Assembly (NCBI GenBank): GCA_027021385.1 | Contig: JALUUL010000008.1 | Coordinates: 87,469 to 151,468, forward strand | Length of the DNA: 64,000 nucleotides | Reading direction: 5' to 3' | From: Planctomycetota bacterium | Lineage (GTDB): Bacteria; Planctomycetota; UBA1135; GCA-002748355 | Part shown: one piece after another, positions 1 through 64,000 of the stretch | Numbering within the stretch: position 1 is the first letter of the stretch | Layout: each line of letters begins with the position of its first letter | Made by a program: the position numbers and the translations under genes | The notes under the pieces: generated by a model | What the model was told of the DNA's origin: nothing | The model's database searches: none | The model's input: the letters and a program-made list of their open reading frames with translations, nothing else

Positions 1-12
1 CAAGGAGCGAAC

Positions 13-1185
13 ATGCGTTCCCTGTTCCCCACTCTTTCGATCGCAGCATTGCTTGCCGGCGGACTCGCCGCTCAGACCCGTACCATCGTCTCCCCGCCGG
101 TGAACAAGAACTCGGAGGGCGGTTCCTCGGACTACAGGCCCTTCAACATCGCGACCGCCAGCGCCACCTTCCGGAAGTACCACTGGCAGGAGGTCCATGA
201 CCTCGGCAAGACGACGATCGGCAAGATCGCCGGCATCTCCTATCGCCGTGACGGTTATGCCTACCCCGGAACCAAAAGTCCCGCGTACTACACCGACGCG
301 GAGATCGCGATCTCCACCGCGAAGACGACTTCGGCAACGATGTCCCGGACCTTCGCGAGTAACGACGGCACCGACAAGGTCGTCGTCATGGCCCGCAAGA
401 AGGTCAACTTCGCCCCCTTCCCTTACGTCGGCCAGACCGGCTCGGTCCAGCCCTTCTTCTTTTCGATGCCTTTCGACACCGCGAAGGTCCTCGTCTTCAA
501 GGGCGGCTCCCTCTGCGTCGACATCAAGGTCTACGACAACAACCTCTACGACGCGACGACCCGCACCTATAAGCGGATCTACTTCGACCGCGCCTACAAC
601 TCCACAGGAGGGCGGAGCATCCCGAGCCGGCGCGCCTGCTACGGGAGTGACAAGAACAACTATCTCCCGTTCTACGGTTTCGCCTACAACTACTATTACA
701 AAACCCAGAACAAGCTGCGGATGTACGCCTACAGCTACTACGGCCTGACCGGAGGCGCGGGCTTCTGGCTGATCACCGGCGCGGCGCTCCCGAACTCGGT
801 TCCTCTCCCGGGCAACTGCTACCTGCACGTCGATCTCAGCAAGATGATCCTGGCGGTCCCGGGTTCGGGGGTAGGCTACGGCGGCCGGAAGAGCACGACC
901 TACTACTACCCGCCCTACTCCGGCACGACCCGCCAGTACCTGGATCTCCCCTGGCAGAACAGCTTCAGGGGCGCCAAGCTCGCGTCGCAGATGTTCGGGA
1001 TCGACCCGCAGGCCAACAGCCTCGGCCTGACCTCGACGAACCTCGTCGACCTGAGCCTCCCGACCTATGATCCCAACGGACTCCCGCTCTCTTACACCTA
1101 CGCCTACGGAACCTTCTTCGGACGGACCTACGGGTACGGTCCCTTTAAGAGCGCAGGGCTCGTCACCCAGTTCAAATTGAACTGA
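13..1185 (+). CDS. Secreted Tyr/Thr/Gly-rich protein of unknown function (390 aa)
   Basis: Complete ATG..TGA ORF. Signal-like N-terminus MRSLFPTLSIAALLAGGLAAQ. Composition is realistic (Y, T, N, K rich), unlike the R/P-rich shadow ORFs 143..337(-) and 197..748(+). A perfect 12-bp hairpin follows. No family recognised. Confidence 0.6.
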   Translation: MRSLFPTLSIAALLAGGLAAQTRTIVSPPVNKNSEGGSSDYRPFNIATASATFRKYHWQEVHDLGKTTIGKIAGISYRRDGYAYPGTKSPAYYTDAEIAISTAKTTSATMSRTFASNDGTDKVVVMARKKVNFAPFPYVGQTGSVQPFFFSMPFDTAKVLVFKGGSLCVDIKVYDNNLYDATTRTYKRIYFDRAYNSTGGRSIPSRRACYGSDKNNYLPFYGFAYNYYYKTQNKLRMYAYSYYGLTGGAGFWLITGAALPNSVPLPGNCYLHVDLSKMILAVPGSGVGYGGRKSTTYYYPPYSGTTRQYLDLPWQNSFRGAKLASQMFGIDPQANSLGLTSTNLVDLSLPTYDPNGLPLSYTYAYGTFFGRTYGYGPFKSAGLVTQFKLN

Positions 1186-1209
1186 GAACGACTCCTCCTT
1201 CAGGAAGAA

Positions 1210-1238
1210 GAAGCGGGCGCCTCCTCGGCGCCCGCTTC
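1210..1238 (+). terminator. Intrinsic-terminator-like hairpin after the first gene
   Basis: GAAGCGGGCGCC (1210-1221), loop TCCTC, GGCGCCCGCTTC (1227-1238). Perfect 12-bp GC-rich stem 25 nt after the stop at 1185. Only a weak T run follows (gtacgTTTcg). Confidence 0.5.
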
Positions 1239-1528
1239 CATGTACGTTTCGAACCTGGAATGGACATCGGCCTCCTCCGCGTCCGGAGCTCCCTCCGCTG
1301 ACCCCATCGCCGTCCTCCCCTGCGCCGGAAGCCCGCCTTCCGCCCCGGGGCCCCTTCCGCCGAGGAGTCCTTCTCGATCTCCTTCGTCCCTCTCTTCCGC
1401 ATGGTCCTGTGGAGTAGGCCGGTTAGGATTCCCCGAAGATCACGCCTTGCAGGTCCGCCCCATCTTCCCCGAAGATGGAATCTGCAGCCCCCCTTCATCA
1501 GGGCCCAGAGAGGACAGGAAGAATACGC

Positions 1529-2590
1529 ATGGAGACCCCGAACGACCGCGACCTCGCGCCCCAGGACATCGAAAAGGTCAAACGGCTCAAGGAAGCCTAC
1601 GGCAGGCTGAAAGACGAGATCTCCAAGGTGATCGTCGGTCAGGACGAAGTCCTCGAACAACTCTTCATCAGTCTTTTCTCCAAGGGCCACGCCCTTCTCG
1701 TCGGAGTCCCGGGGCTGGCCAAGACCCTGATGATTTCTTCCCTCGCGAAGGTCCTCGACCTCAGTTTCCACAGGATCCAGTTCACGCCGGATCTGATGCC
1801 CGCGGACATCACCGGCACCGAGGTCATCCAGGAGGACAAGGCAAGCGGGACCCGGGCCTTCAAATTCCTGAAGGGGCCGATCTTCGCCAACGTCATTCTC
1901 GCCGACGAGATCAACCGGACTCCGCCGAAGACCCAGGCCGCCCTCCTCGAATCCATGCAGGAGCACCAGGTCACCGTCGGGGGGGAACGCTATCCGCTCG
2001 AGGAGCCTTTCTTCGTCCTCGCGACACAGAACCCGATCGAGCAGGAAGGGACCTACCCCCTTCCCGAGGCCCAACTGGACCGCTTCATGTTCATGATCCA
2101 GGTCGGATACCCGTCCCTGGAGGAGGAACGGGAGATCCTTCGCCGGACGACCGAGACCCGGGAGGCCCGGGTCGAAACCGTCCTCCACGGGAACGAGATC
2201 CTGGAGTTGCAGGAAATCGTGCGCAGGGTCCCGATCGCCGATCAGGTCTTGAACTACGCGCTCCGCCTGACCCGTGCGACCCGCCTGAACGATCCCGCGG
2301 CCCCCTCCTTCATCAAGGAACTCCTCAGCTGGGGCGCCGGACCGAGAGCCAGCCAATACCTCGTGATCGCCGCGAAGGCCAAGGCCATCCTCGAGGGGCG
2401 CTTCCATGTCTCCGCCGAAGACATCCAGGCGGTCGTCCACCCCGTTCTCCGGCACAGGATCATCACGAACTTCAGCGCGGAGGCGGAAGGAATCCGCTCC
2501 GACGACGTCATCGACCGTCTCGTGGACTCCATCGACCCGAACGAAAGCGAGGCCCTCGCCGACGGAAAACTTCCCGGGATCCTGAACTGA
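1529..2590 (+). CDS. MoxR-class AAA+ ATPase
   Basis: Walker A GVPGLAKT, Walker [34 protein letters not shown] 1529 (METPNDRD) is preceded by AGGAAG. The tracked upstream start at 1475 is less likely. Confidence 0.9.
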
Positions 2591-2591
2591 G

Positions 2592-3518
2592 ATGGAAAAG
2601 GGATTCGGCACGGCGAGGCTCCGATCCGATTACCTCGATCCGAAGGTCCTGGACCGGATCGACAAGCTCGAACTCCGCGCGCGACTCGTAGTCGAGGGCT
2701 TCGTCTCGGGGATGCATCGGTCCCCCTACCGGGGTTTCTCCGTGGAGTTCGCCCAGCACCGGGAATACGTCCCCGGCGACGACATCCGCTTCGTGGACTG
2801 GAAGGTCTTCGCGAAGTCGGACCGGATCTACATCAAGGAGTTCGAGGAGGAGACCAACCTCAAGGCCCATGTCTTCGTCGACTCGAGCGAATCCATGGAA
2901 TACGGCGAGGAACGCTCGAAGTTCGACTACGCGGCGACTCTCGCGGCCTCCCTGGCCTTCCTCGTCCTCCGGCAAAGGGATTCCGTGGGTCTCGCGCTCT
3001 TCGACGAGACGACGGTTCGCCAGATCCCCCCCAGCAACAGCCGGGCGCAGCTCGGGGCTTTCGTCCAGGCCCTTTCCGAATCCCGGCCCGACGGAAAAAC
3101 GAGGGTCGGGAAGGTCCTCCATGAAGTCGCGGAGAGGATCGGGAACAAGGGGCTCATCATCATCATCTCCGACCTCTTCGACGAACCCGAAGGCGTGGAA
3201 TCGGGGATCCGGCACCTGAGGCACCGAGGGCATGATGTCCTCCTCTTCCACCTGATGGATCGAGACGAGGTCGATTTCCCCTTCCAGAGGATGACTCTCT
3301 TCCAGGGGATGGAGTCCATGCCGCGCCTTCTCGTCGACCCGAAGTCCCTCCGCGAGGCCTACCTCAAGGAAGTCCGGAAACACGAGGACAGGATCCGCAA
3401 GGCTTGCCTCTCGATGAAAGTGGACTACCAGAAGATCGTGACCGATCAGTTTCTGGATGTCGCCCTGGGGACCTATCTGGCGAAGCGGGCCTCCATGACA
3501 CGCGCGGCGAAACGATGA
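2592..3518 (+). CDS. DUF58 family protein (vWA-like, MoxR-associated)
   Basis: Signature RSPYRGFSVEFAQHREYVPGDDIRFVDWK and MIDAS-like VFVDSSESM. Start lies 2 nt after the moxR-like stop. Confidence 0.85.
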   Translation: MEKGFGTARLRSDYLDPKVLDRIDKLELRARLVVEGFVSGMHRSPYRGFSVEFAQHREYVPGDDIRFVDWKVFAKSDRIYIKEFEEETNLKAHVFVDSSESMEYGEERSKFDYAATLAASLAFLVLRQRDSVGLALFDETTVRQIPPSNSRAQLGAFVQALSESRPDGKTRVGKVLHEVAERIGNKGLIIIISDLFDEPEGVESGIRHLRHRGHDVLLFHLMDRDEVDFPFQRMTLFQGMESMPRLLVDPKSLREAYLKEVRKHEDRIRKACLSMKVDYQKIVTDQFLDVALGTYLAKRASMTRAAKR

Positions 3519-3531
3519 GAACGGGCGGGCC

Positions 3532-5829
3532 ATGAGCTTCCTTCATCCGGGTTTCCTGGCCCTGACGGCTCTCTTCTCCGTTCCCCTCCTCATCCATCTC
3601 CTGAACAGACGCCGGTATCAGGTCAGGGCCTGGGCGGCGATGGAATTCCTCCTCAGAGCCTTCAGGGAGAATCGCCGCCGCCTCCGGATGGAGAACCTCC
3701 TCCTCCTGCTTCTTCGTTGCCTCATCCCCGTCCTTCTGGCCCTCGCCATCGCACGGCCGAGGCTCGGGGGGGGCGGCGGGAACCTCGCGGACCACGGACT
3801 CGGAAAACACCACATCCTGGTCCTCGATCGTTCCTACAGCATGGGTGTGCTCGGGCCGGGAGGGATTCGCCCCTTCGACCGCGCCCTCCGGCAAGTTCGG
3901 GACCTCGCCGCAGAGGTTTCGCGCCAGAGGGGCAACCGATTGAGCCTCGTTCTCATGGACGGAAGGGCGACGGTCCCTTTGCGCGGGACTCTCGACCTTC
4001 CCGCGAGCCGGAAGGCCCTTCTCTCCCTAGAGGGGCCGAGTGACGGCCGGGCGGTCTACCTTCCGGTCCTGGACCAGGTACGCGAACTCGCCTCCGCCTT
4101 CGAGGAGCCCGCGGTCCTCCACTGGTGGTCCGATTTCCAGATCCGGGACCTGAGCGGGGCAACCCCCCCCTCCCCTTCCCCCACGGGGAAGCCGAAAAGC
4201 GGAAGCTCCGGACCCCTCACCGAAACGATCGTCGACGCCTACCGAGACCTTCTCGATGCCGGAGTGGAGGTCCACTTCCACCCGGTCCGCCCCACCGGAA
4301 AGGACCTGGAGAACGCCTCCGTCGCAAGCCTTTCCCTCGATCCGGGAAACGCCATCGTCGATTCGATCTGCAATCTCAGGGTCGTCCTCGCCTTCCGGGG
4401 GAGAACCCCTCGGGGAACCACGATCCGTCTCCTGATCGACGGCAAGGAACCCAGGACACGCTCCGTGACCCTGCGTCCCGGCCGTGAAGTCGAGGTCGAT
4501 TTCCCGATCCGTTTTCGAACCGAGGGGGATCACCTCCTCTCGGCGGTCCTGGAAGGAGACGCTCTCCCCGCGGACGATCGGCGGGATTTCGTCGTTCGGG
4601 CCCGGAAACGGATCCGAATCCTTCTCGTGAAGGGCGGAGAGGAGGAAGAGGATCCGATCCTCTCGAGGGCCTTTCTATTCGAGAAACTCTGCCGCCCGGA
4701 CCCCACCGCAAAGGATCCGGGGCTGCTCGTCTTCGACCCCGTCACGATCACCGAGGATCGTTTCCAAGCCGATCCTGGGATGATCGACCCCTTCGACGTC
4801 GTGGCCCTGATCGACGTCTCGGGCCCCCGGGAGCGCGCGGCGGTCCGTCTCGAACGATGGGTGAGATCGGGGGGCGGGCTCTTGATCGTTCCGGGACCGG
4901 ACAGCGTCGCCGATCTCTACAATCTGCGGCTCTTCGGAAAGAGGGGGGATCGAGGACCTCTTCCGCTCCGCCTCCTCTCGCCAAGGGGGGAAACGAGACG
5001 CCTCGAGGATCCAGACCCCGGAATTCGGCCGCGCATTCTCGATGTCGACTCGCCCTTGCTCTCGGACTTCACGGAGGGTGGGCTCGGAAAGATTCTCGAA
5101 GCAACCCCGATCAACAGGTATTGGGGGGTTTCCACCCTCGATGCTCCAGAAACCACATCTGTCCCGGTGGGGATCTTCGATCCCTCCGCCGCAAGCGAAC
5201 GGGAAGTCCTCCTGGCGGAGCGCTCCTATGGGCGGGGGCGCGCGATCCTGCTCACTTCGAATCTCAGTCGCAGGCCCGACCGCTGGAATCATCTCGATGA
5301 CCTCTGGATTTCCCTGCCGCTCATCCACTCGATCATGCACCGACTGGCCGCGAGGGATCCCGGGGAGCGCAATCTGACGGTCGGGGATCCCCTTTCGACC
5401 TGGTTCGCGAAAATCCCCTCGACCGTCTCGCTCCTCGACCCCGCGGGTGAGCGCAATCCTCTTCCTCTTCCGGATCCCGCCTCGGGGGACCCGTTCAAGG
5501 GCTGGATCCTGCCTCCCTACAAAGGGACATGGCGCTCCGGCCCCTATCGCCTGGAAATCCGGTGGGCCCGTCCTTCCCTCGACGAGGAGACGCGCCTTTT
5601 CGCGCTCCGTCCCGATACGAGGGAGGGGGATCTCTCCTACGTGGATGCGAAACTCCTCGCCCGGGAAATCCCAGGATCGCGGATTCTCGAAGGACTCACC
5701 CTCGGTGACCGGACCGAGACTTCGGCCGCCGGCAGCGGAGAACTTGGAAGGTTCCTCCTTCTCGCAACCTTGGGATTCGCAGTGATCGAAGCCCTGCTCG
5801 CCGGTCTGCTGGGCAGGAGGCGGCTTTGA
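3532..5829 (+). CDS. BatA-like membrane protein (N-terminal double-TM aerotolerance-regulator-type domain, vWA, GATase1/ThuA-like module)
   Basis: N-terminus FLHPGFLALTALFSVPLLIHLLNRRR. MIDAS-like ILVLDRSYSM. RILLVKGG...FDVVALIDV...GGGLLIVPG. C-terminal TM FLLLATLGFAVIEALLAGLL. Confidence 0.8.
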   Translation: MSFLHPGFLALTALFSVPLLIHLLNRRRYQVRAWAAMEFLLRAFRENRRRLRMENLLLLLLRCLIPVLLALAIARPRLGGGGGNLADHGLGKHHILVLDRSYSMGVLGPGGIRPFDRALRQVRDLAAEVSRQRGNRLSLVLMDGRATVPLRGTLDLPASRKALLSLEGPSDGRAVYLPVLDQVRELASAFEEPAVLHWWSDFQIRDLSGATPPSPSPTGKPKSGSSGPLTETIVDAYRDLLDAGVEVHFHPVRPTGKDLENASVASLSLDPGNAIVDSICNLRVVLAFRGRTPRGTTIRLLIDGKEPRTRSVTLRPGREVEVDFPIRFRTEGDHLLSAVLEGDALPADDRRDFVVRARKRIRILLVKGGEEEEDPILSRAFLFEKLCRPDPTAKDPGLLVFDPVTITEDRFQADPGMIDPFDVVALIDVSGPRERAAVRLERWVRSGGGLLIVPGPDSVADLYNLRLFGKRGDRGPLPLRLLSPRGETRRLEDPDPGIRPRILDVDSPLLSDFTEGGLGKILEATPINRYWGVSTLDAPETTSVPVGIFDPSAASEREVLLAERSYGRGRAILLTSNLSRRPDRWNHLDDLWISLPLIHSIMHRLAARDPGERNLTVGDPLSTWFAKIPSTVSLLDPAGERNPLPLPDPASGDPFKGWILPPYKGTWRSGPYRLEIRWARPSLDEETRLFALRPDTREGDLSYVDAKLLAREIPGSRILEGLTLGDRTETSAAGSGELGRFLLLATLGFAVIEALLAGLLGRRRL

Positions 5830-8276
5830 TGATTCCGCTGCCTCCGGCCTTCCTCTCCTTCCTCCCTCCGAGCCAGGCTCCGGCCCTGGAACTTAGCCGG
5901 CGATGGACCTGGCTCTCACCGATCCCCGCATGGGTCTTCGTTCTTCTGATCGTCCCCTCCCTCGCCGGGATCGCATGGTGGTCCTACCGGCGGGAAAGGG
6001 ATCTCCCCCGGAATCGGAAATCGGTCCTCGCCGTTCTGCGTTTTCTCGGCCTCCTCCTCCTCCTTGTCGCTTCGCTCCGACCCGCCCTGGAATCGACGAA
6101 ATCCGTCAGGATCCGAAACGAGATCCATTTCCTCCTCGACGACTCCGCTTCCATGAGCCGGCACGAGGTCTACGCCTCAAAGCGCAGGGACGAACTCCAG
6201 GCCGCCCTCGGAAAGACCGGCCTGGAGAACCTCTCTTCCTTTTCCCGCGCCGAACTCGCGGGCCTCCTCCTTTCGCCCGACTCACCGACTCTTCCCGGAG
6301 GAAGACTCGCCAGGGGCCTCGCCTCCAAGTTCGACCTCCGCTGGTTCCGCTTCTCGACTCATCCCTCCCCGATCACGGGTCCTGAGGACCTCGAGGCGAA
6401 GGGAAGGGAGACCCGGATCGGGGATTCCCTGGAACTCCATCTCTCGAGATCGATGGCCGAGGGAGGGAGGCTCGAATCCCTCATCCTGGTGACCGACGGC
6501 AGGAACACCGGAGGGCTTCCCCCCCTCGAGGCAGCCGCGAGATACAAATCCGCGGAAATCCCGATCCATGTCCTGGGTGTCGGAGATCCCGACAGCGACA
6601 AGAACCTGAGTCTTTCGGGGCCACCAGGCCCCAAGGAGGTTCTGGTCGGAGAGGAAGCGGAGTTCGAATGCACGATCGAAGCCTCGGGACTCGAGAGAAC
6701 GCAGGGGGAGCTGAACCTCGAGATCGCGGAATGGCCGTCGGATCGCCCCGCCCCCTCGAGGGGGGTGGTCTCCGAATCCGCCGGGATCACATGCCCCTCG
6801 AACGGCAAGGAACTTCGTGTCACTCTCCGGCATCGCTTCGAGAAACCGGGAGACTATCTCCTGACTTTCCGGGTTCCCCCCCTCCCCGGGGAATCCAACC
6901 CCGAGGACAATGTCGTCCGAAGGTACTTGCGGGTAGATCCCAACCGCATCCTCGTCCTCTACCTCGAAGACCGACCTCGGTGGGAATACCGCTATCTCGA
7001 GAGGGCCTTGAAGAGAGTCGACGAGAGCATCCGTTTCCAGGCCCTTCTCTTCGAAGGTTCTCCCTTCGCCCAGCAATCCTCGAAGGACCTTCCTCCTCTG
7101 ACCGCGCTGCCGAGGACACGCAAGGAACTTTTCCGCTACCACGTCGTTCTGCTCGGGGACGTCGACCCCCGTCATCTCGGGGACACCGAAGAGGAACGAT
7201 CCTCCTGGTTGGAACTGTTGAGGGATTTCGTCGAACATGGAGGCGGCTTGGGCCTCATCTCCGGCTCCACCCACATGCCGGAGAGTTACCGCGGCACGCT
7301 TCTCGAGGACCTCCTTCCCGTGGTTCTCGGAAGATTCGGAGAGGATGAGGAAATTCCACTCGCCTCCGGGAAACCCTTTTCCCCCGCCCTCGAGAATCCG
7401 GAACGCCCCCACCCGACCGTCCGCCTTTCCCGATTCCCCCTTGAAAACAAGCGCATCTGGGATTCCCGCTTGCCCCCTCTCTACTGGTACTATCCGGTAT
7501 TGCGGGCGAAGGCAGGGGCCACCGTCATTCTCAGGCATCCCCGTGACGGGAACCGATACGGGAAGCGAGTCTTGACGGCAATCGCGCCCTACCCCGAAGG
7601 ACAGGTCTGGTTCAGCGCGATCGACAGCACCTGGCGTTGGCGGAAATTGTACGGGGAGAAATACCAGGACAGGTATTGGCGGAATGTCGTCCGAACCCTG
7701 GCCGAGACCAAACTTCGAAGGAAGGACGACAGGATCGAACTCAGACTGAACCGGGAATCCGTGGTCCTCGGCTCGAGAGTCACCGTCTCCCTGAAACTCC
7801 TTGACGAGGATTACGCCCCCGTGATCGCCAAGGAAGCTCGAATCCATATCCGGAAGCCTGACAGGTCGATCGTCTCGAAGATCCTTCTTCCGGTCGAGGA
7901 TCGCCCCGGCCTGTTCGAGGGAGTGGTCCCCGCGGAAGCGCAGGGAATGTATTCCTTCCTGTTCTACAAGGACGGAGTCCCCTCCGGTCCACCCCGGGCC
8001 CGGAGGGATCTGACCGTCCTCCTCCCACGCAAGGAACTCGCACGGGTCGGCTTGGACGAGAGCGGGCTGAAGAAGCTTGCAAAGGCCTCGGGAGGGACCT
8101 ATCGGCCCCTCTCCCGTCTGGGAGAATTGCTACCCCTTCTCGCCGAGCAGGGCGGCGGCACCAAGATCCTCGAGAGGAAGGTCCGGGAGATCTGGGATTC
8201 GATCTGGATGTTCCTGCTCGTATTCGCCCTCTTCACGATCGAATGGATCCTCCGCAAGCGCTGGCGTCTCGTATGA
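5829..8276 (+). CDS. Membrane vWA protein with GATase1-like (DUF1355-type) module
   Basis: ATG 5829 (or TTG 5826) overlaps the upstream stop (TGATG). N-terminal TM segments. MIDAS-like FLLDDSASM. ILVLYLEDRPRWEYRYL...YHVVLLGDV...HGGGLGLISG. C-terminal TM IWMFLLVFALFTIEWIL. Confidence 0.75.
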   Translation: MIPLPPAFLSFLPPSQAPALELSRRWTWLSPIPAWVFVLLIVPSLAGIAWWSYRRERDLPRNRKSVLAVLRFLGLLLLLVASLRPALESTKSVRIRNEIHFLLDDSASMSRHEVYASKRRDELQAALGKTGLENLSSFSRAELAGLLLSPDSPTLPGGRLARGLASKFDLRWFRFSTHPSPITGPEDLEAKGRETRIGDSLELHLSRSMAEGGRLESLILVTDGRNTGGLPPLEAAARYKSAEIPIHVLGVGDPDSDKNLSLSGPPGPKEVLVGEEAEFECTIEASGLERTQGELNLEIAEWPSDRPAPSRGVVSESAGITCPSNGKELRVTLRHRFEKPGDYLLTFRVPPLPGESNPEDNVVRRYLRVDPNRILVLYLEDRPRWEYRYLERALKRVDESIRFQALLFEGSPFAQQSSKDLPPLTALPRTRKELFRYHVVLLGDVDPRHLGDTEEERSSWLELLRDFVEHGGGLGLISGSTHMPESYRGTLLEDLLPVVLGRFGEDEEIPLASGKPFSPALENPERPHPTVRLSRFPLENKRIWDSRLPPLYWYYPVLRAKAGATVILRHPRDGNRYGKRVLTAIAPYPEGQVWFSAIDSTWRWRKLYGEKYQDRYWRNVVRTLAETKLRRKDDRIELRLNRESVVLGSRVTVSLKLLDEDYAPVIAKEARIHIRKPDRSIVSKILLPVEDRPGLFEGVVPAEAQGMYSFLFYKDGVPSGPPRARRDLTVLLPRKELARVGLDESGLKKLAKASGGTYRPLSRLGELLPLLAEQGGGTKILERKVREIWDSIWMFLLVFALFTIEWILRKRWRLV

Positions 8277-11200
8277 TGCTCAGGTCCCAGGAACTCCGAT
8301 CCCCGGTCTTCCCCGGCTCCGGAAGCGGTGCCTGCTTCCCCTTTCTCGTCCTGGGCCTCCTGCTTCCCGCTTCTCCGTCTCCTTCCCAGAATCGTGCCCT
8401 TTTTTCGGTCGCCCAGGACGAAGGTCGATCCCGGCGATACGCGGAGGCCAAACGGCTCCTTGACCACGGGAAATACGCCTCGGCGATCGGCCTCCTCCGC
8501 GAAGTCCTGGAGAGTTCCTCTTCCGCCGTGACCCGTTCCCCGGATGGGGGGTATCTCGGCCTGCGCTACCTCGCCAGGGAGACTCTGGCCCGTCTTCCCG
8601 GCGAAGCCGCCTCCATCTACGAGGACCTTGCGAAAGGAACTGCGAAACTCCTTCTTCCCGATGCCCTGATTGCTCCCGAAGGCGGTTCCTTCCAACGGCT
8701 CAGGGAGAGCTATCCGGGGACCCGGGCCGCGGAGACCGCCCTTGCGGCCGGGGGCCTGCGATACCTGGAGCAAGGCCGGGTCGTCCGAGCCTGGCACCTT
8801 TTCTCCTCGCTCTCTTCCCTGTATCGATCCCCGTCTGGAGAGTCGGGGAGGCTGATCTGCAGGAGGCTCCTGAGCCTTCCTCTTCCATCGAGGTCCTTAG
8901 GCCCGGACATGGAACTCCCCTTCGCCGGGAGAAACCGCCCGTTACGAAGTGTTCTGCGGGCCCTCTCATCGACATCCCCCCTCCCGCTCCCGGCTTCTGG
9001 AGTCCTCGGCGGAGGGATCGAAGGGTCCCACCCTTCCCCGGCCCCTCTCGAACCGGTCACAACCGCCTGGAGCAGGAAGATCCCGACCCTGACCTTCTTC
9101 AACTGGAACATTCTCCCGGTAACCGACGGAAAACGTGTCTACCTCAACACGGGAACGGGGATTCACTGCCTCGATCTGTTGACCGGACGTACCTGCTGGT
9201 CATTTCAGGGACCGCTTCACGAAGAACCCTCCTCCGGGGATTTCCTCGCGAGCATCTCCCCCCACCAGATCCAGGTCGTGGGTTTCGGAAAAGGGCTCGT
9301 CGTCGCATCCATCCAGGTTCCCAAGATCCCCGACATCGCGAAGGAGAACACCGAGTTCAACGGGATCCCCGTCATGAGAAGGCTGCCCGTGCGGCGGTTG
9401 TTCGCCTTCGAGGCCGATTCCGGGCGTCTCATCTGGTCGCATTGGGATCCGGAAAAGGACCCTCCCAAGGGCTTCGAGGATGCCGTCATGGACGTGAGCG
9501 GCCCGCCGCTCGTCGTGGGCGACACGGTCTACGTGCCGACCCACAAACAACTGGGGACGATCGCGTTCTATGTCTCCGCCTTCGATCTCGAATCCGGGTC
9601 GCTCCGATGGAAGACCCTGATCTGCAGTTCCCAGGTCGAAGTCAATATGTTCGGGAACGCCTACTGGGAGCATGCCGCTTCCCCCCTGGCCTGCTCCGAC
9701 GGTTTCCTTTTCGGAACGACCAATCTCGGTCTCGCATTCTCTCTTTCCCTGGAAGACGGCGCGATCCGCTGGCTCCGGCCCTACGAGATCATCCCCCTCC
9801 CCCCCGCGCAGATGATTCCACAGGCCAGGGAGGTGTACTGGGGAAACAACCCCCCGATCGCTCACGGGGAGACGGTAGTCATGACTCCCCTGGACAGCGT
9901 GAATGCACTCTGTTTCGACAGGGGAACAGGGAAGATTCTTTGGGAAATGCCCTTCCTCGTTCCCGATTCCCAGCTCGGACGCTCCTATCCGATGAAATGG
10001 ATGCTCGGGATCCGGGAAAGCCGCCTCTGGTTCTCCGGAGACGGCCTTGCCTCCTTGGCCTTAGAAGGAACGAGGCGTTTCCAGCGCAGGGCGAGGCTCG
10101 TCTCCTCCGCATCCCGCCTCGGCATCCGACAGATCGAGGATCGATCCAGGATGCCGAGGGGCATCCTCACATCGAGGGGGGCTCTCCTGCCGACCGCCAC
10201 AGTGGGGATCCTCAGTCTCGATGTGGAAGGGAAGATCAGACCGGGATCCCCGTCCCTCCGGAATCAGACGGGGAACCTTTGCTCCTCCCGGGGAATCCTG
10301 GTCACCGTTCAACCCCTCTCTCAATCCCACCGCATCCTCGTCAAGGGGCTGTATTCCTTCAAGGCCCTGATCGACCGGGCTCGCAACAAGGTGCGCAAAC
10401 ACCCCGGCTCCCCGGAGTTCCATCTCGAACTCGCCGAGCTGATCGCCTCCCGGCCCGACACTTCCCCGGCGATCGAACAACAGGCCCTGGCCGGCTATCG
10501 AAAGGCCCTTCTCCTTTGGAAACGTAGAGGTACGAGCTCTACCCGCCCGAACTTCCAGCGTGCGATTCTAGGCCTCTTCCGGCTCGAACTCAGGATCGGA
10601 AGGAGACTCCAGAGGATCGATCTCCGCGCCGCATCCGGCCATCTTTGGGAGGCCTACGAGGCTTCGAGGAAGCTTACCCCGGACTCTTCGAAGCTGGAGG
10701 AAATCCTGGACCTCCACGAACTCCTTCTCCGTTCCTCTCTGTCCGCGGAACGAAAGGAGGAAATCCTTCGATCTCTCCGGGATCGATTCCCGGACACGAT
10801 CCATGACTTCCAGGGTTTCGGCCCGATTCCCGCGGGTTTGTATGCCGCCTGGTTGCGGATGAAAGGAATCCCTGAAACGAGATCCGCGGCCAGGGGGCTC
10901 GCCACCCTCCTCCAGGAGATCCTGGAAAAATGGGGAGGGATCACGATGCGCACGGGCAAGGTTCGCGACCTCGTCCTCGTGAGGCTTCAAGACCTCATCC
11001 GGAAGTTCGGCCCGGAGGTGTACGCACACATCGAACGGAGGGCGCGAAAGCTTCTCGATGCTTCGAAGGATGATCCGGCGGCCCTCCGCTCCATCCTCCG
11101 TTCCTTCCCCCTGACGAAGACCGCGAAGGAAGCCCTGCTCTCCCTCGCCTCCCTTTCGGCGAGGAACGGGGATTTCGCCGCGGTTCTCGATGCTTACGGA

Positions 11201-12751
11201 TCAGCGGCCGAACTGCTTTCCTCGATCCCCCCCGAATTGAAAGCGCACCTTTCCCGGGCCGCCCTGGCCGCAGGAAACCGACTCCTCGCTCTCGAACTCT
11301 CCGGCAACCGCGACTCCCTACCCGAGGGAAGGCTCTTCTCTCCGGCTACCTTGAACGGGATTCCGGATCGTCAGGTCTTCCACTCCGCCAGATCGAGTTC
11401 CAGGGATTTCGGACACGCGGCGACAACTCTCGTTTCTCCGCTTTTCGTTCGGGGGTTTCCCTCCAGAACCCCTCCCCCTCTCCTTCTCCTCAGGAACGAC
11501 CGCTTCCGTTTGATGGCCTTCAAGAACATACGGAGTTCCGGCCTTCCTGACCTTCGCAAGTATGACTGGGAGATCGACTACGACCCCGGAGTCCGTGCCC
11601 TCCCTTCCTGGGTCTTCGGAGAGGTCCTCGTCCTTTCGGACCCTGGGAGGGTTCGCGGCCTATCTCTCGCGAACGGTAAGGTTCTCTGGTCCCTAGATCT
11701 GTCCGAAGGGGGCGGCGGTTTCGAGGCCGAGGAGGAGATCCTCCTCGCAAGACCCCTGCGCAGCGGCCTCCTCCTGGTCGTCACCGGATCTCCCGCCTCA
11801 AAGGAGACGAGACCCACGACCCTTCTCGGTCTCGAACCCCTTACAGGGAAACTCCTCTTCCGCCGTGAAATCCCCGCCGCCGCCGGAGTGGGGGTCACGG
11901 ACGGTCGCCTTTTCTTTCTCCGGCCACGCGGAGACCGTGGGGCCCGGACTTCCGAACTCCACCTCTGCGACGGACTCGACGCCCGCAGCCTCAAGGTCCT
12001 GAGCCTCGACGGTCGGCGCCTTCCCCGGCTGATCCCCCCCTCGCCGGATCGTATCGTCCTCGCCTCCGACGGCGTCTACCTCCTGACTCTTCTCCCCGGA
12101 GGTTTCCGCAAGCCCGGACTCTATGCCCTCGACCCGGAGGGGGAGATCCGCTGGGAAATCCATCCTCCTCGACTCGGAGAGAGGGACGGCTTCATTCTCG
12201 TCGGAAAGCAGGTGCAACTGCAGATCGGTTTCCGCTCCATGAGAACGGCTCGGGTCCTCCCCCTCGATCGCACTACCGGGAAAGCCTCGCCGCCCGTCAC
12301 CCTCGGTCGGATGGCATTCCCGGCGGAAGAGAGATCCACTTGGGGACGCATCCCACCCCGTCCTCGAGGTTTCTATGTATGGACCGACTCCGAGGACGCC
12401 GTGCACCTGAGCGCCCTAGGGGGAACCGAAGCCCGGACGTCCTGGGACACCGTCCTCCCCTGGGAATCCTCGGATCTCCGCCGGGACCTCGTTTCCGAAG
12501 GGGCGCTCTTCGGACCGACCTTTCTTCTACTGGGGAAGGAACGCCGCCTCGGCCGACGGAACGAACTCGACCTCCTGGTGCTGGACATGGAGACCGGTTC
12601 GATCCTGGAACGCATGTCACGTTCCTACCGCGCATATGTAAACATCGCACCCTGGCACGGATATCTTGTGATCCACAGCTGGCTCGACACATGGATCCTT
12701 CGAGCCGCGAACGCCCCTGGATCTTCCTTGAAAAGGAAGAAACGACGGTGA
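8273..12751 (+). CDS. Giant (1492 aa) secreted protein with two PQQ/BamB-like beta-propeller regions separated by an alpha-helical TPR-like region
   Basis: ATG 8273 overlaps the upstream stop (ATGA). Hydrophobic N-terminus ACFPFLVLGLLLPASPSPS. Blade-type motifs: LDLLTGRTCWSF, EADSGRLIWSHW, DLESGSLRWKT, LEDGAIRWLRPY, DRGTGKILWEMPF, LANGKVLWSLDL, EPLTGKLLFRREI, DPEGEIRWEIH, DMETGSILERM. Confidence 0.7.
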   Translation: MMLRSQELRSPVFPGSGSGACFPFLVLGLLLPASPSPSQNRALFSVAQDEGRSRRYAEAKRLLDHGKYASAIGLLREVLESSSSAVTRSPDGGYLGLRYLARETLARLPGEAASIYEDLAKGTAKLLLPDALIAPEGGSFQRLRESYPGTRAAETALAAGGLRYLEQGRVVRAWHLFSSLSSLYRSPSGESGRLICRRLLSLPLPSRSLGPDMELPFAGRNRPLRSVLRALSSTSPLPLPASGVLGGGIEGSHPSPAPLEPVTTAWSRKIPTLTFFNWNILPVTDGKRVYLNTGTGIHCLDLLTGRTCWSFQGPLHEEPSSGDFLASISPHQIQVVGFGKGLVVASIQVPKIPDIAKENTEFNGIPVMRRLPVRRLFAFEADSGRLIWSHWDPEKDPPKGFEDAVMDVSGPPLVVGDTVYVPTHKQLGTIAFYVSAFDLESGSLRWKTLICSSQVEVNMFGNAYWEHAASPLACSDGFLFGTTNLGLAFSLSLEDGAIRWLRPYEIIPLPPAQMIPQAREVYWGNNPPIAHGETVVMTPLDSVNALCFDRGTGKILWEMPFLVPDSQLGRSYPMKWMLGIRESRLWFSGDGLASLALEGTRRFQRRARLVSSASRLGIRQIEDRSRMPRGILTSRGALLPTATVGILSLDVEGKIRPGSPSLRNQTGNLCSSRGILVTVQPLSQSHRILVKGLYSFKALIDRARNKVRKHPGSPEFHLELAELIASRPDTSPAIEQQALAGYRKALLLWKRRGTSSTRPNFQRAILGLFRLELRIGRRLQRIDLRAASGHLWEAYEASRKLTPDSSKLEEILDLHELLLRSSLSAERKEEILRSLRDRFPDTIHDFQGFGPIPAGLYAAWLRMKGIPETRSAARGLATLLQEILEKWGGITMRTGKVRDLVLVRLQDLIRKFGPEVYAHIERRARKLLDASKDDPAALRSILRSFPLTKTAKEALLSLASLSARNGDFAAVLDAYGSAAELLSSIPPELKAHLSRAALAAGNRLLALELSGNRDSLPEGRLFSPATLNGIPDRQVFHSARSSSRDFGHAATTLVSPLFVRGFPSRTPPPLLLLRNDRFRLMAFKNIRSSGLPDLRKYDWEIDYDPGVRALPSWVFGEVLVLSDPGRVRGLSLANGKVLWSLDLSEGGGGFEAEEEILLARPLRSGLLLVVTGSPASKETRPTTLLGLEPLTGKLLFRREIPAAAGVGVTDGRLFFLRPRGDRGARTSELHLCDGLDARSLKVLSLDGRRLPRLIPPSPDRIVLASDGVYLLTLLPGGFRKPGLYALDPEGEIRWEIHPPRLGERDGFILVGKQVQLQIGFRSMRTARVLPLDRTTGKASPPVTLGRMAFPAEERSTWGRIPPRPRGFYVWTDSEDAVHLSALGGTEARTSWDTVLPWESSDLRRDLVSEGALFGPTFLLLGKERRLGRRNELDLLVLDMETGSILERMSRSYRAYVNIAPWHGYLVIHSWLDTWILRAANAPGSSLKRKKRR

Positions 12752-12753
12752 AC

Positions 12754-13899
12754 ATGTCTCCGCTCTCGACCGTGGTCCTTGGCGCCGCCCTCCTCTCCGG
12801 GAGTTTCTTCCGGGCTCAATCGCCCGAGGAACCGCCGGAGCAGGACCGGAGGCCCCCGGAAGGGGGATGGGAGATTACCGAGGAACTCGAGGATGCGACC
12901 AGGGCGGGGCTCGCTTATCTCGCGAGGACGCAGGACCCCGAGGGGTTCTGGCGCGGGGATGTCGGCTACAAGATCAACTCCAGTTACAGCCCGACAGCCG
13001 AGAACGCCGCGCACGTCGGGGTGACGGCGCTTGCGACCATCGCCTTCTTCGCCTGCGGGGAGGTACCCCGCAAAGGACGGTACGGCAAGGTCGTGGACCG
13101 CGCCGTGGCCTGGCTGACTCGACAGGTTGAGGAGAACGGTTACATCACTACGAACGGAACGAGGATGTACAGCCACGCCTTCGCCACCCTGTGTCTGGCC
13201 GAAGTCTACGGAATGACGACGAGCGACGAGGTCCGGTCGGCCCTCCAGAGGTCCGTGGACATGATCATCCAGAGCCAGAACCAGGAGGGGGGGTGGAGAT
13301 ACAAGCCTTTCGCCCAGGAATCCGACATGTCGATCACGGTTTGCCAGGTCGTGGCCCTGAGGGCGGCTTGGAACTCCGGAATCCATGTCCCCAAGAAGGC
13401 CATCGACGCGGCCGTGGCCTATGTCCGCAGGAGCGCCACCCCACCGGGGGTCCGCAGGATCCACCCCAGGTGGCGTTTCGGCCCGGGGGGGAGCAGCGGC
13501 GTCTTTCGTTACCAGCAGGGACGCGAGGCCCGGGCGACCTTTCCCCTCACGGCCGCAGGGGCCACAACCCTATACGGTGCGGGAATCTACAGGGATCCCC
13601 TCCTGAAGCGCGCCCTGAGCTTCATGGAGAGGACTTTCGATTCGTACAACCGCTATTGGGGAAAGAGGAGACACTACTTCTTCTACTATGGAAATTACTA
13701 TGCCGTCCAGGCCTTCTTCATCGCCGGCGGCCGCCGTTGGGCCCGCTATTTCCGGCAGGTTCGCGAACTCCTCCTGGAGATGCAAAACCCCGACGGAAGC
13801 TGGGACTGCAACATCGGTCCGGGCCCCAATTTCGGTACGGCGGTCGCCACGCTGATCCTCGCTGTTCCCTTCCGTTACCTCCCGATCGTGCAACGTTGA
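12754..13899 (+). CDS. Secreted prenyltransferase/squalene-oxidase-repeat (alpha/alpha-toroid, QW motif) protein, copy 1
   Basis: ATG 12754 lies 3 nt after the upstream stop. Signal peptide MSPLSTVVLGAALLSGSFFRAQ. QW-type repeats QDPEGFWRGD, QNQEGGWRY, QNPDGSWD. The first 138 codons of tracked ORF 12340..13899 overlap the upstream gene and are rejected. Confidence 0.8.
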   Translation: MSPLSTVVLGAALLSGSFFRAQSPEEPPEQDRRPPEGGWEITEELEDATRAGLAYLARTQDPEGFWRGDVGYKINSSYSPTAENAAHVGVTALATIAFFACGEVPRKGRYGKVVDRAVAWLTRQVEENGYITTNGTRMYSHAFATLCLAEVYGMTTSDEVRSALQRSVDMIIQSQNQEGGWRYKPFAQESDMSITVCQVVALRAAWNSGIHVPKKAIDAAVAYVRRSATPPGVRRIHPRWRFGPGGSSGVFRYQQGREARATFPLTAAGATTLYGAGIYRDPLLKRALSFMERTFDSYNRYWGKRRHYFFYYGNYYAVQAFFIAGGRRWARYFRQVRELLLEMQNPDGSWDCNIGPGPNFGTAVATLILAVPFRYLPIVQR

Positions 13900-13900
13900 C

Positions 13901-16243
13901 GTGACCTCACCCCCCTTCGATCCCCGGCCTCCCCGATTGACTCCGATTCTCGACGGTTGGAGGCGCAGGATCCGTCTCCATCTCGCCCTCCACGGAGCGG
14001 GTTGGTTTCTCGGGGGGGCAACCTCCATTCTCCTCCTTCACTTCCTTCTCGATCGGACCCTAGACCTTCCTTCCGCCTTCCGGATCCTTCTTCTTACGGG
14101 AATCCTCCTCCTCTTCGCTCTCCTCGCACTCCGGGGACTCGTCCATCCCCTGCGCAGACCCTTCGCCCCGAGAGACCTCGCCCTCCTGATCGAAAAGCGG
14201 TATCCAGAGTTGAAGCAGGTCCTCGTGACCGCGGTCGAAGGAGAAGGAACCCACAGGCCGCCGGGTTCCGCCCTTCTCTGGAACCGGGTCCTCGAGGAAG
14301 GCGCGGAGCGATTGGCCCACATCGACCTCGGGAATTTGATTTCCAGACGGCCTCTCCTTCAGGCCTGGGGGGTCGCCCTGCTCACGATCCTCTCCTTTTC
14401 GGCCGTCATGTACGGGAATCCCCCCGTTTCCCGGGTATGGCTCCATCGTCTCTTCGGAGGAGCGGATTCGTATCCCCGCAGGACCTTCCTCAAGATCGCC
14501 GTCCCGCCCGGCGCCGGCAACTACAAGGTCTTTTCGGTCCCCGGCGGAGGCGGGAGAATCCTGCTCGCCAAGGGGACGGACCTTCCTGTCCAGGTCGAGG
14601 TCGAGGGCGAAGTCCCCGACCGCGTCCACCTCGAGATCCTCACGGCCTCTTCGACGGAATCGGTCGAAATGCCCAGGCGTGGCATGCGCAGGTTCCGCAC
14701 GCTTTTCCCCCATGTCCTGCATGGTTTCGAGTTCCGGGCTCTTGGAGGCGACGACCCGGGCACCCCCCGGTTCCGTGTCGAGGTCCTCGAAGCCCCGGCG
14801 GCCCTTGGCCTCCGGACTCGGACCCTCCCTCCGGCATACGCCGAACTACCGCCGAAGGACCAGGAGGGGGGCCTGGTCGAGGCTCTTCCCGGAAGTCGGG
14901 TGAGGGTCCTGTTCCGTGTTTCCGAACCCGTTTCCGAAGCGGTCCTCCACTTCGAGGAATCCGGAAAGGAGATCGTCGCCACCCTCCTCGGGCCCGGGAA
15001 ACACGGGGATTACCCCTTTCCCCCGGGGGATCGCGCTCCGGACGGACTCTACTATGGAGCCGAATTCGCAATGCCGGCGAAACCGGACCGCTACCGAATC
15101 CGACTCGTCAGCCGTTCCGGACTCCGGGAACGATTCCCGGAAAATCACGCCCTGATTCCCCTGCGCGATCGTCCGCCTCGAATCCGCCTCTTCTCGCCCG
15201 GCGCCGGAATGGACGCCTTCCTTCCCGGAATCCGTCTTCCGCTCAGGTTCTCGGTGACCGACGACTACGGAGTCCGCACCGTCTCCTGGGCCGCAGGACT
15301 CGGAGGGAAGGTCGAAGGAAACGAACGCCGCTTCGACCTTCCCGGAACCCGTCCCTCCGCGCGCAAACGGTTCGGCCTTCTCGTCTTCCTCCGAATGGGC
15401 CGTTTCCTCCCCGAAGGGACCCGCAAACCGCGGGAGGGGGACCGGATCACGATCCGGCTCTCGGCACGCGATTCGAAGGGCAAGGAAGGGCAGGCGAGCC
15501 CTCCGGTCGAGTTCCGGTTGGATCTCGTGAACCGGGAGGAGCTCCTCCGCCGACTTCAGGACCGGATGCGATCCATCCGGAATCTCGTCGAGCGTTCCCT
15601 GGAGATCACGAAGGAACAACACGGGAAGACCTCCCTACTCCAGGGGGAACTCGCCGAGGGGGGGGCGGGTCTCCATTCCCGGTCGGCCCTGGCTTCCCTC
15701 GAGGCGGGGATCGAACGGACGGCGACGAACCTGATCCGGATGCGGGACGCCCTGGCCCTCGTCACCGAATCCCACCTGGTCAACGGACTCGATCGGTCTC
15801 CGGGGATGAAGGATCTCCTCGAACGCTTCGAGGACTGGTATCGGAACCATCCGACCTCCCCCCCCGCCGATCCTTCCCTCTACGCGAGGATCCAGGAGGA
15901 TCGCAGGGAAGGGAAGATCGGCAATCTGGATCTTCTGGGCCGCCTTGGCGACATGTTCGAAATCGCCCACACCCTGGCCACGACGGAACTCGCCGTTCAA
16001 CGCAGGGCCTGGAACGCCGCAAGATCCTCCGACTCCCCGAAGGAACGCCTCCCCCCCCTGGAGGTTCTCCTCGAGTCCCAGGTCAGGACGGAGGAGGGGT
16101 TGTCCCACCTGCTCGTCATGCTCGAAGATTGGAACGACTACCAGGACCTTGTGCGGATGACCCGTCGTCTTCGCGACGCGCAGAGAGCGCTCACCGAAAG
16201 GATCAAGTCCTCGAAACGAGGTCCCGAAAAAAACGGGAAATGA
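13901..16243 (+). CDS. Two-TM membrane protein with large extracytoplasmic region (DUF4175-like architecture; tentative)
   Basis: Start lies 2 nt after the upstream stop. TM helices GAGWFLGGATSILLLHFLL and ILLLTGILLLFALLALRGL, then about 700 aa with a helical E/R-rich C-terminus. The alternative frame 13957..16287 is R/P/S junk. Confidence 0.65.
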   Translation: MTSPPFDPRPPRLTPILDGWRRRIRLHLALHGAGWFLGGATSILLLHFLLDRTLDLPSAFRILLLTGILLLFALLALRGLVHPLRRPFAPRDLALLIEKRYPELKQVLVTAVEGEGTHRPPGSALLWNRVLEEGAERLAHIDLGNLISRRPLLQAWGVALLTILSFSAVMYGNPPVSRVWLHRLFGGADSYPRRTFLKIAVPPGAGNYKVFSVPGGGGRILLAKGTDLPVQVEVEGEVPDRVHLEILTASSTESVEMPRRGMRRFRTLFPHVLHGFEFRALGGDDPGTPRFRVEVLEAPAALGLRTRTLPPAYAELPPKDQEGGLVEALPGSRVRVLFRVSEPVSEAVLHFEESGKEIVATLLGPGKHGDYPFPPGDRAPDGLYYGAEFAMPAKPDRYRIRLVSRSGLRERFPENHALIPLRDRPPRIRLFSPGAGMDAFLPGIRLPLRFSVTDDYGVRTVSWAAGLGGKVEGNERRFDLPGTRPSARKRFGLLVFLRMGRFLPEGTRKPREGDRITIRLSARDSKGKEGQASPPVEFRLDLVNREELLRRLQDRMRSIRNLVERSLEITKEQHGKTSLLQGELAEGGAGLHSRSALASLEAGIERTATNLIRMRDALALVTESHLVNGLDRSPGMKDLLERFEDWYRNHPTSPPADPSLYARIQEDRREGKIGNLDLLGRLGDMFEIAHTLATTELAVQRRAWNAARSSDSPKERLPPLEVLLESQVRTEEGLSHLLVMLEDWNDYQDLVRMTRRLRDAQRALTERIKSSKRGPEKNGK

Positions 16244-16253
16244 GGAGTCCTCG

Positions 16254-19040
16254 ATGCTCGGAATCCTGCTCTTCCCCCTGCTCTTGATCCCGGCTTCCGG
16301 GATCTTGGGTCCCGCGGAGTTCGCCCCTTCCCCTCAGGGCCAGAACGCCGCCCACGAACAGGAAGCCCTCGTGCGGCGCGCGGAACGTCTCCGCACCCAA
16401 ATGGAGCGGCTGCTCGACCGGTACGCGAAGGAAGGACGAAAGGACCGCATCGTCCTGCTCCGGGAGGCGAAGAAGTATTTCGAATCCAGCAAGCTTCTCC
16501 GGAAGTTGAACGAGGCCTCCCTCGCCCTTGAGGGCGGACAACGCCAGCGAGCCTTGCAGACCCAGAGGGAAGTCCTCGCCGATTTCGAGAAGCTCATCGC
16601 GATCCTTCTGGATCGTCGGTCAGTCGAAGACCTGGAAAAGGATTCCCGCGAGGTCGAACGCCGACTCGCCGAACTCCGGGCGATGAAGGCCCGGCAGAAC
16701 GAACTGAAACAGCGTCTTTCCCGGATCCGGCAGGCCGCCGCCACCGAAGCCGAGAAGGCCCTGACCGAGGGTCTTCGGAAGCTCTCGATCGAACAGCTCG
16801 GACTCGCAAGGGAATCCGCGGCGCGGGCTTCTTCCTCCCTCCAGGCCCTTCGGAAACGAATCGGATCCTTGGGAAGGATCCTGGAGGAAGCCAAGGAGCT
16901 CGGGAAGCATCTCGAGACCCCGCCGCCTCCCGGCGCGAGGACCGATTCGATCACCTCCCTGTCCAACGAGGCCGAGACCCTCCTGCAACGACTCGAAGAC
17001 CTGAAGGCCTTGACGAAAGTCGGGGATTTCCTCGCCGGTTCCTCCAAGGAGCGGGATCGAACGAAGCCCCGCCTGGACCCGGAGGAAACGAGGAACCTTC
17101 TCCGGGTCCTGAAGAAGGGCGAATCGGTTCTCCGAAAGCTCCAGGGAGATCGATCCGGAGGGATTCTCGAGGAGGCGCGGAAAGGTCTAGCCGATCTACG
17201 ACTCGATCTCGCCAAGGGGAGCCCGATGAGGGAGGGGGGCGAGGCTGCGATCCGGAGCCTCGAACGCGCGATCCGGGAAGCCGGCAGGTCTTCCCGGAAG
17301 GAAGCGAAGAGGCTCTCGGACAAGGCGCGCGATCTCTCGGCGACCTTTGCGAAGGGTTCCCGGGAATCCCGCGCTCTCAAACATGCGGACGAGGAACTGA
17401 AGAAGGCCTCCGAGCCCTCCCCGGAAGGAGAGCGCTCCTCCCTCGAACGCTCCGAATCCGCGGTCCAGCGGGCCCTGCGTCACCTTTACGAGGCCCGTGT
17501 CGCAAGCGGAAGGAAGAACACCCCTCTTTCCGCGAGAGCTTCCGGCCTCGCCAAGCGCATCGAGGAGGAACTTCGTTCCCTGGAGCGGAATCCCTCCCCT
17601 CCGCCAAGCGGCGTCTCCGAGACCCTGAGGAAGGCCGCGTCCCACCTGAAGAAAGCGGCGGGGGATTCCCGGGCCCTTCCCGCGGATCTCGCAAACGGAA
17701 TCCAGGCCATCGAAAACGCCAGGAAACGGTTGCAGGACGAAGCTTCTTCCCAAGCTTCCCGGAATGCGGAGCGGGCTGCGGAGGCGGCCTCCGGCCAGAA
17801 AAACCTTCGAAAACGAACCGAACAGACCCTTCGGGCCCTCGCCCGGGCATCCAAGGAAGGGCGAATCAATCCGAACCAGGAACGGGCGGTCCGGGATCGG
17901 GTCACGAAAGCCCTGAAAGCTATGAGGAACGCGGAGAAGAATCTCGCGGAGGGCTTCATGGGGGGAGCCGCGAAGGCGCAGACCCGGGCTTCGAATGAAC
18001 TGGAACGCGCGGCCCGCGCCCTGGAGAGGGAACGGAGCCTGCGACCGGACCAGAAGCGTGAATGGAACCGTCTCGCCGAAGCCCAGGAACGTCTCGCACG
18101 GGAGATCCTGGAACTCGCGCGTCGGATCGACCCCAAGAAGAACCCCGAAGCGCGCAGGGCCCTCGATCGAGCCAGGTCCGCCGCCTCCAAGGCGAACCAG
18201 GAGATGCGGGAGGACAGGCCCCGGGAGGCGGAACAGGCCCAGGCGGAGGCCGAGCGAAAGCTCGATGAGGCGGAGAAGCACCTGAAGAAGGAGCGGGATC
18301 GTTATTGGCGCCTCCGCCAGGAGGAACTCCTGTTCCGGATCAAGGATGAGGTCGCCTCCCTGATCCTCAAGCAAAGGGAGATCAATCGGAAAACTCTGGA
18401 TGTCTCCGCGGAACGAGGAGACAGTGTGCGGATTCCCCGAAGGCTCCGTTCCAGGCTTCGCGCTCTCAGTCGAGCCGAGAACGAACTCGCCGGGAGAGCC
18501 CGTTTCCTGGCGGACAACCTCGAAAAGGAGCGGACGATCGTCTTCACCTACGTCCTTCGTTCCATCGTGGAGGACCTGGAACTTGTCGGCAAGTTCCTCG
18601 GAAGACGCAGGCCCCAGTTGGATCGTTTCGTCCTGGGTCTCCAGCGGGAGATCCTCGAGAGGATGAAAATGATGAAGGCCAGCCTCGAGGAGGAGATTCG
18701 ACGCTCCAAGGAAGAACGGAAGGATCCGCAGCGTCCAAAAGCGCCGGAGAACACGAACGAGGGAGATTCCAAACCGAGGCTCGTCCCCGATGACGCCGAA
18801 CTCAAGATGCTCAAGCGATTGGAGGAGGACACGAAGGCGAGAATCCAGGTTCTCCTGAGCTTGATCGAATCCTCCCCGTCCCTGGAACTCGATCTCCGGA
18901 ACAGCATCGAACGCCTCGCCTTGCGGCACGCGAAGGTCTCCGACCTCTTCCGGCGCTTTCTCGAATCCCGCGGAATCCCGGGATCCGAGAGCGGAGGAGA
19001 GAAGGACGAGGATTCGGCGAAGGAGAAAAAGAGAAAATGA
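16254..19040 (+). CDS. Secreted 928-aa E/R/K/A-rich coiled-coil protein
   Basis: Signal-like MLGILLFPLLLIPASGILGPAEF. Long heptad-like charged helices throughout. Antisense ORFs are S/R-rich junk. Start lies 11 nt after the upstream stop. Confidence 0.65.
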   Translation: MLGILLFPLLLIPASGILGPAEFAPSPQGQNAAHEQEALVRRAERLRTQMERLLDRYAKEGRKDRIVLLREAKKYFESSKLLRKLNEASLALEGGQRQRALQTQREVLADFEKLIAILLDRRSVEDLEKDSREVERRLAELRAMKARQNELKQRLSRIRQAAATEAEKALTEGLRKLSIEQLGLARESAARASSSLQALRKRIGSLGRILEEAKELGKHLETPPPPGARTDSITSLSNEAETLLQRLEDLKALTKVGDFLAGSSKERDRTKPRLDPEETRNLLRVLKKGESVLRKLQGDRSGGILEEARKGLADLRLDLAKGSPMREGGEAAIRSLERAIREAGRSSRKEAKRLSDKARDLSATFAKGSRESRALKHADEELKKASEPSPEGERSSLERSESAVQRALRHLYEARVASGRKNTPLSARASGLAKRIEEELRSLERNPSPPPSGVSETLRKAASHLKKAAGDSRALPADLANGIQAIENARKRLQDEASSQASRNAERAAEAASGQKNLRKRTEQTLRALARASKEGRINPNQERAVRDRVTKALKAMRNAEKNLAEGFMGGAAKAQTRASNELERAARALERERSLRPDQKREWNRLAEAQERLAREILELARRIDPKKNPEARRALDRARSAASKANQEMREDRPREAEQAQAEAERKLDEAEKHLKKERDRYWRLRQEELLFRIKDEVASLILKQREINRKTLDVSAERGDSVRIPRRLRSRLRALSRAENELAGRARFLADNLEKERTIVFTYVLRSIVEDLELVGKFLGRRRPQLDRFVLGLQREILERMKMMKASLEEEIRRSKEERKDPQRPKAPENTNEGDSKPRLVPDDAELKMLKRLEEDTKARIQVLLSLIESSPSLELDLRNSIERLALRHAKVSDLFRRFLESRGIPGSESGGEKDEDSAKEKKRK

Positions 19041-19738
19041 TGAAGTTCGGACTCCCTTCGACTCTCGGCTTCACTCCCCTTCTTCTGACCGCCTTCCTCC
19101 TCGGATTCCCATCCGGTGCCCGGGGGCAGGAGGATGGAAGGGTCAAGAAGATCCTCGATCGAATCACCTCGGAAATGAAGAGGATCGACGAACTCCTTCA
19201 GAAGGCCACGGCCACGGCGTCGAGGTCCGGAAGGAATTCCGGATCCGCGAAGGATTCCTCCCGAATCGGGATCTCCGAGACGAAGAAGATCCTCGAATCG
19301 ACGACGAAAAGCAATGAACGGGTCATCCGTTACATCGACGAACTCCTGAAGATAGCTAGCCGTAAAAAAAACCGGGGTTCCTCCTGCGAAAATCCCGGCG
19401 GGAGCAAGGACTCCTCCTCCTCGCCCTCGAAGAAACGTCCTTCGGATCGCCCGGACGACAGGGAGGGCGTATCGCCCCGTAATATGAGCAAGAAGGAGGG
19501 GGATCCCCGTTCCGCTGCGACCGACCCGAAAACCGCGAAACAACGGAAGCAAGGGGTTCGAAAACCCGAGGATCCCACCGGTCCGGCTTCGAAACGCAAA
19601 GGCGCGGGACGGTGGGGAGACCTTCCCGCCTACCTGAAGTTCCTGTTCCAGCGCGGCGGAGCCCCAAAAATCCCTTCGAAATACCGCCGTTTCGCCGAGG
19701 AGTTCTTCAAGAAGGTGGACCGCGCGAAAAAACGCTGA
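19037..19738 (+). CDS. Small secreted K/S-rich protein (233 aa)
   Basis: ATGATG start overlaps the upstream stop (ATGA). Signal peptide MMKFGLPSTLGFTPLLLTAFLLGFPSGARGQ. C-terminal WGDLPAYLKFLFQRGG...YRRFAEEFFKKV. Locally lower GC. Confidence 0.55.
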   Translation: MMKFGLPSTLGFTPLLLTAFLLGFPSGARGQEDGRVKKILDRITSEMKRIDELLQKATATASRSGRNSGSAKDSSRIGISETKKILESTTKSNERVIRYIDELLKIASRKKNRGSSCENPGGSKDSSSSPSKKRPSDRPDDREGVSPRNMSKKEGDPRSAATDPKTAKQRKQGVRKPEDPTGPASKRKGAGRWGDLPAYLKFLFQRGGAPKIPSKYRRFAEEFFKKVDRAKKR

Positions 19739-20859
19739 AATCGATCGCCGTGCTCGCGTTCCTTCTTCTCCCCCCCCTCCTCCTCGGCGGTCCCCGTCCG
19801 CCACAGCAGACCGATCGCCTTCCCCGAACCCAGGGAGCAAGCTCCCTCGATCTTCCCCCGAAGCTCTGGAAGGAGGTCGAGACCCTCGCCGGCGACGCCG
19901 CAAACCGTCTGGCCGCATTGCAGGACCGGAGGGGCGCCTTCCGGCTCGAGCGGGCACGATTGCCGGCCCCGATCGCCGTGACCTCGCTCTGCACCCTCGC
20001 CCTCCTGGGAATGGGGGAAATCCCGGGAAGAACCCCGAAGGGTTCCCGGATCGAACTCGCTCTGCGTTACCTCCTCGACAACCAGATCCGGGACGGAGGC
20101 CCGAAGGACGGCTACTTCTCCGATCCCGCCGACAGGTACAGCAAAATGCACGGGCATGGGTTCGCGACCCTCGCCCTCACCCAGGCCCTCGGTCAAATCC
20201 CTGGAGGAGGGAGCCGCCTCGTCAGCTCCGCGGAACTCCGATCTTCGATCCGGGCCGCGATCCGGCTGATCCAACGCTCCCAGGACAAGAGCGGGGGTTG
20301 GACCTACGAGCCGATTCCCGTCGGGCACGAGGGCTCGATCACGATCTGCATGGTTCAGGCCCTGAGAGCCGCTCACAACATCGGTTTCGCGGTCGACGAT
20401 CAGGTTGTCCACCGCGCCATCCGCTACGTGGAGCAGAGCCAGAAACCCGACGGCAGCTTCCGTTACCAGCTTGGAAGCGATCGAAGTTCGGTCGCCCTGA
20501 CAGCCGCGGCCCTCGCGACCCTGGATGCCGGAGGTGGATACGACTCCCCATCCCTCGCCAAAGGCCTCGCCTACCTTTGCGCTCCCCGTCCTTCCTTCCT
20601 CCGACCCGGTCGGATCCCGGAAGGAGAAGGAAGGTTCCCCTTCTATGAACGGCTCTACGTCGGAGAAGCCCTCTTCTTCCACAAGAACCTCGATCGCTTT
20701 TCCCGATGGTACGAATCCCTCGTCGTAGATCTTTCCGCTACCCGGGACAGCCAACGGGGGAGCTGGCATTCGCCGCGTTACGGCGAGGCCTACGCGACGG
20801 CCATGAACCTCCTCGTCCTGGTTCTCCCGTTCCAGTACCTTCCGATCCACCAGCGCTAG
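19735..20859 (+). CDS. Secreted prenyltransferase/squalene-oxidase-repeat protein, copy 2 (start uncertain)
   Basis: QW-type repeats LQDRRGAF, QIRDGGPKDGYF, SQDKSGGWTYE, SQKPDGSFRYQ, and C-terminal LVLVLPFQYLPI parallel to copy 1 (LILAVPFRYLPI). The signal-like KSIAVLAFLLLPPLLLGG starts only at CTG 19735 (overlapping the stop as CTGA) or GTG 19750. The tracked ATG at 19612 lies inside the upstream gene. Confidence 0.7.
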   Translation: MKSIAVLAFLLLPPLLLGGPRPPQQTDRLPRTQGASSLDLPPKLWKEVETLAGDAANRLAALQDRRGAFRLERARLPAPIAVTSLCTLALLGMGEIPGRTPKGSRIELALRYLLDNQIRDGGPKDGYFSDPADRYSKMHGHGFATLALTQALGQIPGGGSRLVSSAELRSSIRAAIRLIQRSQDKSGGWTYEPIPVGHEGSITICMVQALRAAHNIGFAVDDQVVHRAIRYVEQSQKPDGSFRYQLGSDRSSVALTAAALATLDAGGGYDSPSLAKGLAYLCAPRPSFLRPGRIPEGEGRFPFYERLYVGEALFFHKNLDRFSRWYESLVVDLSATRDSQRGSWHSPRYGEAYATAMNLLVLVLPFQYLPIHQR

Positions 20860-20929
20860 CCGGCCACCCGCCGAAGGGCTCGGATCCACCAGGCGGCGCC
20901 CCGGACGGTCCCTCGTTCCTCGAGAGGAT

Positions 20930-22630
20930 TCATCGCAAATCACCGTCAGGGGTCCAGACGACCTCCCCATGGACGACCGTCGCGAGGACTCTCGTACCGA
21001 GGAGCGCCTGATCGGGCACCCTTTCGAGATCACGATCCACGATCGTGAAGTCGGCTTCGAATCCCGGAGCGAGACGACCCCTGACCCCTTCTTCGAAGGC
21101 CGCGGTGTGCGGCGTCCTGCAGAAACCGATCAAGGCCGTTTTCCGGTCCACCGCATGGGAGGGAGCGAAAGCCGGGGAATCTGGGGATTCCGGGGGACGC
21201 GTCGTCACCGCGGCGAAGACTCCGGCGAAAGGATCCACGGGTTCGACGGGAAAATCCGATCCGAAACATACCCGCCCTCCCCGTTCGAGGAGAGCGTGGA
21301 AGGCATAAGCACCCTCGAGGCGGCTCGGCCCGAGCCTCCGACCCGCCCATCGCAGATCCGAGGTCAGGTGGGTCGGTTGCATGGAGGCGAGGATCCCCGA
21401 ACGGGCCAGACGATCGAGATCCCCCACGGCGAGGACCTGGGCGTGTTCGATCCTGGGCCGCAGCCTCCGGATCCCCGTGGGTCCCAGGACCCGCTCGAGG
21501 ATGTCCAGGACCAGCCGGTTCGCCCGATCGCCGATGGCATGGATGCAGGGCTGGAAGCCGGCCCTGACGGCTTCGGTGACTCGTTTCTCCAACTCGGACG
21601 GAGACTCGAGAAGAAAGCCGCGGTACCCGGGTCGATCTTCATAGTCGGCGAGGAGGGCGGCGCTGCGTGAGCCCAGGGCTCCATCCGCGTAGAACTTGAC
21701 GGCTCTTCTTCGGATCCGGGAGCGGGGAGAATCCTCCTCGAGGGACGGATAGCCGGTATTCGAAGGAGCCGGGAGCATCCCGTAGACGCCGAGCTTCCAC
21801 TCGCCCTCGTCCTCCAGGCTCCGAAGGAGAGCGAACACTCGATCGGAGGTGCCCGCGTCATGGACGCGGGTCAAACCCTTCGAAAGACAGCGCCGCTGCG
21901 CGAGAAGGAGCCGCCTTCGAAGCGTCTCCCTGGAGGGCGCGGGGATGCGCTCCCGGACCCGGTTCATCGCGGAATCGAGCAACACCCCGGTCGGAACCCC
22001 TCCCCCCCCGCGAAGGATCTTCCCGCCGGGGGGATCCTTCGTGTCCTTCTTGATTCCCGCCGCCTCCAGGGCGGCCTGATTGACCAGGGCCGCATGCCCG
22101 TCGATCCGGACGAGAAAGACTGGGTGGTCCGGGACGAGGCGCGACAGGCGGCGGTGTTCGGGCATGATCGGCGGATCCCAGCGCGTCTGGTCCCATCCCC
22201 TCCCAAGGATCCACCGGCCCTTCGGGAGGCGGGAGGCCCGTTTCCGGACCCGATCGCACAGTTCCTCGAAGCTCCGGGTCTTCCGAAGATCCAGTTCTTC
22301 CAGGGAAGCCCCCAGGGAGGCCAGATGCCCGTGCGCGTCGGTGAATCCAGGAAAGAGGTGCGCACCGGGAAAGCGGAGGATCCGGGTCCCGGTTCCCCGA
22401 AACCGCAGGATTCCGACCCTGTCGGAAACCCCGAGGATCCTCCCCCCGAGGACCGCCAGGGCTTCGGGAGCCTCCTCGGTGCTCTTCTCGAGCGGATGGA
22501 CCCGCGAGACGACCAGGATCAGATCGGCGGCGGGAGGGGGAGAAGGAAGGATTTCCGGTCCTTCGACTCTTCCCGTACCGCAGCAGGACAAAAGCCCGCA
22601 AAGCAGAACCGAATTCCGGGGGAACCTCAT
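20930..22630 (-). CDS. Metal-dependent amidohydrolase (Amidohydro_3-like), lipoprotein-type signal
   Basis: Internal ATG at 22630 gives MRFPRNSVLLCGLLSCCG. FPGFTDAHGHL (HxH), VRIDGHAALVN, IEHAQV, FGSDFPVEP. The tracked N-terminal extension to 23248 overlaps the next gene and is R/P/G junk. Confidence 0.85.
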   Translation of the reverse strand: MRFPRNSVLLCGLLSCCGTGRVEGPEILPSPPPAADLILVVSRVHPLEKSTEEAPEALAVLGGRILGVSDRVGILRFRGTGTRILRFPGAHLFPGFTDAHGHLASLGASLEELDLRKTRSFEELCDRVRKRASRLPKGRWILGRGWDQTRWDPPIMPEHRRLSRLVPDHPVFLVRIDGHAALVNQAALEAAGIKKDTKDPPGGKILRGGGGVPTGVLLDSAMNRVRERIPAPSRETLRRRLLLAQRRCLSKGLTRVHDAGTSDRVFALLRSLEDEGEWKLGVYGMLPAPSNTGYPSLEEDSPRSRIRRRAVKFYADGALGSRSAALLADYEDRPGYRGFLLESPSELEKRVTEAVRAGFQPCIHAIGDRANRLVLDILERVLGPTGIRRLRPRIEHAQVLAVGDLDRLARSGILASMQPTHLTSDLRWAGRRLGPSRLEGAYAFHALLERGGRVCFGSDFPVEPVDPFAGVFAAVTTRPPESPDSPAFAPSHAVDRKTALIGFCRTPHTAAFEEGVRGRLAPGFEADFTIVDRDLERVPDQALLGTRVLATVVHGEVVWTPDGDLR

Positions 22631-22659
22631 GCCCCCATCATGCAGACCGGGGAACGGAA

Positions 22660-25600
22660 TCAAAAGCGCAGCGCCTGCCACCCTCCGTCGTAGATGTCTC
22701 CGGCCTCCTGCACGATCCACACCCAATGTCGGTTCCAGGTCTTGGGCCGGAAGGTTCCCTTCGCAGGAGGTTCGGGAAGCTTGGCCTGCAAGGCCGCGCG
22801 CACACCGGGAGCGGCGGGCCCACCGAGCGCCAGGACATGAGCGAGGACCGGAGGAATCTCCACGTCGCAGACCCAGACCCTCCTGCCGCCTGAAAGACGA
22901 TCCCCCGTCGGGTGTAGCCGGAAGACGAGGGGCATCGCCGGGCGTGGCACCTTGTAGGGCGGCGGGGTGTGGGGGTCCATCGGGACGATCAGGATCAGCC
23001 GCGCCCCCGGCAAGATCCCCCGAGCAGCGACCCGCAGGCGCAGGGGCGCTTCGTGCCGGAGCCCACGCGAGGCCTTCCCCCCTCCATCCCGGATCCAACC
23101 GTATTGGAGAAGACGCAAGGTCTTCAAGGAAGGCGGCTCGGGGACGGACAGCAGGGTGCCGCTGTAGACCCCTTCCCAGGCGAAGGCCGTGGGGTTCGAG
23201 CGGGGACCCGGCACCCAGTTCTTCCGCAGGCGAAGCACGGGTTCCCATAGAGGAAGCGGGCGCATCGGAAGCAACTCGATGCTCGTGACCTTCGAGGGAC
23301 GGCCCTTACCGGGCCTCCCCGTGGGGGAAGCGATCCTCCGTTCGCTCCCCAAGGGGGTTCCCTGCAGAACGAGGCGGTCCGCGGCCCCCTTCAAGCGAAG
23401 GAAGAGCCCGTTCCGGGAAATCCGGGCGCCGCCCGGTTCCCTTGCATACTGACCCGCCCCAGGATCGAACCAGTATCCTTCGACCCTCCCGCCCGTGAAC
23501 AGATGCGCTGCAAGCCCGAGGCTTCCTTCCCGGACCTGGGATTCGAGGAGGTCGGCGAGAGCGGCCGTGGACTTCCGGTTCCGGTTCGCCGTCGTTACCG
23601 TCCAGGCGAGCCCCACGGCTGGAGCGGTCCCTGAATCCCATTGCCGTACGAGGGCGTTCAGGTCCTCGACCTTGTCGCGTTCCCCCGGGGCGAAGTTGTG
23701 CGCGAAGACCAGGCGATTGAACTCCTCGATCGAGGGAAAGGAACCGGAATCCCCGAGCCCGGCCTCCCCCTTCGCGATCGGAGAGCTGGGAATCGAGGGT
23801 TCCAACCTCGCCTCCTTTCTCCCCGCGCCGCGCAGCCTGGGAGTCTTGAGAATCTGCGGGGATGCGAGTCCGAAGGCCGTGAGCCGGAGATTCGATCCGG
23901 TGGGAAGCGCATGGCATTGGACGCAGGATCTCCCCGCGGTCCTAGGATCCGCCCTTCCCGTCTTCGGATCCCGCATCGGGCGCTCATGAAAGAGCTTGAG
24001 ACCGCGGAGAGCGCCGCTTCCATCCTCCTTGCCCGGGATCCCGAGAGAGCCTCCGAACCGGCGGTCCGGCCTCTCTTCCGGGTTCGGGGGGAGCCTCAAG
24101 GAATTCACGAAGGTCTCGAAGGACTTCATGTCCCGGGGCGATAGCCCCCTGGGCCTGCCGGGACTCCCTAGGTTCGGCATCCCCATGAGACTCACGAACG
24201 CCGGATTGAAATCCTCGAAACCCGGGCGATCCCCACGCCAATGGAGAGGATAGGAAGTGAACCATTCCTGTCCCGGACCTTCCATTTCTCCGCGAACGAG
24301 TCCGAGCAGGCTCTGCGTCGTCTTTCGGCCCTTCACCGAAGGGTAGCCCTTGAGATTTCGGACCCGAACGTCCGTCACCCCGTCGATCAGGTTCCGGTCC
24401 AGGGGGGACGGGGGGGCTCCCGGGGATCCGCTGAGGTCCCAGGCCAGACCGTCCGTTCTCCCGTCCACATGGCAACTGGCGCAGGAGACGAAGCCATTCC
24501 CCGAAAGCGAGGCGTCATAGAGAAATCGCCTTCCCTTTCGGATGTAGGAAGGGGTCGGATTCGCTGAAAGGGGACGGACCGCGAGAACCTTCTCCCCCAC
24601 GGGGTCGGCCACGGCTAAGGAATTGTCGAGGCGGTTCAGAATATAGAGCCTGGCGCCTGGATCCCGGGGGATGCCGGGACGGGCCGGCTTGAAAACCAGT
24701 CCCCTCGGTCCGGCCATCGGATTCGGACTTCCCGGGTATCGAGGAACGGGGAAACCCCGCACCGTCCAGGAGGAAGGCCCGCCGGTCCCCGGAACGACGA
24801 CTCCGATCCGATCCCGGTTGAAGGCGGCCACGAAGACCTTCCGCACGGCCCCTCCCTTCTCCTCCAGGGCGAGGGCGAAGGGGTGTGCGAGGGAGTCGGC
24901 CTTCTTGACCGGGGCTCCCGTCGGATCGAGGTTCAGGTCCCGGGTCTCAACCTTCGGATTCCGTCCTCCGGGGGAGCGGATCCGGTGGAGAAGGCTGCGG
25001 ACGAAACCCGATTTCGCTGCGGCGACCTTGGCCTCCCCCACGAGGTCGTTTCTCGCTTCACAGGCCGTAACCCAGAGATCGCCGTTGGACGCGAAGGCCA
25101 TAGCCGTCTTCGTCGTTCCCAGGCCTCCGGTGACGACGGGAACGGGATTCGAGAAATCCAGGGACCAGAGATCCAGGTCGTGCGCCCAGCTGTGCCCTCC
25201 CGAGAACCCCAAAAGAAAGAGCCGGCCCCGATCGACGAGGATCCGGCGCGGTTTCGCAAGGGCCATGCTCGGTCTGTCGTAGCGATCGAGGCAGGGGATC
25301 TTCTCGGAAAACCCGGGGATCGCTGGAGCGAGGTCGGGAAGCTTCAACCACGCAAAGGCCGAACTGCCGTTCAGCGAAACGAACAGCGAAGCACCGTCGG
25401 GGGCGAAGGCGACGTCCATCGGTTCATCCCCGACCCAGGCGGTCTTCAGGAATACGAGCTTCATTCCTCCCTTTCCGTCCGGAACGAGACGAAGGAGACT
25501 GAGGGAATCCCCGAGCATGTTGGCGGTGACGACCAATCCCCCCCTCCTCACTCCGGTGACGGAGACCGGCTCCAATCCGACAGGAACCGCGGCGATCCTG

Positions 25601-25800
25601 AGGAATCGGCGGGGATCCCAGAGTTCGAGAAGGCTGGCCGGGGTGTTGCAGACCAGCAACCAGTCCTTGCCCCGAAAATCGATCAGGGCAAGGGGGGAGA
25701 CCTGAGGGCTCTCCTGATTGAAATAGCCGCCCCTGCCCTGTGCAGGCAGAAAGGATGCGAGAAAAAGGAGGAGAGAAAGCAAAGGTTTCGATCGACGCAT
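22660..25800 (-). CDS. Secreted beta-propeller protein fused to a di-haem cytochrome c peroxidase-like region (1046 aa)
   Basis: Signal MRRSKPLLSLLLFLASFLPAQG. N-terminal propeller-like repeats. Two CXXCH haem motifs: CASCH (24469-24483) and CVQCH (23911-23925). Confidence 0.75.
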   Translation of the reverse strand: MRRSKPLLSLLLFLASFLPAQGRGGYFNQESPQVSPLALIDFRGKDWLLVCNTPASLLELWDPRRFLRIAAVPVGLEPVSVTGVRRGGLVVTANMLGDSLSLLRLVPDGKGGMKLVFLKTAWVGDEPMDVAFAPDGASLFVSLNGSSAFAWLKLPDLAPAIPGFSEKIPCLDRYDRPSMALAKPRRILVDRGRLFLLGFSGGHSWAHDLDLWSLDFSNPVPVVTGGLGTTKTAMAFASNGDLWVTACEARNDLVGEAKVAAAKSGFVRSLLHRIRSPGGRNPKVETRDLNLDPTGAPVKKADSLAHPFALALEEKGGAVRKVFVAAFNRDRIGVVVPGTGGPSSWTVRGFPVPRYPGSPNPMAGPRGLVFKPARPGIPRDPGARLYILNRLDNSLAVADPVGEKVLAVRPLSANPTPSYIRKGRRFLYDASLSGNGFVSCASCHVDGRTDGLAWDLSGSPGAPPSPLDRNLIDGVTDVRVRNLKGYPSVKGRKTTQSLLGLVRGEMEGPGQEWFTSYPLHWRGDRPGFEDFNPAFVSLMGMPNLGSPGRPRGLSPRDMKSFETFVNSLRLPPNPEERPDRRFGGSLGIPGKEDGSGALRGLKLFHERPMRDPKTGRADPRTAGRSCVQCHALPTGSNLRLTAFGLASPQILKTPRLRGAGRKEARLEPSIPSSPIAKGEAGLGDSGSFPSIEEFNRLVFAHNFAPGERDKVEDLNALVRQWDSGTAPAVGLAWTVTTANRNRKSTAALADLLESQVREGSLGLAAHLFTGGRVEGYWFDPGAGQYAREPGGARISRNGLFLRLKGAADRLVLQGTPLGSERRIASPTGRPGKGRPSKVTSIELLPMRPLPLWEPVLRLRKNWVPGPRSNPTAFAWEGVYSGTLLSVPEPPSLKTLRLLQYGWIRDGGGKASRGLRHEAPLRLRVAARGILPGARLILIVPMDPHTPPPYKVPRPAMPLVFRLHPTGDRLSGGRRVWVCDVEIPPVLAHVLALGGPAAPGVRAALQAKLPEPPAKGTFRPKTWNRHWVWIVQEAGDIYDGGWQALRF

Positions 25801-25914
25801 GTTCCGTTCCCGGGAGGTGATCGTGCATTCTAACGGATCATGGATCCGTGGGTCCGATGAACCCGGGAGGCGGCGGCCGCCCGATCCGAAGGGAAATCGG
25901 GGCTTCGATCCGGT

Positions 25915-26868
25915 TCACCCGCTGCAGGGAACTTCCTGTTCAGGGGTCAGGATCATCCTGCGGATCTTCCCCGTCCGGGAGACGATCGTTCCCGGAAAGA
26001 CCAGGCATTCCTTCATCATCACCGGATTTTCGATCACGGCTCCGTCCATGACGACCGAACGGAGAACCTCCGCTCCCTCGGCGATCTTCACCCCATTTCC
26101 CAGGATCCTGTCCTTCCCGTGGGATTCCAGGAAATGGAGATTCAAATCGAGAAGGTCGCCCGGGAAGGAGAGATTGAGGTCCTCCTCGACGACCTCGGCG
26201 GCCTCGACCCTCCATCCATCGTCGATGAAGATCTGGATTGCGTCGGTAATCTCGTATTCATCCCGCATCGCGGTCCGGGGAGTCCGGCGCACGGCATCGA
26301 AGAAGGCGGTATCGAAGAGATAGAGTCCGCAGCCTTTCAGGTTCGTGCGCGGATGCCGAGGTTTTTCTACGACCCTGCGAACGGACCCGTCATCCGCTAG
26401 ATGAACGACGAAGTTGCGCATGATCGCGAGAGGATCCTCCTCCTTCTTCACGGCCAGGACCCCCGCGGTATCCCCCTTCGCCCCGTTCCCCATCTTCTCG
26501 ATCATCCGCCCCAGGTTCCGGGTCTCGAAGAAGATGTCGCCCAGGAAGAGGAGAAAGGGGCGGTCCACATGCCGTTCGAGCCTCCCGACGGCATGGGCGA
26601 TCCCCAGGGTCTCTTCCTGCTCGACGTATTTCAGGGAGACCCCATGGATGCTTCCGTCCCCCAGGTTCCGGACGATCTCGAAGCCGAGATGGCCGATGAC
26701 GATCAGGATTTCCCGGATCCCGAGTTCCCGCATCGCCTCGATCTGGTGAAGGAGAAGGGGTTTGCCACCGATCGGGAGAAGGGGTTTAGGCCAACTCTCC
26801 GAGAAGGGAAGCATCCGGGTCCCCTTCCCGGCGGCAAGGATGATTCCCAGTAGATCCTCGCCTTTCAC
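25915..26868 (-). CDS. Sugar-phosphate nucleotidyltransferase with C-terminal left-handed beta-helix
   Basis: GIILAAGKGTRMLPFS...KPLLPIGGKPLL (GxGTR motif). GIAHAV. C-terminal hexapeptide-like ILGNGVKIAEGAEVLRSVVMDGAVIE. GTG start. Confidence 0.85.
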   Translation of the reverse strand: MKGEDLLGIILAAGKGTRMLPFSESWPKPLLPIGGKPLLLHQIEAMRELGIREILIVIGHLGFEIVRNLGDGSIHGVSLKYVEQEETLGIAHAVGRLERHVDRPFLLFLGDIFFETRNLGRMIEKMGNGAKGDTAGVLAVKKEEDPLAIMRNFVVHLADDGSVRRVVEKPRHPRTNLKGCGLYLFDTAFFDAVRRTPRTAMRDEYEITDAIQIFIDDGWRVEAAEVVEEDLNLSFPGDLLDLNLHFLESHGKDRILGNGVKIAEGAEVLRSVVMDGAVIENPVMMKECLVFPGTIVSRTGKIRRMILTPEQEVPCSG

Positions 26869-26896
26869 GAACGCCCTCCCTCCCCGGATCTCCGTC

Positions 26897-29110
26897 TCAA
26901 CGGGACTGGTTCAGGAAGAGGCTGACGCGGTTCGTGAAGAGACTCGCGACAAGGACGTCGGCCAGACCGTCTCCATCGACGTCCCCCATGTCCGCGGAGA
27001 GGGACTTCATCGACCCCGGAATCCGGACGATATTAGGGAATCCGCCCTTCCCATCGCCGAGAAGCACGTGGAAATCCGCGCTGTCCGCGTTGGCCACGAG
27101 GAGGTCGGCCCACCCGTCTCGATTCAAATCCCTGGCGAGAAGCGCCGTCGGACCATCCCCTACCTTCAGGTTCGAAGGCCGGAACCCCGAACTGAACCCG
27201 AGCCACAGCGTGAGTTCCGTTCCTCCGAGATTGCTGACGACGAGGTCCTCGAATCCGTTTCCGTCGAAGTCGGCGTGCCGCAAGTAATTCGGCCGGTCTC
27301 CGGCGGCCAGGTCGGCGGCTTTCACGAAGCCGCCCTTTCCGTCTCCGGTGAAGACGGAAACGATTCCCATCTTGAACCTGGAAACGGCGAAATCGAGTTT
27401 TCCGTCCTTGTTGAAATCATGGACGACGAGGCTCAGAGGCCCTCCGGCGAGAGGAACAGGGGGATAGGGCGAGGAGAATCCGAAGCCCTTCCCGGACCCC
27501 TTCAGGAGATGGATCTTGTTCCCTCCATAGTCCGCAACGAGGAGATCGGGGACGGAATCGCCGTCCGCCTCGAGAGATACGACCTCGAAGGGTCCGATCC
27601 CGGCAGAGAACGGTTTCTGGTTGATCGGAGGGAAGACGTCGAAGGCCAGTTTTCCTCCCGAGTTCCGGTTCAGAAGAAAGCGAAGTCCCCCGGAAACCGC
27701 AACGACGACATCGGGACGGCCGTCCTTGTCGAAATCACCGCGACTCATCGAGCCCGCCATGGCGCCGACTTGGAAATCCAGGACCTTTTGGAGTCTCCCC
27801 TCACTCGAACCTAGAAGGATCGTGCAGGAGCCCGAGACCCGGTCTGAAACGATGGCATCGGCCCTTCCATCGACATCGAGATCCTCGACAAGAACGAAGC
27901 TAGGGTCGCGATGTCCAGTCGCGAAGTTTTCGGAAGCAATCAGCCGTCCGCTCTCGAGCCCCCGCATCCAGCTCAAGTGGGAAGCGTTCAGGCCGGAGGT
28001 GAGGATGTCGACATTCCCGTCGCGATCCAGGTCGACGAGGCGGGATTCAGTCGGAAGGCCGGTCGTGCCGAACTGTCGCTCCCTGGAGAAACGACCTCCT
28101 CCCAGCCCCTTGAGGACACCCACGGCTGCGCGATCCAGGTAGGAGACGACGAGGTCCGTGAGGCCGTCCTTGTCGAGATCCCCGGAGTTCACATGGAAAG
28201 GATCTCCGTCGAGCTTCAACTGGATCCCGGCGCCGAATCCGCCCTTCCCGTCCCCGGGGAACCAGGCGAGACTTTCCGCTCCGTAATTCCCGACGAGACA
28301 GTCCAGGTCCATGTCCCCGTCGAGGTCGTCGAAACGGATCGAAATCGGACCGCGGCCGAGGCTCGCCATGACCTTCTTCCCGGAGGAAACGAAGCCCGCC
28401 TTCGATCCCTTCCAGATATGGATCCGATCCTTCGGGGTGTCGGTCACCGCCAGATCGTTCCATCCATCGCCGTCGAGATCCCCGACGGCGATCCCTCCGA
28501 GATCGCTCCCGGCGCCCGCATCGAGGGGAGCCCAGGGGGAGAATCCTCCCACCGGGAGGGAGACGAAGATATGGACCTTCGCCCCGGCCGTCACGATCAG
28601 ATCGGCCCTCCCGTCACCGTCCACATCCGCCAAGGCCAGGTCGTTGGCCTTCCCGGGCAGGGAGATCGTCCTGGCCTCCTCCGTGAGTCCTCCGAGTCCG
28701 TTGTTCCGGAAGATCCGGATCCTTCCTGCATTCTCGAAGAGACAGGCGACATCCAGGTCGCCGTCCTTGTCTAGGTCACCGCTCCGCAAGGCTCCCGGCG
28801 TCTCCTTGTAGGTCTTCTGGAAACCGGCCTTCACCGAGAAGACCGCAGCCGGGCTGGCGACCATGTAGACGATCTTTTTATCGATCAGACTGGAGACGAA
28901 GATTTCCGGCGCCCCGTCACCGGTCAGATCCGCAGCCAGGAAGGAGCGGAGTCCCCGGCCGAAGGCGGAGATCTCTTGACGGGTCAGAAGGCTGACCTTC
29001 GTCAGGGAGACGGAGCCGGCTCCGCCGCCACCGCCGCCACCGCGCCGGCAGCCGGGCAGGAGAGGGAGGAAGAGGGCCGCAAGGAAGGCGGGACGCAAGA
29101 TCGTAGACAT
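26897..29110 (-). CDS. FG-GAP/VCBS-repeat lipoprotein (14 repeats)
   Basis: Signal plus lipobox-like LFLPLLPGC. Fourteen DxDxDG-type repeats, e.g. GDLDKDGDLDVAC, ADVDGDGRADLIV, GDLDGDGWNDLAV, VDLDRDGNVDILT, GDFDKDGRPDVVV, RDLNRDGWADLLV, GDVDGDGLADVLV. Confidence 0.85.
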   Translation of the reverse strand: MSTILRPAFLAALFLPLLPGCRRGGGGGGGAGSVSLTKVSLLTRQEISAFGRGLRSFLAADLTGDGAPEIFVSSLIDKKIVYMVASPAAVFSVKAGFQKTYKETPGALRSGDLDKDGDLDVACLFENAGRIRIFRNNGLGGLTEEARTISLPGKANDLALADVDGDGRADLIVTAGAKVHIFVSLPVGGFSPWAPLDAGAGSDLGGIAVGDLDGDGWNDLAVTDTPKDRIHIWKGSKAGFVSSGKKVMASLGRGPISIRFDDLDGDMDLDCLVGNYGAESLAWFPGDGKGGFGAGIQLKLDGDPFHVNSGDLDKDGLTDLVVSYLDRAAVGVLKGLGGGRFSRERQFGTTGLPTESRLVDLDRDGNVDILTSGLNASHLSWMRGLESGRLIASENFATGHRDPSFVLVEDLDVDGRADAIVSDRVSGSCTILLGSSEGRLQKVLDFQVGAMAGSMSRGDFDKDGRPDVVVAVSGGLRFLLNRNSGGKLAFDVFPPINQKPFSAGIGPFEVVSLEADGDSVPDLLVADYGGNKIHLLKGSGKGFGFSSPYPPVPLAGGPLSLVVHDFNKDGKLDFAVSRFKMGIVSVFTGDGKGGFVKAADLAAGDRPNYLRHADFDGNGFEDLVVSNLGGTELTLWLGFSSGFRPSNLKVGDGPTALLARDLNRDGWADLLVANADSADFHVLLGDGKGGFPNIVRIPGSMKSLSADMGDVDGDGLADVLVASLFTNRVSLFLNQSR

Positions 29111-29333
29111 GATGAATCAGATCGAAAAGGGTGGGGCCGGAGACCGGAGAACCGTAACCGGGACGAGATCCCCGAAACCCGCGGGCACGCTCATCCGCGA
29201 ACCGGGACTGGAAATGATACTCTCAAGTGTACCCCATCGAGCGTGGCCCCACAAACCGACGGCGCCTCGATCGCGCCTTCCCCGAAACCTCGATGGGAAG
29301 GCCCTTCTCCGAGGGGGCCCGACCAGGCAAGGA

Positions 29334-30023
29334 TCAGGGGGCCTCCAAGCCCGGAGGGGCAAGGGGATCCCGGTCGAATCCGGACATAGCCCGGGGGGTT
29401 CCGAGGATCAGGGCAGCACGGAACGCATCCCGAGGAAGCAGGCCGCCCGGCAGGGAAACGGATCCGCGGGGGACGACCTCGGTCCTCCCTCCGGGTTTCC
29501 CGCCGAACCCGCTTTCCTCGGGAACGAAGGTCCGCTTCTGCGCTTCCACCCCCTCCTTCAGTGAAACGAAGGTTTCGCTCCCGAAGCCTGAGACCGTCTT
29601 CCGGAGTTCCTTCCCCACGCTTCTCGGTCGCCGCCGCTCGGTTTCGAGCGGAACAGGGGGAATCGAAGGAGATTCCATGGATTTTCTCACGGGGGAAGCA
29701 GGCGGTTCCGTTTGCGTGGCGGCCTCCTTCCCGAGGACGGAGGGAGCAGGGGGAGGCGAAGAAGGAGGAGAAGGAGGAGGCGCGGTCCTGGTGGAAAGCC
29801 CCTCACCGAGGAGTTCCCGGATCTTCCGGCCCAGGACCTCCTCGGGGCTCGCCTCCGCCGGTCGTTCCCTGGTTTCCCGAGGGGGGGAGCCTCCGGTTTT
29901 CCGAGGACTCCCGGTCCGTCGTTTCTTCTTCCCTTGTTGGTTCGCGATCTGTCCGAGGATGCCGAAAGCGGCGAGGACGATCAGCGGAAGCGCGTCCTTG
30001 AGGAGTTCGAGGATCGGATCCAT
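29334..30023 (-). CDS. Small single-pass membrane protein with Pro/basic-rich tail (229 aa)
   Basis: ATG lies 25 nt downstream of the floA stop. N-terminal TM LPLIVLAAFGILGQIA followed by KKKRR. Third-position GC and codon choice look coding. No family recognised. Confidence 0.45.
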   Translation of the reverse strand: MDPILELLKDALPLIVLAAFGILGQIANQQGKKKRRTGSPRKTGGSPPRETRERPAEASPEEVLGRKIRELLGEGLSTRTAPPPSPPSSPPPAPSVLGKEAATQTEPPASPVRKSMESPSIPPVPLETERRRPRSVGKELRKTVSGFGSETFVSLKEGVEAQKRTFVPEESGFGGKPGGRTEVVPRGSVSLPGGLLPRDAFRAALILGTPRAMSGFDRDPLAPPGLEAP

Positions 30024-30048
30024 CGTAGGTCCAGTTCTCCTGGAGGCC

Positions 30049-31071
30049 TCAAGACTTCCCGCTCGAAGGTTCGTCCTTCGGATCGGCGAAACCCTTCCGC
30101 ATCGAAGTATCCGCCTCGATGTTCTTCAGGCGCATGTAGTCGAGGATGCCCAGATTCCCCGACCGGAAGGCCTCGGCCATCGCGAGGGGGACCTCCGCCT
30201 CGTTCTCGACGACCTTCGCCCTCATCTCCTGCTCACGGGCGACCGCCATCGCCCTCCGCTCCTCGGCCTTGGCCTGGGCAATCCTCTTGTCGGCTTCCGC
30301 CTGATCGGCCTGGAGGCGCGCGCCGATGTTGTTGCCGATGTCGACGTCCGCGATATCGATCGAGAGGATTTCGAACGCGGTCCCCGCATCCAGCCCCTTC
30401 GCAAGGACAGTCTTGGAGATGTTGTCGGGGTTCTCCAGCACGTCCTTGTGCGAATCCGAGGAACCGATCGTAGAGACGATTCCTTCCCCGACACGGGCGA
30501 TGATCGTCTCCTCGGTCGCTCCCCCGACGAGCCGGTTGATATTCGTCCGGACCGTCACCCGGGCCTTCGCAAGGACCTGGATCCCGTCCTTCGCCATCGC
30601 GCTGACCTCGGTCTTCCCCCTGGCGGGGTCCGGACAATCGATGACCTTCGGATTGACGCAGGTCCGGACGGCCTCGAGAACATCCCTGCCGGCGAGATCG
30701 ATCGCGGCGGCCCGCTTGAAGTCGAGATCGAGACCGGCCCGGTCCGAGGCGATCAGGGATCTCACGACGTTGATCACATTGCCTCCGGCCAGGAAATGAG
30801 CCTCGAGGTCGGCGGTATGGACTAGGACGTTCGCCTGGACCGCCGAGATCTTGGCCCGGACGATCACGGTCGGATTGATCTTCCGGAGACTCATCCCGAT
30901 CAACTGGAACAGGGTGATCCCCGCCTTCGAGAAGTAGGCCTGAACCCAGAGGTTCAGGAACTTCATCAGGAAAATGACGAGGATCAGAAGGAAGACCAGG
31001 AGCAGTCCCAGTCCGATGTAGAGCAGGTTGTTGGCCAGGAGGAATCCCGGCGGGTAAGGGGAGACAGTCAT
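30049..31071 (-). CDS. floA: Flotillin-like protein FloA (UPF0365/YqfA family)
   Basis: Internal ATG at 31071 ([10 protein letters not shown]...). N-terminal [89 protein letters not shown]. Colinear with FloA as I remember it. Confidence 0.9.
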
Positions 31072-31182
31072 GGATCGCTCCGATCGAGAGGTTAGTACCC
31101 CCCGGATCCCGTTCCGGGGGAACTCGGAAGAAGAACGGACTCGAGGCACGGGGAGACAACAAACCTCCGCCGCGATCCTCGT

Positions 31183-33294
31183 TCAAGTTTCATCGGGACC
31201 TCCGGCGGCTCTGGCAACGACGACCTGGGACATCTCAACGGAGAGGATCCTCACGGGGGTTCCGGGGTCGAGGGATTCCCCCCGGGTCTTCGCGTCCACC
31301 CTCCTCGATCCGATCTTCACCGTTCCGGAGGGCCGCAAGGGAGTCAGCGCGATTCCGGTTCCGCCGACGAGAGCTTCCAGGCCCTTCTCTCCGACCGGTT
31401 CCGCATTCGGGTCGAAGGTCGGACCGTCCAGGATCAGCTTCCTGCCGATTCCGGTGCTCGGGAGGAACTTGAACGCGAGAAGGAGAAGAAAAGGGACGCT
31501 GATCAGCACGCTCACCAAGAAGAGAAAACCAGTCACCGTTCCATGCTGGAACGCCAGGAAAACTGTGGAGACGATCAGGATTCCCGAAGCGATCGAAAGC
31601 ACCCCGAAACTGGGGAAGAAGACCTCCGCCACCATCGCAAGGAGACCTCCGAGCAACATCAGGAGGAGCCAGGGGATCGAGACCGCCCCCGCCTCCTCCC
31701 GCACCGGAGCTTCCGGCCCGGTCTTCCGTCCCTCCTCCGCCTCGACCAGGATCCGGTTCCCCTCGACCTGGACGACCCGGACCCTTTTCCCGGACTCGAG
31801 GTAGGCCCCCGTCGTAACGACATCGTAGGGTTCGCCTCCGATTTCGATCTTTCCGGATGGACGAAGGTCGGTTAGGGCGACCCCCTCCGTTCCGAGCAGT
31901 TTCGCGAAGGCCGGCTCCTGGGTCGCGGCCCGATGCACCTGGTCCGCCGTGGTGCTTTTCTCGAGGAGCAGATTCCGGAAGAGTGGAAGATGCGGAAGCA
32001 GTTTCGAGAGCAGAAAGCCCAGGGCGAACACTCCGGCGAGGACCCAGGTCAGGGCCCAGAGATTCTCGTTGAGGATCTCCCCCTCGAAGGCCCCCTCGGG
32101 GGCCAGGAAGGGTTGGAGTGAGAGAAAGAGGGCGGCGATGATCGAAATCAGCCCGACGAGTCCCGAGATCACCGTCCCCGGAATCACGAAGATCTCGACG
32201 AGGATCAGGCCCACCCCCAGGAAGAACAGAAGGATCTCGGTCCAGGCTGCCAGGCCGACGAGCCAGGACCCCCCGAAAAACAGCAGGAAGCAGAGGACCG
32301 ACAGGGCCTCCGGCAGCCCGGTGCCCGGCATCTTAAAGGCCATGACGGCCATCAGGACGCCTCCGAGGAGCAGAAAGAAGCGCACTCCATACAGGAACCC
32401 CGCCAGCTCCTCCGACCAGGTCCTCCTGAGTCTTCGCACCTCGGCGGGATCGACTCCGAGTTCGCGATACAACTCCTCGGGACTCGAAACCAGCCCCCTG
32501 ACGAGATCGAGCCTCAGGGCTTCTTCCCCCGTCAGGGTCAGCGGCCGTGGTTCGAGGATCCGATCCTCCAAAATCTCGACTTCATTGTCCCTGAGATTGT
32601 CGAGGGCCTCCTTGCTGAGGAGATCGCGCCGGAGGACCCTGTCCTTCCCCCGGTATCGGATTTCATGGAGTTCTAGACCCGGATCCACCATAGCCTCCGC
32701 GAGAACTGCGGCCTTGCCCCCATGCCTCGAGGCAATCGTTCGAATCTCCGCCCTCATCCCGGAGATGAGCTTGGCGTAGAACTCATCCTCGAGCAGCCCC
32801 TTGATACCACCTCCGAACACCGGGGTGCAGGCGCCCAGGGTCGCCCCCGGCCCCATGAAGATCCGGTCGCAGGCCAGGGCGATCACGGCCCCCGCACTCA
32901 ATCCCTGCCTTCGGATATAGGCGAGCGTCGCGATCTTGGACTCCCGCATCTGCCGGAGCATCGAGACGACTTCTTCCATCTCGGTCACGGCCCCGCCCGG
33001 GGTGTCGATCTCGAGGATGAGCCGAGGAATCCCCTCGGCTCGGGCCTCCCGAAGACCGCGCTGCATCAATGCGACGGTCCGGAAATCGATCGGGCCCTGT
33101 ATCGGCACGACGAGGACCTCCGGAGGGGCTTTCTCCTCCCCCTTCCTTTGGACGGGGGTCGCGAAGGCCTCCCCCCCCAGGAGGAACGCGGCGAGGAGCA
33201 CGGACCATGTCCGTTTTCGTCGGACCTTTTCGGGATTCTCTGTCAGCATTCGGTTCGAGTCTTTTGAGGATCCGCGGAAGTCCCAAGCCTCCAT
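31183..33294 (-). CDS. NfeD-family membrane-bound ClpP-class serine protease, long form with two C-terminal OB-type NfeD domains
   Basis: LEIDTPGGAV and GLSAGAVIALACDRIFMGPGATLG (ClpP-like). Multi-TM core. Two copies of the NfeD C-domain motif (GTEGVALTDLRPSGKIEIGG..., GGTGIALTPLRPSGTVKIGS...). Alternative start ATG 33249. Confidence 0.85.
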   Translation of the reverse strand: MEAWDFRGSSKDSNRMLTENPEKVRRKRTWSVLLAAFLLGGEAFATPVQRKGEEKAPPEVLVVPIQGPIDFRTVALMQRGLREARAEGIPRLILEIDTPGGAVTEMEEVVSMLRQMRESKIATLAYIRRQGLSAGAVIALACDRIFMGPGATLGACTPVFGGGIKGLLEDEFYAKLISGMRAEIRTIASRHGGKAAVLAEAMVDPGLELHEIRYRGKDRVLRRDLLSKEALDNLRDNEVEILEDRILEPRPLTLTGEEALRLDLVRGLVSSPEELYRELGVDPAEVRRLRRTWSEELAGFLYGVRFFLLLGGVLMAVMAFKMPGTGLPEALSVLCFLLFFGGSWLVGLAAWTEILLFFLGVGLILVEIFVIPGTVISGLVGLISIIAALFLSLQPFLAPEGAFEGEILNENLWALTWVLAGVFALGFLLSKLLPHLPLFRNLLLEKSTTADQVHRAATQEPAFAKLLGTEGVALTDLRPSGKIEIGGEPYDVVTTGAYLESGKRVRVVQVEGNRILVEAEEGRKTGPEAPVREEAGAVSIPWLLLMLLGGLLAMVAEVFFPSFGVLSIASGILIVSTVFLAFQHGTVTGFLFLVSVLISVPFLLLLAFKFLPSTGIGRKLILDGPTFDPNAEPVGEKGLEALVGGTGIALTPLRPSGTVKIGSRRVDAKTRGESLDPGTPVRILSVEMSQVVVARAAGGPDET

Positions 33295-33365
33295 GGCAAG
33301 GAACCGGGAGGCCCCGGCCGGGGCCCTCCCCAGCCACCCCTCTCCGCGTGCCGATAATACCCGTC

Positions 33366-35000
33366 ATGGAAGCGATTCGGGATGCATGGAGAGGCAAACC
33401 CGCGGGAGAAGGTTCCGAGTCCGTTCACCACCTCGAGCCCCAGGTCGCGGGCCGGCTGCTTCAGGCCTTCCACGCTGCGGTCCAAGCCCAGAGTCTCGGC
33501 ATCGAGGAACAACCGCGACTCAGGGAATCCCTCGACCGGGATTTCATCGAAAGGCTCCGGTCGATCCTCGATTCCCGGGAAACGCTGACGATCCGCATCC
33601 ACCCCGACGGGTTCCAGGTCGATCATTGTCTGCTCCCGGCCGACACCGAAGCCATGGCTCTGGCCGCTTTCCTCAGAGACGAGGGAATCCGCTCGATCCA
33701 CATCCGCAAGGAGACCACGGACGAAACCCTCGACCGTCTTCTGGTCATGCTGGGCTCCTACCTGGCCGTAAGGGGCCATTGGAGACACAGGCCGGGACTC
33801 TGGCAGCGCCTCCTCAACGATGAGTTCCCCGGGATCAGTTTCGGAATCCTCCGGGGCATCGATCCTGAAGAACTCGACATGGAGAATGCGCTCCTCGGCC
33901 CGGGGGAGGGTGTCTACTGGAGCGATCCGAGCGGCCTCCCGCTTGCGGGTTTCCGGGAATTCTGGGCGGAACGCCAGGCCCGGGTCGAGATGAACAGAAA
34001 TCTCGACTTCGAGTTCGGAAAAGCTCTCTCCGAGGACATGGCGCGTTGTCCCGCCGACAGCCCTCTGCGCAACGCGGAACTGCGGGCCCTGCGACCGGTC
34101 ATCGGAAGCCTCGTTCGACAGGGTAAACCCAGGGAAGCCCTCGCCCTCCTGGAATCCATCGAGCTTTCCCCCGGCTTTTCGGAGCGGGAACGTGCGATCC
34201 TCGACTCCCTTCTTCACGATTTCCGCAAACCGAGCTATCTCCGCTCCTTCCTCGACAACCTCCCCCCCCATCCCGACAGCGGACACGCGGCCTTCCTGAT
34301 GCGGCTCGGACCCGAGATCGCCCCCGCCCTCCTGAAGGAATCGATCCGCTACCGCTCCGCGGCCCTGCACACGCTCCTCGAAACCCTGGTCCAACTCGAT
34401 CCCTCCCCATTCTTCGAGGTTCTGGGCCATGATGAGGATCCCGAGGCCAGGGAGCGGGCCCTGGACCTCCTCCATTCCGCCAAGAGAAGCATCCCCACCG
34501 GTCTGCTTCGGGATCTCGCCCGCCACCCGGCGCCCTTCCTCCGAACGAAGGCCTTGAGAATTCTTGTCGAGGAACGCCCGGAACAGCTCGATGAGGAAGA
34601 GGCCCTTCGCTTCCTCGAGGATCCGAACGAAGGCGTCAGACTCCAGGCCCTACGACGGCTCCTCGACTCGCCTCCGGACCCGGAACGATTCCGGCGACTC
34701 CTCGACTGGTTCCGGATACGACAGAGGGACTTCTCCCTCAAGGAGCGTCACGATTCCCTGCGGGCCCTCTACTTGGCCGACCGCTCGAAGGCGATCGACC
34801 TCTTCAGGTCCTGGCTCTTCGATCCCCCCGCGATGGTTCGAAGGAGATCGGACCGGGAAAACCGCGGGTGCGCGCTTCGGGTTCTGGGCGAACATTCCGG
34901 CGGAGAAGGACGTGAACTGCTCGAACGGGCCGCGGAACATCCCGATCCCGGTCTCCGGAAGAAGGCCCTGGAGATCCTCTCTTCGGATTCTGGGGCCTGA
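33366..35000 (+). CDS. HEAT-repeat protein (545 aa)
   Basis: ATG 33366 (MEAIRDAWRG), divergent from nfeD. C-terminal HEAT-like units HDEDPEARERALDLL, RHPAPFLRTKALRIL, EDPNEGVRLQALRRL, HPDPGLRKKALEIL. The tracked extension to 33069 overlaps nfeD and is rejected. Confidence 0.65.
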   Translation: MEAIRDAWRGKPAGEGSESVHHLEPQVAGRLLQAFHAAVQAQSLGIEEQPRLRESLDRDFIERLRSILDSRETLTIRIHPDGFQVDHCLLPADTEAMALAAFLRDEGIRSIHIRKETTDETLDRLLVMLGSYLAVRGHWRHRPGLWQRLLNDEFPGISFGILRGIDPEELDMENALLGPGEGVYWSDPSGLPLAGFREFWAERQARVEMNRNLDFEFGKALSEDMARCPADSPLRNAELRALRPVIGSLVRQGKPREALALLESIELSPGFSERERAILDSLLHDFRKPSYLRSFLDNLPPHPDSGHAAFLMRLGPEIAPALLKESIRYRSAALHTLLETLVQLDPSPFFEVLGHDEDPEARERALDLLHSAKRSIPTGLLRDLARHPAPFLRTKALRILVEERPEQLDEEEALRFLEDPNEGVRLQALRRLLDSPPDPERFRRLLDWFRIRQRDFSLKERHDSLRALYLADRSKAIDLFRSWLFDPPAMVRRRSDRENRGCALRVLGEHSGGEGRELLERAAEHPDPGLRKKALEILSSDSGA

Positions 35001-35215
35001 GGGGGTGAGTCCCCCCGCCCCGTCTCCCCGGCGAGGAACCCGGTTTCGGTGCCGCGCCCGTCGCCGGGGTCTTATTCGAAAGATGACGAGATTTGGCTAC
35101 TTTCCTCGAATCCAGGACCCAAGGTTCCGTTCCTTCCCCAGCCAGGGAAGAATGCACGAGGGCGGAACCATCGACCAGGTTCCGGTTCCCGGGACATGGA
35201 GTGGAGCGACAGGAA

Positions 35216-35944
35216 ATGACGCAGGAAGAAAAAAAGAAACCCACGAACGTCGACCGAGTCATCATCAGGCCCTGGCCCAAGGTCATCTTTCTCTATCCGA
35301 CGATGGTCTACAGTCTCGTCGCCTGGTTCATCTCCTTCCTGTTCATGAATCCGGACTCCACGAGTCTCTCCCAGACCCTGGGGCTCCTGTTCTGCACGAT
35401 CTTCTTCTTGAACCTCCTGGTCTTCGCGTTCGACTTTTCGAGAATCAAGTCGATCACTTTGATCTTCGTCTTCGTGGCTCTGGTGTTCGCTCTGGCCTGG
35501 GCCAATACGAGATGGGAGGTCATGGCCTCGATCCGGAACCTCGTCAACAAGATCGACATCCGGATGAATACCCAGTTCTACGGGTTCATGGCCTTCTTCA
35601 TGCTTTTCATCTTCATGCTGGTTTTCATCAACACCCGCTTCAACTACTTCGAAATCAACAGGAACGAGATCCTCCACCATCACGGCTACCTGGGGGACAT
35701 CACGAGAACGCCGACGCACGCGATGAGGATGCAGAAGGAGATCTACGACCTGATGGAATACGTGCTCCTGCGCTCCGGAAGGTTGATCTTCTATCCCTCG
35801 AACGTCCGGGAGGCCCTGGTCATCGACAACGTCGTCAAGGTCAACCTCGTCGAGAAGCGAATCAAGGACCTCCTTTCCAGCGTCTCGGTCGCCCTCCGGA
35901 CGAACGAGGAGGGGGTCCAGGAAGACCTCTCCTCCCCGTTCTGA
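35216..35944 (+). CDS. Four-TM membrane protein with soluble C-terminal domain, unknown family
   Basis: ATG 35216 (MTQEEKKK) preceded by GGAGCGACAGGAA. TM segments VIFLYPTMVYSLVAWFISFLF, LGLLFCTIFFLNLLVFAF, ITLIFVFVALVFALAW, FYGFMAFFMLFIFMLVFI. Visibly lower GC than neighbours. Confidence 0.65.
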   Translation: MTQEEKKKPTNVDRVIIRPWPKVIFLYPTMVYSLVAWFISFLFMNPDSTSLSQTLGLLFCTIFFLNLLVFAFDFSRIKSITLIFVFVALVFALAWANTRWEVMASIRNLVNKIDIRMNTQFYGFMAFFMLFIFMLVFINTRFNYFEINRNEILHHHGYLGDITRTPTHAMRMQKEIYDLMEYVLLRSGRLIFYPSNVREALVIDNVVKVNLVEKRIKDLLSSVSVALRTNEEGVQEDLSSPF

Positions 35945-35951
35945 GGTCATA

Positions 35952-35980
35952 CCGGGGACGGAGCACCGTCTCTCCCCCGG
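35952..35980. terminator. Imperfect hairpin between convergent genes
   Basis: CCGGGG (35952-57) pairs with CCCCGG (35975-80). Inner ACGG/CCGT stem with AGCA loop and a 5-nt bulge. It starts 8 nt after the + gene stop. Confidence 0.3.
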
Positions 35981-36005
35981 CTCGAAGCGGGGTGCGTCCC
36001 GTTCC

Positions 36006-36725
36006 CTAGTCGTCGTTTCCGCCGATCACGAACTGCAGGTAGTAGAGCAAAGTGGCGATGGCGATGAGGGCGGAGGCGACATAGGTGAAACCCGCCGCGA
36101 AGAGGGTCTTCCGGACTCCCGGCATCTCGTCCGAGGCCACGAGCCCCGAACTCTCGAGGATCCGGATCGCCCGGCGCGAAGCGTCGAACTCGACCGGGAG
36201 CGTCACCAGGTGGAAGACGACCGCCATGGCGAAACCCAGGATCCCCAGCCACAGGAACAGGGTTCCGGGTCCGCCGCCCCGCAGGCCGCCGAGGAGGAAA
36301 CCCAGGAAGATCATCGGCATCGCCAGGTTGCTTCCGAGATTGACGGCGGGAACGATCGCGGAGCGGGCCTCCATCGGCCGGTAGTTCTCGGCGTGCTGGA
36401 GGGCATGCCCGCATTCATGGGCCGCCACCGCAACGGCCGCGGGGGTCCGGCCCTCGAGGATCTCCCTCGAGAGCCTCACGGTCCGGGTTCGGGGGTCGTA
36501 GTGATCCGACAGGATTCCGGGAACAGATTCGATCGTGACTTCCGGAATGCCGGAAGCCTCCAGGATTAGCTTCGCTGCATCCAGGCCGGACAGGCCGGAA
36601 CGCAGTCTGCCTCGGTTGTACTTCTCGAAGGTTCCCTTGACCTTCCAAGAAGCCCACATCGCGAGCAGGATGAAAGGACCTACGAGCAGGAAATACCGTG
36701 GGTCGAAGTAGAAGAAGGCGGTCAT
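36006..36725 (-). CDS. Membrane zinc metallopeptidase (YugP/Zn_peptidase_2-like)
   Basis: FYFDPRYFLLVGPFILLAMW N-terminus. HECGHALQH (HExxH). Three C-terminal TM segments. Confidence 0.85.
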   Translation of the reverse strand: MTAFFYFDPRYFLLVGPFILLAMWASWKVKGTFEKYNRGRLRSGLSGLDAAKLILEASGIPEVTIESVPGILSDHYDPRTRTVRLSREILEGRTPAAVAVAAHECGHALQHAENYRPMEARSAIVPAVNLGSNLAMPMIFLGFLLGGLRGGGPGTLFLWLGILGFAMAVVFHLVTLPVEFDASRRAIRILESSGLVASDEMPGVRKTLFAAGFTYVASALIAIATLLYYLQFVIGGNDD

Positions 36726-36897
36726 CCTCAGGTTCTCTCCAGAACGGTGGGAAACGGGTGTCTCGAATAGCCCCGGTCCTCTACGTCTTCAAGCGGCAGT
36801 TCCTCCCTCCTTCCCTCCGAAACCTGCGGGGGTCTTTCCCCGCCGCCGGGTGGGCGCCGCTGGGAGGCGCTAAGCTCTCCTGAGGAAGCCTTTTTCG

Positions 36898-38538
36898 ATG
36901 TCTCGGAAACCTCTATCGGTCGTAATCCTCTCCACGGCGGTTCTGGGCGCCCTCGGCTTCCTTCTCGTTCCGCCGTTCCGGGAACCCGCCCTCTCTTCGG
37001 GGGATTCCGTGGACAGGCCTCCCCCCCAAGGCCTCCCCCTCGTTCGGGAGGGGGACGGTTCCCGCCCGGCCGTTCCGCGGACGGGAGGAACCCCCGAAGA
37101 AGGCGCCCCCACCGCCGCCCCCCCCTCCTCGACCCTTTCGGAGCGGCTTGAGGACAGGGGCGTCCTCGGAAGGGTCACCGGCCCCTTCGGGCAGGGGATC
37201 CCCGGCGCTGAAATCGAGGCCTGGAGTCCACGCGACGGCTGGCATCCGGCCGATTTGAGCCTCGAGACCCGCAGTGGGGAGGGGGGCCGCTTCCGGCTCG
37301 CCCTTCCCCCTGGAAGGATCTGGACGTTCTACATCCGACACCCCGATTTCGCTCCGCTTGGACCCGCCGGCCGGTGCGATTCCCTCCAGCCTGGCTGGCG
37401 CACCCTGCCCCCGTTCCGCCTCAGGAGCGGCTTCGGCCTTGCCGGGATCGTGCGTACAGGCGGGTCCGAGGGCCCCCCCCTCGCCGGAGTCCGTGTCCGG
37501 ATCCGCCGGAGTCTCCTTCCCGAATCGGGACCCTTCTCCGGAAAGACCGAGGAGCGCACGACGGACGCGGGGGGCGGGTTCCGCATCCAGGGCCTGGAGC
37601 CGGGGGAATACCGGATCGAACTCTTCCCTCCCGAGCCCTTCGCCCCCCTCTCGATTCCCGCCTGGAAAGCGGCCCCGACCGAGACCCTGTCCCCCCGCAT
37701 CCTCGTCCTCAGGCGCGGGTACCGCCTCGAGGGGCGCGTCCGCTGGCCAGAGTTCCGGGATTCTTCCGGCCCGGTGGATCTCGTTCTCGAACTGAACGCG
37801 GAGGTCCTGAAGGACGCCGTCCCGGACCTGCCCCGGCTTCGCTGCCCTCTCGATCCCCGGGGCCGGTGGAGCTTCCCCTCCGTCCCCGAGGGGACCTATA
37901 TCCTCCGGGTCCTGCCGGAAGGGTCCGCCATCCCTCTTCTGATCCGTTCCGGCGTCCGTGTTCCCGGCATGGGCTTCCTCGACCTCGTGATCCGAGGGGG
38001 ACCGAAGCTCAAGATCCGCTTCCGCGGGGAGGCCCCGGTCGGTCGCCTCTTCCTCCGGAATCCCCGGCCCTCGCCCTCCGTCCCCCCTCGGCGGATCCCG
38101 ATCCGATTCCACCGGACCGGCAGCGACTGGATCCCCGACTCCCTCCCCTCGGGTCGCTTCCGCCTCGAGATCCGCGCGTCCAAGTCCTCCGTTCTCTGGT
38201 CCCCCGTTCTCGATTCCCGGAACCTCCCCGAAGCCCTCGTTCTCGAGGTTCCCGCCCTCCCCACGGGCCGCATCGAGGGGACCTTCCCGGAGGCCGTCGC
38301 CCTCAGGATCCGGGTCCTGTCCGGGGAGACTCCCCCCACGGCCTGGACATGGTCCTCCGAACCGATCCGCCTTCCCCTCGGGCCCGGGGGGAGGCTCCCG
38401 CCGGTCCTCGTCCCCGCCGGCCGTCTCCGGATCCGCCTCCTCGACCGGGGAGGCGCCGTCCGCTCTCTGCCCGACCTGGACTTGCGTCCCGGAGAACGGA
38501 GACGCCTCCCTCCGCTGGGCGGTTCCTCCTCCCGTTGA
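36898..38538 (+). CDS. Signal-anchored CarboxypepD_reg-like repeat protein (546 aa)
   Basis: ATG preceded by GAGGAAG. TM VVILSTAVLGALGFLLVPPF. Repeats of the type GRVTGPFGQGIPGAEIEAW, TTDAGGGFRIQGLEPGEYRIEL, DPRGRWSFPSVPEGTYILRV. The antisense ORF 36913..38922 is G/P/R junk. Confidence 0.6.
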   Translation: MSRKPLSVVILSTAVLGALGFLLVPPFREPALSSGDSVDRPPPQGLPLVREGDGSRPAVPRTGGTPEEGAPTAAPPSSTLSERLEDRGVLGRVTGPFGQGIPGAEIEAWSPRDGWHPADLSLETRSGEGGRFRLALPPGRIWTFYIRHPDFAPLGPAGRCDSLQPGWRTLPPFRLRSGFGLAGIVRTGGSEGPPLAGVRVRIRRSLLPESGPFSGKTEERTTDAGGGFRIQGLEPGEYRIELFPPEPFAPLSIPAWKAAPTETLSPRILVLRRGYRLEGRVRWPEFRDSSGPVDLVLELNAEVLKDAVPDLPRLRCPLDPRGRWSFPSVPEGTYILRVLPEGSAIPLLIRSGVRVPGMGFLDLVIRGGPKLKIRFRGEAPVGRLFLRNPRPSPSVPPRRIPIRFHRTGSDWIPDSLPSGRFRLEIRASKSSVLWSPVLDSRNLPEALVLEVPALPTGRIEGTFPEAVALRIRVLSGETPPTAWTWSSEPIRLPLGPGGRLPPVLVPAGRLRIRLLDRGGAVRSLPDLDLRPGERRRLPPLGGSSSR

Positions 38539-38571
38539 TTGCGGGAGAGACCTCAGGCCTCCATTCCCTTC

Positions 38572-38615
38572 GCCCGGCCTTCCGGCCGGGCTAGACTTCC
38601 CGGATTCCCGGGAAG
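38572..38615 (+). terminator. Two tandem perfect GC hairpins after 36898..38538
   Basis: Hairpin 1: CCCGGCC-TTCC-GGCCGGG (38573-38590; 8 bp if g38572/c38591 are included). Hairpin 2: CTTCCCGG-ATTC-CCGGGAAG (38596-38615). No U tract. Confidence 0.45.
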
Positions 38616-38668
38616 AAGTCCCCCTCGCCGGCGTCGTATCCGGCCCCTTTCCCGCCTGGACGTGACCG

Positions 38669-40690
38669 ATGAAACGCAACCCCCTCTTGATCCTGATCCT
38701 CCTGGGCCTCTTCGCCGCCGGCATCCTCTTGATGATCCAGGGAGATCGGCTCGGGTCCCCGGGAGGGGAGGACTCTGGCGAAACCCGGACCCCGCCGCCG
38801 CTCCTCGAACAGGACGGCACGGGAACGGACACCGATCCCATCGAAAAGCGGGGAATCGAGATCCGCCGGAAAAAGGGACCCGAGACCGGCGGCCATGACG
38901 AGGCGCGGCGGGAAGAGGTCAAGGAGGAGGAATTCCCCCAAGGGGTCCAGGGAAGGGTTCTCGATGGATTCGGTCGGCCCGCGGCGGGCGTGAAAGTCTA
39001 TCTCCTGCGGGATGTCCCCCCGAGCCGGATGCTGCAGCACCTCGCCCTCCTGCAGGGACAGGGAAGAAGGCCCAGGGCCCGCATCGCCACCGAGGGAAAG
39101 ACCTCGAGGAACGGCTCGTTCCGGCTGCCTGCGGCTCCAACGGAAGGGGAGGCGGGATACGAATTGCATGTCGTCGCCCCCGGGCACAAGGTCTTCCGGC
39201 AGAAGCTGCGGGTGCAGGCGAAGCACTGGACGGACCTGCGGACGATCCGCCTCGAGCAGGGAAAGGTCCTCCGGGGGATCGTTCGGGACAAGATCACGAA
39301 GGCCGGAATCCGCGGAGCTTTCGTGAAGGTCACGATCCCGACCGTAAACCTCCTCGTTCCGACCCCGGGCTACGAGGAAGGCATCGAGGTCGAGACGGAC
39401 GAGCGCGGAGCCTTCGAGATCCGAGGGCTTCCCGACGGCCCCTTCGAACTCCGCGGGTACGCCAAGGATTACGGGACGGCGGTCCTCCCCGATCTGGCCT
39501 TCGCCCCCGGGGAGAAACTGATGCGACAGGACCTCGATCTCCCCAAGGGCTTCCAGATCTCGGGATGGGTCGTGGACGCGCAGGGCAAACCCATCCCCGG
39601 AGCCCAAGTCGAGGCTCAACCCTTCTCGCAGAACCGACCGACACCGGGCTCGGCTACTTCGGACTCCTCGGGGGCCTTCTCGGTGCTCGGACTGGACGAG
39701 GGCCAATACACGGTCCGCGCCTCCGCGGCCGGTTTCGCGACGACCGAGGTCAAGCCCGTGAAGGCGGGCAACCGGGAAGTCCAGGTCGTCCTGGAACGCC
39801 AAGGCAGCATCATCGCCCGCGTGACGAACGCCCAGGGCCGCCCTCTGCGGAACTACCGGGTCGAGGTCCGCACCTGGTTCGAGGGCCAGGACGACTACGG
39901 AAGGTCCACGATCCCCCCCGTGGAGGTCCGCGGTGCCCGGAACGGAGAATATCGGATCTCGGGAATCGAGGCCGGCAACTACGTCCTCATGGTCGAGGCC
40001 GTCGGTTATGCCCGTAGTTTCAGCCCCAAGTTCACGATCCAGAACGAACAGGAACAGGACACGATCGTCAGAGTGCGGATGACGAAAGGGGGGACGATCA
40101 CCGGCATGGTCGTCGACTCCAGCGGGAAGCCCGTAAAGGGGGCCGCCGTGCAGACTCTTTCCGAAAACTACCAGGACAATCCCCTGGTCCAGATGCTCTC
40201 CGGCCTTATCACCTACAACATCACGCGGAAGACCGCCGTCACCGATTCGAAGGGGCGCTTCCGCCTCGATCTCCTCGCCCCGGGGCGTTACCAGGTCCGG
40301 ATCGATCATCCCGAGTATTCCCGGCTCTACCAGAAAGGGATCGAGGTCGTGAACGACCGGGTCTTCGACACCGGAATCCTACGACTCACGAAGGGGGCCC
40401 TCCTCGAGGGCGTCGTCTACTTCCGGGGCGCTCCGGTTCCCGGGGCCGAGGTCAACATCAGCGCCCAGTTCGGCGAGGGGCAGGCCGTCTTTGAAAAGGT
40501 TTTCGCCGACGCCAAGGGCAAGTTCAAGCTGGCCCGGAGACTCCGGCCCGGATCCTACGAGATCCAAGCGAGTCGAACGGACATGTCGAACCCGCTGCTC
40601 AAGATGGCGGACATGCAGCGGAGCCTCCAGCGGATCACTCTCTACGAGGGCCGCACCACGCGGATCACGTTGACGATCAAGGAAAACTGA
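38669..40690 (+). CDS. Signal-anchored CarboxypepD_reg-like repeat protein (673 aa, at least 6 repeats)
   Basis: TM LLILILLGLFAAGILLMI. Repeats VQGRVLDGFGRPAAGVKVYL, LRGIVRDKITKAGIRGAFVKV, ISGWVVDAQGKPIPGAQVEA, IIARVTNAQGRPLRNYRVEV, ITGMVVDSSGKPVKGAAVQT, LEGVVYFRGAPVPGAEVNI. Confidence 0.75.
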   Translation: MKRNPLLILILLGLFAAGILLMIQGDRLGSPGGEDSGETRTPPPLLEQDGTGTDTDPIEKRGIEIRRKKGPETGGHDEARREEVKEEEFPQGVQGRVLDGFGRPAAGVKVYLLRDVPPSRMLQHLALLQGQGRRPRARIATEGKTSRNGSFRLPAAPTEGEAGYELHVVAPGHKVFRQKLRVQAKHWTDLRTIRLEQGKVLRGIVRDKITKAGIRGAFVKVTIPTVNLLVPTPGYEEGIEVETDERGAFEIRGLPDGPFELRGYAKDYGTAVLPDLAFAPGEKLMRQDLDLPKGFQISGWVVDAQGKPIPGAQVEAQPFSQNRPTPGSATSDSSGAFSVLGLDEGQYTVRASAAGFATTEVKPVKAGNREVQVVLERQGSIIARVTNAQGRPLRNYRVEVRTWFEGQDDYGRSTIPPVEVRGARNGEYRISGIEAGNYVLMVEAVGYARSFSPKFTIQNEQEQDTIVRVRMTKGGTITGMVVDSSGKPVKGAAVQTLSENYQDNPLVQMLSGLITYNITRKTAVTDSKGRFRLDLLAPGRYQVRIDHPEYSRLYQKGIEVVNDRVFDTGILRLTKGALLEGVVYFRGAPVPGAEVNISAQFGEGQAVFEKVFADAKGKFKLARRLRPGSYEIQASRTDMSNPLLKMADMQRSLQRITLYEGRTTRITLTIKEN

Positions 40691-40709
40691 GCAAGCGGCC
40701 CGCCGGCCG

Positions 40710-42581
40710 TCAACAGGGACAATGCACCGGGGAGTGGTCGGCTTGCACGGGCTCCTTCGGAAGTTGGATGAAAAAGGTCGTTCCCTTGCCGACCTCGCTC
40801 TCGACGGAGACCTCCCCTCCATGGGCCAAGACCAGTTCCCGGACGATGTAGAGGCCGAGCCCCGTCCCGGTGACCCCTGAGGTATTGCTCCCCCTGGAGA
40901 ATTTGCCCCAGATCTCGGACAGGGAGGCCTCGGGGATTCCGATGCCGTTGTCTTCCACGAGGAAGACCCAATCGTTCTCCCGCTCCTCGGCCCGGACCTT
41001 GATGTACCGGGGCTGCTTTTGAGGATCCCGGTACCGGATCGAATTGCCCAGGAGATTCATGAAGACCTTCGTCAAGGCCTTCGGATCTCCGACGATCTTG
41101 GGAAGGGGCTCGATGTAGGCGCGCACTTCCTGTTCGCCCAGAAGGTAGCGGAGCCGCTTCACGATCGTGCCGAACAGGAGGGTCATGTCGGTCTCCTCGA
41201 ACTCGAGTTTGACCCCGTCATAATCGAGTCTCGAGGATTCGACGATGTCTTCGATCAACTCCTCCATATAGTCCACGGAGTCCGAGGCGTTCTGGATCGC
41301 ATCCTTCTGAGTCTCGGTCAACTCCCCAAGTTGTCCTCCAAGCATCAACCGCACGACGGTCTTGAAGACGGTCAGGGGTTTCTTCAGGTCGTGGCTGATC
41401 AACTGGTTGACCTCGACCAGTTCGCGGTTCTTCCTTTCCAGGAGGGATTTGTATTCTGCGAGTTCCGCATAGAGACCGGCCATCTCCATGTTTGAGGTGA
41501 TGGCCTGGCCGAGCAGTCCGACTGCTTCCTCCTCCCCGAGACCTTCCTGCTCCTTCGGAACCTCCCCGGACTCCTCGGAGAACCTGGTGGAACCCTCGAC
41601 GGCCTCCTCAGTCCGGGAGGACCTCTCTGGCGCGGCCTCCCGCCCCTCGGCGCCGGCGGTTTCCTGAGAGGAACCCTCCAGGCGGATCTCCTCGAGCCCT
41701 TCTTCGAGAAGGTCCGGGGTCTCCTCGGTCCGTTCGGATTCCAGCAACCCCTCGTCCACCAGGAGGCGGCCCCCCTTCCCGCTCGCAAGGTCGGAGCCCG
41801 AGGCCTCGGGGTCGTCCCCCTTCACCCCCAAGTCCTCCGCCGCCTCCTCCGACACTATGACGTCCACTAAGCCCTGCTCTCGCACCGCGCCGGAGTCGTG
41901 GGAACATGCCCCACCGCTCTTCCGCGCCGCTTCCAGAATCCGCTCCGCCGCCTCCTCCGCGACCTTGACCGGGTCCGTTCCCTCTCCTGCGAGACCGTAT
42001 TGGCAGACTTTCTCCTCGACCATCAAGGCCGCGGCCCTCGCGAAGGCCTCCAGGACCCCTTCCCCGCTGGTCGCGACGGTCTCGTACTCCGGGACCTCCC
42101 GGAACCGGAGGCGTTTCGACAGCTCCTCCAGGGGCAAGGCGTCCTCGAGGTCGCGTTTGTTGTACTGCAACACCAGCGGGATCCGCTGCCAATCGAGCCC
42201 GTTCGCCCGTAAATTCCGTTTCAGATCCCGGATCGCCTGAAGGTTTTCCTCCAGGCGATCCGCTTTACTGTCCGCCACGAGGACCACTGCGTCGGCTCCC
42301 GAGAGCACGTACTTGCGCATGACGACGTACTTCGCCTGGCCGGGAACCGTGAAACCCTGGATCCGGATCTTGAACTCTCCGATCGAACCCAGGTCGATCG
42401 GAAGGAAATCGAAGAGAAGGGTCGCATCCTGCTCGGTATTGATCGAAACGAGTTTAGCTTCGTTCTTCGGACAGAGGATCTCATGGACGGCCTTGAGGCT
42501 CGTCGTCTTGCCGCCCAGCCCAACCCCGTAATACACGAGCTTGGCGTTGATCGTCTTTTCCTGAAGGTTGATAAAGCCCAT
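40710..42581 (-). CDS. MglA-like small GTPase fused to a cytoplasmic histidine kinase (623 aa)
   Basis: Residues 1-190: P-loop YGVGLGGKTT, TVPGQ (switch II), NKRD, PEYETVATSGEG. Residues 200-355: acidic linker, followed by a coiled coil. H-box ISHDLKKPL (His codon 41391-41393), N-box FMNLLGNSIRY, G1 VEDNGIGI, G2 GTGLGLYIV. No TM segment. Confidence 0.85.
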   Translation of the reverse strand: MGFINLQEKTINAKLVYYGVGLGGKTTSLKAVHEILCPKNEAKLVSINTEQDATLLFDFLPIDLGSIGEFKIRIQGFTVPGQAKYVVMRKYVLSGADAVVLVADSKADRLEENLQAIRDLKRNLRANGLDWQRIPLVLQYNKRDLEDALPLEELSKRLRFREVPEYETVATSGEGVLEAFARAAALMVEEKVCQYGLAGEGTDPVKVAEEAAERILEAARKSGGACSHDSGAVREQGLVDVIVSEEAAEDLGVKGDDPEASGSDLASGKGGRLLVDEGLLESERTEETPDLLEEGLEEIRLEGSSQETAGAEGREAAPERSSRTEEAVEGSTRFSEESGEVPKEQEGLGEEEAVGLLGQAITSNMEMAGLYAELAEYKSLLERKNRELVEVNQLISHDLKKPLTVFKTVVRLMLGGQLGELTETQKDAIQNASDSVDYMEELIEDIVESSRLDYDGVKLEFEETDMTLLFGTIVKRLRYLLGEQEVRAYIEPLPKIVGDPKALTKVFMNLLGNSIRYRDPQKQPRYIKVRAEERENDWVFLVEDNGIGIPEASLSEIWGKFSRGSNTSGVTGTGLGLYIVRELVLAHGGEVSVESEVGKGTTFFIQLPKEPVQADHSPVHCPC

Positions 42582-42610
42582 CGTAGGTGCGTCCCCTCGA
42601 TCGAGGGCGG

Positions 42611-42642
42611 CCCGAATGCGGGCCGGGCCCGCCGGATTCGGG
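42611..42642 (-). other. Strong intercistronic stem-loop between the HEAT gene and the GTPase-kinase gene
   Basis: CCCGAAT/ATTCGGG outer stem (42611-17 / 42636-42). GCGGGC/GCCCGC inner stem with 3-nt loop and 3-nt bulge. Adjacent palindrome CCCTCGATCGAGGG (42594-42607) covers the purine-rich GAGGGGA upstream of the ATG at 42581. Confidence 0.4.
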
Positions 42643-42743
42643 TTTCACTCTCCCTTTCGGTCGCCCCCCGGAAGGAAGTTGAGGGCTGCGTCGCCGCTGC
42701 GGAAAGCGCGGCGCCAGCGGCGGGAGGAGCAGGGGAGGAAAAG

Positions 42744-44441
42744 TCAGAAGAGCGTCCAGAGAAAGTCGTTCGCGATCCCTGGAAACCCCTTCGGGTCCTT
42801 TCCGATCCCTTCGGCGATCTCCTTGAGACGCTTCCAGTCTTCGAGGTCCAGATCTCCCTTCAGATACCCGAGAACCTGGTTTCGATCGCGCACGGGGGCC
42901 GTCGGATCGTAGAGAACGCGCTTGAGGAGCCTCACCGCGCGGGCGTGGAGCCCGCCGTCCTCCTTCCCCTCGAGTCGGGAAAGGTTCGCGATGCAGCCTA
43001 GGAGATGGCTCCGGCGGACCGGATCGCCCCGGAGTTCCCGATAGGCCTTCCAGACGGGTTCGAGGGCCGAGGGGATGTTCGACAGCATCAGCGCGGCATA
43101 TCCGACGGATTCTATTTTCTTGGATTCGGAGAGAACCCTCGACGGAGCCCTGAGTTCTTCCAGGAGAACCGGCACTCCTTCGGGAAGCCGCATGTGGCCG
43201 AGGGCCTGAAGCAGGAGCCGCCGCTCGGCTCCATCCGCATCCCGCAGGCGCCGGCGAAGGACCGGGATCGCCGCCGCGAGTCCGGCATCGACGCAGAGGT
43301 CAAGCCTTTGCCGGAATCGGGACCCGGACAACCCCCCCAGGTCCTCCGTAAGACGACGAAGGGACGAGGAAGGACGCCCCCTTAGGGCCCTGGCCGCAGC
43401 ACGCTGGACCGTGGCATCCTCGTCGTTCAGGAGGACTTCGAGAATTCTCGTCGAGGCCTTGTCGCGGATCCCACCAAAGAAAGCCGCCACGTTCTGTCGG
43501 ACGAGGGGTGATTCCGACGCGGCGTGGTCCGCGACTTCCCGGCGGGAAGACGCAGCCGCCCGCACCCCGAGGGCGGCGATCAGGGAGGCGGTTCCAAGGG
43601 GGTCCCCGGACTTCGCCAGGGCGCGCAGGAGCCATGCCCGCCCCTCCTCGGACCCCGCCTCATGGAGGAGACGGGCGGCCAGGAGTCCGTCCTTTCCCCG
43701 GAAACGGCCGAGATTCCCCTCGAGGACCCCTCTCACGATTTGCGGGTCGGCCCCCTCTTCGAAGGTGGCGAGGATCCGGACCCGGAGTTCCGGGGCCTCA
43801 CGGAGACCTCGTTCCCCGGCGAGTACCGAGCGTAGGAACGGGACAGCCACGGAGGGCTTCCCGGCCTTGATCAGGATGCGGAGGATCCGGATCCGGGACC
43901 CGGGGGTGACCCTGTCGAAACGATCGCAAAGGGCCGCGACCGTTTCTGGCTTTGCGCAGCGCTCGAGGGCCTTCAGGGCGGCGGCCTGGACCCGGCCCTT
44001 GGGATGGCCGATGGCCTTCCGGATCCAAGGGTCGTATCTCTCGTCCCCGCTGCCCTCCATGACCTCCAAGCCGTTCAAGAGGGGTGCGGTATCCAGGGAT
44101 CCGAGAAGCCAGGTGTCCAGGTAGGCCCCGACCCTCTCGATGACGTCGGGATCGTGCAGGCGGGACAGGAAACCCTTCGCGAACCTCCAGGCCCGGGCGG
44201 TCGTTCCTCCCGGCAGCCGCTCGATCAGGCGACCCAGGGCCTCTCCTCTCGAGAAGCGATAGAGGGCCCTGGAGGCGGCCCAGGGTTCATCGAGAGGAAG
44301 TGGATCGAAGAAACGCGCCTGCCGGGGGGCTGTCCCCGAGGTAGGCCCTCCCTCCTCTCCGCCGCCGGGGGCCTCCTCACCTCCCCCGCAGGAGACCGAG
44401 AGGAAAGCGAAAAGGAGAATCGTGATGGAGACACGCACCAT
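42744..44441 (-). CDS. HEAT-repeat (PBS-lyase-type) putative lipoprotein
   Basis: ATG 44441 preceded by GGAAGGA gives MVRVSITILLFAFLSVSCGG. HEAT-like units DPWIRKAIGHPKGRVQAAALKALER, SESPLVRQNVAAFFGGI, DEDATVQRAAARALRG. Confidence 0.7.
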   Translation of the reverse strand: MVRVSITILLFAFLSVSCGGGEEAPGGGEEGGPTSGTAPRQARFFDPLPLDEPWAASRALYRFSRGEALGRLIERLPGGTTARAWRFAKGFLSRLHDPDVIERVGAYLDTWLLGSLDTAPLLNGLEVMEGSGDERYDPWIRKAIGHPKGRVQAAALKALERCAKPETVAALCDRFDRVTPGSRIRILRILIKAGKPSVAVPFLRSVLAGERGLREAPELRVRILATFEEGADPQIVRGVLEGNLGRFRGKDGLLAARLLHEAGSEEGRAWLLRALAKSGDPLGTASLIAALGVRAAASSRREVADHAASESPLVRQNVAAFFGGIRDKASTRILEVLLNDEDATVQRAAARALRGRPSSSLRRLTEDLGGLSGSRFRQRLDLCVDAGLAAAIPVLRRRLRDADGAERRLLLQALGHMRLPEGVPVLLEELRAPSRVLSESKKIESVGYAALMLSNIPSALEPVWKAYRELRGDPVRRSHLLGCIANLSRLEGKEDGGLHARAVRLLKRVLYDPTAPVRDRNQVLGYLKGDLDLEDWKRLKEIAEGIGKDPKGFPGIANDFLWTLF

Positions 44442-44472
44442 GTTCCTTCCATAGGCCGGAATCCGGCGGGGG

Positions 44473-46191
44473 TCACCTCCGGGAACGGGCATCCTGTCCC
44501 CCTTCCACCGCCCCCTTCTTCCGGGCAGCCTCCAGCGGACGCAGGGCGTCGGAGCGGTCGATCCGGCCCAAAGCCGCCTGGAGCACGAACCACGCCTTCC
44601 GGTATTCGAGCCGCGAGCGGAGGAGCCTCGACTTCGCGTCCGAGAGTTCCTGGTTGCGCCGCTGGACTTCGAACAGGGTCGTGCTGTCGAGCTTGAGCTT
44701 GATCCTCTCGGTTTCGAGGTTGCTCTCCGCGAGCCGTACGGAGACCCGCGCCGCCTGGATCGATTTCCACTGGACGCGGATCGCCCGGAGCGCCGCCCGG
44801 ATCTCCTTGACGATCTCGATCCTCAGGATCTGGAGATTCCGGCGCGCCTGTTCCAACCGGATCCTCGCCTGCCTCCAGGCGCTTTCGGCGGCCACGTTCC
44901 CGATCGGGACCTCCATGCTCAGTTTCAGGCTGTAATCGGGGAACTTCCTCTCGAAGATGTCCCGTTGCAGATCCGCGGTGTCGTCCGTCACCGCGTCGAC
45001 CGAATAGGATCCACTGAGGTCCAGAGAGGGGAGCAGCCCGGACCTGGCCTCCTCCACCTCGATCCGCGCCTTCTCGACACGGATCCTCGCGGCCCGGAGA
45101 TCCGGTCGTTCGGCGAAGGCCGTGCGCCTGGCCTCTTCCGGACTCGGAGGATGGAAAACCGGATCCTTGGTGCCGAGATTCTCGCTCGGACGGATCACGG
45201 GGGTCCAGTCTCCCATCTCCTCGAAGGGAAAGAGCAGGCGCTTCAACACATCCTCAGCGTCCAGAATCGCGTTCTCCGCCTGGATCAGCTCCTCCTCGCG
45301 GCGTGCGACCTCGGTCCGGTCCGCAATCCGATCCCTCGGAGCCAGTTCCCCGAGGAGGATCCGCTTCTCGGTGTTCCGGAACTGCTCCCGCGCGACCTCC
45401 AGGGTCTCGAACTTGACCCTCCACTCCTCACGGGTGAAGACCAGATCGTAGTATGCCTGGACAATCGAGGAGAGCAGGGTCTGGCGCTGCCGCTCCCAAT
45501 CCTTCCGGTTCGCTCTCTGGTCGAGGCGCGCCTTCCGGATCCCGGCCTTCTGGAATCCGACCCAGGCTCCTCTCAGGAGGGGTTGGGTGAAGGTCAGTGA
45601 CAATTCTCCGGTGAACTGCGTGCTCGGGAAGGAAAAAATCGAGTTGACCTGCTGGTCGGTGAAGGTCGGGCGGAAGGCCAGCTCCCAGGTACCTCCGCTC
45701 AGGATCTTCTGGCGGAAACCGAGGTTGAGGCCGTATGTCCGTTGGATCGAACTCGGAACGAAGGAGTTCCGGCTCGGAACCTTCCGGCGCGCCCAGTCCG
45801 CTTCGGAGAAGAAGAGGGGATCGAAGGCGCCTCGCTCCTTTCGCTCCGCTTCACGCGCCAGGACCTCGTCCAGGTACTTGAGGCGGAGATCGACGTTTCC
45901 CTCGAGGCCCAGCCGGAGACATTGTTCGAGCCCTAATTCGAGGCTCGGTCCCGCTCTCCGGTCGGTCGGCGGAACGGGGGCCCTCGCTCCTTGCGGATTG
46001 CGCGGCCCTTGCCCCCGCCGGTCCCGGGACGCGGGGGGCATCCTCCTCCTTCCGGACGGGGAGGGGCGTTCCGGCCCTCCGGGAGTCCGGGAAGCGGGCG
46101 CAGTCCTACCCCCCTGCGGGGGTTCCGGATCGACCGCGCGCCCGGCCTGGGGAAGCCAGAGAACGAAGCCGAGGATGAACGGGATCGACAC
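44473..46191 (-). CDS. TolC-family outer membrane factor
   Basis: GTG 46191 preceded by GGAGGA (9-nt spacer) gives signal-like VSIPFILGFVLWLPQAGRAV. Two-repeat OEP-type helical/beta pattern (LELGLEQCLRLGLEGNVDLR..., ERPDLRAARIRVEKARIEVEEARSGLLPSLDLSGSY...). Sequence upstream of the tracked ORF is R/P junk. Confidence 0.8.
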   Translation of the reverse strand: MSIPFILGFVLWLPQAGRAVDPEPPQGGRTAPASRTPGGPERPSPSGRRRMPPASRDRRGQGPRNPQGARAPVPPTDRRAGPSLELGLEQCLRLGLEGNVDLRLKYLDEVLAREAERKERGAFDPLFFSEADWARRKVPSRNSFVPSSIQRTYGLNLGFRQKILSGGTWELAFRPTFTDQQVNSIFSFPSTQFTGELSLTFTQPLLRGAWVGFQKAGIRKARLDQRANRKDWERQRQTLLSSIVQAYYDLVFTREEWRVKFETLEVAREQFRNTEKRILLGELAPRDRIADRTEVARREEELIQAENAILDAEDVLKRLLFPFEEMGDWTPVIRPSENLGTKDPVFHPPSPEEARRTAFAERPDLRAARIRVEKARIEVEEARSGLLPSLDLSGSYSVDAVTDDTADLQRDIFERKFPDYSLKLSMEVPIGNVAAESAWRQARIRLEQARRNLQILRIEIVKEIRAALRAIRVQWKSIQAARVSVRLAESNLETERIKLKLDSTTLFEVQRRNQELSDAKSRLLRSRLEYRKAWFVLQAALGRIDRSDALRPLEAARKKGAVEGGQDARSRR

Positions 46192-46401
46192 GGTCGGAAA
46201 TCCTCCTGGGTGTTCGAGGCGGGCGAGGATAGGTTCCGATGACGGGGAGGCGGAAGGATATTTCAGGAAGGCGGGGATCCGTCGTCTCCTCCGACACGCC
46301 CTCCTCGCGGAGGAGAAGCACCGCGACCTCCAGACCTCCCGCTCGCCATATATCCTTTCCCCAGGCCCGCCCATGTGCTCCGGGCCGGGGCGGGCCGGAT
46401 C

Positions 46402-47880
46402 TCAATCCGAACGATCGAGCATGGGGGCGAGATAGACCATCTGCGCGAGCAGCAGGGAGGCCGCGCCGTGCAGGTCCGAGGGTTTCGCGCTCGCGACATG
46501 GCGGCGGAGCGCCCTTTCGAAGCGGGCCCAGCCCTTTCCCTCGACATGAGAGGCCCAGGCCAGGAACTGGATCGCCCGGGGTTCAGCCTCCAGCCAGGAA
46601 GGATCCCGCCGTTCGAGTTCGAGCCGATGGAAGAGTTCCGGACGGTCGACGAGGTCCCCGTATCCGAAGAGGAGGGCGGCGCAGGCGACGGCCCCCCCGC
46701 TACCCCCCCGGGAAGTTCGAGCCCGGAGATGCTCGAGAAGGGCCTTCCGGAGTCGGGCCGCGGAGACCGGATCCGCCCCGAGCGCGGGCGCCAGCCGGAG
46801 AAGCAGCCCTGCGTCCGCGAGACAGGTCGAGGAGATCGCCCAACTCGCCAGGGAGGGAGGAACCGAGTCCTTCTTTCCGACCCTCAAGGTGTAGAGGTCC
46901 GTTTCCATCCTTCGCCGCCGCTCGAGGAGAAAGCGAGCCTCCTCGGCGGCCTGCAGGTTCGCGGCCTCCTCGCGGACGAAGCGTACGACCTCGCGGCGAA
47001 GAAAGGCGAGTCGATACCCTCCCGAGACGAGGGCCCCCTCGAGGAAGCCGGCGAGGGCGTGCACCCGGTCCTCCCCGGCGAGTTTCGGAAGGCGGTCCTG
47101 GAGGCGGTCGAGTACGGACCGGACGAGCCGGTGAGCCGGTCCCCTCCGGGGAGTCGATCCGGTCAGGATCAAGGCCCGGAGCCCCAAGGCCAGGTCGGCC
47201 AACGAAGGGTTCCCCTCGAGGCCCTCCCGAACCTTCCGGGAGAGGTCCGCGATCCGCCTTCGTGTCCGTCCGTCGACGACCCCTGTCCTCGCGAGTCTCT
47301 GGCGGAGATCGCCCTTCCCCGAGGGATCGAGGAGACGGCGCAGCCGTTGGAGGTCGTTCTGCGCCCCGAGCCAGGCGAGCCGGGCGGGGTCCGGCCGCAT
47401 CCGCGGGGAGGAGCGGGGAAGCGTCCTCTCCGGAGTCGGCTTCGGAAGGAAGACGACCGTCTCCCGCGACGGTTTCGAAGGGGTCCCGCCGGCGGCCCCG
47501 AAGGCCGCGATCCCGATCCGCAGGAGCAGCAGGAGCAGCAGGAGGTAGACCAGGGATCGGACCCCCCTCGAGGCCTGGAAGGCGGCCTTCGCCCGGCCGG
47601 CGAAGAGGAGGAGGACCTCGAGGAGATCGGCCGGACTCTTCAGGGGATCCGTCCAGGACCTGCGCCGGAGGATGCGCCCCTTGACCGCGGAGAAGACCTT
47701 CCCCGTCGGCTCCGGAACGGGGATCCGCCTGAGGGGATCGAGCAGATCGGCGATCTCCCGCGCGAGACAGGGGTCCTCGGCCTCGAGGGTCCGGCCGGGC
47801 GGGGAAGGCGCAGCGGGAAACCCGCCGCCGGGGGGGGCGGCTCCGGGCTCGCTTCGGTCTCGGGGGCGCTCGCCGTTCAT
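46402..47880 (-). CDS. Single-pass membrane protein in anti-sigma position (492 aa), helical extracytoplasmic domain
   Basis: ATG lies 4 nt after the ECF sigma stop. About 100-aa cytoplasmic N-terminus. TM SLVYLLLLLLLLRIGIAAFGAAG. Large helical C-terminal domain. No canonical zinc anti-sigma HxxxCxxC motif seen. Confidence 0.55.
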   Translation of the reverse strand: MNGERPRDRSEPGAAPPGGGFPAAPSPPGRTLEAEDPCLAREIADLLDPLRRIPVPEPTGKVFSAVKGRILRRRSWTDPLKSPADLLEVLLLFAGRAKAAFQASRGVRSLVYLLLLLLLLRIGIAAFGAAGGTPSKPSRETVVFLPKPTPERTLPRSSPRMRPDPARLAWLGAQNDLQRLRRLLDPSGKGDLRQRLARTGVVDGRTRRRIADLSRKVREGLEGNPSLADLALGLRALILTGSTPRRGPAHRLVRSVLDRLQDRLPKLAGEDRVHALAGFLEGALVSGGYRLAFLRREVVRFVREEAANLQAAEEARFLLERRRRMETDLYTLRVGKKDSVPPSLASWAISSTCLADAGLLLRLAPALGADPVSAARLRKALLEHLRARTSRGGSGGAVACAALLFGYGDLVDRPELFHRLELERRDPSWLEAEPRAIQFLAWASHVEGKGWARFERALRRHVASAKPSDLHGAASLLLAQMVYLAPMLDRSD

Positions 47881-47884
47881 GGCA

Positions 47885-48571
47885 TCAAGCGAGGACCCGG
47901 TCGGGCCGGGCGCCCCCTCCTCCCCGGGATTCGCCGGGGTTCAGGATCCCTTTCAGGGCCCGGACGGCGTGATGCATCCGGGACTTCACGGTGCCCTCGG
48001 GGATCTTCAGGAGGTCGGCGACCTCCTTGTAGGGAAGATTCTGGAACACGGCGAGTTCGAAGACGAGCCGGTGGTGCATCGAAAGGCGCTGGAGAGCGGC
48101 CTGGAGTCGATCCCGGTCCTCGGCCGCGGACAGGGGGTCCCGAGCGGGGGCCGGGGCGGCCAGCCCCTCGAGCAACGGGGAGTCCTCCTCGTGGGCCGCG
48201 GCGTCCAGGGAGAGGAGGCGGGGCCGCGGCCGGCGGGAACGGTAATGGTCGATCCAGCGGTTCGTCGCGATCCGATAGAGGAAGGTCGAGAGTTTCCCCT
48301 GGGGTTCGTAAGTAGCGGCGCCCCGAAGGAGGCGCAGGAAGACGTCCTGGGCGAAATCCTCCGCCCGGTCCCGGTCCCAGCAGAGACGATAGAAGAACCG
48401 GATCAACGGCTCCTGGTAACGCGTGACGATCGCGTCGAAGGCCTCCCGGTCCCCGGCCCGGAAGCGGGCCAGCAGGTCGGGATCGACCTCGGGGCCGCTT
48501 CCGTTCCCGCCCTGGGGAGCCCCGGGCTCCAAGGGGTTCTTCGGACTGTCGGAGGCCTTCATCGGGGTCAT
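47885..48571 (-). CDS. ECF-type RNA polymerase sigma-70 factor
   Basis: Region 2: DREAFDAIVTRYQEPLIRFFYRL, DFAQDVFLRLL, STFLYRIATNRWIDHYR. Region 4: YKEVADLLKIPEGTVKSRMHHAVRAL. Start ATG 48571 or 48562. The tracked extension to 48841 is rejected. Confidence 0.85.
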   Translation of the reverse strand: MTPMKASDSPKNPLEPGAPQGGNGSGPEVDPDLLARFRAGDREAFDAIVTRYQEPLIRFFYRLCWDRDRAEDFAQDVFLRLLRGAATYEPQGKLSTFLYRIATNRWIDHYRSRRPRPRLLSLDAAAHEEDSPLLEGLAAPAPARDPLSAAEDRDRLQAALQRLSMHHRLVFELAVFQNLPYKEVADLLKIPEGTVKSRMHHAVRALKGILNPGESRGGGGARPDRVLA

Positions 48572-48598
48572 TCTAAGGGATCCGGGCTCATTCGGCCC

Positions 48599-48622
48599 AA
48601 CGTCGGAGGGCCCCGCCGGTTC
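48599..48622 (-). promoter_or_regulatory. Candidate ECF-type promoter upstream of the sigma gene
   Basis: Minus strand reads TGAACC-N-CGTT, i.e. GAAC (48619-48622), a 16-nt spacer, then CGTT (48599-48602), about 30 nt upstream of ATG 48571. It resembles the GGAAC-N16/17-CGT(C/T) pattern of autoregulated ECF promoters. Confidence 0.3.
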
Positions 48623-48675
48623 ATGGACATCCTCGGGATTCCCGGCCCCCTGCCTGAACTCGGCCCTCCCGGCCT

Positions 48676-49176
48676 TCAGAAATCCCCCCTTGCGGCCGCC
48701 TCCTCGAGTCTTCGGAACCGTTCCCCCCAGAGCTCCCGGGTCCCTTCGCAGCGGATTTCCCGGGTCTCGGGCGAGAGATGGGCGAGTTCGACCCGGAGGG
48801 ATCCGGAGGGCCGCGCGAGGTCGTCGAGCCTCGAGGCCCACTCGATCGCGAGGACGGCCCCTTCCTCGAGGCAGGCGGCGAGAGCCTCGTCCATCAGGCC
48901 CTCGGCCCGCCCGGCGAAGTAGGCATCGAGGTGCAGGAAGGGCTTCGGCCCCTCGTGTTCGCAGAGGACCAGGTAGCTCGGGGAACGAACCTCCTCCGGA
49001 GCGATCACCCCGAGGCCTTCGGCGAGCCCTCGGGCCAGGACGGTCTTGCCGGCCCCGAGTTCCCCCTCGAGGAGACAGATCTCCCCTCCACGGAGCAGCC
49101 TCCCGAGAGCCCGGCCGAAGGCCTTCGTCGCCTCGGGGCTCCGGCTCCGAACCCGGAACCGCTCATTCGAATCCAT
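48676..49176 (-). CDS. tsaE: tRNA t6A37 biosynthesis ATPase TsaE
   Basis: Internal ATG 49176 (MDSNERF). Walker A GELGAGKT, SPSYLV, HLDAY. About 166 aa, typical size. Confidence 0.85.
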   Translation of the reverse strand: MDSNERFRVRSRSPEATKAFGRALGRLLRGGEICLLEGELGAGKTVLARGLAEGLGVIAPEEVRSPSYLVLCEHEGPKPFLHLDAYFAGRAEGLMDEALAACLEEGAVLAIEWASRLDDLARPSGSLRVELAHLSPETREIRCEGTRELWGERFRRLEEAAARGDF

Positions 49177-50086
49177 GTTCCCAACCCTCCACCTCGAGAA
49201 GGCGGACCTCGCCCCCGGGCATGCGCAACCGGAGCCCGGGCTCCTCCACGACCCGGCCGATCGGCCGGCGCAGGACCGGCGGAAAGCCCGCCGCCCCTCG
49301 AAGAGCACGGCTCCTCTCGGGGGAGAGTCCGACCAGGAGTTCATAATCCTCCCCGTCCCCCAGGGCCGCCGCGAGGGGGCCGAGCGGCCCCGCCCGGAGC
49401 GGGGAGCGCCAGGCGTCGGGGTGGACCGGGAGCGCGTCGGCCTCGAGAAGGGCCCCGAGCGCTCCCGAGGCTCGAAGCATCCTCGGAAGGTCCGCCGCGA
49501 GCCCGTCCGAGAGATCCATCATCGCCCGGGGCCGGACCTCCGTGCAGAGTTTCCGGGCGAGCGCGACCCGCGGTCGAAAGCGAAGGTGCCTCCCCCCGTA
49601 CGGCGCCCCCCCGAGCCGTCCGCTGACGTGGAGGAGATCACCTGGGCGAAGGCCGGAGCGCCGCAGCCCCCCTCCCCGCGGCGGCCGGCCCCAGAGCGTC
49701 AGCGAGAGTACGGCCGGACCCTCGGTCGAGGAGAGGTCCCCGCCGACCCATTCGAGCCCCCAACTCCGAGCCCGGAGGGCCAGGGCCCTGTAGAAGCGCC
49801 GCCGGCGCACCCGGGGCCAGCCGGGCCCGAAGACGAAGGCCGCGACGAAGCCCTTCGGCTCGGCGGCCATCGCCGCCAGGTCCGAGAGGTTACGGTGGAG
49901 GAGTTTGGCGGCGATCCGGGTTGCCGAAGCACCGGGAGGGAAATGGATCCCCTCGACGACCGAATCCGTCGTGACGAGCAGCTTCCCCCCCGCCTCGATC
50001 AGGGCCGCGTCATCCCCGGGGGAGCGTAATCCGTCGCCGGGAAGCAGGGCGGCGAGATACTCGAGATCCTCCTGTTCCCCGCTCAC
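49163..50086 (-). CDS. thiL: Thiamine-monophosphate kinase ThiL
   Basis: GTG 50086 overlaps the upstream stop (GTGA). GDDAALIEAGGKLLVTTDSVVEGIHF, NLSDLAAMAA, MMDLSDGLAADL, GEDYELL. Confidence 0.8.
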   Translation of the reverse strand: MSGEQEDLEYLAALLPGDGLRSPGDDAALIEAGGKLLVTTDSVVEGIHFPPGASATRIAAKLLHRNLSDLAAMAAEPKGFVAAFVFGPGWPRVRRRRFYRALALRARSWGLEWVGGDLSSTEGPAVLSLTLWGRPPRGGGLRRSGLRPGDLLHVSGRLGGAPYGGRHLRFRPRVALARKLCTEVRPRAMMDLSDGLAADLPRMLRASGALGALLEADALPVHPDAWRSPLRAGPLGPLAAALGDGEDYELLVGLSPERSRALRGAAGFPPVLRRPIGRVVEEPGLRLRMPGGEVRLLEVEGWEHGFE

Positions 50087-50598
50087 GTCCCCCCCTCTCC
50101 GCCGAGGGCGAAGACGATGCGGGCGACGATCCTGGATCTCGGAATCCACCCCTCCGTCCGGGAATCGGGCACATCCGGGCTTCGGTTCTCGTGGAGGAGG
50201 AGATAGCGCCCTTCGGGAACGACCTCCCCGTCCCAGGCCCCGGGAAGCTCGAATCCCGGAGGGATCGAGAGGCGTCCACGGTCCTTCGTTTCGACCCACC
50301 ACCGCCCCTCCGCGCGAAGGATCCGGTCGCCGGGAACGGCGCGCACCCTTGCGAAGTAGAGGGCCCCCTCGAGGGACCAGGCGACGATCCATCCCCGCAG
50401 GAGGCGCTGCGGGGGATCCCGATCGACGAGGTGGCGACCGCCCCGGTGGAGATAGGGTTCCATCGCCCGGACCGAATCCCCCTCGAGGACGAGGAAGCCG
50501 TAGCGCCTTCCGACGGACAGGTAGAGGACCCCGAGGAGGAGGAGGACGACGGCCCAACGTCCCTTCCGGATCGCGCGGAGCAGGTCACCCGCCCTCAT
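50083..50598 (-). CDS. S26 (signal peptidase I)-like protein, apparently lacking the Ser/Lys dyad
   Basis: ATG 50598 overlaps the thiE stop (ATGA). TM WAVVLLLLGVLYLSV. YFARVRAVPGDRI versus canonical YIKRAVGLPGD. ENRSPDVPDSRTEGWIP versus GDNRxxSxDSRxWGxVP. RAMEPYL versus GSMMPTL. Confidence 0.5.
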   Translation of the reverse strand: MRAGDLLRAIRKGRWAVVLLLLGVLYLSVGRRYGFLVLEGDSVRAMEPYLHRGGRHLVDRDPPQRLLRGWIVAWSLEGALYFARVRAVPGDRILRAEGRWWVETKDRGRLSIPPGFELPGAWDGEVVPEGRYLLLHENRSPDVPDSRTEGWIPRSRIVARIVFALGGEGGT

Positions 50599-51227
50599 CC
50601 GAGCGCCTCCAGATAGGCGGCCGTGGCCTCGCCCGGGTCCTCGGCCTCCCCGATCCCCGAGAGCACGGCGACCCCCCGGGCGCCGGCCTCGAGCAGGGTC
50701 CGGCAATGCTCCGGACGGACGCCCCCCAGGGCGAAGACCGGGATCTCCGCGCGCGCCGCGAGCCTCTCGAAGGCCCGGATTCCGAGCGGGGGCCGCGCGG
50801 AGGGTTTCCGGACCCGGAAGACCGGGGACAGGAGGAGGAAATCCGCGCCCTCCTCCTCCGCCCGGGCGCATTCCTCCGCGTCGTGGACCGAGACCCCGAT
50901 CCAGGCGCCGGAACCGAGCAGGCTCCGCGCTTCCCGGACCCCGAGGGACCCCCCGCCCAACTGGACCCCGTCCGCCCCGGCGACCCGCGCGACGTCGATC
51001 CTGTCGTTGACGAGACAGAGCCCCCCACGGGGCCGGAGGAGGTCCCGGACCGCCGGAAGGAAGTCCCGGAGTTCCCGCGCGGACGCCCCCTTCTCCCGGC
51101 ACTGGAAGCCCCGCAGGCCGGCCTGGACGCAGGCCGAAAGCCGCGCGAGGAGCCCGGGACCGACCCCCTTTCCCGGACTGATCCAGAAGAGGCGCGGAAG
51201 GCGGCCTCGCTGTCCGCGTTCCCTCAT
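50595..51227 (-). CDS. thiE: Thiamine-phosphate synthase ThiE
   Basis: FQCREKG, LVNDRIDVARVAGADGVQLG, GVSVHD, ADFLLLSPVF, IPVFALGGV. Confidence 0.85.
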   Translation of the reverse strand: MRERGQRGRLPRLFWISPGKGVGPGLLARLSACVQAGLRGFQCREKGASARELRDFLPAVRDLLRPRGGLCLVNDRIDVARVAGADGVQLGGGSLGVREARSLLGSGAWIGVSVHDAEECARAEEEGADFLLLSPVFRVRKPSARPPLGIRAFERLAARAEIPVFALGGVRPEHCRTLLEAGARGVAVLSGIGEAEDPGEATAAYLEALG

Positions 51228-51246
51228 ACGGGCATCCTACCCCGGG

Positions 51247-53391
51247 TCAGTTCCGATCTTCGGAGCTGGAGGACTCCGGGGGGCGACCGCTCTCGAGGTG
51301 GAAGCCCAGATCCCTCACGAGTCTCCGGAACTCGTCTCGCGACACCCGGTCTCCAAACTCCATCTCCCGAGCTCCGAGTCGTTCTCCGCAGAGTTCCCGG
51401 ACCCGGCTGTTCGCGCAGAGGGCGTCCATGACCTCCCGCCTCCGGGTCCGCAAGCGTCCGTCCTCTCCGAGGTAGAGGATCCCGGCGCGGTCCCCCCAGT
51501 CCCGAATGCTGAATCGCACGTTCTGCGGGAGCGGCGTCCTGCAGCGCTCGCTCAGGACGCGGAGGATCTCGCCGAGGGTCATGCCGTCCGCGAGGGCGGA
51601 CCGCACGCTCTCCTCGGAGAGCTGGAAGCGGAACACCCGGTCCGAACTCCGTCTCCGGCTGAACCGATCGAGGGTGTGAACGAGTTCGAAGGCGTCCGCC
51701 TCGGGGAAGAGGAGGATCTCGAAGTCGGGATTCACGACGAGGGTCGAACGGGCCCCCTCCGCCCCCTGGGCGGGCTGGGTCGCGAGGAGGGAGGACCCGA
51801 GGTCCGAGAGCCGCAACGCGACCGGCATGCCCCCTTCGTCGAATCCGAGATCCACGATTCCGAGGAGGTGAAGCCTGTGGCGCACCCAATGGAAGAGGTG
51901 CCAGGACATCTGCACGAGGTCCTCGTAGCGGAGGTAACGGCCCTGCGCCTTCGCGGCGGCGAACCATTCGGCGACTCCGAGCGCGTCCAGCTGGCTCAGG
52001 TAGGTGTTCCGCGCGAGGTGGGGAAGGTACATCGCGTCGTACCATCTCCCCGGTTCGATTCGGCGGAGGAGCCGGAGGAGGATGCGCCGGAGATGGGTCT
52101 GGTGGAACGGATCCCCCCCCAGATCGGGATCCTCGACCGCGAAGGCGAGAAGGTCGCGCAGCTTGTCCGGCAGGGCGAGGGCCTCGAAGGATCGTCCCTT
52201 CGCCCCCAGGCGGAAGGTCCGTTCCCCGCTGCGGTCGATCCACCTCCGCTGCCTGCAGAAGCGGAAGATGAAACGGAAGATCCCCTCGGGGTCCTCACCG
52301 CCCTCGACCGTGACGAGCCGGGACTGGATGCGCTTCTGCGTCGCCTTGAAGACCTCCCCTTTGACCGTGTAGCGGACCCCGTTTTCATCGACGTAGCGCA
52401 GGAAGCGCATGACGTTCGTCGCGAGGTCCACCCCGGCGACGACCTCCTTCGCCGGGATCCTCTCCCCCTCGGAGGCGCGCCGGCGGAGGAGGGCCAGCGT
52501 GATCTCCTGGAAGAGGATCAGGGTCGGTTCGGCCAGATCGATGCCATAGGCCCGGAGATCCAGATTCCTCCAGGTCCCGGTCAGGGATTCCTCGAGCCGC
52601 TTTCCGAGTTCCGGACCGAGAAGGGCTCCTTCCTCCGGGTCGAGGGCCCGCTCCGCCAGGGTCCTCGGGAGAAGACCGCCGAAACGGTAGGCGGTCGTCT
52701 CGACGAGACACCGGTCCTCCGCGGCGAGACGCCGGAGCCGCCCGCGGATCGCCCCCGGCATCAGGAAGAGCTTGTAGGCCTGCCGCGCGTGCCGCGCCGA
52801 TTTCTCGCGGGTCTCCTCGTCCCCATCCCCCCGCCGGGTCTTGCGGAAATGGCGATCCCCGAGGAAGGCCTTCAGGGTCAGGGGGCCGGCTTCGGCCGGC
52901 CCCTCCCCTTCCCGCTCGGACCCGCCGGGGGAACGAAGGAGTTCCTGGAGCGGGGTCACGAGTTCGCGGCCGAGCCCCCAGGCCGGGCGGCGATACCGGT
53001 CCCAACGATCGTCCTCCAGCGGGAACACGAGCCCCATGTCCGCGAGTTCCTCGAGACGCGCCTCGAGCGCCTGCTGCGGGACCCCCCTCTCCGCGGCCGA
53101 GCGAAGGAGCTGCTCGTGGGTCCTTACCCCGTCCGGGCTCGCGACGAACTCCTTCAAGAGATCCTTACAGAACGGATCCATGCCCTCGAGACGCCGGGCG
53201 AGACGGTCCGGGTCGCACATCGACCCGATCAGGCGTTCGATGCCGTCCTTCGAGGGGGGACTCCGTTCCGGAATCCACCGTTCGTGCAGGGATTCGATAC
53301 GGGCCTGCAGAAGCCCCGACAGGAATTCCTTCAAGCTGATGCCGTTCAACTCGCCTCCCCCCGGTCCGCGGCCTCGCTTTCGGTCTCCCAT
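51247..53391 (-). CDS. XPB-associated protein (about 714 aa) with C-terminal XPB-N-terminal-domain-like module
   Basis: Reading frame is clean from ATG 53391 (or TTG 53349, overlapping the xpb stop). The C-terminal ~165 aa (51250-51750) parallel the N-terminus of the adjacent XPB helicase. The upstream 600 codons of tracked ORF 51247..55194 are shadow-frame junk. Confidence 0.65.
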   Translation of the reverse strand: MGDRKRGRGPGGGELNGISLKEFLSGLLQARIESLHERWIPERSPPSKDGIERLIGSMCDPDRLARRLEGMDPFCKDLLKEFVASPDGVRTHEQLLRSAAERGVPQQALEARLEELADMGLVFPLEDDRWDRYRRPAWGLGRELVTPLQELLRSPGGSEREGEGPAEAGPLTLKAFLGDRHFRKTRRGDGDEETREKSARHARQAYKLFLMPGAIRGRLRRLAAEDRCLVETTAYRFGGLLPRTLAERALDPEEGALLGPELGKRLEESLTGTWRNLDLRAYGIDLAEPTLILFQEITLALLRRRASEGERIPAKEVVAGVDLATNVMRFLRYVDENGVRYTVKGEVFKATQKRIQSRLVTVEGGEDPEGIFRFIFRFCRQRRWIDRSGERTFRLGAKGRSFEALALPDKLRDLLAFAVEDPDLGGDPFHQTHLRRILLRLLRRIEPGRWYDAMYLPHLARNTYLSQLDALGVAEWFAAAKAQGRYLRYEDLVQMSWHLFHWVRHRLHLLGIVDLGFDEGGMPVALRLSDLGSSLLATQPAQGAEGARSTLVVNPDFEILLFPEADAFELVHTLDRFSRRRSSDRVFRFQLSEESVRSALADGMTLGEILRVLSERCRTPLPQNVRFSIRDWGDRAGILYLGEDGRLRTRRREVMDALCANSRVRELCGERLGAREMEFGDRVSRDEFRRLVRDLGFHLESGRPPESSSSEDRN

Positions 53392-55076
53392 TCGCGGATC
53401 TCGTAGCCGTACCCCTGCTCGGCGAGGAAGCGCTGCCTCTTCGCCGCGAATTCCTGGTCCTTCGTGCCGGCCGTCACCAGGGCGTAGAAGGTCGCCCCGC
53501 CCCCGCCGGCCTTGGGGCGAAGGATGCGGCCCAACCTCTGCGCCTCTTCCTGCCTCGAACCGAAAGTGCCCGAGACCTGGATCGCGACGTTCGCGTCCGG
53601 CAGATCGATTGCGAAGTTCCCGACCTTCGAAACGGCGAGAACGGGAATCTCCCGGTTTCGGAAAGCCGTGTAGAGGCGCTCCCTCTCGGCCGTCGGAGTC
53701 CTCCCCGTGATCAGGGGCAGGGCGAAACGCGAGGCGAGTTCCCGAAGCTGATCCAAGTACTGGCCGAGGATCAGGACCTGGTCCCCCTCGTGTTCCTCCA
53801 GGAGACGGGCAACGACCGAGAGCTTCGCGGGATTCGCACCCGCGGCCTTCACCGCGAGTCGCGGGGTCATCTCGAGATAGGCGACCCTCGACGCGGGGGG
53901 CAGGGGCACACGGATCTCGATGCAGCGCGCCGCCGCGATCCAACCCTGCTCCTCGAGTTCCTTCCAGGGAACGTCGTAGCGCTTCGGTCCGATCAAGCTG
54001 AAGACATCGTCCTCCTTCCCGTCCTCCCGGATGAGCGTCGCGGTCAGACCCAGCCGGCGGCGGGCCTGGATCTCGGCGGTCGCCCGGAAGACCGGCGCCG
54101 GGAGGAGATGCACCTCGTCGTAGATGATCAGACCCCAGTCCCCGTCCTCGAAGAGGGAGAAATGCTCGAAGGCCCCGTCCTTGCTCCGGCGCCAGGTCAA
54201 GATCTGATAGGTCGCGACCGTGACAGGAGCCACTTCCTTGCGGTCTCCGGTGTACTCCCCGACCTCGGTCTCCGAGAGGAGGGTCTTGTCGAGGAGTTCC
54301 CGCCGCCACTGGCGGACCGCGACGGTGTTCGTCGTCAGGATCAACGTACGGACCTTGAGGAGGTCCATGACCGCGAGGCCGACGATCGTCTTGCCCGCGC
54401 CGCAGGGAAGGACCAGGACCCCGCTTCCTCCCCGGACCGATCCCCCGGCATGGAAGACGCGGGCGGCTTCGGCCTGGTAGCGCCTCAGGCGGAACGGGGA
54501 GCCGGAGCGCGTCCGCTCCCGGAGGCCGAAGCCCGGAAGGGGCGATCCCCGGCGGTATCCGGCGAGATCCTCGACCGGGTAGCCGAGCTTGATCAAAGCC
54601 TGCTTGAGCCGCCCTCGGTCCCCCTCCTCGATCAGGAAGGAGCCGCCGGGTCCGTCCCGGAGGAGCGGGGCCACGCTCCCCGCCGACGCGAGTTCCCCGA
54701 GGACCTCGGAATCCGCGCCCTCGAGGAGGAGTCGGTCGTCCTTCCGAACGAGCCGCAGGAGGCCGTAGCGCCGATACCAGTCCCGGATCCGCTCCAGGAG
54801 GACCCCCGGCACCGGGAAGCGGCTCCCCCGCTCCAGGCCCTCTTCGAGGTCCTCGAGCCGAAGCCCCGCCGCGGCCGCGTTCCAGACCGAGATCGGGCCG
54901 ACCCGGTAGAAATGCACGTGCTCGGGCGCCTTCTCGAGTTCGGCGAAGAGGGCGAGGAAATCCCGGGCCTCCTCGTAGCCCTCCTGGTCCACCTCGAGAA
55001 GGATCGTTCCGTCCCCCTGGACGATCATCGAGCCGGGACGAAGCTCCTTGCCGGGGTTGTGGATCCTTGCTTCCAA
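53346..55076 (-). CDS. XPB/Ssl2(ERCC3)-family SF2 DNA helicase
   Basis: Motif I VLPCGAGKT, motif II IIYDEVHLL, motif III GLTATL followed by the XPB-specific RED motif (TLIREDG), motif VI GSRQEEAQRLGRILR. TTG start at 55076. Alternative ATG 55028 (MIVQGDGT). Confidence 0.85.
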   Translation of the reverse strand: MEARIHNPGKELRPGSMIVQGDGTILLEVDQEGYEEARDFLALFAELEKAPEHVHFYRVGPISVWNAAAAGLRLEDLEEGLERGSRFPVPGVLLERIRDWYRRYGLLRLVRKDDRLLLEGADSEVLGELASAGSVAPLLRDGPGGSFLIEEGDRGRLKQALIKLGYPVEDLAGYRRGSPLPGFGLRERTRSGSPFRLRRYQAEAARVFHAGGSVRGGSGVLVLPCGAGKTIVGLAVMDLLKVRTLILTTNTVAVRQWRRELLDKTLLSETEVGEYTGDRKEVAPVTVATYQILTWRRSKDGAFEHFSLFEDGDWGLIIYDEVHLLPAPVFRATAEIQARRRLGLTATLIREDGKEDDVFSLIGPKRYDVPWKELEEQGWIAAARCIEIRVPLPPASRVAYLEMTPRLAVKAAGANPAKLSVVARLLEEHEGDQVLILGQYLDQLRELASRFALPLITGRTPTAERERLYTAFRNREIPVLAVSKVGNFAIDLPDANVAIQVSGTFGSRQEEAQRLGRILRPKAGGGGATFYALVTAGTKDQEFAAKRQRFLAEQGYGYEIREWETESEAADRGEAS

Positions 55077-55278
55077 GAGTCGGGAGGGGTGTTGACGGCC
55101 CCCCCGGGAGGGGGCGGAGGGCGGGAAAGCGCCCGGATCGCGCCGTCAGAAAAGCGAAGCATTCTACCCCTGGAACCGGGGAACGGACCAGCACCGCCTC
55201 GAGGGGGCGCCGGACCGTCCCGGGCCATCTTTCCGGCTTCCCCGAATGGGCCTTGACAAGGGGACGAAGGGGACCGAC

Positions 55279-61095
<5,817 letters not shown>

Positions 61096-61142
61096 CGCCC
61101 CTCCATAGGGCCCTCCGCCGCTCCGGGTCAACGCCGGGCTTG

Positions 61143-61175
61143 CGATTCGGAGCGGGAAACCCGGATTCCGAATCG
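61143..61175 (-). other. Palindromic stem-loop between the IMPase gene and uvrA
   Basis: CGATTCGGA (61143-51) pairs with TCCGAATCG (61167-75). Inner CGGG-AAA-CCCG. It begins 6 nt downstream of the IMPase stop (61181). Confidence 0.4.
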
Positions 61176-61180
61176 GCTCT

Positions 61181-62083
61181 TCAGGGGTTCCGCTCCTCCG
61201 CCCGCCCTTTCAAGAGGGGAGCGGCCCGCTCTAGGAGGGGGCTCGAACCCGCGAGGATCTCTCCTCCGAACAGCGCCCCGTCCCCCGAGCCGAGGTCTCG
61301 GACCTCCCCCCCGGCGGCCAGGACGAGCGCGATTCCGGCCGCGACGTCGTAGGGTCGGAGATGGAGTTCCCAGAACAGGTCGTAGATCCCCGAGGCGGTC
61401 ATCGCGAGGTCGATCGCGGCCGAGCCGCACCGCCGGATCCCCCGCACGATCCAGAACATCCGCTCGAAGTTCCCGAGGTTCGGATTCACGCCGGACTCGT
61501 TGCGGTCGTACGAGAAGCCCGTCGCGACGACCGCCTTCTCGAGGTCCGTGCAGCGGGAGACCCGGATCGGGCGCCCTCCCCGCCAGGCCCCCAGGCCGGG
61601 GATTCCGACCCAAAACTCCCCTTTCCCGCCGCGACCGAGCGCCGGGGCGTGAACGAGGCCCAGGACGGGCCGGCCCTCCTCGAGGAGCCCGAGACTGACC
61701 GCCCAGTGGGGATGTCCGTGAACGAAGTTCGTCGTCCCGTCCAGCGGATCGAGGACCCAGCAATACCTGCCTTCCCCGTCGATCTCTCCGGCCTCCGAAG
61801 CGACCCCCTCTTCGGCGAGGAAGGCGTCCTCGGGGAACTCACGGCGGAGGGATTCGACGATCCTCTCCTCGGAGGCCCGGTCGGAGGCGGTGACGAGTTC
61901 CCTCCTGCCCTTGTATTCCGGGTCCACCTGGGCCGCCTCGCGGTTCTCGAAATCCGACAGGAGGAGGTCTCCGGCCTCTAGGCAGACCGCCTCGGCCCGA
62001 CGGAGCCGGGCCCGAAGGTCCGGATCCGCGACGAGATCGGATCGAAGGGGGCCGCCCCCTCCCCCGGGATCGGAGACCGTCAC
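61181..62083 (-). CDS. Inositol monophosphatase family protein (SuhB-like)
   Basis: GTG 62083 overlaps the upstream stop (GTGA). FLAEEG, WVLDPLDGTTNF, WAVSLGL, GSAAIDLAMTASG, YDVAAG. The tracked 582-aa ORF's N-terminal 280 aa are R/P junk overlapping the next gene. Confidence 0.85.
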   Translation of the reverse strand: MTVSDPGGGGGPLRSDLVADPDLRARLRRAEAVCLEAGDLLLSDFENREAAQVDPEYKGRRELVTASDRASEERIVESLRREFPEDAFLAEEGVASEAGEIDGEGRYCWVLDPLDGTTNFVHGHPHWAVSLGLLEEGRPVLGLVHAPALGRGGKGEFWVGIPGLGAWRGGRPIRVSRCTDLEKAVVATGFSYDRNESGVNPNLGNFERMFWIVRGIRRCGSAAIDLAMTASGIYDLFWELHLRPYDVAAGIALVLAAGGEVRDLGSGDGALFGGEILAGSSPLLERAAPLLKGRAEERNP

Positions 62084-62895
62084 CTCCCCCCCTCCTCGGA
62101 ACTCCTGCGAAGGACGACCGAATCTCCGGGATGGAGGTCCAGCTCCCGGTCGGCCGGCCGGTCCCGGCAGGCGAGTTCGAGCCGGCCCGCGCTGCCGACC
62201 AGGAGACAGGGCGAGCCGGAAGGAACGTCCGCGAAGGTCCGGACGAGGGGGGCGGGACCGGCCCTCGTCTCCGCATGGCAGGTTCCGCCCCCCTTCCAGG
62301 CTTCGAGGGCCGCGCGCTCGAGATGCAGGCCAAGGTTCCCGAAACGGTCCGCGACGAGGACGGGGACCCGCAAGGTCTCCCCGTCCTCGATCGGCGCCCG
62401 GATGTCGAGGCGGACGAGGGAGTCGGGCTCCACCTCCGGCCCGAAGGTCTCGATCGCCGCGCCGGCGGCGAGCCCCGCCGCGACCGGGGCGAAGAGATCC
62501 CGGCCGTGGAAGGTCGCCGAGACCTCGGGCAGGAAGGCCGCCTCGTTCTCGAGGGCGTGGACCCGGACCGGCCCCTCGGTCTCGAGGAGGAAGTGCGCGA
62601 GCCCGTTGTCCGGGGCCACGAGCACCCGATCCCCGAAGGCGAGGGCGAGGGCCCGCCGCTCGGTTCCGACGCCGGGGTCGACGACGGCGAGGACGACGGC
62701 GGGTTCGGGGAGGTAGGGCCAGGCGGCGGCCAGTTGCCAGGCGCCGGCGCGCAGGTCTCCCGGGGGGATCCCGTGCGCGAGATCGACGAGACGCAGCCCG
62801 GGCGCGAGTCGCAGCATGACGGCCTTCAGGACGCCCGCGTAGACGTCGCGATCCCCGAAGTCGGTCAGCAGGAAGACCGGCGCGGCCCCGTTCAC
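62080..62895 (-). CDS. SAM hydrolase / SAM hydroxide adenosyltransferase family protein (DUF62)
   Basis: GTG 62895 overlaps the upstream stop (GTGA). VFLLTDFGDRDVYAGVLKAVM, VVDPGVGTERR, TFHGRDLFAPVAA. Confidence 0.8.
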   Translation of the reverse strand: MNGAAPVFLLTDFGDRDVYAGVLKAVMLRLAPGLRLVDLAHGIPPGDLRAGAWQLAAAWPYLPEPAVVLAVVDPGVGTERRALALAFGDRVLVAPDNGLAHFLLETEGPVRVHALENEAAFLPEVSATFHGRDLFAPVAAGLAAGAAIETFGPEVEPDSLVRLDIRAPIEDGETLRVPVLVADRFGNLGLHLERAALEAWKGGGTCHAETRAGPAPLVRTFADVPSGSPCLLVGSAGRLELACRDRPADRELDLHPGDSVVLRRSSEEGGR

Positions 62896-63485
62896 CCCGG
62901 ATTCCCCTCGAGACCGAGTTCGGCGGCATGCGGTCTCAAGGCTTCGATCAAGGTCTCCACGTGGGCTCCGAACTCCACCCCGTAGATCTCGAGCCCCCGC
63001 AGGACCTCCTCGCGTTCGACCTTGGCCGCGAAGGAGCGGTCCTTGAACTTCTTCCTCACGCTCTTGGGTTTCAGGTCGGTGATCCCTCCGGGCCGCACGA
63101 GGCAGCATGCGACGAGAAAGCCGGTCAGCTCGTCCGAAGCTACGAGGGCTCGGGCCATCGGGCTGTCGTACGGCCGCCCCCATTTCGTGTAGTGGGCCGC
63201 GACGGCGTCGGCGATCCTCTCCTCCCCGAGTTCGCGCAGCCTCGCGACGATGCGCCCGGGATGCTCCTCGGGCCAGGCCTCGTAGTCCGCATCGTGCAGG
63301 AGACCCGCCGCCCCCCATTCGTCCTCGTCCTCCCCCTGCGCGGCCGCCAAGTGGCGCATGACGATCTCGACGCTCCTGGCATGACGGAGGAGACTCTCCC
63401 CCTTCGTCATCTCGTGCAGGATCTCCAGAGCCTCTTCCCTTCGCATGCGCGGAATGTACACGGGCCTGCGAGCCGCGGGAACCAT
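62892..63485 (-). CDS. HD-domain phosphohydrolase
   Basis: HARSVEIVMRHLA ... GLLHDADYE (H...HD). Alternative start ATG 63446 (MRREEAL), which would leave a more plausible divergent intergenic region. Confidence 0.75.
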   Translation of the reverse strand: MVPAARRPVYIPRMRREEALEILHEMTKGESLLRHARSVEIVMRHLAAAQGEDEDEWGAAGLLHDADYEAWPEEHPGRIVARLRELGEERIADAVAAHYTKWGRPYDSPMARALVASDELTGFLVACCLVRPGGITDLKPKSVRKKFKDRSFAAKVEREEVLRGLEIYGVEFGAHVETLIEALRPHAAELGLEGNPG

Positions 63486-63502
63486 CGGGTATCGTCGGTC
63501 GG

Positions 63503-64000
63503 ATGCGGAACCTCCCGGATCCGACGAAGGCCCACGGCGCCTGGGTGTTCCTGGGCCTCGCCGTCCTCGCCGGAGTGCTGACCGCCACCGGGCGGGGAGT
63601 GCTTCCGGCCCTTCTCGCGGGGCTCGCCTTCGCCGGTGTCTTCCTCGCGTCCAGCGGACTCTCCCTCCGCGGTTCGCGCCGGATTCGGCGGGTCCTGACG
63701 GGAACGGCCCTCGCCGGCGGCGCCGCGGGATCCGCGCTCTTCAGCGGGGCGGACCCCGCGTTCCTCTCCCATGCCCTCGTCGCGATCTTCCCGGCGGCCC
63801 TCTCGGGCTGGTTCGCGCTCCGCGAAGGCGTGCGTTTCCAGCTCGCCTGGGGATTCGCCGTCCCGGCTCTTCTCGTCGCCGCTCCGAGCGCCGCCTGCGC
63901 GGGTGGCGTCGCGCCCCTCCGAGCCTGGTTGCTGGCCCTCTCCCTCTTTCCGTTCTTCTTCTACCGGACCTGGGTCGTCGATCGCAGACTCCGGGAAAAC
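63503..64000 (+). CDS. Polytopic membrane protein, 5' partial at window end (YwiC-like; tentative)
   Basis: Not in the ORF track because it has no stop inside the window. ATG 63503 is in frame to 64000 (166 codons): MRNLPDPTKAHGAWVFLGLAVLAGVLTATG... with at least 5 hydrophobic segments and GC-rich third positions. Confidence 0.45.
   Translation, partial: MRNLPDPTKAHGAWVFLGLAVLAGVLTATGRGVLPALLAGLAFAGVFLASSGLSLRGSRRIRRVLTGTALAGGAAGSALFSGADPAFLSHALVAIFPAALSGWFALREGVRFQLAWGFAVPALLVAAPSAACAGGVAPLRAWLLALSLFPFFFYRTWVVDRRLREN

Follow-up and report, generated by a model that had tools for sequence, protein, structure and literature searches.

The forward-strand genes packed between positions 1529 and 20859 of the window (that is, the whole 64,000-nucleotide stretch of Planctomycetota DNA analysed here) raise the question of whether a MoxR ATPase and its vWA partners constitute a single system together with the large envelope proteins encoded downstream of them. 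The open reading frames of the window bear out that this + strand run, to which the coordinates of g1–g10 below refer, is uninterrupted over its entire length; the initial annotation counted eleven genes in it, whereas there are ten, delimited by nine junctions. Eight of these junctions fall exactly where they had been placed, with stop/start gaps of +1 (g1/g2, 2590/2592), +13 (g2/g3, 3518/3532), -1 (g3/g4, TGATG at 5827-5831), -4 (g4/g5, ATGA at 8273), +2 (g5/g6, 12751/12754), +1 (g6/g7, 13899/13901, with a GTG start), +10 (g7/g8, 16243/16254) and -4 (g8/g9, ATGA at 19037), while the last, a start read from "CTGA at 19735", is doubtful. Since the codon at 19735 is CTG, a non-canonical start, the beginning of g10 is uncertain; the canonical in-frame candidates are GTG 19612, which would overlap g9 by 127 nt, and GTG 19750, 12 nt past the g9 stop. 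Terminator-like sites are not enriched (17 seen, 21.2 expected) and none of them lies at any junction, where an internal terminator would split what is a compact array.

It appears probable, on balance, that the region is one conserved operon of nine invariant genes and a variable last one, namely an enlarged form of the widespread MoxR (MRP-type)/DUF58/BatA_N-vWA/GATase1-like/DUF4175 cell-envelope module in a lineage of uncultured Planctomycetota, working by the mechanism proposed below; the localisation and domain content of its products are predicted from sequence, and we infer the links between them. The order g1–g9 is kept wherever the length of a related contig allows it to be seen, which is the case in about 35 contigs from Planctomycetota MAGs or metagenomes, at 26-68% identity (the organisms carrying the extended cluster are all MAGs), and in the six homologous loci examined the overlapping stops and starts are mostly conserved, largely as -4 or -1. 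Free variation of the downstream genes beside the core is not seen: g5–g9 are constant (g9 is missing from locus L019). The last gene, g10, is found only in the subclade of the window; in sister lineages its slot is empty or holds either an unrelated ~415-aa protein or a further g6-like toroid. In L020, a locus of another lineage, g3 and g4 are fused in one protein, and a 1211-aa protein, which from its sequence looks like a fusion of g7 and g8, precedes a g9-like protein and an orthologue of g6.

The propeller gene g5 is present in every related Planctomycetota locus; it is missing from L020 and, together with g6, from the clusters of Acidobacteriota (L005 and L006), so that the core can exist without these two genes, and it might be supposed that g1–g4 and an unrelated cluster of secreted proteins, g5–g10, are two separate units which are merely adjacent. 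We regard this as improbable, given that g4 and g5 overlap by 4 nt here and are tightly spaced in most of the homologous loci, that no locus departs from the gene order, not even the three contigs whose flanking genes differ, that the toroid of L020 is still attached to the MoxR cluster, and that g7, lying amid the supposedly extra genes, is a core-type DUF4175 component. The proposal that six genes lie outside the Bat operon stands in part: the propeller g5 and the toroid g6 are the true additions to the known module, whereas g7 is a DUF4175 homologue and g10 is not constant.

The assignment of a Bat-type MoxR-DUF58-vWA core is supported by the domain hits, and the domain calls along the run (AAA_3, DUF58, BatA_N plus vWA, vWA plus GATase1-like, two PQQ_2 regions and two toroids) hold; the three MIDAS strings read earlier, VDSSES, LDRSYS and LDDSAS, are all present in the translations. 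The first gene, g1 (1529..2590; 353 aa), encodes a MoxR-type AAA+ ATPase, predicted to be cytoplasmic, with Pfam matches to AAA_3 (215 bits) and AAA_lid_2 (67 bits), a Walker A motif GVPGLAKT, a Walker B motif VILADE and 73-80% identity across related loci. The DUF58 vWA protein g2 (2592..3518; 308 aa; DUF58 164 bits, VWA_2 36 bits) carries the MIDAS motif DSSES at residue 97 and has neither a signal peptide nor a TM helix, and is therefore also predicted to be cytoplasmic. The membrane protein g3 (3532..5829; 765 aa) combines a BatA_N double-TM with a vWA domain (BatA_N 62 bits; TIGR02226 74 bits; MIDAS motif DRSYS at residue 99); its hydrophobic segments are found at residues 3-21, 56-74 and 742-760, the first two separated by an R-rich loop, and a C-terminal TM anchor with most of the protein in the periplasm is predicted (topologies along the run being judged by hydropathy, by positive-inside loops and, for g7, by an AF2 model). 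Similarly, g4 (5829..8276; 815 aa) is a 2TM + vWA + GATase1-like membrane protein with a C-terminal TM anchor (VWA 31.5 bits; MIDAS motif DDSAS at residue 104), whose GATase1_like match (19-21 bits) is under the Pfam cut-off; the corresponding segment, residues 428-625, is devoid of cysteine, and for this reason the domain is proposed to be non-catalytic.

The pairing of MoxR with a vWA protein recalls the MoxR-vWA(DUF58)-YebA transglutaminase-like operon, where the vWA protein was proposed to be a substrate-recruiting co-chaperone (Zhang and Aravind 2012, PMC3495828) and where a membrane protein is likewise suggested as the target or the site of action of the pair; transglutaminase-like or other peptidase domains are, in contrast, found by Pfam in none of the ten proteins considered here. 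MoxR, vWA proteins and a beta-propeller protein also occur in one neighbourhood in the "ternary" conflict systems (Kaur, Burroughs, Iyer, Aravind 2020, PMC7159879), and Pfam bpMoxR weakly matches g1 (40 bits against a cut-off of 27). That the locus is a conflict or defence system of this kind is nonetheless very hard to credit: AAA_3 fits g1 far better than bpMoxR, and the known systems have as their defining features variable effector domains and a propeller joined to the vWA component, whereas the PQQ-type propeller of this cluster is secreted as a protein of its own, effector domains were not found in the cluster and its set of genes is constant, not diversifying.

The 780-aa protein g7 (13901..16243), earlier described as having two TM segments, has three predicted membrane helices (~30-53, 58-85 and 149-172) and a conserved cytoplasmic loop, followed by an array of Ig-like beta-sandwiches and a helical bundle. 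No hit is obtained when g7 is compared with Pfam directly; pairwise comparison with DUF4175 proteins, however, gives E 3e-16, and the family profile, which picks up 12,405 relatives (E<=1e-3) among 1.84e9 representatives, reaches PF13779-annotated proteins at E ~1e-28. By profile homology g7 is thus a divergent, short DUF4175-type membrane protein. Fold searches with its AF2 model (pLDDT 78.8) return tandem Ig/FnIII domains, and complement C3/C4/C5 appear among the many Ig-like matches; g6, in turn, gives a weak Pfam TED_complement hit (E 3e-4). One could then picture a periplasmic trap resembling alpha-2-macroglobulin or complement, with the beta-sandwiches of g7 as MG domains and the toroids as thioester (TED) domains, an idea to which we assign a very small probability: titin and FnIII rank equal to or above complement for g7, the TED hit is below the cut-off, and the CGEQ thioester motif is absent from g6, g10 having only the C-x-x-Q spacing (CMVQ).

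Downstream of g7, g8 (16254..19040; 928 aa) is a secreted helical/coiled-coil protein whose C-terminal domain (~680-905) is conserved; it has no Pfam hit, its N-terminus is signal-like, and of 124 windows along it 24 exceed the shuffle threshold for heptad periodicity, 6.2 being expected. The next product, g9 (19037..19738; 233 aa), is a small, basic secreted protein (net charge +28) with the conserved C-terminal motif WG-LP-YL...P-KYRR-EEF and with homologues in nearly all related loci. The C-terminus of g8 resembles that of the 1211-aa g7-like protein of L020 (BLAST 4e-4, hhalign 1.7e-3), and the motif of g9 looks like the very C-terminal end of long DUF4175 proteins, in a match which is not significant. 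These similarities are no more than suggestive of g8 and g9 representing two pieces split off a long DUF4175 protein, its coiled coil and its C-terminal tail; indeed, the hhalign probabilities against the DUF4175 parts are 43%, 15% and <1%, and coiled-coil composition can inflate such scores.

Signal-peptide-like N-termini are found in g8 and g9 as well as in g5, g6 and g10. The double propeller g5 (8273..12751; 1492 aa) begins with a helical/TPR-like part and then carries two propellers, the first of them PQQ/BamB-like, on either side of a helical middle; PQQ_2 scores above the cut-off twice (52 bits at ~375-500 and 28.5 bits at ~1125-1295), BamB is matched weakly in the PDB, and identity across loci is 26-41%. 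The toroid g6 (12754..13899; 381 aa) is a secreted single-domain (alpha/alpha)6 protein (SQHop_cyclase_C 38.7 bits, above the cut-off; AF2 pLDDT 88.6, pTM 0.87) with three QW-like motifs, and is the best-conserved non-core gene, at 52-67% identity across loci. Its paralogue g10 (start at GTG 19612, CTG 19735 or GTG 19750, end at 20859; SQHop_cyclase_C 27.4 bits, above the cut-off), a second secreted toroid, is ~30% identical to g6 and has in common with it core invariant residues and the C-terminal YLPIxQR.

The toroid g6 is probably a ligand-binding or catalytic unit. About 20 of its polar and aromatic residues are invariant, including H87, H141, E150, D191, C197, H307 and several Tyr, and its nearest folds belong to enzymes: Foldseek with the g6 model returns AprG, small SHC-like proteins and MstE at TM ~0.6, and the related folds comprise type II terpene cyclases, drimenyl-PP synthase and sugar epimerases/GH76. 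It may be, therefore, that the toroids are periplasmic isoprenoid or sugar enzymes, that the operon makes or remodels an envelope lipid or glycan, and that the MoxR and vWA proteins serve as assembly chaperones, MoxR proteins being generally seen, according to one published account (PMC3893208), as maturation chaperones for dedicated complexes. We consider this rather unlikely, albeit the most serious of the alternatives: neither g6 nor g10 carries DxDD, the acid motif by which class II cyclases are known, TM-scores of only ~0.6 denote likeness at the level of fold, the cluster contains no further lipid or glycan biosynthetic gene, and the lining of a binding pocket would account for the invariant residues equally well.

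Literature searches returned no description of this gene arrangement, nor a publication already defining the system. Of the comparators found, the RL3499-RL3502-type operon and the DUF4175 neighbourhoods are nearer to it than the Bacteroides BatA-E set. The Bat (aerotolerance) operon of Bacteroides fragilis (Tang et al. 1999), with homologues in Leptospira, Borrelia, Riemerella and Francisella (PMC5700661, PMC11834572), also begins with an MRP-type MoxR followed by DUF58, and also encodes envelope-located membrane proteins with the BatA N-terminal double-TM and a MIDAS vWA domain. BatD, TPR (BatC/BatE) and SH3 proteins, however, were not found in the present cluster, which gains instead a DUF4175-type and a coiled-coil protein, besides its toroids and double propeller. 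The vWA membrane proteins differ as well, reaching 765-815 aa and containing, next to a C-terminal anchor, extra regions of GATase1-like and beta-rich character, whereas BatA and BatB have only ~330 aa.

The "broadly conserved operon" RL3499-RL3502 of Rhizobium leguminosarum (Vanderlinde et al. 2011, J Bacteriol 193:2684) has four genes, which we take to be arranged as MoxR, DUF58 and two large membrane proteins, like g1–g4, and to belong to the same module as the Bat operon and the present one; a role in the envelope and in morphology is reported for it. Compared by description, the Rhizobium operon is not known to include propeller, toroid or coiled-coil genes. In the Acidobacteriota loci L005 and L006, on which we know of no publication, the order is GATase1_like - (C13-like) - TPR/Peptidase_MA_2 - DUF4159 - MoxR - DUF58 - BatA/vWA - DUF4175; MoxR is 55-57% and DUF58 40-41% identical to the proteins of the window, and BatA_N-vWA and GATase1-like proteins are likewise present. 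There, DUF4175 is a single protein of 1156-1175 aa encoded immediately after BatA, its N-terminal ~400 residues aligning with g7, while in the window three genes (780+928+233 aa) take its place; the accessory genes are a TPR-metallopeptidase, a legumain-like protein and DUF4159 rather than propeller and toroids.

For the operon as a whole, we infer a MoxR-driven periplasmic scaffold; its products may, as first proposed, make up a single stoichiometric assembly spanning the envelope. The cytoplasmic ATPase g1, with the cytoplasmic vWA protein g2 as adaptor, would target three inner-membrane proteins at short, conserved loops on the cytoplasmic side, namely the BatA_N loop of g3, the g4 loop and the 86-148 loop of g7, and would thereby govern how the large periplasmic parts of these proteins are assembled or which conformation they adopt (the MIDAS vWA domains, the cysteine-less GATase1-like domain, the Ig-like array and the helical bundle). 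Together with the secreted coiled coil g8 and the tail protein g9, these parts would build the scaffold, in which g7, g8 and g9 jointly may resemble a single long DUF4175 protein, and which would bear the lineage-specific modules, that is, g5 with its BamB-like double propeller and g6, the toroid whose sequence is so highly conserved. By analogy with the mutant phenotypes of related operons, the role of this operon is likely to be in envelope integrity or morphogenesis; the phenotypes of the Bat/RL3499-type module differ among bacteria, encompassing aerotolerance, envelope shape, stress and virulence, and in a Tn-seq study RL3499 and RL3500 were flagged as growth-impairing on TY medium.

Upstream of the run, g0 (13..1185, + strand; 390 aa) encodes a secreted protein which is possibly associated with the operon but not coupled to it, the 343 nt between g0 and g1 containing a G+C-rich hairpin (1213-1235). 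Homologues of g0, some in tandem, lie upstream of MoxR in the loci L008, L010 and L015, and its profile is weakly linked to the terminal ~415-aa family of L017-L019.

On the + strand of the window, an unbroken series of long ORFs extends from 1529 to 20859, in agreement with the initial annotation; the eleven genes counted there are in fact ten (g1 to g10), since the run contains nine junctions. Every junction was read, and the first eight lie at the positions claimed: the stop of g1 and the start of the DUF58 gene g2 (2590/2592) are +1 nt apart, and the stop-to-start distance is +13 nt at 3518/3532, -1 nt at 5829 (TGATG), -4 nt at 8273 (ATGA), +2 nt at 12751/12754, +1 nt at 13899/13901 (with a GTG start), +10 nt at 16243/16254 (with GAGGAG seven nt upstream) and -4 nt at 19037 (ATGA), the gaps from g1 to g9 being comprised between -4 and +13 nt. 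The start of g10, formerly placed at 19735, is a CTG and not canonical; canonical in-frame candidates are GTG 19612 (127-nt overlap) and GTG 19750 (+12 nt). Internal terminators, envisaged as a way in which the array might be split, are absent from the junctions in a consensus scan, which yields 17 terminator-like sites versus 21.2 expected from shuffles; with the short gaps, this is indirect evidence for a possible single transcript over g1-g10. The Rfam and tRNA scans of the window gave no match. The alternative that the run is made of two adjacent units fails on the features tested.

The domains previously assigned from the sequence alone are borne out by Pfam and NCBIfam. The first protein, g1 (353 aa), is a MoxR protein (AAA_3, 215 bits; AAA_lid_2, 67 bits; GVPGLAKT and VILADE), whose Walker A (GxPGxAKT), Walker B (hhhhDE), position as first gene and following DUF58 gene are those of MRP-type MoxR operons; g2 (308 aa) matches DUF58 with 164 bits and carries DSSES. 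In g3 (765 aa) a double-TM domain (BatA_N, 62 bits; TIGR02226, 74 bits) is joined to a vWA domain with an intact DRSYS, the VWA_2 match of 18.5 bits (E 0.003) lying below the 27-bit cut-off, while g4 (815 aa) contains a vWA domain (31.5 bits) with DDSAS and a sub-threshold GATase1_like match; the combination of BatA_N double-TM domain and MIDAS-bearing vWA typical of BatA/BatB is therefore found in g3/g4. The reading of g4 as an active class I glutamine amidotransferase was rejected, because the GATase1-like stretch (residues 428-625) is Cys-free and hence devoid of the nucleophile, the only Cys of the protein being at 281 and 322. According to hydropathy, g3 and g4 share a common layout, with two N-terminal TM helices on either side of an R-rich loop, then a large middle part, and lastly a C-terminal TM helix with basic residues behind it, so that their bulk is predicted to reside in the periplasm; signal peptide-like N-termini are absent from g1 and g2 and present in g5, g6, g8, g9 and g10. 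Localisation signals, domain identities and the integrity of the MIDAS motifs are all predictions from sequence.

The following membrane protein, g7 (780 aa), has no Pfam match at E<=0.01 and is thus not matched by the PF13779 (DUF4175) model, which recognises only 4/32 sampled members of the g7 family. The initial annotation had listed g7 among the genes outside the described Bat operon, yet its homology to DUF4175 shows that it is not foreign to the module: residues 86-481 align with Acidobacteriota proteins annotated PF13779 (BLASTP E 3e-16), the g7-family profile reaches E 1.3e-28 and 9.6e-28 with two such proteins (P0008 and P0007, respectively), and g7 shares with PF13779 carriers the N-terminal TM plus beta-rich architecture and the place after MoxR-DUF58-BatA. 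Indeed, in Acidobacteriota the DUF4175 gene directly follows MoxR-DUF58-BatA, and upstream of these lie genes for DUF4159, a TPR-metallopeptidase and a GATase1_like protein. In the two Acidobacteriota loci, the genes preceding MoxR (L005:1200-5568 and L006:1311-5982) encode a TPR + Peptidase_MA_2 protein and a DUF4159 protein, L006 having also a weak legumain-like (C13) match, which suggests accessory genes for proteolysis in these bacteria. Members of the g7-type family are numerous, yet barely covered by Pfam: an exhaustive HMMER search over representatives of 50%-identity clusters retrieves 12,405 proteins at E<=1e-3 and 1,553 at E<=1e-30, the best 150 matches being mostly full-length and, like g7, of ~750-820 aa; word-indexed protein searches with g7, as single sequence or profile, returned only 8-11 matches and missed even known orthologues. 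The AF2 model of g7 (pLDDT 78.8) displays three membrane helices, a helical cytoplasmic loop (90-139) in which conservation across the family is highest, a beta-sandwich region with tandem Ig/FnIII-like domains (195-542), for which Foldseek finds generic Ig/FnIII matches only, and a high-confidence helical bundle (545-772).

Given that long DUF4175 proteins measure 1156-1175 aa, as compared to the 780 aa of g7, the secreted proteins g8 (928 aa) and g9 (233 aa), both without Pfam match, were compared with the C-terminal parts of DUF4175. Heptad periodicity is found in 24/124 windows of g8 versus 6.2 expected from shuffles, and g9 is strongly basic (net charge +28). The match of g8 to the coiled-coil part of long DUF4175 is weak (hhalign probability 43%, E 2.5e-4); the extreme C-terminal motif of g9, (I/V)PxKYRRxxEEFxRxVDR, resembles the C-termini of both long DUF4175 proteins, VPTAYRERVQEYFRRL and VPEGFRSMVEEYFRSL, in an hhalign match confined to this 21-column motif and unsupported (E 0.09). 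More telling is a locus of another lineage (L020:2619-16785), which encodes, in this order, MoxR, DUF58, a 1637-aa protein corresponding to a g3+g4 fusion, a 1211-aa protein, a g9-like protein of 251 aa ending in PVYRELTEAYYRRL, a g6 orthologue (40% identical to g6) and a 435-aa protein. The 1211-aa protein aligns with g7 over its N-terminal half and, over its last ~200 residues, collinearly with the conserved C-terminal domain of g8, where the two share the LVPxxAELKxL motif (BLAST 4e-4, hhalign 1.7e-3); like those of g8 and g9 above, this match is terminal and collinear, but weak. Fusions are a classical sign that separate products work together. It is suggestive, even if not conclusive, that g8 and g9 may represent the coiled-coil and C-terminal parts of a long DUF4175 protein. 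The L020 locus, located near dnaA, is a compacted version of the system, with no propeller; it shows that the g6-type toroid travels with the module outside the clade of the window, while the propeller g5 does not.

The distribution of the cluster was followed from several of its components. The contexts of g7 homologues display the same gene order in three contigs, and a scan of species-representative genomes with the g5 alignment identified ten loci, all in Planctomycetota MAGs; in tblastn searches with the ten window proteins, the order g1-g10 is kept without exception wherever the contig is long enough, the complete set being present in L009, L010, L012 and L015. A metagenome scan added 31 further loci, with g3-g4-g5-g6-g7-g8-g9 in order in every one long enough, and among the called genes of six homologous loci the junctions are mostly -4 or -1; co-inheritance, tight coupling and fusions of the cluster genes are established by this comparison of sequences. 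The free variation of the downstream genes, which the initial annotation had regarded as a possible objection, does not occur for g5-g9, whose order is kept throughout. The g6 relatives amount to 2116 matches at E<=1e-5 (the best 120 of these 2116 being all at least 50% identical); three of them reside in the same cluster on 2.3-4.1 Mb contigs amid other neighbours (FtsW/RodA + PBP in two, HXXSHH/PSD genes in one), which argues against a synteny due to mere close kinship. In two loci, genes for FtsW/RodA and a PBP-type transpeptidase lie convergently after the cluster (L017:18906-21173 and L019:17896-21158), which may be coincidental or may point to a connection with cell-wall growth. The periphery is less constant: g10 is found only in the subclade of the window, its place being taken in L017-L019 by an unrelated ~415-aa secreted protein (mutually homologous among these loci) and in L038 by a second g6-like toroid; L019 is devoid of g9. 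Many loci show no recognisable + strand gene after g9, and the + strand ORFs found there in several metagenome loci were discarded as antisense artefacts of high G+C or unrelated genes.

Among the non-core proteins the best conserved is g6 (381 aa; 52-67% identity), which together with g10 (~374 aa) belongs to the SQHop_cyclase/prenyltransferase-type toroids; SQHop_cyclase_C is above cut-off in both, with three QW-like motifs in g6 and one in g10. An alignment of 61 g6 sequences contains ~70 invariant columns, including H87, H141, E150, R182, Y183, D191, S193, C197, Q198, R203, H307 and several Tyr; only some of these residues are retained in g10 (changes include H87P, D191E and Q198M, and H307 is variable). 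That the toroids are enzymes is the most serious alternative to be weighed. In the AF2 model (pLDDT 88.6, pTM 0.87) g6 forms one (alpha/alpha)6 toroid, whose best Foldseek matches (TM ~0.6) are AprG, small myxobacterial SHC-like proteins, the type II cyclase MstE, drimenyl-diphosphate synthase and sugar epimerases / GH76; DxDD class II terpene cyclases were rejected, the D.DD (DxDD) motif being absent from g6 and g10 and both proteins being single-domain (374-381 aa) and not beta-gamma two-domain. A macroglobulin-like trap, to which a TED_complement match of 20.4 bits (below the cut-off of 22) might point, fails on the tested features: the thioester/TED reading of the alpha-2-macroglobulin/complement type finds no CGEQ, g6 has no C..Q, and the CMVQ of g10 stands in another sequence context. 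The toroid may be considered a ligand-binding module or an enzyme of unspecified substrate. Both toroids, and all orthologues in the homologous loci L001-L050, terminate with YLPI[FHY]QR (window 13879-13896 and 20839-20856), which could be a docking or sorting signal. The propeller protein g5 (1492 aa) has PQQ_2 above cut-off in its N-terminal and C-terminal thirds, separated by a helical middle, and a sub-threshold TPR_16 hint at the N-terminus. For the cluster in general, PDB sequence searches gave weak fold-level matches only.

The cluster belongs to the MRP-type MoxR/DUF58/BatA_N-vWA class. [quoted passage not shown] Accessory-gene variation is already familiar for MRP-type MoxR operons, which (Bat, RL3499-RL3502 and relatives) are, to our knowledge, among the most widespread bacterial clusters without known mechanism; the well-conserved architecture of the window is informative for this old problem. 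In particular, the components are distributed over nine invariant genes, with long DUF4175 apparently split into separately secreted pieces and partners fused in another lineage, so that split and fused components lead to testable predictions of which parts touch. Ternary conflict systems are marked by fusion of a beta-propeller with the vWA component and by effector domains that vary (PMC7159879); the identification of the cluster as a MoxR-vWA-beta-propeller system of this kind fails on the tested features, since g5 is separate, secreted and without vWA, and no effector domains were detected. No paper describing the extended arrangement was found in the literature covered, which lies largely outside the subscription journals, so that its absence there proves nothing; nor are these families mentioned in a 2026 preprint on DUF interactions.

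As to the mechanism, cytoplasmic MoxR and DUF58 would act on the loops conserved in g3, g4 and g7 and thereby control a periplasmic scaffold. This scaffold would be built from the vWA/MIDAS domains and the GATase1-like domain, which is inactive, the Ig-like array and helical bundle of g7, the coiled coil of g8, and g9, and it would carry g5 and g6, plus g10 in the subclade of the window. A role in envelope integrity or morphogenesis may be proposed by analogy only, with the Bat operon literature, the title of Vanderlinde et al. 2011, the RL3499/RL3500 Tn-seq flags and the idea of vWA as co-chaperone. A bolder and rather improbable extension would see in the cluster a trans-envelope machine driven by ATP, hitherto unrecognised and specific to a large clade of uncultured Planctomycetota, in which a cytoplasmic MoxR/DUF58 motor signals by way of three membrane proteins to a periplasmic coiled-coil stalk derived from DUF4175, and this stalk holds an enzymatically active toroid, together with the BamB-like double propeller, in place at the outer envelope; if true, the Bat/MoxR module, enigmatic for so long, would be tied to a concrete biochemical activity in the making of the envelope. 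More generally, the cluster links two new, strongly conserved periplasmic modules with the system: a toroid of a single domain, whose pocket is conserved, and a double propeller resembling BamB. Either of them could give a first biochemical handle on the action of MoxR envelope modules.

As regards the surroundings, the - strand genes at 20930-29110 encode an Amidohydro_3 protein (the N-terminal extension of the ORF being implausibly long), a 1046-aa protein with a CCP_MauG-like haem-binding match, an NTP_transferase and an FG-GAP repeat protein; some of these neighbours also follow the cluster in L001, L003 and L004. Further along, two adjoining large ORFs (55246-61698, +; 1122 and 1010 aa) lack Pfam matches at E<=1e-4, and a histidine kinase (40710-42581, -; HisKA + HATPase_c) weakly matches Arf/small GTPases towards its N-terminus. 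Upstream of the run, at 343 nt from g1 and followed by a G+C-rich hairpin (1213-1235), lies g0 (13-1185, +), which encodes a secreted, Tyr/Gly-rich protein of 390 aa with no Pfam match. Homologues of g0 occur just upstream of MoxR in three genomes (L008:3-2776, L010:11-1081 and L015:87-2712), some as two or three tandem copies, and its C-terminal ~80 residues weakly match (hhalign probability 55%, E 1.2e-4) the ~415-aa family found last in the L017-L019 clusters; on account of this recurrence and weak profile match, g0 is maybe a loosely attached eleventh component.

Follow-up and report, generated by a model that had tools for sequence, protein, structure and literature searches.

An MglA-type G domain without the intrinsic arginine finger is fused to a soluble histidine kinase in a planctomycetotal protein family

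The window analyzed here, a stretch of 64,000 nucleotides from a Planctomycetota contig, carries on its reverse strand a gene (40710..42581) that is read from its ATG start as one unbroken open reading frame of 623 amino acids plus stop. All coordinates given below refer to the same strand. We confirm that this gene joins an MglA-type G domain lacking the arginine finger to a complete soluble histidine kinase, as had been proposed in a sequence-only reading of the DNA. The motifs quoted in that reading (GVGLGGKTT, QDAT, TVPGQ, NKRD, SHDLKKPL and the N, G1 and G2 boxes) were all located in the translation, and no transmembrane segment was found in the 623-residue protein, the maximum Kyte-Doolittle mean over 19 residues being 1.28. 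The G domain and the histidine kinase of this gene are the only ones in the 64-kb window.

Adjacent mglA and kinase genes merged by a frameshift or a misassembly, a possibility already raised in the sequence-only reading, can be dismissed with near certainty as the origin of the fusion. The frame is uninterrupted, the gene is called identically in an independent public assembly, 117 colinear homologues of 540–680 aa align with the protein from end to end, and the same single reading frame is present in 80 genome loci. The 120 best protein clusters all have this architecture, and the fusion is encoded in at least 188 species-representative genomes; among the matches listed (80 genomes), all are metagenome-assembled and most are labeled Planctomycetota. 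The genes are currently annotated as "ATP-binding protein", "hypothetical protein" or "SRP receptor subunit beta". The fusion is thus not rare and forms a conserved family, but no published description of an MglA-histidine kinase fusion was found in the literature, in line with the view that the architecture is uncharacterized.

The gene directly upstream (42744..44492) is co-directional and encodes a HEAT-repeat protein of 582 aa with a lipoprotein-type N-terminus (cluster c37; Pfam HEAT_2, 9e-16). From its position, it probably shares a transcription unit with the fusion gene. The 162-nt spacer upstream of the fusion gene has no significant structured RNA (z = -0.5), and no sigma-70-like promoter was found upstream of the gene. 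Clustering of the open reading frames of 83 loci revealed two unrelated types of neighborhood. The HEAT-repeat gene is syntenic only in the clade of the window (8 loci), where the neighbors are the HEAT lipoprotein and a CarboxypepD_reg gene, and it does not count as a conserved partner, given that other neighbors, an ABC ATPase and an uncharacterized lipoprotein, are found in the majority clade. The upstream genes of the two types are unrelated (hhalign probability below 1%); both read as exported lipoproteins from their N-termini, which makes them unlikely partners for a cytoplasmic protein. No gene partner conserved across both types was supported among the 83 loci. Both clades have an ECF sigma factor in the vicinity of the gene; the two are only 25–30% identical, however, so that orthology is not supported.

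Neither a Roadblock/LC7 gene, which would encode an MglB-type GAP, nor a receiver-domain gene had been recognized in the window in the sequence-only reading, and both absences held up. No called gene of the 64-kb window matches Pfam Roadblock_LC7 or Response_reg, the absence of MglB holding at Pfam sensitivity within these limits, and a receiver HMM run on the six-frame reading frames of the window retrieved nothing at E ≤ 1. The same HMM recovers true receivers in the other loci, although only three scattered ones. Around four Pfam-annotated members of the family and its sister family, no Roadblock/LC7 gene was detected (±10 kb, including L003 and L004; ±8 kb for L085), and no receiver gene was seen in these four neighborhoods. 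A gene of about 130 aa found downstream in 26 majority-clade loci (cluster c11), and missing from the window, was considered as a hidden receiver. The proposal is not supported: its Pfam match covers only 24 residues (E = 0.05), and the hhalign probability against CheY, PhoB and Spo0F is 1%.

Residues 1–190 (42012..42581) constitute a Group-1-type MglA G domain. A phmmer search of the PDB aligned them without gaps and colinearly to Myxococcus xanthus MglA (PDB codes 6hjh, 5ymx and 6h17) with an E-value of 1.4e-53, and to Thermus thermophilus MglA (3t12) with an E-value of 1e-44. The best matches outside MglA, Arl6 and Rab7, score 1e-5 or worse. The colinearity noted previously stands, and the domain does not belong to another P-loop family. 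The Arf model of Pfam matches residues 71–181 with 24.3 bits (cutoff 22.3). NCBIfam holds no curated HMM specific for MglA, and the only match of genuine M. xanthus MglA is to the generic small_GTP model and falls below cutoff; membership in the MglA family rests, for this reason, on the PDB and motif evidence. The AlphaFold2 model of the domain superimposes on MglA structures (6izw_A and 6h5b_A) with a TM-score of 0.89 in Foldseek. The pLDDT over residues 41–60 is low, about 58.

The G domain is the best-conserved part of the protein, with a column identity of about 0.9 in the family alignment. In the P-loop (GVGLGGKTT, residues 19–27; 42501..42527), Gly21, the equivalent of Ras Gly12, is kept, and G19, G21, G23, G24, K25 and T26 are found in 119 of the 120 relatives, the one other row having a gap. 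The G3/switch II motif TVPGQ with the catalytic Gln82 (residues 78–82; 42336..42350) is unchanged in all 120 relatives; TVPGQ is the signature of Group 1 MglA (PMC4316618). N141, K142 and D144 of the guanine-specificity motif G4 (NKRD, residues 141–144; 42150..42161) are invariant, as is the segment T54-L55-L56-F57-D58-F59-L60-P61. The latter includes the hydrophobic β2 residues L55, L56, F57 and F59, which in MglA are exposed in the GTP form by the "β2-screw"; L55, F56, F57 and F59 of MglA form a GTP-dependent partner surface (PMC3199381). Substitutions specific to the clade with respect to MglA (P20V, K/R41E, G42V, F56L, L76G, V83P and T88M) are spread over the P-loop, switch I and switch II, the protein of the window having Ala at position 83 against the V83P of its clade.

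The loss of the arginine finger together with several substituted P-loop and switch positions could be taken to mean that the G domain has lost nucleotide binding and is now a purely structural or dimerization domain. We regard this as very improbable. All guanine-nucleotide-binding elements (G1–G5, Thr54 and Gln82) are retained in the sequence, and G1 (GxGxGGKT), Thr54, TVPGQ, NKxD and the Ala of G5 are strictly or almost strictly conserved in at least 117 sequences that have diverged to 45–70% identity, unlike decayed sites. With regard to Group 1 of the MglA family, the domain has the Ras-superfamily similarity and TVPGQ, whereas the intrinsic arginine finger, the single-domain stand-alone form and a cognate MglB adjoining the gene (in the 64-kb window and the annotated neighborhoods) are absent.

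The arginine finger is replaced at codon 53 (42423..42425), which reads GCG and encodes Ala, as had been noted; Ala53, in the motif QDAT (residues 51–54), aligns with Arg53 of the MglA structures. Among the 120 relatives, position 53 is Ser in 89, Ala in 30, Gln in one and Arg in none. By contrast, Arg occupies it in 138 of the 148 nearest representatives at 50% identity and in 102 of 102 members of the MglA-GAF-HK family, the sister clade in the G-domain tree. The fusion family is monophyletic in this tree (100/100 bootstraps), and the loss of Arg53, judged from tree and alignment, is a clade-wide trait of single origin and no peculiarity of the gene in the window. Arg53 was termed "absolutely conserved in MglA proteins" (PMC3199381), and an intrinsic arginine finger beside the G2 threonine is present in all members of Group 1 (PMC4316618). 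In T. thermophilus MglA, the R53A mutation strongly reduces both the intrinsic and the MglB-stimulated hydrolysis, about as much as G21V does (PMC3199381). A GAP-independent or slow-cycling G domain, as put forward in the sequence-only reading, is thus a plausible outcome by analogy.

One might instead suppose a full and fast GTPase cycle in which an unlinked GAP, MglB-like or of another kind, or the partner G domain in the kinase dimer provides the arginine or its equivalent in trans. The strict conservation of Gln82 and Gly21 fits a G domain that still hydrolyzes GTP with help in trans, as does the invariant Thr54; Gly21 is found in 119 of 120 sequences, with one gap. The position of Ras Gly12 must remain small for an arginine finger to act in trans. 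Histidine kinases of the HisKA class are obligate dimers, which would hold two G domains close to each other. MglA proteins of Groups 2–5 do not have the arginine and yet function with MglB partners (PMC4316618), and the genome could carry a gene for MglB or a different GAP at some other locus. Against this, MglB contributes no catalytic residue (PMC3199381), so that a GAP of this type could not stand in for Arg53. In addition, no Roadblock/LC7 gene lies in the window or near the four annotated members, and no invariant arginine specific to the family was seen among the conserved residues of the G domain, the linker and the following helix. A complete fast cycle is, on balance, unlikely.

The G domain is followed by a conserved extension (residues 191–225; 41907..42011) with a helix at residues 204–226 (pLDDT 88–94), in which Y195, G196, L197 and A208 are conserved at 90% or more. 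The next segment (residues 226–349; 41535..41906) is the acidic linker described earlier: residues 226–350 contain 29% Asp plus Glu, with a pI of 4.1, and are predicted to be disordered (AlphaFold2 pLDDT below 50). Across the family, the linker varies from 53 to 247 aa with column identities of 0.06–0.46. The only short motifs found in it are weak and specific to the majority clade, and none occurs in the clade of the window. A conserved helix (residues 350–392; 41406..41534) then runs into helix 1 of the DHp domain, and in the AlphaFold2 model residues 350–414 form one unbroken helix into the H-box region. The overall pTM of the model of the 623-residue protein is only 0.51.

The kinase half displays a complete HisKA/HATPase core, as had been reported. 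The DHp domain (residues 393–455; 41217..41405) contains the HisKA match of Pfam (residues 393–453, 6.8e-10) and the H-box H397-D-L-K-K-P-L (41373–41393; SHDLKKPL, residues 396–403), of which H397, D398, L399 and P402 are invariant, the pair H397-D398 being present in 117 of 117 sequences. The residue at His+4 is Lys in the protein of the window and Lys or Arg in all 117, and never Thr or Asn; Thr or Asn at this position is needed only for the phosphatase activity of HisKA kinases (PMC3510030). The catalytic ATP-binding (CA) domain (residues 456–610; 40752..41216) matches HATPase_c (residues 498–610, 1e-28) and contains the N, G1, F and G2 boxes, with N513, D544, G546, G548, F561 and G572–L577 (GxGLGL) invariant in the family. 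It is followed by a conserved C-terminal tail P-V-Q-x-x-H-S-P-V (residues 611–623; 40713..40751), for which the family alignment has P608 and P611 invariant, H616 in 111 and S617 in 109 of the 117 sequences. In the monomer model, the pLDDT over residues 350–610 is mostly 83–98, with one dip at residues 561–570, and the kinase resembles HK853 (Foldseek E = 4e-19, TM-score 0.73). The half thus has the features of a class-I (HisKA) kinase, that is, the His followed by an acidic residue, the CA boxes, and the four-helix-bundle DHp and α/β CA folds, and lacks the phosphatase motif at His+4 and a response regulator encoded nearby. The kinase column identity is about 0.7; together with the invariant boxes, the identities of both halves suggest that each is under purifying selection.

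The nearest relatives of the G domain (54–61% identity) belong to the MglA-GAF-HisKA-HATPase proteins (e.g., P0126, GCA_016277765.1), which occur in Planctomycetota and Acidobacteriota and for which no published study was found. They have in common with the fusion the order of G domain, linker, conserved helix and kinase. Unlike in the fusion, their helix is separated from the kinase by a GAF domain; they retain Arg53 and a canonical HE-x-x-T H-box, and have Ala or Pro at P-loop position 21. An HMM of helix 350–392 matches them at about residues 250–300 with E-values down to 1e-11 (hmmsearch; 0 matches in the shuffled control), and on these matches the helix is homologous to their pre-GAF helix. 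The kinase halves are only about 25% identical, too little to be informative on common origin, the signal of which came from the pre-kinase helix. The fusion is a member of a wider, unrecognized class that carries an MglA domain at the N-terminus and also includes the large MglA-GAF-HK family. Since Arg53 is lost here and position 21 is altered there, both kinase-tethered lineages have a substitution at a hydrolysis-critical position. The change at position 21 seems to have arisen independently of the Arg53 loss, and fast hydrolysis appears to have been disabled along different routes in these related lineages, by R53S/A in one and by G21A/P in the other.

How the two halves communicate is less evident, because a disordered and poorly conserved linker of 53–247 aa cannot carry a rigid signal, and allosteric coupling is consequently not obvious. 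The G domain might then be a targeting device only, whose GTP form recruits a constitutively active kinase to a partner or site without control of catalysis, the flexible acidic tether allowing the kinase to reach local substrates, much as MglA-GTP binds polar effectors. The mechanical uncoupling expected from such a long and variable linker favors this explanation, as do the G domain being better conserved than the kinase, which is expected under constraint by an external partner, and the conserved hydrophobic β2 patch for partner binding. The clade-specific changes of charge and shape in switch I (K/R41E and G42V) are suggestive of a new partner. However, no candidate partner gene is conserved alongside in both types of neighborhood. 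Moreover, the linker is much shorter in one MglA-GAF-HK sequence, and this, with the shared helix that leads into the signaling domains, has the look of an element that transmits an input. We consider targeting alone to be improbable.

The reading that we prefer, with a probability of about 0.5, is that a hydrolysis-impaired, GTP-binding MglA-type input module controls an orphan, kinase-biased histidine kinase, the mechanism being inferred. The protein would be a soluble, presumably dimeric class-I (HisKA) kinase with the N-terminal G domain as its sensor or input module. The G domain would bind GTP and hydrolyze it slowly, and would thereby be a long-lived switch of nucleotide state or partner binding and not a fast, MglB-driven oscillator. 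Its state may reach the kinase through the post-G helix, the tether and the helix of residues 350–392 that is continuous with DHp helix 1, either because the tethered G domain docks, depending on its nucleotide, onto this helix or the DHp-CA core, or because the G domains pair inside the kinase dimer. The output would be mainly the phosphorylation of an unlinked (orphan) response regulator.

More tentatively, the kinase may be gated directly by guanine nucleotide, the GTP or GDP state, or a partner that reads it, setting the autokinase output. Such gating would employ a switch that is paired by the kinase dimer, has no arginine finger and works without MglB-type GAPs or GEFs. If true, a Ras-superfamily switch would here be coupled directly and covalently to two-component phosphotransfer for the first time, in a bacterial counterpart of the ROCO/LRRK2 logic. 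MglA is a model bacterial Ras-like switch, and the fusion offers a compact, single-polypeptide system for the question of how such a switch can control phosphotransfer, as well as a test of what takes over from the arginine finger. The reference survey of prokaryotic small GTPases took in single-domain proteins only; given the fusion clade and the larger MglA-GAF-HK family, the diversity of the MglA family and its two-component links have been under-counted. Planctomycetota have an unusual cell biology and, to our knowledge, no studied MglA system, and the fusion raises the question of the role of MglA-type switches in this phylum.

Over 190 residues, the G domain aligns colinearly with M. xanthus and T. 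thermophilus MglA at about 45% identity, and it shares TVPGQ with Gln82, Thr54, the β2 hydrophobic residues and the predicted fold (TM-score 0.89). It differs in being fused, in Ala53 (Ser or Ala in the family), in the clade-specific substitutions and in having no adjoining mglB. In the actinobacterial conservon, which consists of the histidine kinase CvnA, the Roadblock protein CvnB, CvnC (DUF) and the MglA-like GTPase CvnD, a histidine kinase is likewise coupled functionally to an MglA-family GTPase that lacks the arginine finger, and the system comes without a response regulator gene next to it (PMC4316618, PMC13343842). The conservon, however, comprises four separate proteins encoded in one operon with a membrane-bound kinase. 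Its GTPase belongs to Group 2 (GTPGQ, with Thr in place of the Arg) and is regarded as the output, controlled through the Roadblock protein. The gene in the window, by contrast, has no Roadblock gene nearby and encodes a covalent fusion with a Group-1-type G domain at the N-terminus, the usual position of an input.

The DHp and CA core is about 31% identical to that of HK853 from Thermotoga maritima, a relative of HisKA kinases of the PhoR/WalK/PnpS type, with a TM-score of 0.73 and all boxes present, although the NCBIfam equivalog scores of the kinase are all far below cutoffs. Unlike kinases of this type, it has no transmembrane segment, PAS/HAMP sensor or adjoining regulator, and Lys replaces Thr at His+4, so that the phosphatase motif is missing. 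ROCO proteins such as LRRK2 (Roc GTPase-COR-kinase) unite a Ras-like G domain with a protein kinase in one dimeric polypeptide, and the G domain is thought to control the kinase. The logic of the fusion is similar, by analogy only: the protein has no COR or Roc match in Pfam at E ≤ 1, and it combines an MglA-type instead of a Roc-type G domain with a histidine kinase instead of a Ser/Thr kinase.

The fusion gene (40710..42581, minus strand) is a single open reading frame of 623 amino acids, as the sequence-only reading had it, and its product starts with MGFIN..., in agreement with the MSFIN... start of MglA. When residues 1-200 were compared with all PDB sequences by phmmer, they matched MglA from M. 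xanthus (6hjh, 5ymx, 6h17) at E = 1.4e-53, colinear over residues 1-190, and from T. thermophilus (3t12) at E = 1e-44, versus 1e-5 or worse for the best matches outside MglA (Arl6 and Rab7), which bears out the earlier assignment of the N-terminus to the MglA type. Pfam scores the G domain as Arf (24.3 bits; cutoff 22.3) and recovers the complete kinase core that had been recognized, as HisKA (residues 393-453, 7e-10) and HATPase_c (residues 498-610, 1e-28). NCBIfam holds no MglA-specific model, and genuine MglA fails there too; the window protein shows only generic similarity to PhoR/WalK/PnpS-like kinases and falls far under all equivalog cutoffs. No hydrophobic segment was found in the protein, the maximum 19-residue Kyte-Doolittle mean being 1.28, consistent with the claimed lack of a transmembrane segment.

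An AlphaFold2 model was built on 117 homologues (mean pLDDT 79, pTM 0.51). The G domain (residues 1-190) is modeled with a pLDDT of about 90, which drops to about 58 over residues 41-60 in the switch I/beta2 region. As judged from the model and family conservation, a conserved helix (204-226) follows, and beyond a disordered linker (226-349) one unbroken helix (350-414) runs through the H-box (H397) and precedes DHp helix 2 (423-454) and the CA domain (462-608). The linker corresponds to the acidic low-complexity stretch previously described, with 29% Asp+Glu and a pI of 4.1, and spans 53 to 247 residues across the family. A Foldseek search of the PDB superimposes the G half on M. xanthus MglA (TM 0.89, 45% identity) and the kinase half on HK853 (E = 4e-19, TM 0.73). 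The connection between the two halves consists of a tether and a conserved helix running into the DHp. A conserved tail with the motif P-K-x-P-V-Q-x-x-H-S-P-V (residues 608-619; residues 611-623 are encoded by 40713-40751, minus strand) comes after the CA domain and has no known counterpart; H616 and S617 are kept in >93% of the family, and the window protein terminates in ...HSPVHCPC.

The same domain pair recurs widely in other genomes. The best 120 matches in a 5.8-billion-protein collection are all 529-759 residues long with identical domain order, and those labeled bear Planctomycetota or Planctomycetes names. With each GTDB species represented by one genome, 188 genomes were found to encode a relative, and the 80 listed among them are all MAGs; the carriers are without exception uncultured. 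Judged from these sequences, the family is conserved and widespread rather than an accident, and an artefact is hardly conceivable. Mean column identity is highest in the G domain (about 0.9), followed by the kinase (about 0.7) and the linker (0.06-0.46). Invariant or near-invariant residues comprise GxGxGGKT, T54, TVPGQ, NKxD and G175 in the G domain, and H397, D398, N513, DxGxG, F561 and GxGLGL in the kinase. Purifying selection therefore acts on both halves, which argues against a pseudokinase and, given the preserved nucleotide-binding motifs, makes a pseudo-GTPase very improbable. The strong conservation seen in the G domain, together with the long, floppy linker, would favor a role of this domain in targeting only, an alternative that we consider unlikely. 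No account of an MglA-kinase fusion turned up in literature searches, in line with the suspicion that the architecture is uncharacterized. Database labels for this family and the MglA-GAF-HK sister family discussed below read 'ATP-binding protein', 'hypothetical', 'signal transduction histidine kinase/SRP receptor subunit beta' and occasionally 'MglA'. The fusion proteins are real, widespread and uncharacterized, with a testable mechanism.

The proposed replacement of the arginine finger holds: phmmer alignments place Ala53 of the window protein opposite Arg53 of the MglA structures (QDAT vs TDRT), and codon 42423-42425 reads GCG in the DNA. None of the 120 relatives has Arg at this position: 89 have Ser, 30 have Ala and one has Gln. 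When the G domain alone was searched against 1.84 billion 50%-identity representatives, 1,599 proteins were retrieved at E <= 1e-30, and Arg53 is present in 138 of the nearest 148, the exceptions being the window's family and two singletons. Neighbour joining of the G domains groups the Ser/Ala53 proteins in one split (100/100 bootstraps), and arginine loss is, by sequence, a clade character. Further substitutions fixed with respect to Arg-bearing relatives (P20V, x37C, K/R41E, G42V, F56L, L76G, V83P, T88M and L91Y) sit in the P-loop, switch I and switch II; position 83 is Ala in the window protein versus Pro in most family members. Arg53 has been described as 'absolutely conserved in MglA proteins', and its mutation depresses hydrolysis, both intrinsic and MglB-stimulated, to about the same extent as G21V, MglB itself contributing no catalytic residue (Miertzschke et al., PMC3199381). 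The partner interface exposed by the beta2-screw (L55/F56/F57/F59; PMC3199381) stays hydrophobic in the fusion family (L55, L56, F57, F59). By sequence, the protein is soluble and conserved, with an intact guanine-nucleotide-binding domain of the MglA type that lacks the arginine finger. Since Gln82 and Gly21 are invariant, a normal fast GTPase cycle, in which an unlinked GAP or the dimer partner would complete catalysis in trans, can be envisaged, but seems doubtful to us.

In HisKA kinases, an acidic residue at His+1 is needed for kinase activity, and Thr or Asn at His+4 for phosphatase activity only (Willett & Kirby, PMC3510030). The H-box of the window protein reads H397-D-L-K-K, and His+4 is Lys or Arg in 117/117 family members. 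The HisKA/CA core is intact with the phosphatase residue missing, and the family is predicted to be kinase-competent and phosphatase-poor.

Only about 8 of the 150 nearest G-domain representatives have stand-alone size; almost all are 300-970 residues long with the G domain N-terminal. Pfam architectures include MglA-GAF-HisKA-HATPase (P0126, P0130, P0133, P0140, P0150, P0268), MglA-GAF-PAS-HK (P0166), MglA-HK (P0135, P0139), MglA-GAF (P0132, P0137) and MglA-pentapeptide-ion channel (P0194; WP_151968485.1, Ca. Uabimicrobium amorphum). Several N-terminal-MglA proteins of 530-970 residues have a C-terminal part without a Pfam domain, and Arg53 is retained in the N-terminal MglA domain of P0194, P0164, P0259, P0267 and P0134. 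The G-domain tree places seven Arg53-bearing proteins as the immediate sister group, four of them MglA-GAF-HK (P0126, P0130, P0133, P0140), along with P0135 (MglA-HK), P0141 (MglA-GAF, possibly truncated) and P0131 (270 aa, G domain only). With P0126 as query, 529 matches at E <= 1e-20 were obtained from Planctomycetota and Acidobacteriota (Thermoanaerobaculia), mostly MglA-GAF-HisKA-HATPase proteins of 700-760 residues (for example L085:8001-10208), a family for which no published description was found.

Identity between the kinase halves is only about 25% from one family to the other. The 43-residue helix preceding the H-box (350-392) has a homologue in the sister proteins, where it lies ahead of the GAF domain at about residue 250-300; a search with this helix matched 89/257 proteins, reaching the sister family down to E = 1.8e-11, and a shuffled control matched none. 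G domain, linker and helix therefore constitute a module common to both, and the window's family has the look of a derivative without the GAF domain. Position 53 is Ser/Ala (Gln in one) in the window's family and Arg in 102/102 sister proteins, whereas P-loop position 21, equivalent to Ras Gly12, is Gly in all aligned sequences of the former and Ala/Pro in 101/102 of the latter; each kinase-tethered lineage is thus substituted at one of two sites where mutation cripples hydrolysis by MglA. In MglA itself, GAP-stimulated hydrolysis is abolished by G21V. The H-box is HDL[NK][RK]P in the window's family and canonical HE-x-x-T in 87/102 sister proteins.

The earlier failure to recognize Roadblock/LC7 or receiver genes was reproduced: Pfam found neither Roadblock_LC7 nor Response_reg among the called genes of the 64-kb window, and a receiver HMM gave no match at E <= 1 in its six-frame ORFs. 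The fusion gene encodes the sole G domain and the sole kinase of the window, and no Roadblock or receiver gene was seen around two loci of relatives (L003, L004) or the sister-family locus L085. The fusion gene is the last gene of a co-directional minus-strand block (42744-48571 upstream of it) of an ECF sigma (47885-48571), a 492-residue protein without Pfam match, an OEP outer-membrane factor and a lipoprotein-type HEAT-repeat protein (42744-44492); a convergent CarboxypepD_reg gene lies 19 bp downstream. This block is syntenic in the window's clade only (7-9 loci). About 50 loci make up the majority clade, in which the upstream genes encode a double ABC ATPase and an unknown ~440-residue protein and the downstream genes vary. 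The upstream proteins of the two clades are unrelated; in our reading both begin with a lipoprotein signal. A shared ECF sigma partner was rejected, the nearby sigma factors being only 25-30% identical. With no conserved linked partner in the neighbour tabulation, the kinase behaves as an orphan.

A conserved ~125-residue ORF (c11; L003:18607-18984, minus strand, and 25 other majority-clade loci), absent from the window, sits downstream of the fusion gene at a distance of 0.4-2.5 kb. The beta-alpha-beta pattern that it encodes (…GGHDCLVVGPDVRPG…FHPGSRAG…LLRFL) resembles a degenerate receiver domain; a receiver identity is not supported, with no significant Pfam match and an hhalign probability of 1% against receivers. 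The 162-nt spacer between the HEAT and fusion genes contains a GC-rich inverted repeat (CCCGAAUCCGGCGGGCC…GGCCCGCAUUCGGG; 42611-42642, minus strand); taken as a whole, the spacer shows no folding advantage over shuffled sequence (z = -0.5). Elsewhere in the window, a giant ORF (55282-61209, minus strand; 1,976 aa, GC3 0.87) carries two sets of UvrA_inter, UvrA_DNA-bind and ABC_tran at about twice normal UvrA length, and resembles a UvrA paralogue duplicated in tandem; an XPB/ERCC3-RAD25-type helicase gene adjoins it (53349-55145, minus strand; Helicase_C_3, ResIII, ERCC3_RAD25_C). The co-directional run at 1427-12751 (plus strand), encoding a MoxR AAA ATPase, DUF58, BatA, VWA and a 1,492-residue PQQ_2 beta-propeller protein, resembles an aerotolerance (Bat)/MoxR-VWA-type operon. 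Base composition steps near ~46000, from GC 0.61-0.68 (1-46 kb) to 0.68-0.72 (46-64 kb).

The reading we favor, at a probability of roughly 0.5, is that the G domain is an input module that binds GTP and hydrolyzes it slowly. Nucleotide-dependent docking, or G-domain pairing within the kinase dimer, would convey the signal and thereby set the autokinase output, which would be directed at an unlinked response regulator.

Group 1 MglA is defined by TVPGQ and an arginine conserved in all members, and Groups 2-5 by GTPGQ with Thr at the arginine position, in a survey of single-domain proteins only that mentions neither Planctomycetes nor kinase fusions (Wuichet & Sogaard-Andersen, PMC4316618). The window protein is therefore Group-1-like in G3 and breaks the Group-1 arginine rule; it also differs from Group 1 in not standing alone and in having no linked MglB within the 64-kb window. 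The fusion is not a conservon, in which the membrane kinase, the Roadblock protein and the Group-2 GTPase are encoded by separate genes (PMC4316618, PMC13343842). The protein lacks a COR domain and is not a ROCO protein, so that ROCO/LRRK2 logic serves as an analogy only. In its working, it would come closest to a cytoplasmic sensor kinase with a small GTPase as its sensor.

Follow-up and report, generated by a model that had tools for sequence, protein, structure and literature searches.

The window analysed here, a 64,000-nucleotide stretch of DNA from a hydrothermal-vent planctomycete, carries on its minus strand a tandem-double uvrA gene, xpb, a gene that we call the partner, and thiE (Table 1). 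The double uvrA, the sole uvrA in the genome, is located 250 bp upstream of xpb. The xpb product, also present as a single copy, is a canonical bacterial XPB carrying the N-terminal domain (NTD). It matched the NCBIfam equivalog NF045503 ("DNA repair helicase XPB") with 812 bits against a cut-off of 610, aligned over 1–544 of 548, and TIGR00603 with 343 bits; its Pfam matches were PF13625, ResIII, ERCC3_RAD25_C, and Helicase_C. Motif I, DEVH, and the XPB-specific RED motif, all listed in the original prediction, are present in the translation. The helicase gene was thus correctly called, except for its start, which had been placed at a TTG (55076). The correct start is the ATG at 55028, since the alignment to the NCBIfam model already includes residue 1.

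The partner had also been numbered from a more distal codon, as a protein of 714 aa starting at ATG 53391. No Shine-Dalgarno sequence precedes this ATG, and the gene caller likewise gave a length of 700 aa; a Shine-Dalgarno sequence, GGGGGAGG, lies 6 nt 5′ of the TTG that we adopt. The reported overlap of the partner gene with the helicase stop codon can be read directly as TTGA. Stop/start overlaps of the NTGA type or of 1 nt recur in 70 of the 77 related Planctomycetota loci in which XPB is directly upstream, and we predict that xpb and the partner are translationally coupled. A scan of positions 50400–55500 found no promoters or terminators. Judging by the gene arrangement, thiE is probably co-transcribed with the partner; it lies downstream of it in about 70 related loci, and uvrA is found upstream of xpb in 59. 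Among sequencing runs, the window sequence was seen in the source DNA run only.

Table 1. Features of the xpb–partner locus and its neighbours (positions counted from the first letter of the window)
Feature	Coordinates	Strand	Basis or remarks
thiE	50595..51227	(-)	PF02581 E 1.7e-44; 19 bp downstream of partner stop
Partner gene, 700 aa, p52/Tfb2-like	51247..53349	(-)	Gene caller; AF2 model; PDB fold matches
Partner residues 659-700, end of predicted beta-beta-alpha-beta C-terminal element (strands from about 654; ...DLGFHLE), then disordered tail	51250..51375	(-)	Model
Clutch-like domain, partner residues 537-658, paralogue of XPB NTD	51376..51741	(-)	PF13625 E 1.9e-16; HHalign; Foldseek
Partner residues 1-520, about four predicted winged-helix-like units; in each, a helical bundle is followed by a terminal beta-hairpin	51790..53349	(-)	Model secondary structure
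Stop/start overlap xpb/partner, TTGA	53346..53349	(-)	Sequence ...GCG AGT TGA; partner TTG = 53349-53347
xpb, 560 aa	53346..55028	(-)	ATG 55028, TGA 53346-53348
Helicase motifs, overall	54018..54401	(-)	Read from translation
Motif III plus RED, TATLIREDG	54018-54044	(-)	Translation
Motif II, DEVH	54108-54119	(-)	Translation
Motif I, GAGKT	54387-54401	(-)	Translation
XPB NTD, residues 1-122, XPB-NTD / p52-clutch fold family	54663..55028	(-)	PF13625 E 1.2e-31; homologous to partner C-terminus
Tandem-double uvrA, 1950 aa, two complete UvrA units	55279..61131	(-)	NF001503 and TIGR00630 each match two stretches

The two proteins are related to each other: the last ~165 residues of the partner are homologous to the first ~155 of XPB. 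PF13625 recognises both regions, pairwise BLASTP aligned the proteins with an E-value of 1e-5, and HHalign, applied to profiles of 40 partner C-termini and 40 XPB N-termini, returned a probability of 99.1 % (E 6.6e-19, 129 columns). The colinearity of the partner end with the helicase N-terminus, noted in the original prediction, is therefore real, but the segment had been ended too early. The HHalign match joins partner residues 556–686 with XPB residues 21–153 and so extends ~30 residues farther. Within it, the C-terminal element of the partner aligns with XPB residues ~123–153 (...KLGYPVE).

Structure comparison led to the same domain. The best 37 PDB matches of a model of the C-terminal 180 residues (pLDDT 86.5) were exclusively XPB-NTD or p52/Tfb2 chains (Foldseek E 1.8e-7 and 2.6e-7), and the next match had an E-value above 0.1. 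With 6trs_A, 96 columns superimpose at an rmsd of 2.3 A. Some p52 alignments, ~162 columns long, extend into the C-terminal element, which may correspond to the domain through which p52 dimerises with p8/Tfb5. Searched against PDB sequences, the partner profile found the human XPB NTD (E 3.2e-5) and, weakly, the clutch regions of Tfb2 (0.08) and p52 (0.5), along with one unrelated chain (0.65); at the sequence level, the clutch-like domain resembles XPB NTDs more closely than it does the p52 clutch. Compared by profile and by structure, as had been proposed, the partner C-terminus is thus significantly similar to the XPB NTD. A tree with sequences from five phyla separated the NTDs from the clutch domains (support 97/99). 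The NTD–clutch duplication occurs in at least five phyla of bacteria, and it either predates their divergence or spread among them as a pair.

The likeness to p52 turned out to be stronger than proposed, as the entire partner, and not just its last domain, fits p52/Tfb2 best in the PDB. For the AF2 model of the full protein (pLDDT 85.7, pTM 0.57), Foldseek ranks 1–18 were all p52/Tfb2 chains (E 2.9e-11 to 5e-6, 330–570 columns, nearly the whole target covered), including 8ebu_D, 6nmi_D, 7o4i_2, and the 6trs p52–p8 crystal. The match with the best E-value, 2.9e-11, comprised ~555 aligned columns, and XPB chains followed at about 2e-5. A check of chain identities confirmed 8ebt_D as TFIIH subunit 4 and 7o4i_2 as TFB2. 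Relative to the C-terminal model, the full-length model improved the E-values for the same p52 chains by 2–4 orders of magnitude. The ~550-aa N-terminal part had been described as being of unknown function. Since the 18 best matches are all p52/Tfb2, the model indicates that the N-terminal ~520 residues form a p52-like winged-helix array, with hairpins at residues 109–125, 258–279, 371–381, and 499–514.

It is worth stressing that the TM-scores against p52/Tfb2 are low (0.13–0.33, rmsd 14–25 A), because the relative positions of the domains differ. Together with the pTM of the model, this means that the match holds domain by domain and is not rigid. Winged-helix arrays are also common, and an RNA polymerase III subunit scored as well (E 2.8e-3). 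Residues 1–520 matched no Pfam, NCBIfam, or PADLOC family. Pfam Tfb2 (PF03849) and Tfb2_C (PF18307) matched neither the partner nor anything else in the genome, and among 25 members of the partner family PF03849 matched three, all below threshold (E at least 0.1). The Pfam Tfb5 model, which represents p8, likewise found nothing in the genome. With these three models silent, the p52 assignment rests on the fold and the clutch domain.

There is no small ORF between xpb and the partner that could encode a p8-like protein. When all genome ORFs of at least 40 aa were searched with an HMM of the partner tail, the sole match was an ORF on contig C37, which we rejected because it is composed like a non-coding frame in GC-rich DNA. 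Small ORFs do occur beside the partner in Deinococcus and Actinomyces; they have no counterpart here.

The survey of xpb neighbours showed synteny conserved in five phyla. Of 80 Planctomycetota loci, 77 have XPB immediately upstream of the partner, as do all 66 with room for XPB. PF13625 is absent from 81 of 151 genomes of this phylum and present two or more times in 66; in 55, two matches lie 2.7–4.3 kb apart on one strand. With few exceptions, a Planctomycetota genome thus contains either both PF13625 copies or none. In an XPB-less genome of the same order, the double uvrA is directly followed by a thiE-like gene, and the pair is therefore absent as a unit. In Actinomycetota, Cyanobacteriota, Deinococcota, and Bacillota, a PF13625 partner was found within 5 kb of XPB at 12 of 12 loci. 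RefSeq relatives of the partner are labelled "helicase-associated domain-containing protein".

The closest parallel is eukaryotic TFIIH, in which XPB, also carrying an NTD, works with p52 and p8 (human ERCC3/GTF2H4/GTF2H5; yeast Ssl2/Tfb2/Tfb5; PDB 6NMI, 8EBU, 7O4I, 6TRS). Residues 306–399 of p52 have the XPB-NTD fold and form a pseudo-symmetric dimer that recruits XPB (PMC6422496). TFIIH p52 has the same architecture as the partner, namely winged-helix domains, an XPB-NTD-homologous domain, and a small C-terminal element. The differences are that here the pair is bacterial, operon-encoded, and predicted to be translationally coupled, that the partner has 700 aa as opposed to 462 in p52, that no p8/Tfb5 homologue was detected in the genome, and that Pfam Tfb2/Tfb2_C do not match. 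In the TFIIH core, p52 docks on p34/p62, subunits not known from bacteria (PMC3353954). The same holds for its other core partners, and the pair has no known p34, p44, p62, or XPD context.

Among bacterial proteins, Mycobacterium tuberculosis XPB (Rv0861c) and Kineococcus XPB belong to the same NCBIfam equivalog and have the same NTD and helicase core. They were studied as single proteins. In related Actinomycetota, the same PF13625 partner is encoded nearby (in Mycobacteriales not always adjacent). The 2012 study of the M. tuberculosis enzyme stated that p52 homologues, or a partner, had not been found in bacteria; unwinding of DNA by XPB alone took a large molar excess of the protein, and the authors allowed for an unknown partner (PMC3353954). 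Our literature search found no paper on a bacterial p52 homologue or on the function of PF13625 partners. Helicase_C_3 was named in one paper found, as a transposon mutant, without a function.

Taken together, we consider it probable that XPB and the partner are the two subunits of a DNA motor and correspond, in bacteria, to the TFIIH XPB–p52 sub-module. By analogy with TFIIH structures, XPB and the partner would bind each other physically: the clutch domain and the XPB NTD may pair through their beta-sheets into a pseudo-symmetric heterodimer. Such pairing would keep the helicase lobes productively arranged and stimulate or gate the DNA-dependent ATPase and double-strand translocase activity of XPB, while the winged-helix array could anchor the motor on DNA or on another machine.

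The same data can be read in other ways. The domain might be common by descent without any pairing through it. The partner would then be an independent winged-helix DNA-binding protein or regulator, or both PF13625 domains would bind a third component or DNA structure, and the operon would reflect only a common pathway. Strict coupling is indeed not universal, as records from Mycobacteriales and Streptosporangiales show the genes separated by 3.5–4.7 kb or on opposite strands, and single members of the partner family weakly match the winged-helix regulator families HTH_IclR and Trans_reg_C. We nevertheless regard this reading as unlikely, given the stop/start overlap kept in most Planctomycetota loci, the near-constant presence of both genes or neither, and best folds that are specifically those of p52, whose homologous domain binds XPB.

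A role in anti-phage defence or as a mobile-element module, in place of a housekeeping repair factor, is suggested by the cyanobacterial pairs, which are carried on plasmids beside toxin-antitoxin, transposase, and integrase genes, by the patchy distribution in Planctomycetota (70 of 151 genomes), and by a weak match of the XPB helicase core, and of the core only, to the PADLOC PbeA helicase (E 5e-19). However, the partner matches no PADLOC model, no single PADLOC system model was matched by both proteins, no mobile-element genes flank the pair within the window, and the pair is single-copy, placed between uvrA and thiE/thiL/tsaE in an order conserved across the phylum. This makes a defence module very improbable. 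We find it least plausible that the pair is a helicase–nuclease machine with a cryptic nuclease in the N-terminal 520 residues of the partner. Its model would be archaeal XPB–Bax1, in which a two-gene prokaryotic operon likewise encodes XPB and a partner dedicated to it (PMC7293015, PMC7672443). The N-terminal part does contain invariant polar residues (D308, N312, R315, E376, R377, and H416), and nicking endonuclease 5liq_B was weakly matched by Foldseek (E 0.079, probability 0.66). Still, the proposed search of the partner N-terminus for a nuclease fold revealed none, and no nuclease was found in the partner by Pfam, NCBIfam, or PADLOC, or among significant Foldseek matches. Bax1 is, moreover, an XPG-related nuclease which, according to a review, binds the thumb and HD2 regions of XPB and not an NTD, while the partner carries an NTD paralogue; the NTD is missing from the haloarchaeal XPB-like helicases that we found, as their matches start at query residues 103–141.

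If the two proteins do form a TFIIH-like motor, it most likely serves to repair DNA or to rescue blocked DNA transactions, alongside the complete UvrABC and not replacing it. The possibility that XPB substitutes for UvrB was rejected, because uvrB and uvrC are both present and adjacent on contig C4. A further-reaching idea, which we hold to be possible but rather doubtful, is that XPB–p52 pairing is an ancient prokaryotic machine and no eukaryotic invention, that the bottom lobe of TFIIH descended from, or was exchanged with, this bacterial motor, and that in Planctomycetota the motor works with the damage sensor UvrA. The order of the double-length uvrA, xpb, and the p52-like gene, conserved there, would then suggest that a lesion or block located by UvrA is opened by an XPB-type translocase, besides UvrB.

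The question of what bacterial XPB is for dates back to the first biochemical papers, and a 2026 review still calls its function there elusive (PMC13024598). A conserved p52-like partner, apparently coupled to xpb, bears on this question, and the window offers a p8-less, two-gene version of the pair adjoining a double uvrA. The finding also bears on the origin of TFIIH, as the NTD–clutch duplication that recruits XPB in eukaryotes is found in bacteria as well.

The source of the window is a metagenome-assembled genome of the Planctomycetota (3.69 Mb, 93 % complete), and a hydrothermal-vent metagenome is the sole public run that contains its sequence. The genome carries a single XPB, which by its sequence is a textbook bacterial member of the family. 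NF045503 aligns to it end to end, and Pfam recognizes PF13625 (residues 1-122, E 1.2e-31), ResIII, Helicase_C and ERCC3_RAD25_C. The helicase motifs named in the original prediction, namely motif I (GAGKT), DEVH and TAT-LIREDG, were all found in the translation.

The overlap of the partner gene with the xpb stop codon is also as described: the partner start and the xpb stop share TTGA, and GGGGGAGG lies 6 nt 5′ of this start. The gene was also called independently on this sequence, as P0003, with the same length. The earlier numbering of the partner to 714 aa was based on an upstream ATG without a Shine-Dalgarno sequence. In the uvrA-xpb spacer (window 55029-55278, minus strand), a −10-like GGTAGAAT is located about 135 nt 5′ of the xpb ATG; a consensus scan of 50400-55500 reported neither a sigma-70-type promoter nor a terminator.

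Genes of the XPB locus (window positions)
Gene	Position	Strand	Description
thiE	50595-51227	-	19 bp downstream of partner
partner	51247-53349	-	700 aa, TTG start
xpb	53346-55028	-	560 aa; NCBIfam equivalog NF045503, 812 bits (cut-off 610)
uvrA, tandem-double	55279-61131	-	1950 aa, two complete UvrA units; 250 bp upstream of xpb

PF13625, BLASTP and HHalign all bore out the proposal that the C-terminus of the partner is a copy of the XPB N-terminus. The partner matches PF13625 with an E of 2e-16, and the two segments align directly by BLASTP (E 1e-5). Profiles of 40 partner C-termini (A2) and 40 XPB N-termini (A3) from related loci were paired by HHalign with 99.1 % probability (E 6.6e-19, 129 columns), partner residues 556-686 corresponding to XPB residues 21-153. 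Thus, the colinearity extends beyond the Pfam domain and ends at ...DLGFHLE in the partner and ...KLGYPVE in XPB, immediately ahead of the helicase core. In a tree covering five phyla, XPB N-terminal domains (NTDs) and partner domains form two clean groups (97/99 support), which indicates that the duplication is old and not a local copy.

Some partner ORFs in other Planctomycetota genomes carry two PF13625 matches in tandem within one frame of about 700 aa (G028:C8:73161-73952, G029:C151:7223-7936). In Planctomycetota and cyanobacteria, the domain, which resembles the p52/Tfb2 clutch, lies near the C-terminal end of the partner. Plasmid-borne partners of Paenibacillus (L086:6697-8670), Deinococcus (L085:7075-9492) and Actinomyces (L087:2556-5099, minus strand) continue for 160-290 residues past it, so this end of the family is variable.

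An AlphaFold2 model of the whole partner, built on a 25-sequence alignment (mean pLDDT 85.7, pTM 0.57), comprises about four helical bundles, each with a beta-hairpin at its end and winged-helix-like in look, the clutch-like domain (core 536-634) and a small beta-beta-alpha-beta element. When the full-length model was compared with 350,542 PDB chains using Foldseek, ranks 1-18 were all p52/Tfb2 chains of TFIIH, including 6nmi_D, 7o4i_2 and the 6trs p52-p8 crystal; the match to 8ebu_D spans 555 columns (E 2.9e-11). XPB chains rank next (about 170 columns, E around 2e-5). A sequence search confirmed the identity of 8ebt_D as TFIIH subunit 4 and of 7o4i_2 as TFB2. When the C-terminal 180 residues were modelled on their own (pLDDT 86.5), the best 37 matches were XPB-NTD and p52/Tfb2 chains only (1.8e-7, 2.6e-7), and no other chain matched with E < 0.1; 6trs_A fits at 2.3 A over 96 columns. 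Against p52 chains the full-length partner outscores its C-terminus alone by 2-4 orders of magnitude, whereas scores against XPB chains drop. The p52-like similarity of the N-terminal array is therefore real. This N-terminal part (residues 1-520; about 550 aa in the earlier description), previously left without a function, can thus be assigned a predicted fold, a p52-like winged-helix-like array, while the nuclease fold for which a search had been proposed was not found.

The sequence-based evidence sets limits to this assignment. Pfam Tfb2, Tfb2_C and Tfb5 have no match in this genome, and Tfb2 was touched by 3 of 25 partner family members, with E of at least 0.1. Partner-p52 TM-scores are low because of a different domain arrangement. 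In profile comparisons, XPB NTDs come nearer to the clutch-like domain (E 3.2e-5 for human XPB) than Tfb2 (0.08) or p52 (0.5) do. For these reasons, and as the likeness is structural, we use the wording "p52-like" and do not file the partner under Pfam Tfb2; judging from the models, it is probably a remote homologue of p52 placed outside that family. A p8-like component was not found in this genome.

Scanning of the genome collection confirmed 271 partner relatives, the best 80 of which are all from Planctomycetota. The expected synteny was observed in 77 of these 80, with XPB directly upstream on the same strand; where the flanking DNA was long enough, this held for 66/66 loci. In 70 of the 77 loci, the xpb stop is overlapped, by 4 or 1 nt, by a start codon in frame with the partner. 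Across 151 Planctomycetota genomes sampled evenly, PF13625 had no match in 81 and at least two in 66; two matches 2.7-4.3 kb apart on one strand were present in 55, and exceptions to the paired pattern were mostly split over short contigs. In one XPB-less genome from the same taxonomic order, the double uvrA is followed directly by a thiE-like gene (G109:C10:1045082-1051338), and xpb and its partner are thus absent as a unit. The arrangement there looks as if the pair had been excised or never inserted.

Outside this phylum, a large PF13625 protein was encoded within 5 kb of XPB in all 12 bacterial XPB loci sampled from the plasmid collection. It lies downstream and overlapping in Paenibacillus, immediately upstream in Arthrobacter, Gloeocapsopsis and Acaryochloris, downstream beyond an ORF of about 100 aa in three Deinococcus, divergent beyond a 99-aa ORF in Actinomyces, and 3.5-4.7 kb away in Tsukamurella, Nocardia and Nonomuraea. 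Their RefSeq annotation is either "helicase-associated domain-containing protein" or "hypothetical protein". When 1.84 billion cluster representatives were searched with a profile, 214 proteins reached E <= 1e-30 and 1916 reached E <= 1e-10; XPBs, picked up through the shared domain, are probably among the latter.

The intervening Deinococcus ORF encodes a hypothetical protein of 99-115 aa in three plasmid records (L085:6731-7078, L090:7738-8037, L093:9735-10064), and comparison of two of them gave 59 % identity across 68 residues. The protein is a candidate for a third, perhaps p8-like, subunit; no counterpart was found in the window's genome. Haloarchaeal XPB-like "DEAD/DEAH box helicase" genes (plasmid matches H14-H30) align only from query residue 103-141 on; the N-terminal domain mirrored by the bacterial partner is therefore missing from them.

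It is possible that the partner is an independent winged-helix protein merely sharing a domain with XPB, but both the conserved stop/start overlap and the both-or-neither distribution count against this. A Bax1-like nuclease is unsupported, as Pfam, NCBIfam, PADLOC and Foldseek against the PDB revealed neither a nuclease nor any other enzyme in the partner, whether by fold or by family. Plasmid contexts in cyanobacteria speak weakly for a defence or mobile-element module, against which stand the lack of a PADLOC match for the partner and the housekeeping context at the window locus. The core claims on the XPB-partner pair hold on independent test. A canonical XPB with its NTD, a p52-like partner with a paralogue of that domain, and their tight coupling and co-inheritance are shown. 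Most likely, the pair is a bacterial, two-gene and p8-less form of the XPB-p52 module of TFIIH. Full-text literature searches turned up no report of a bacterial p52 homologue or of PF13625 partners, and according to the 2012 study of M. tuberculosis XPB (PMC3353954), bacteria had until then yielded no homologue of p52.

The cellular role is less certain, although the neighbourhood hints at repair. The tandem-double uvrA is the sole uvrA in the genome, and 59 related loci likewise have uvrA ahead of xpb; thiE is as well conserved downstream of the partner (about 70 loci). Since a complete uvrB-uvrC pair is present elsewhere in the genome, XPB would supplement UvrABC repair and not replace it. 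UvrA has its normal single length in about 15 and double length in about 5 of 20 Planctomycetota genomes that lack XPB. An association between double UvrA and the xpb pair is therefore possible, on counts uncorrected for phylogeny.

A 2026 review still calls the function of XPB in bacteria elusive (PMC13024598). In human TFIIH, p52 residues 306-399 take the XPB-NTD fold, and the beta-sheets of the two pair in a pseudo-symmetric dimer; this dimer recruits XPB and, jointly with the p52 CTD-p8 dimer, cradles RecA2 (PMC6422496). By analogy, the XPB NTD and the clutch-like domain of the partner would form such a heterodimer, the ATPase and translocase of XPB may be stimulated or gated by the partner, and the winged-helix array of the partner may bind DNA or another machine. 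On its own, M. tuberculosis XPB had to be in large molar excess to unwind DNA (PMC3353954), a weakness that a missing stimulating or gating partner would explain.
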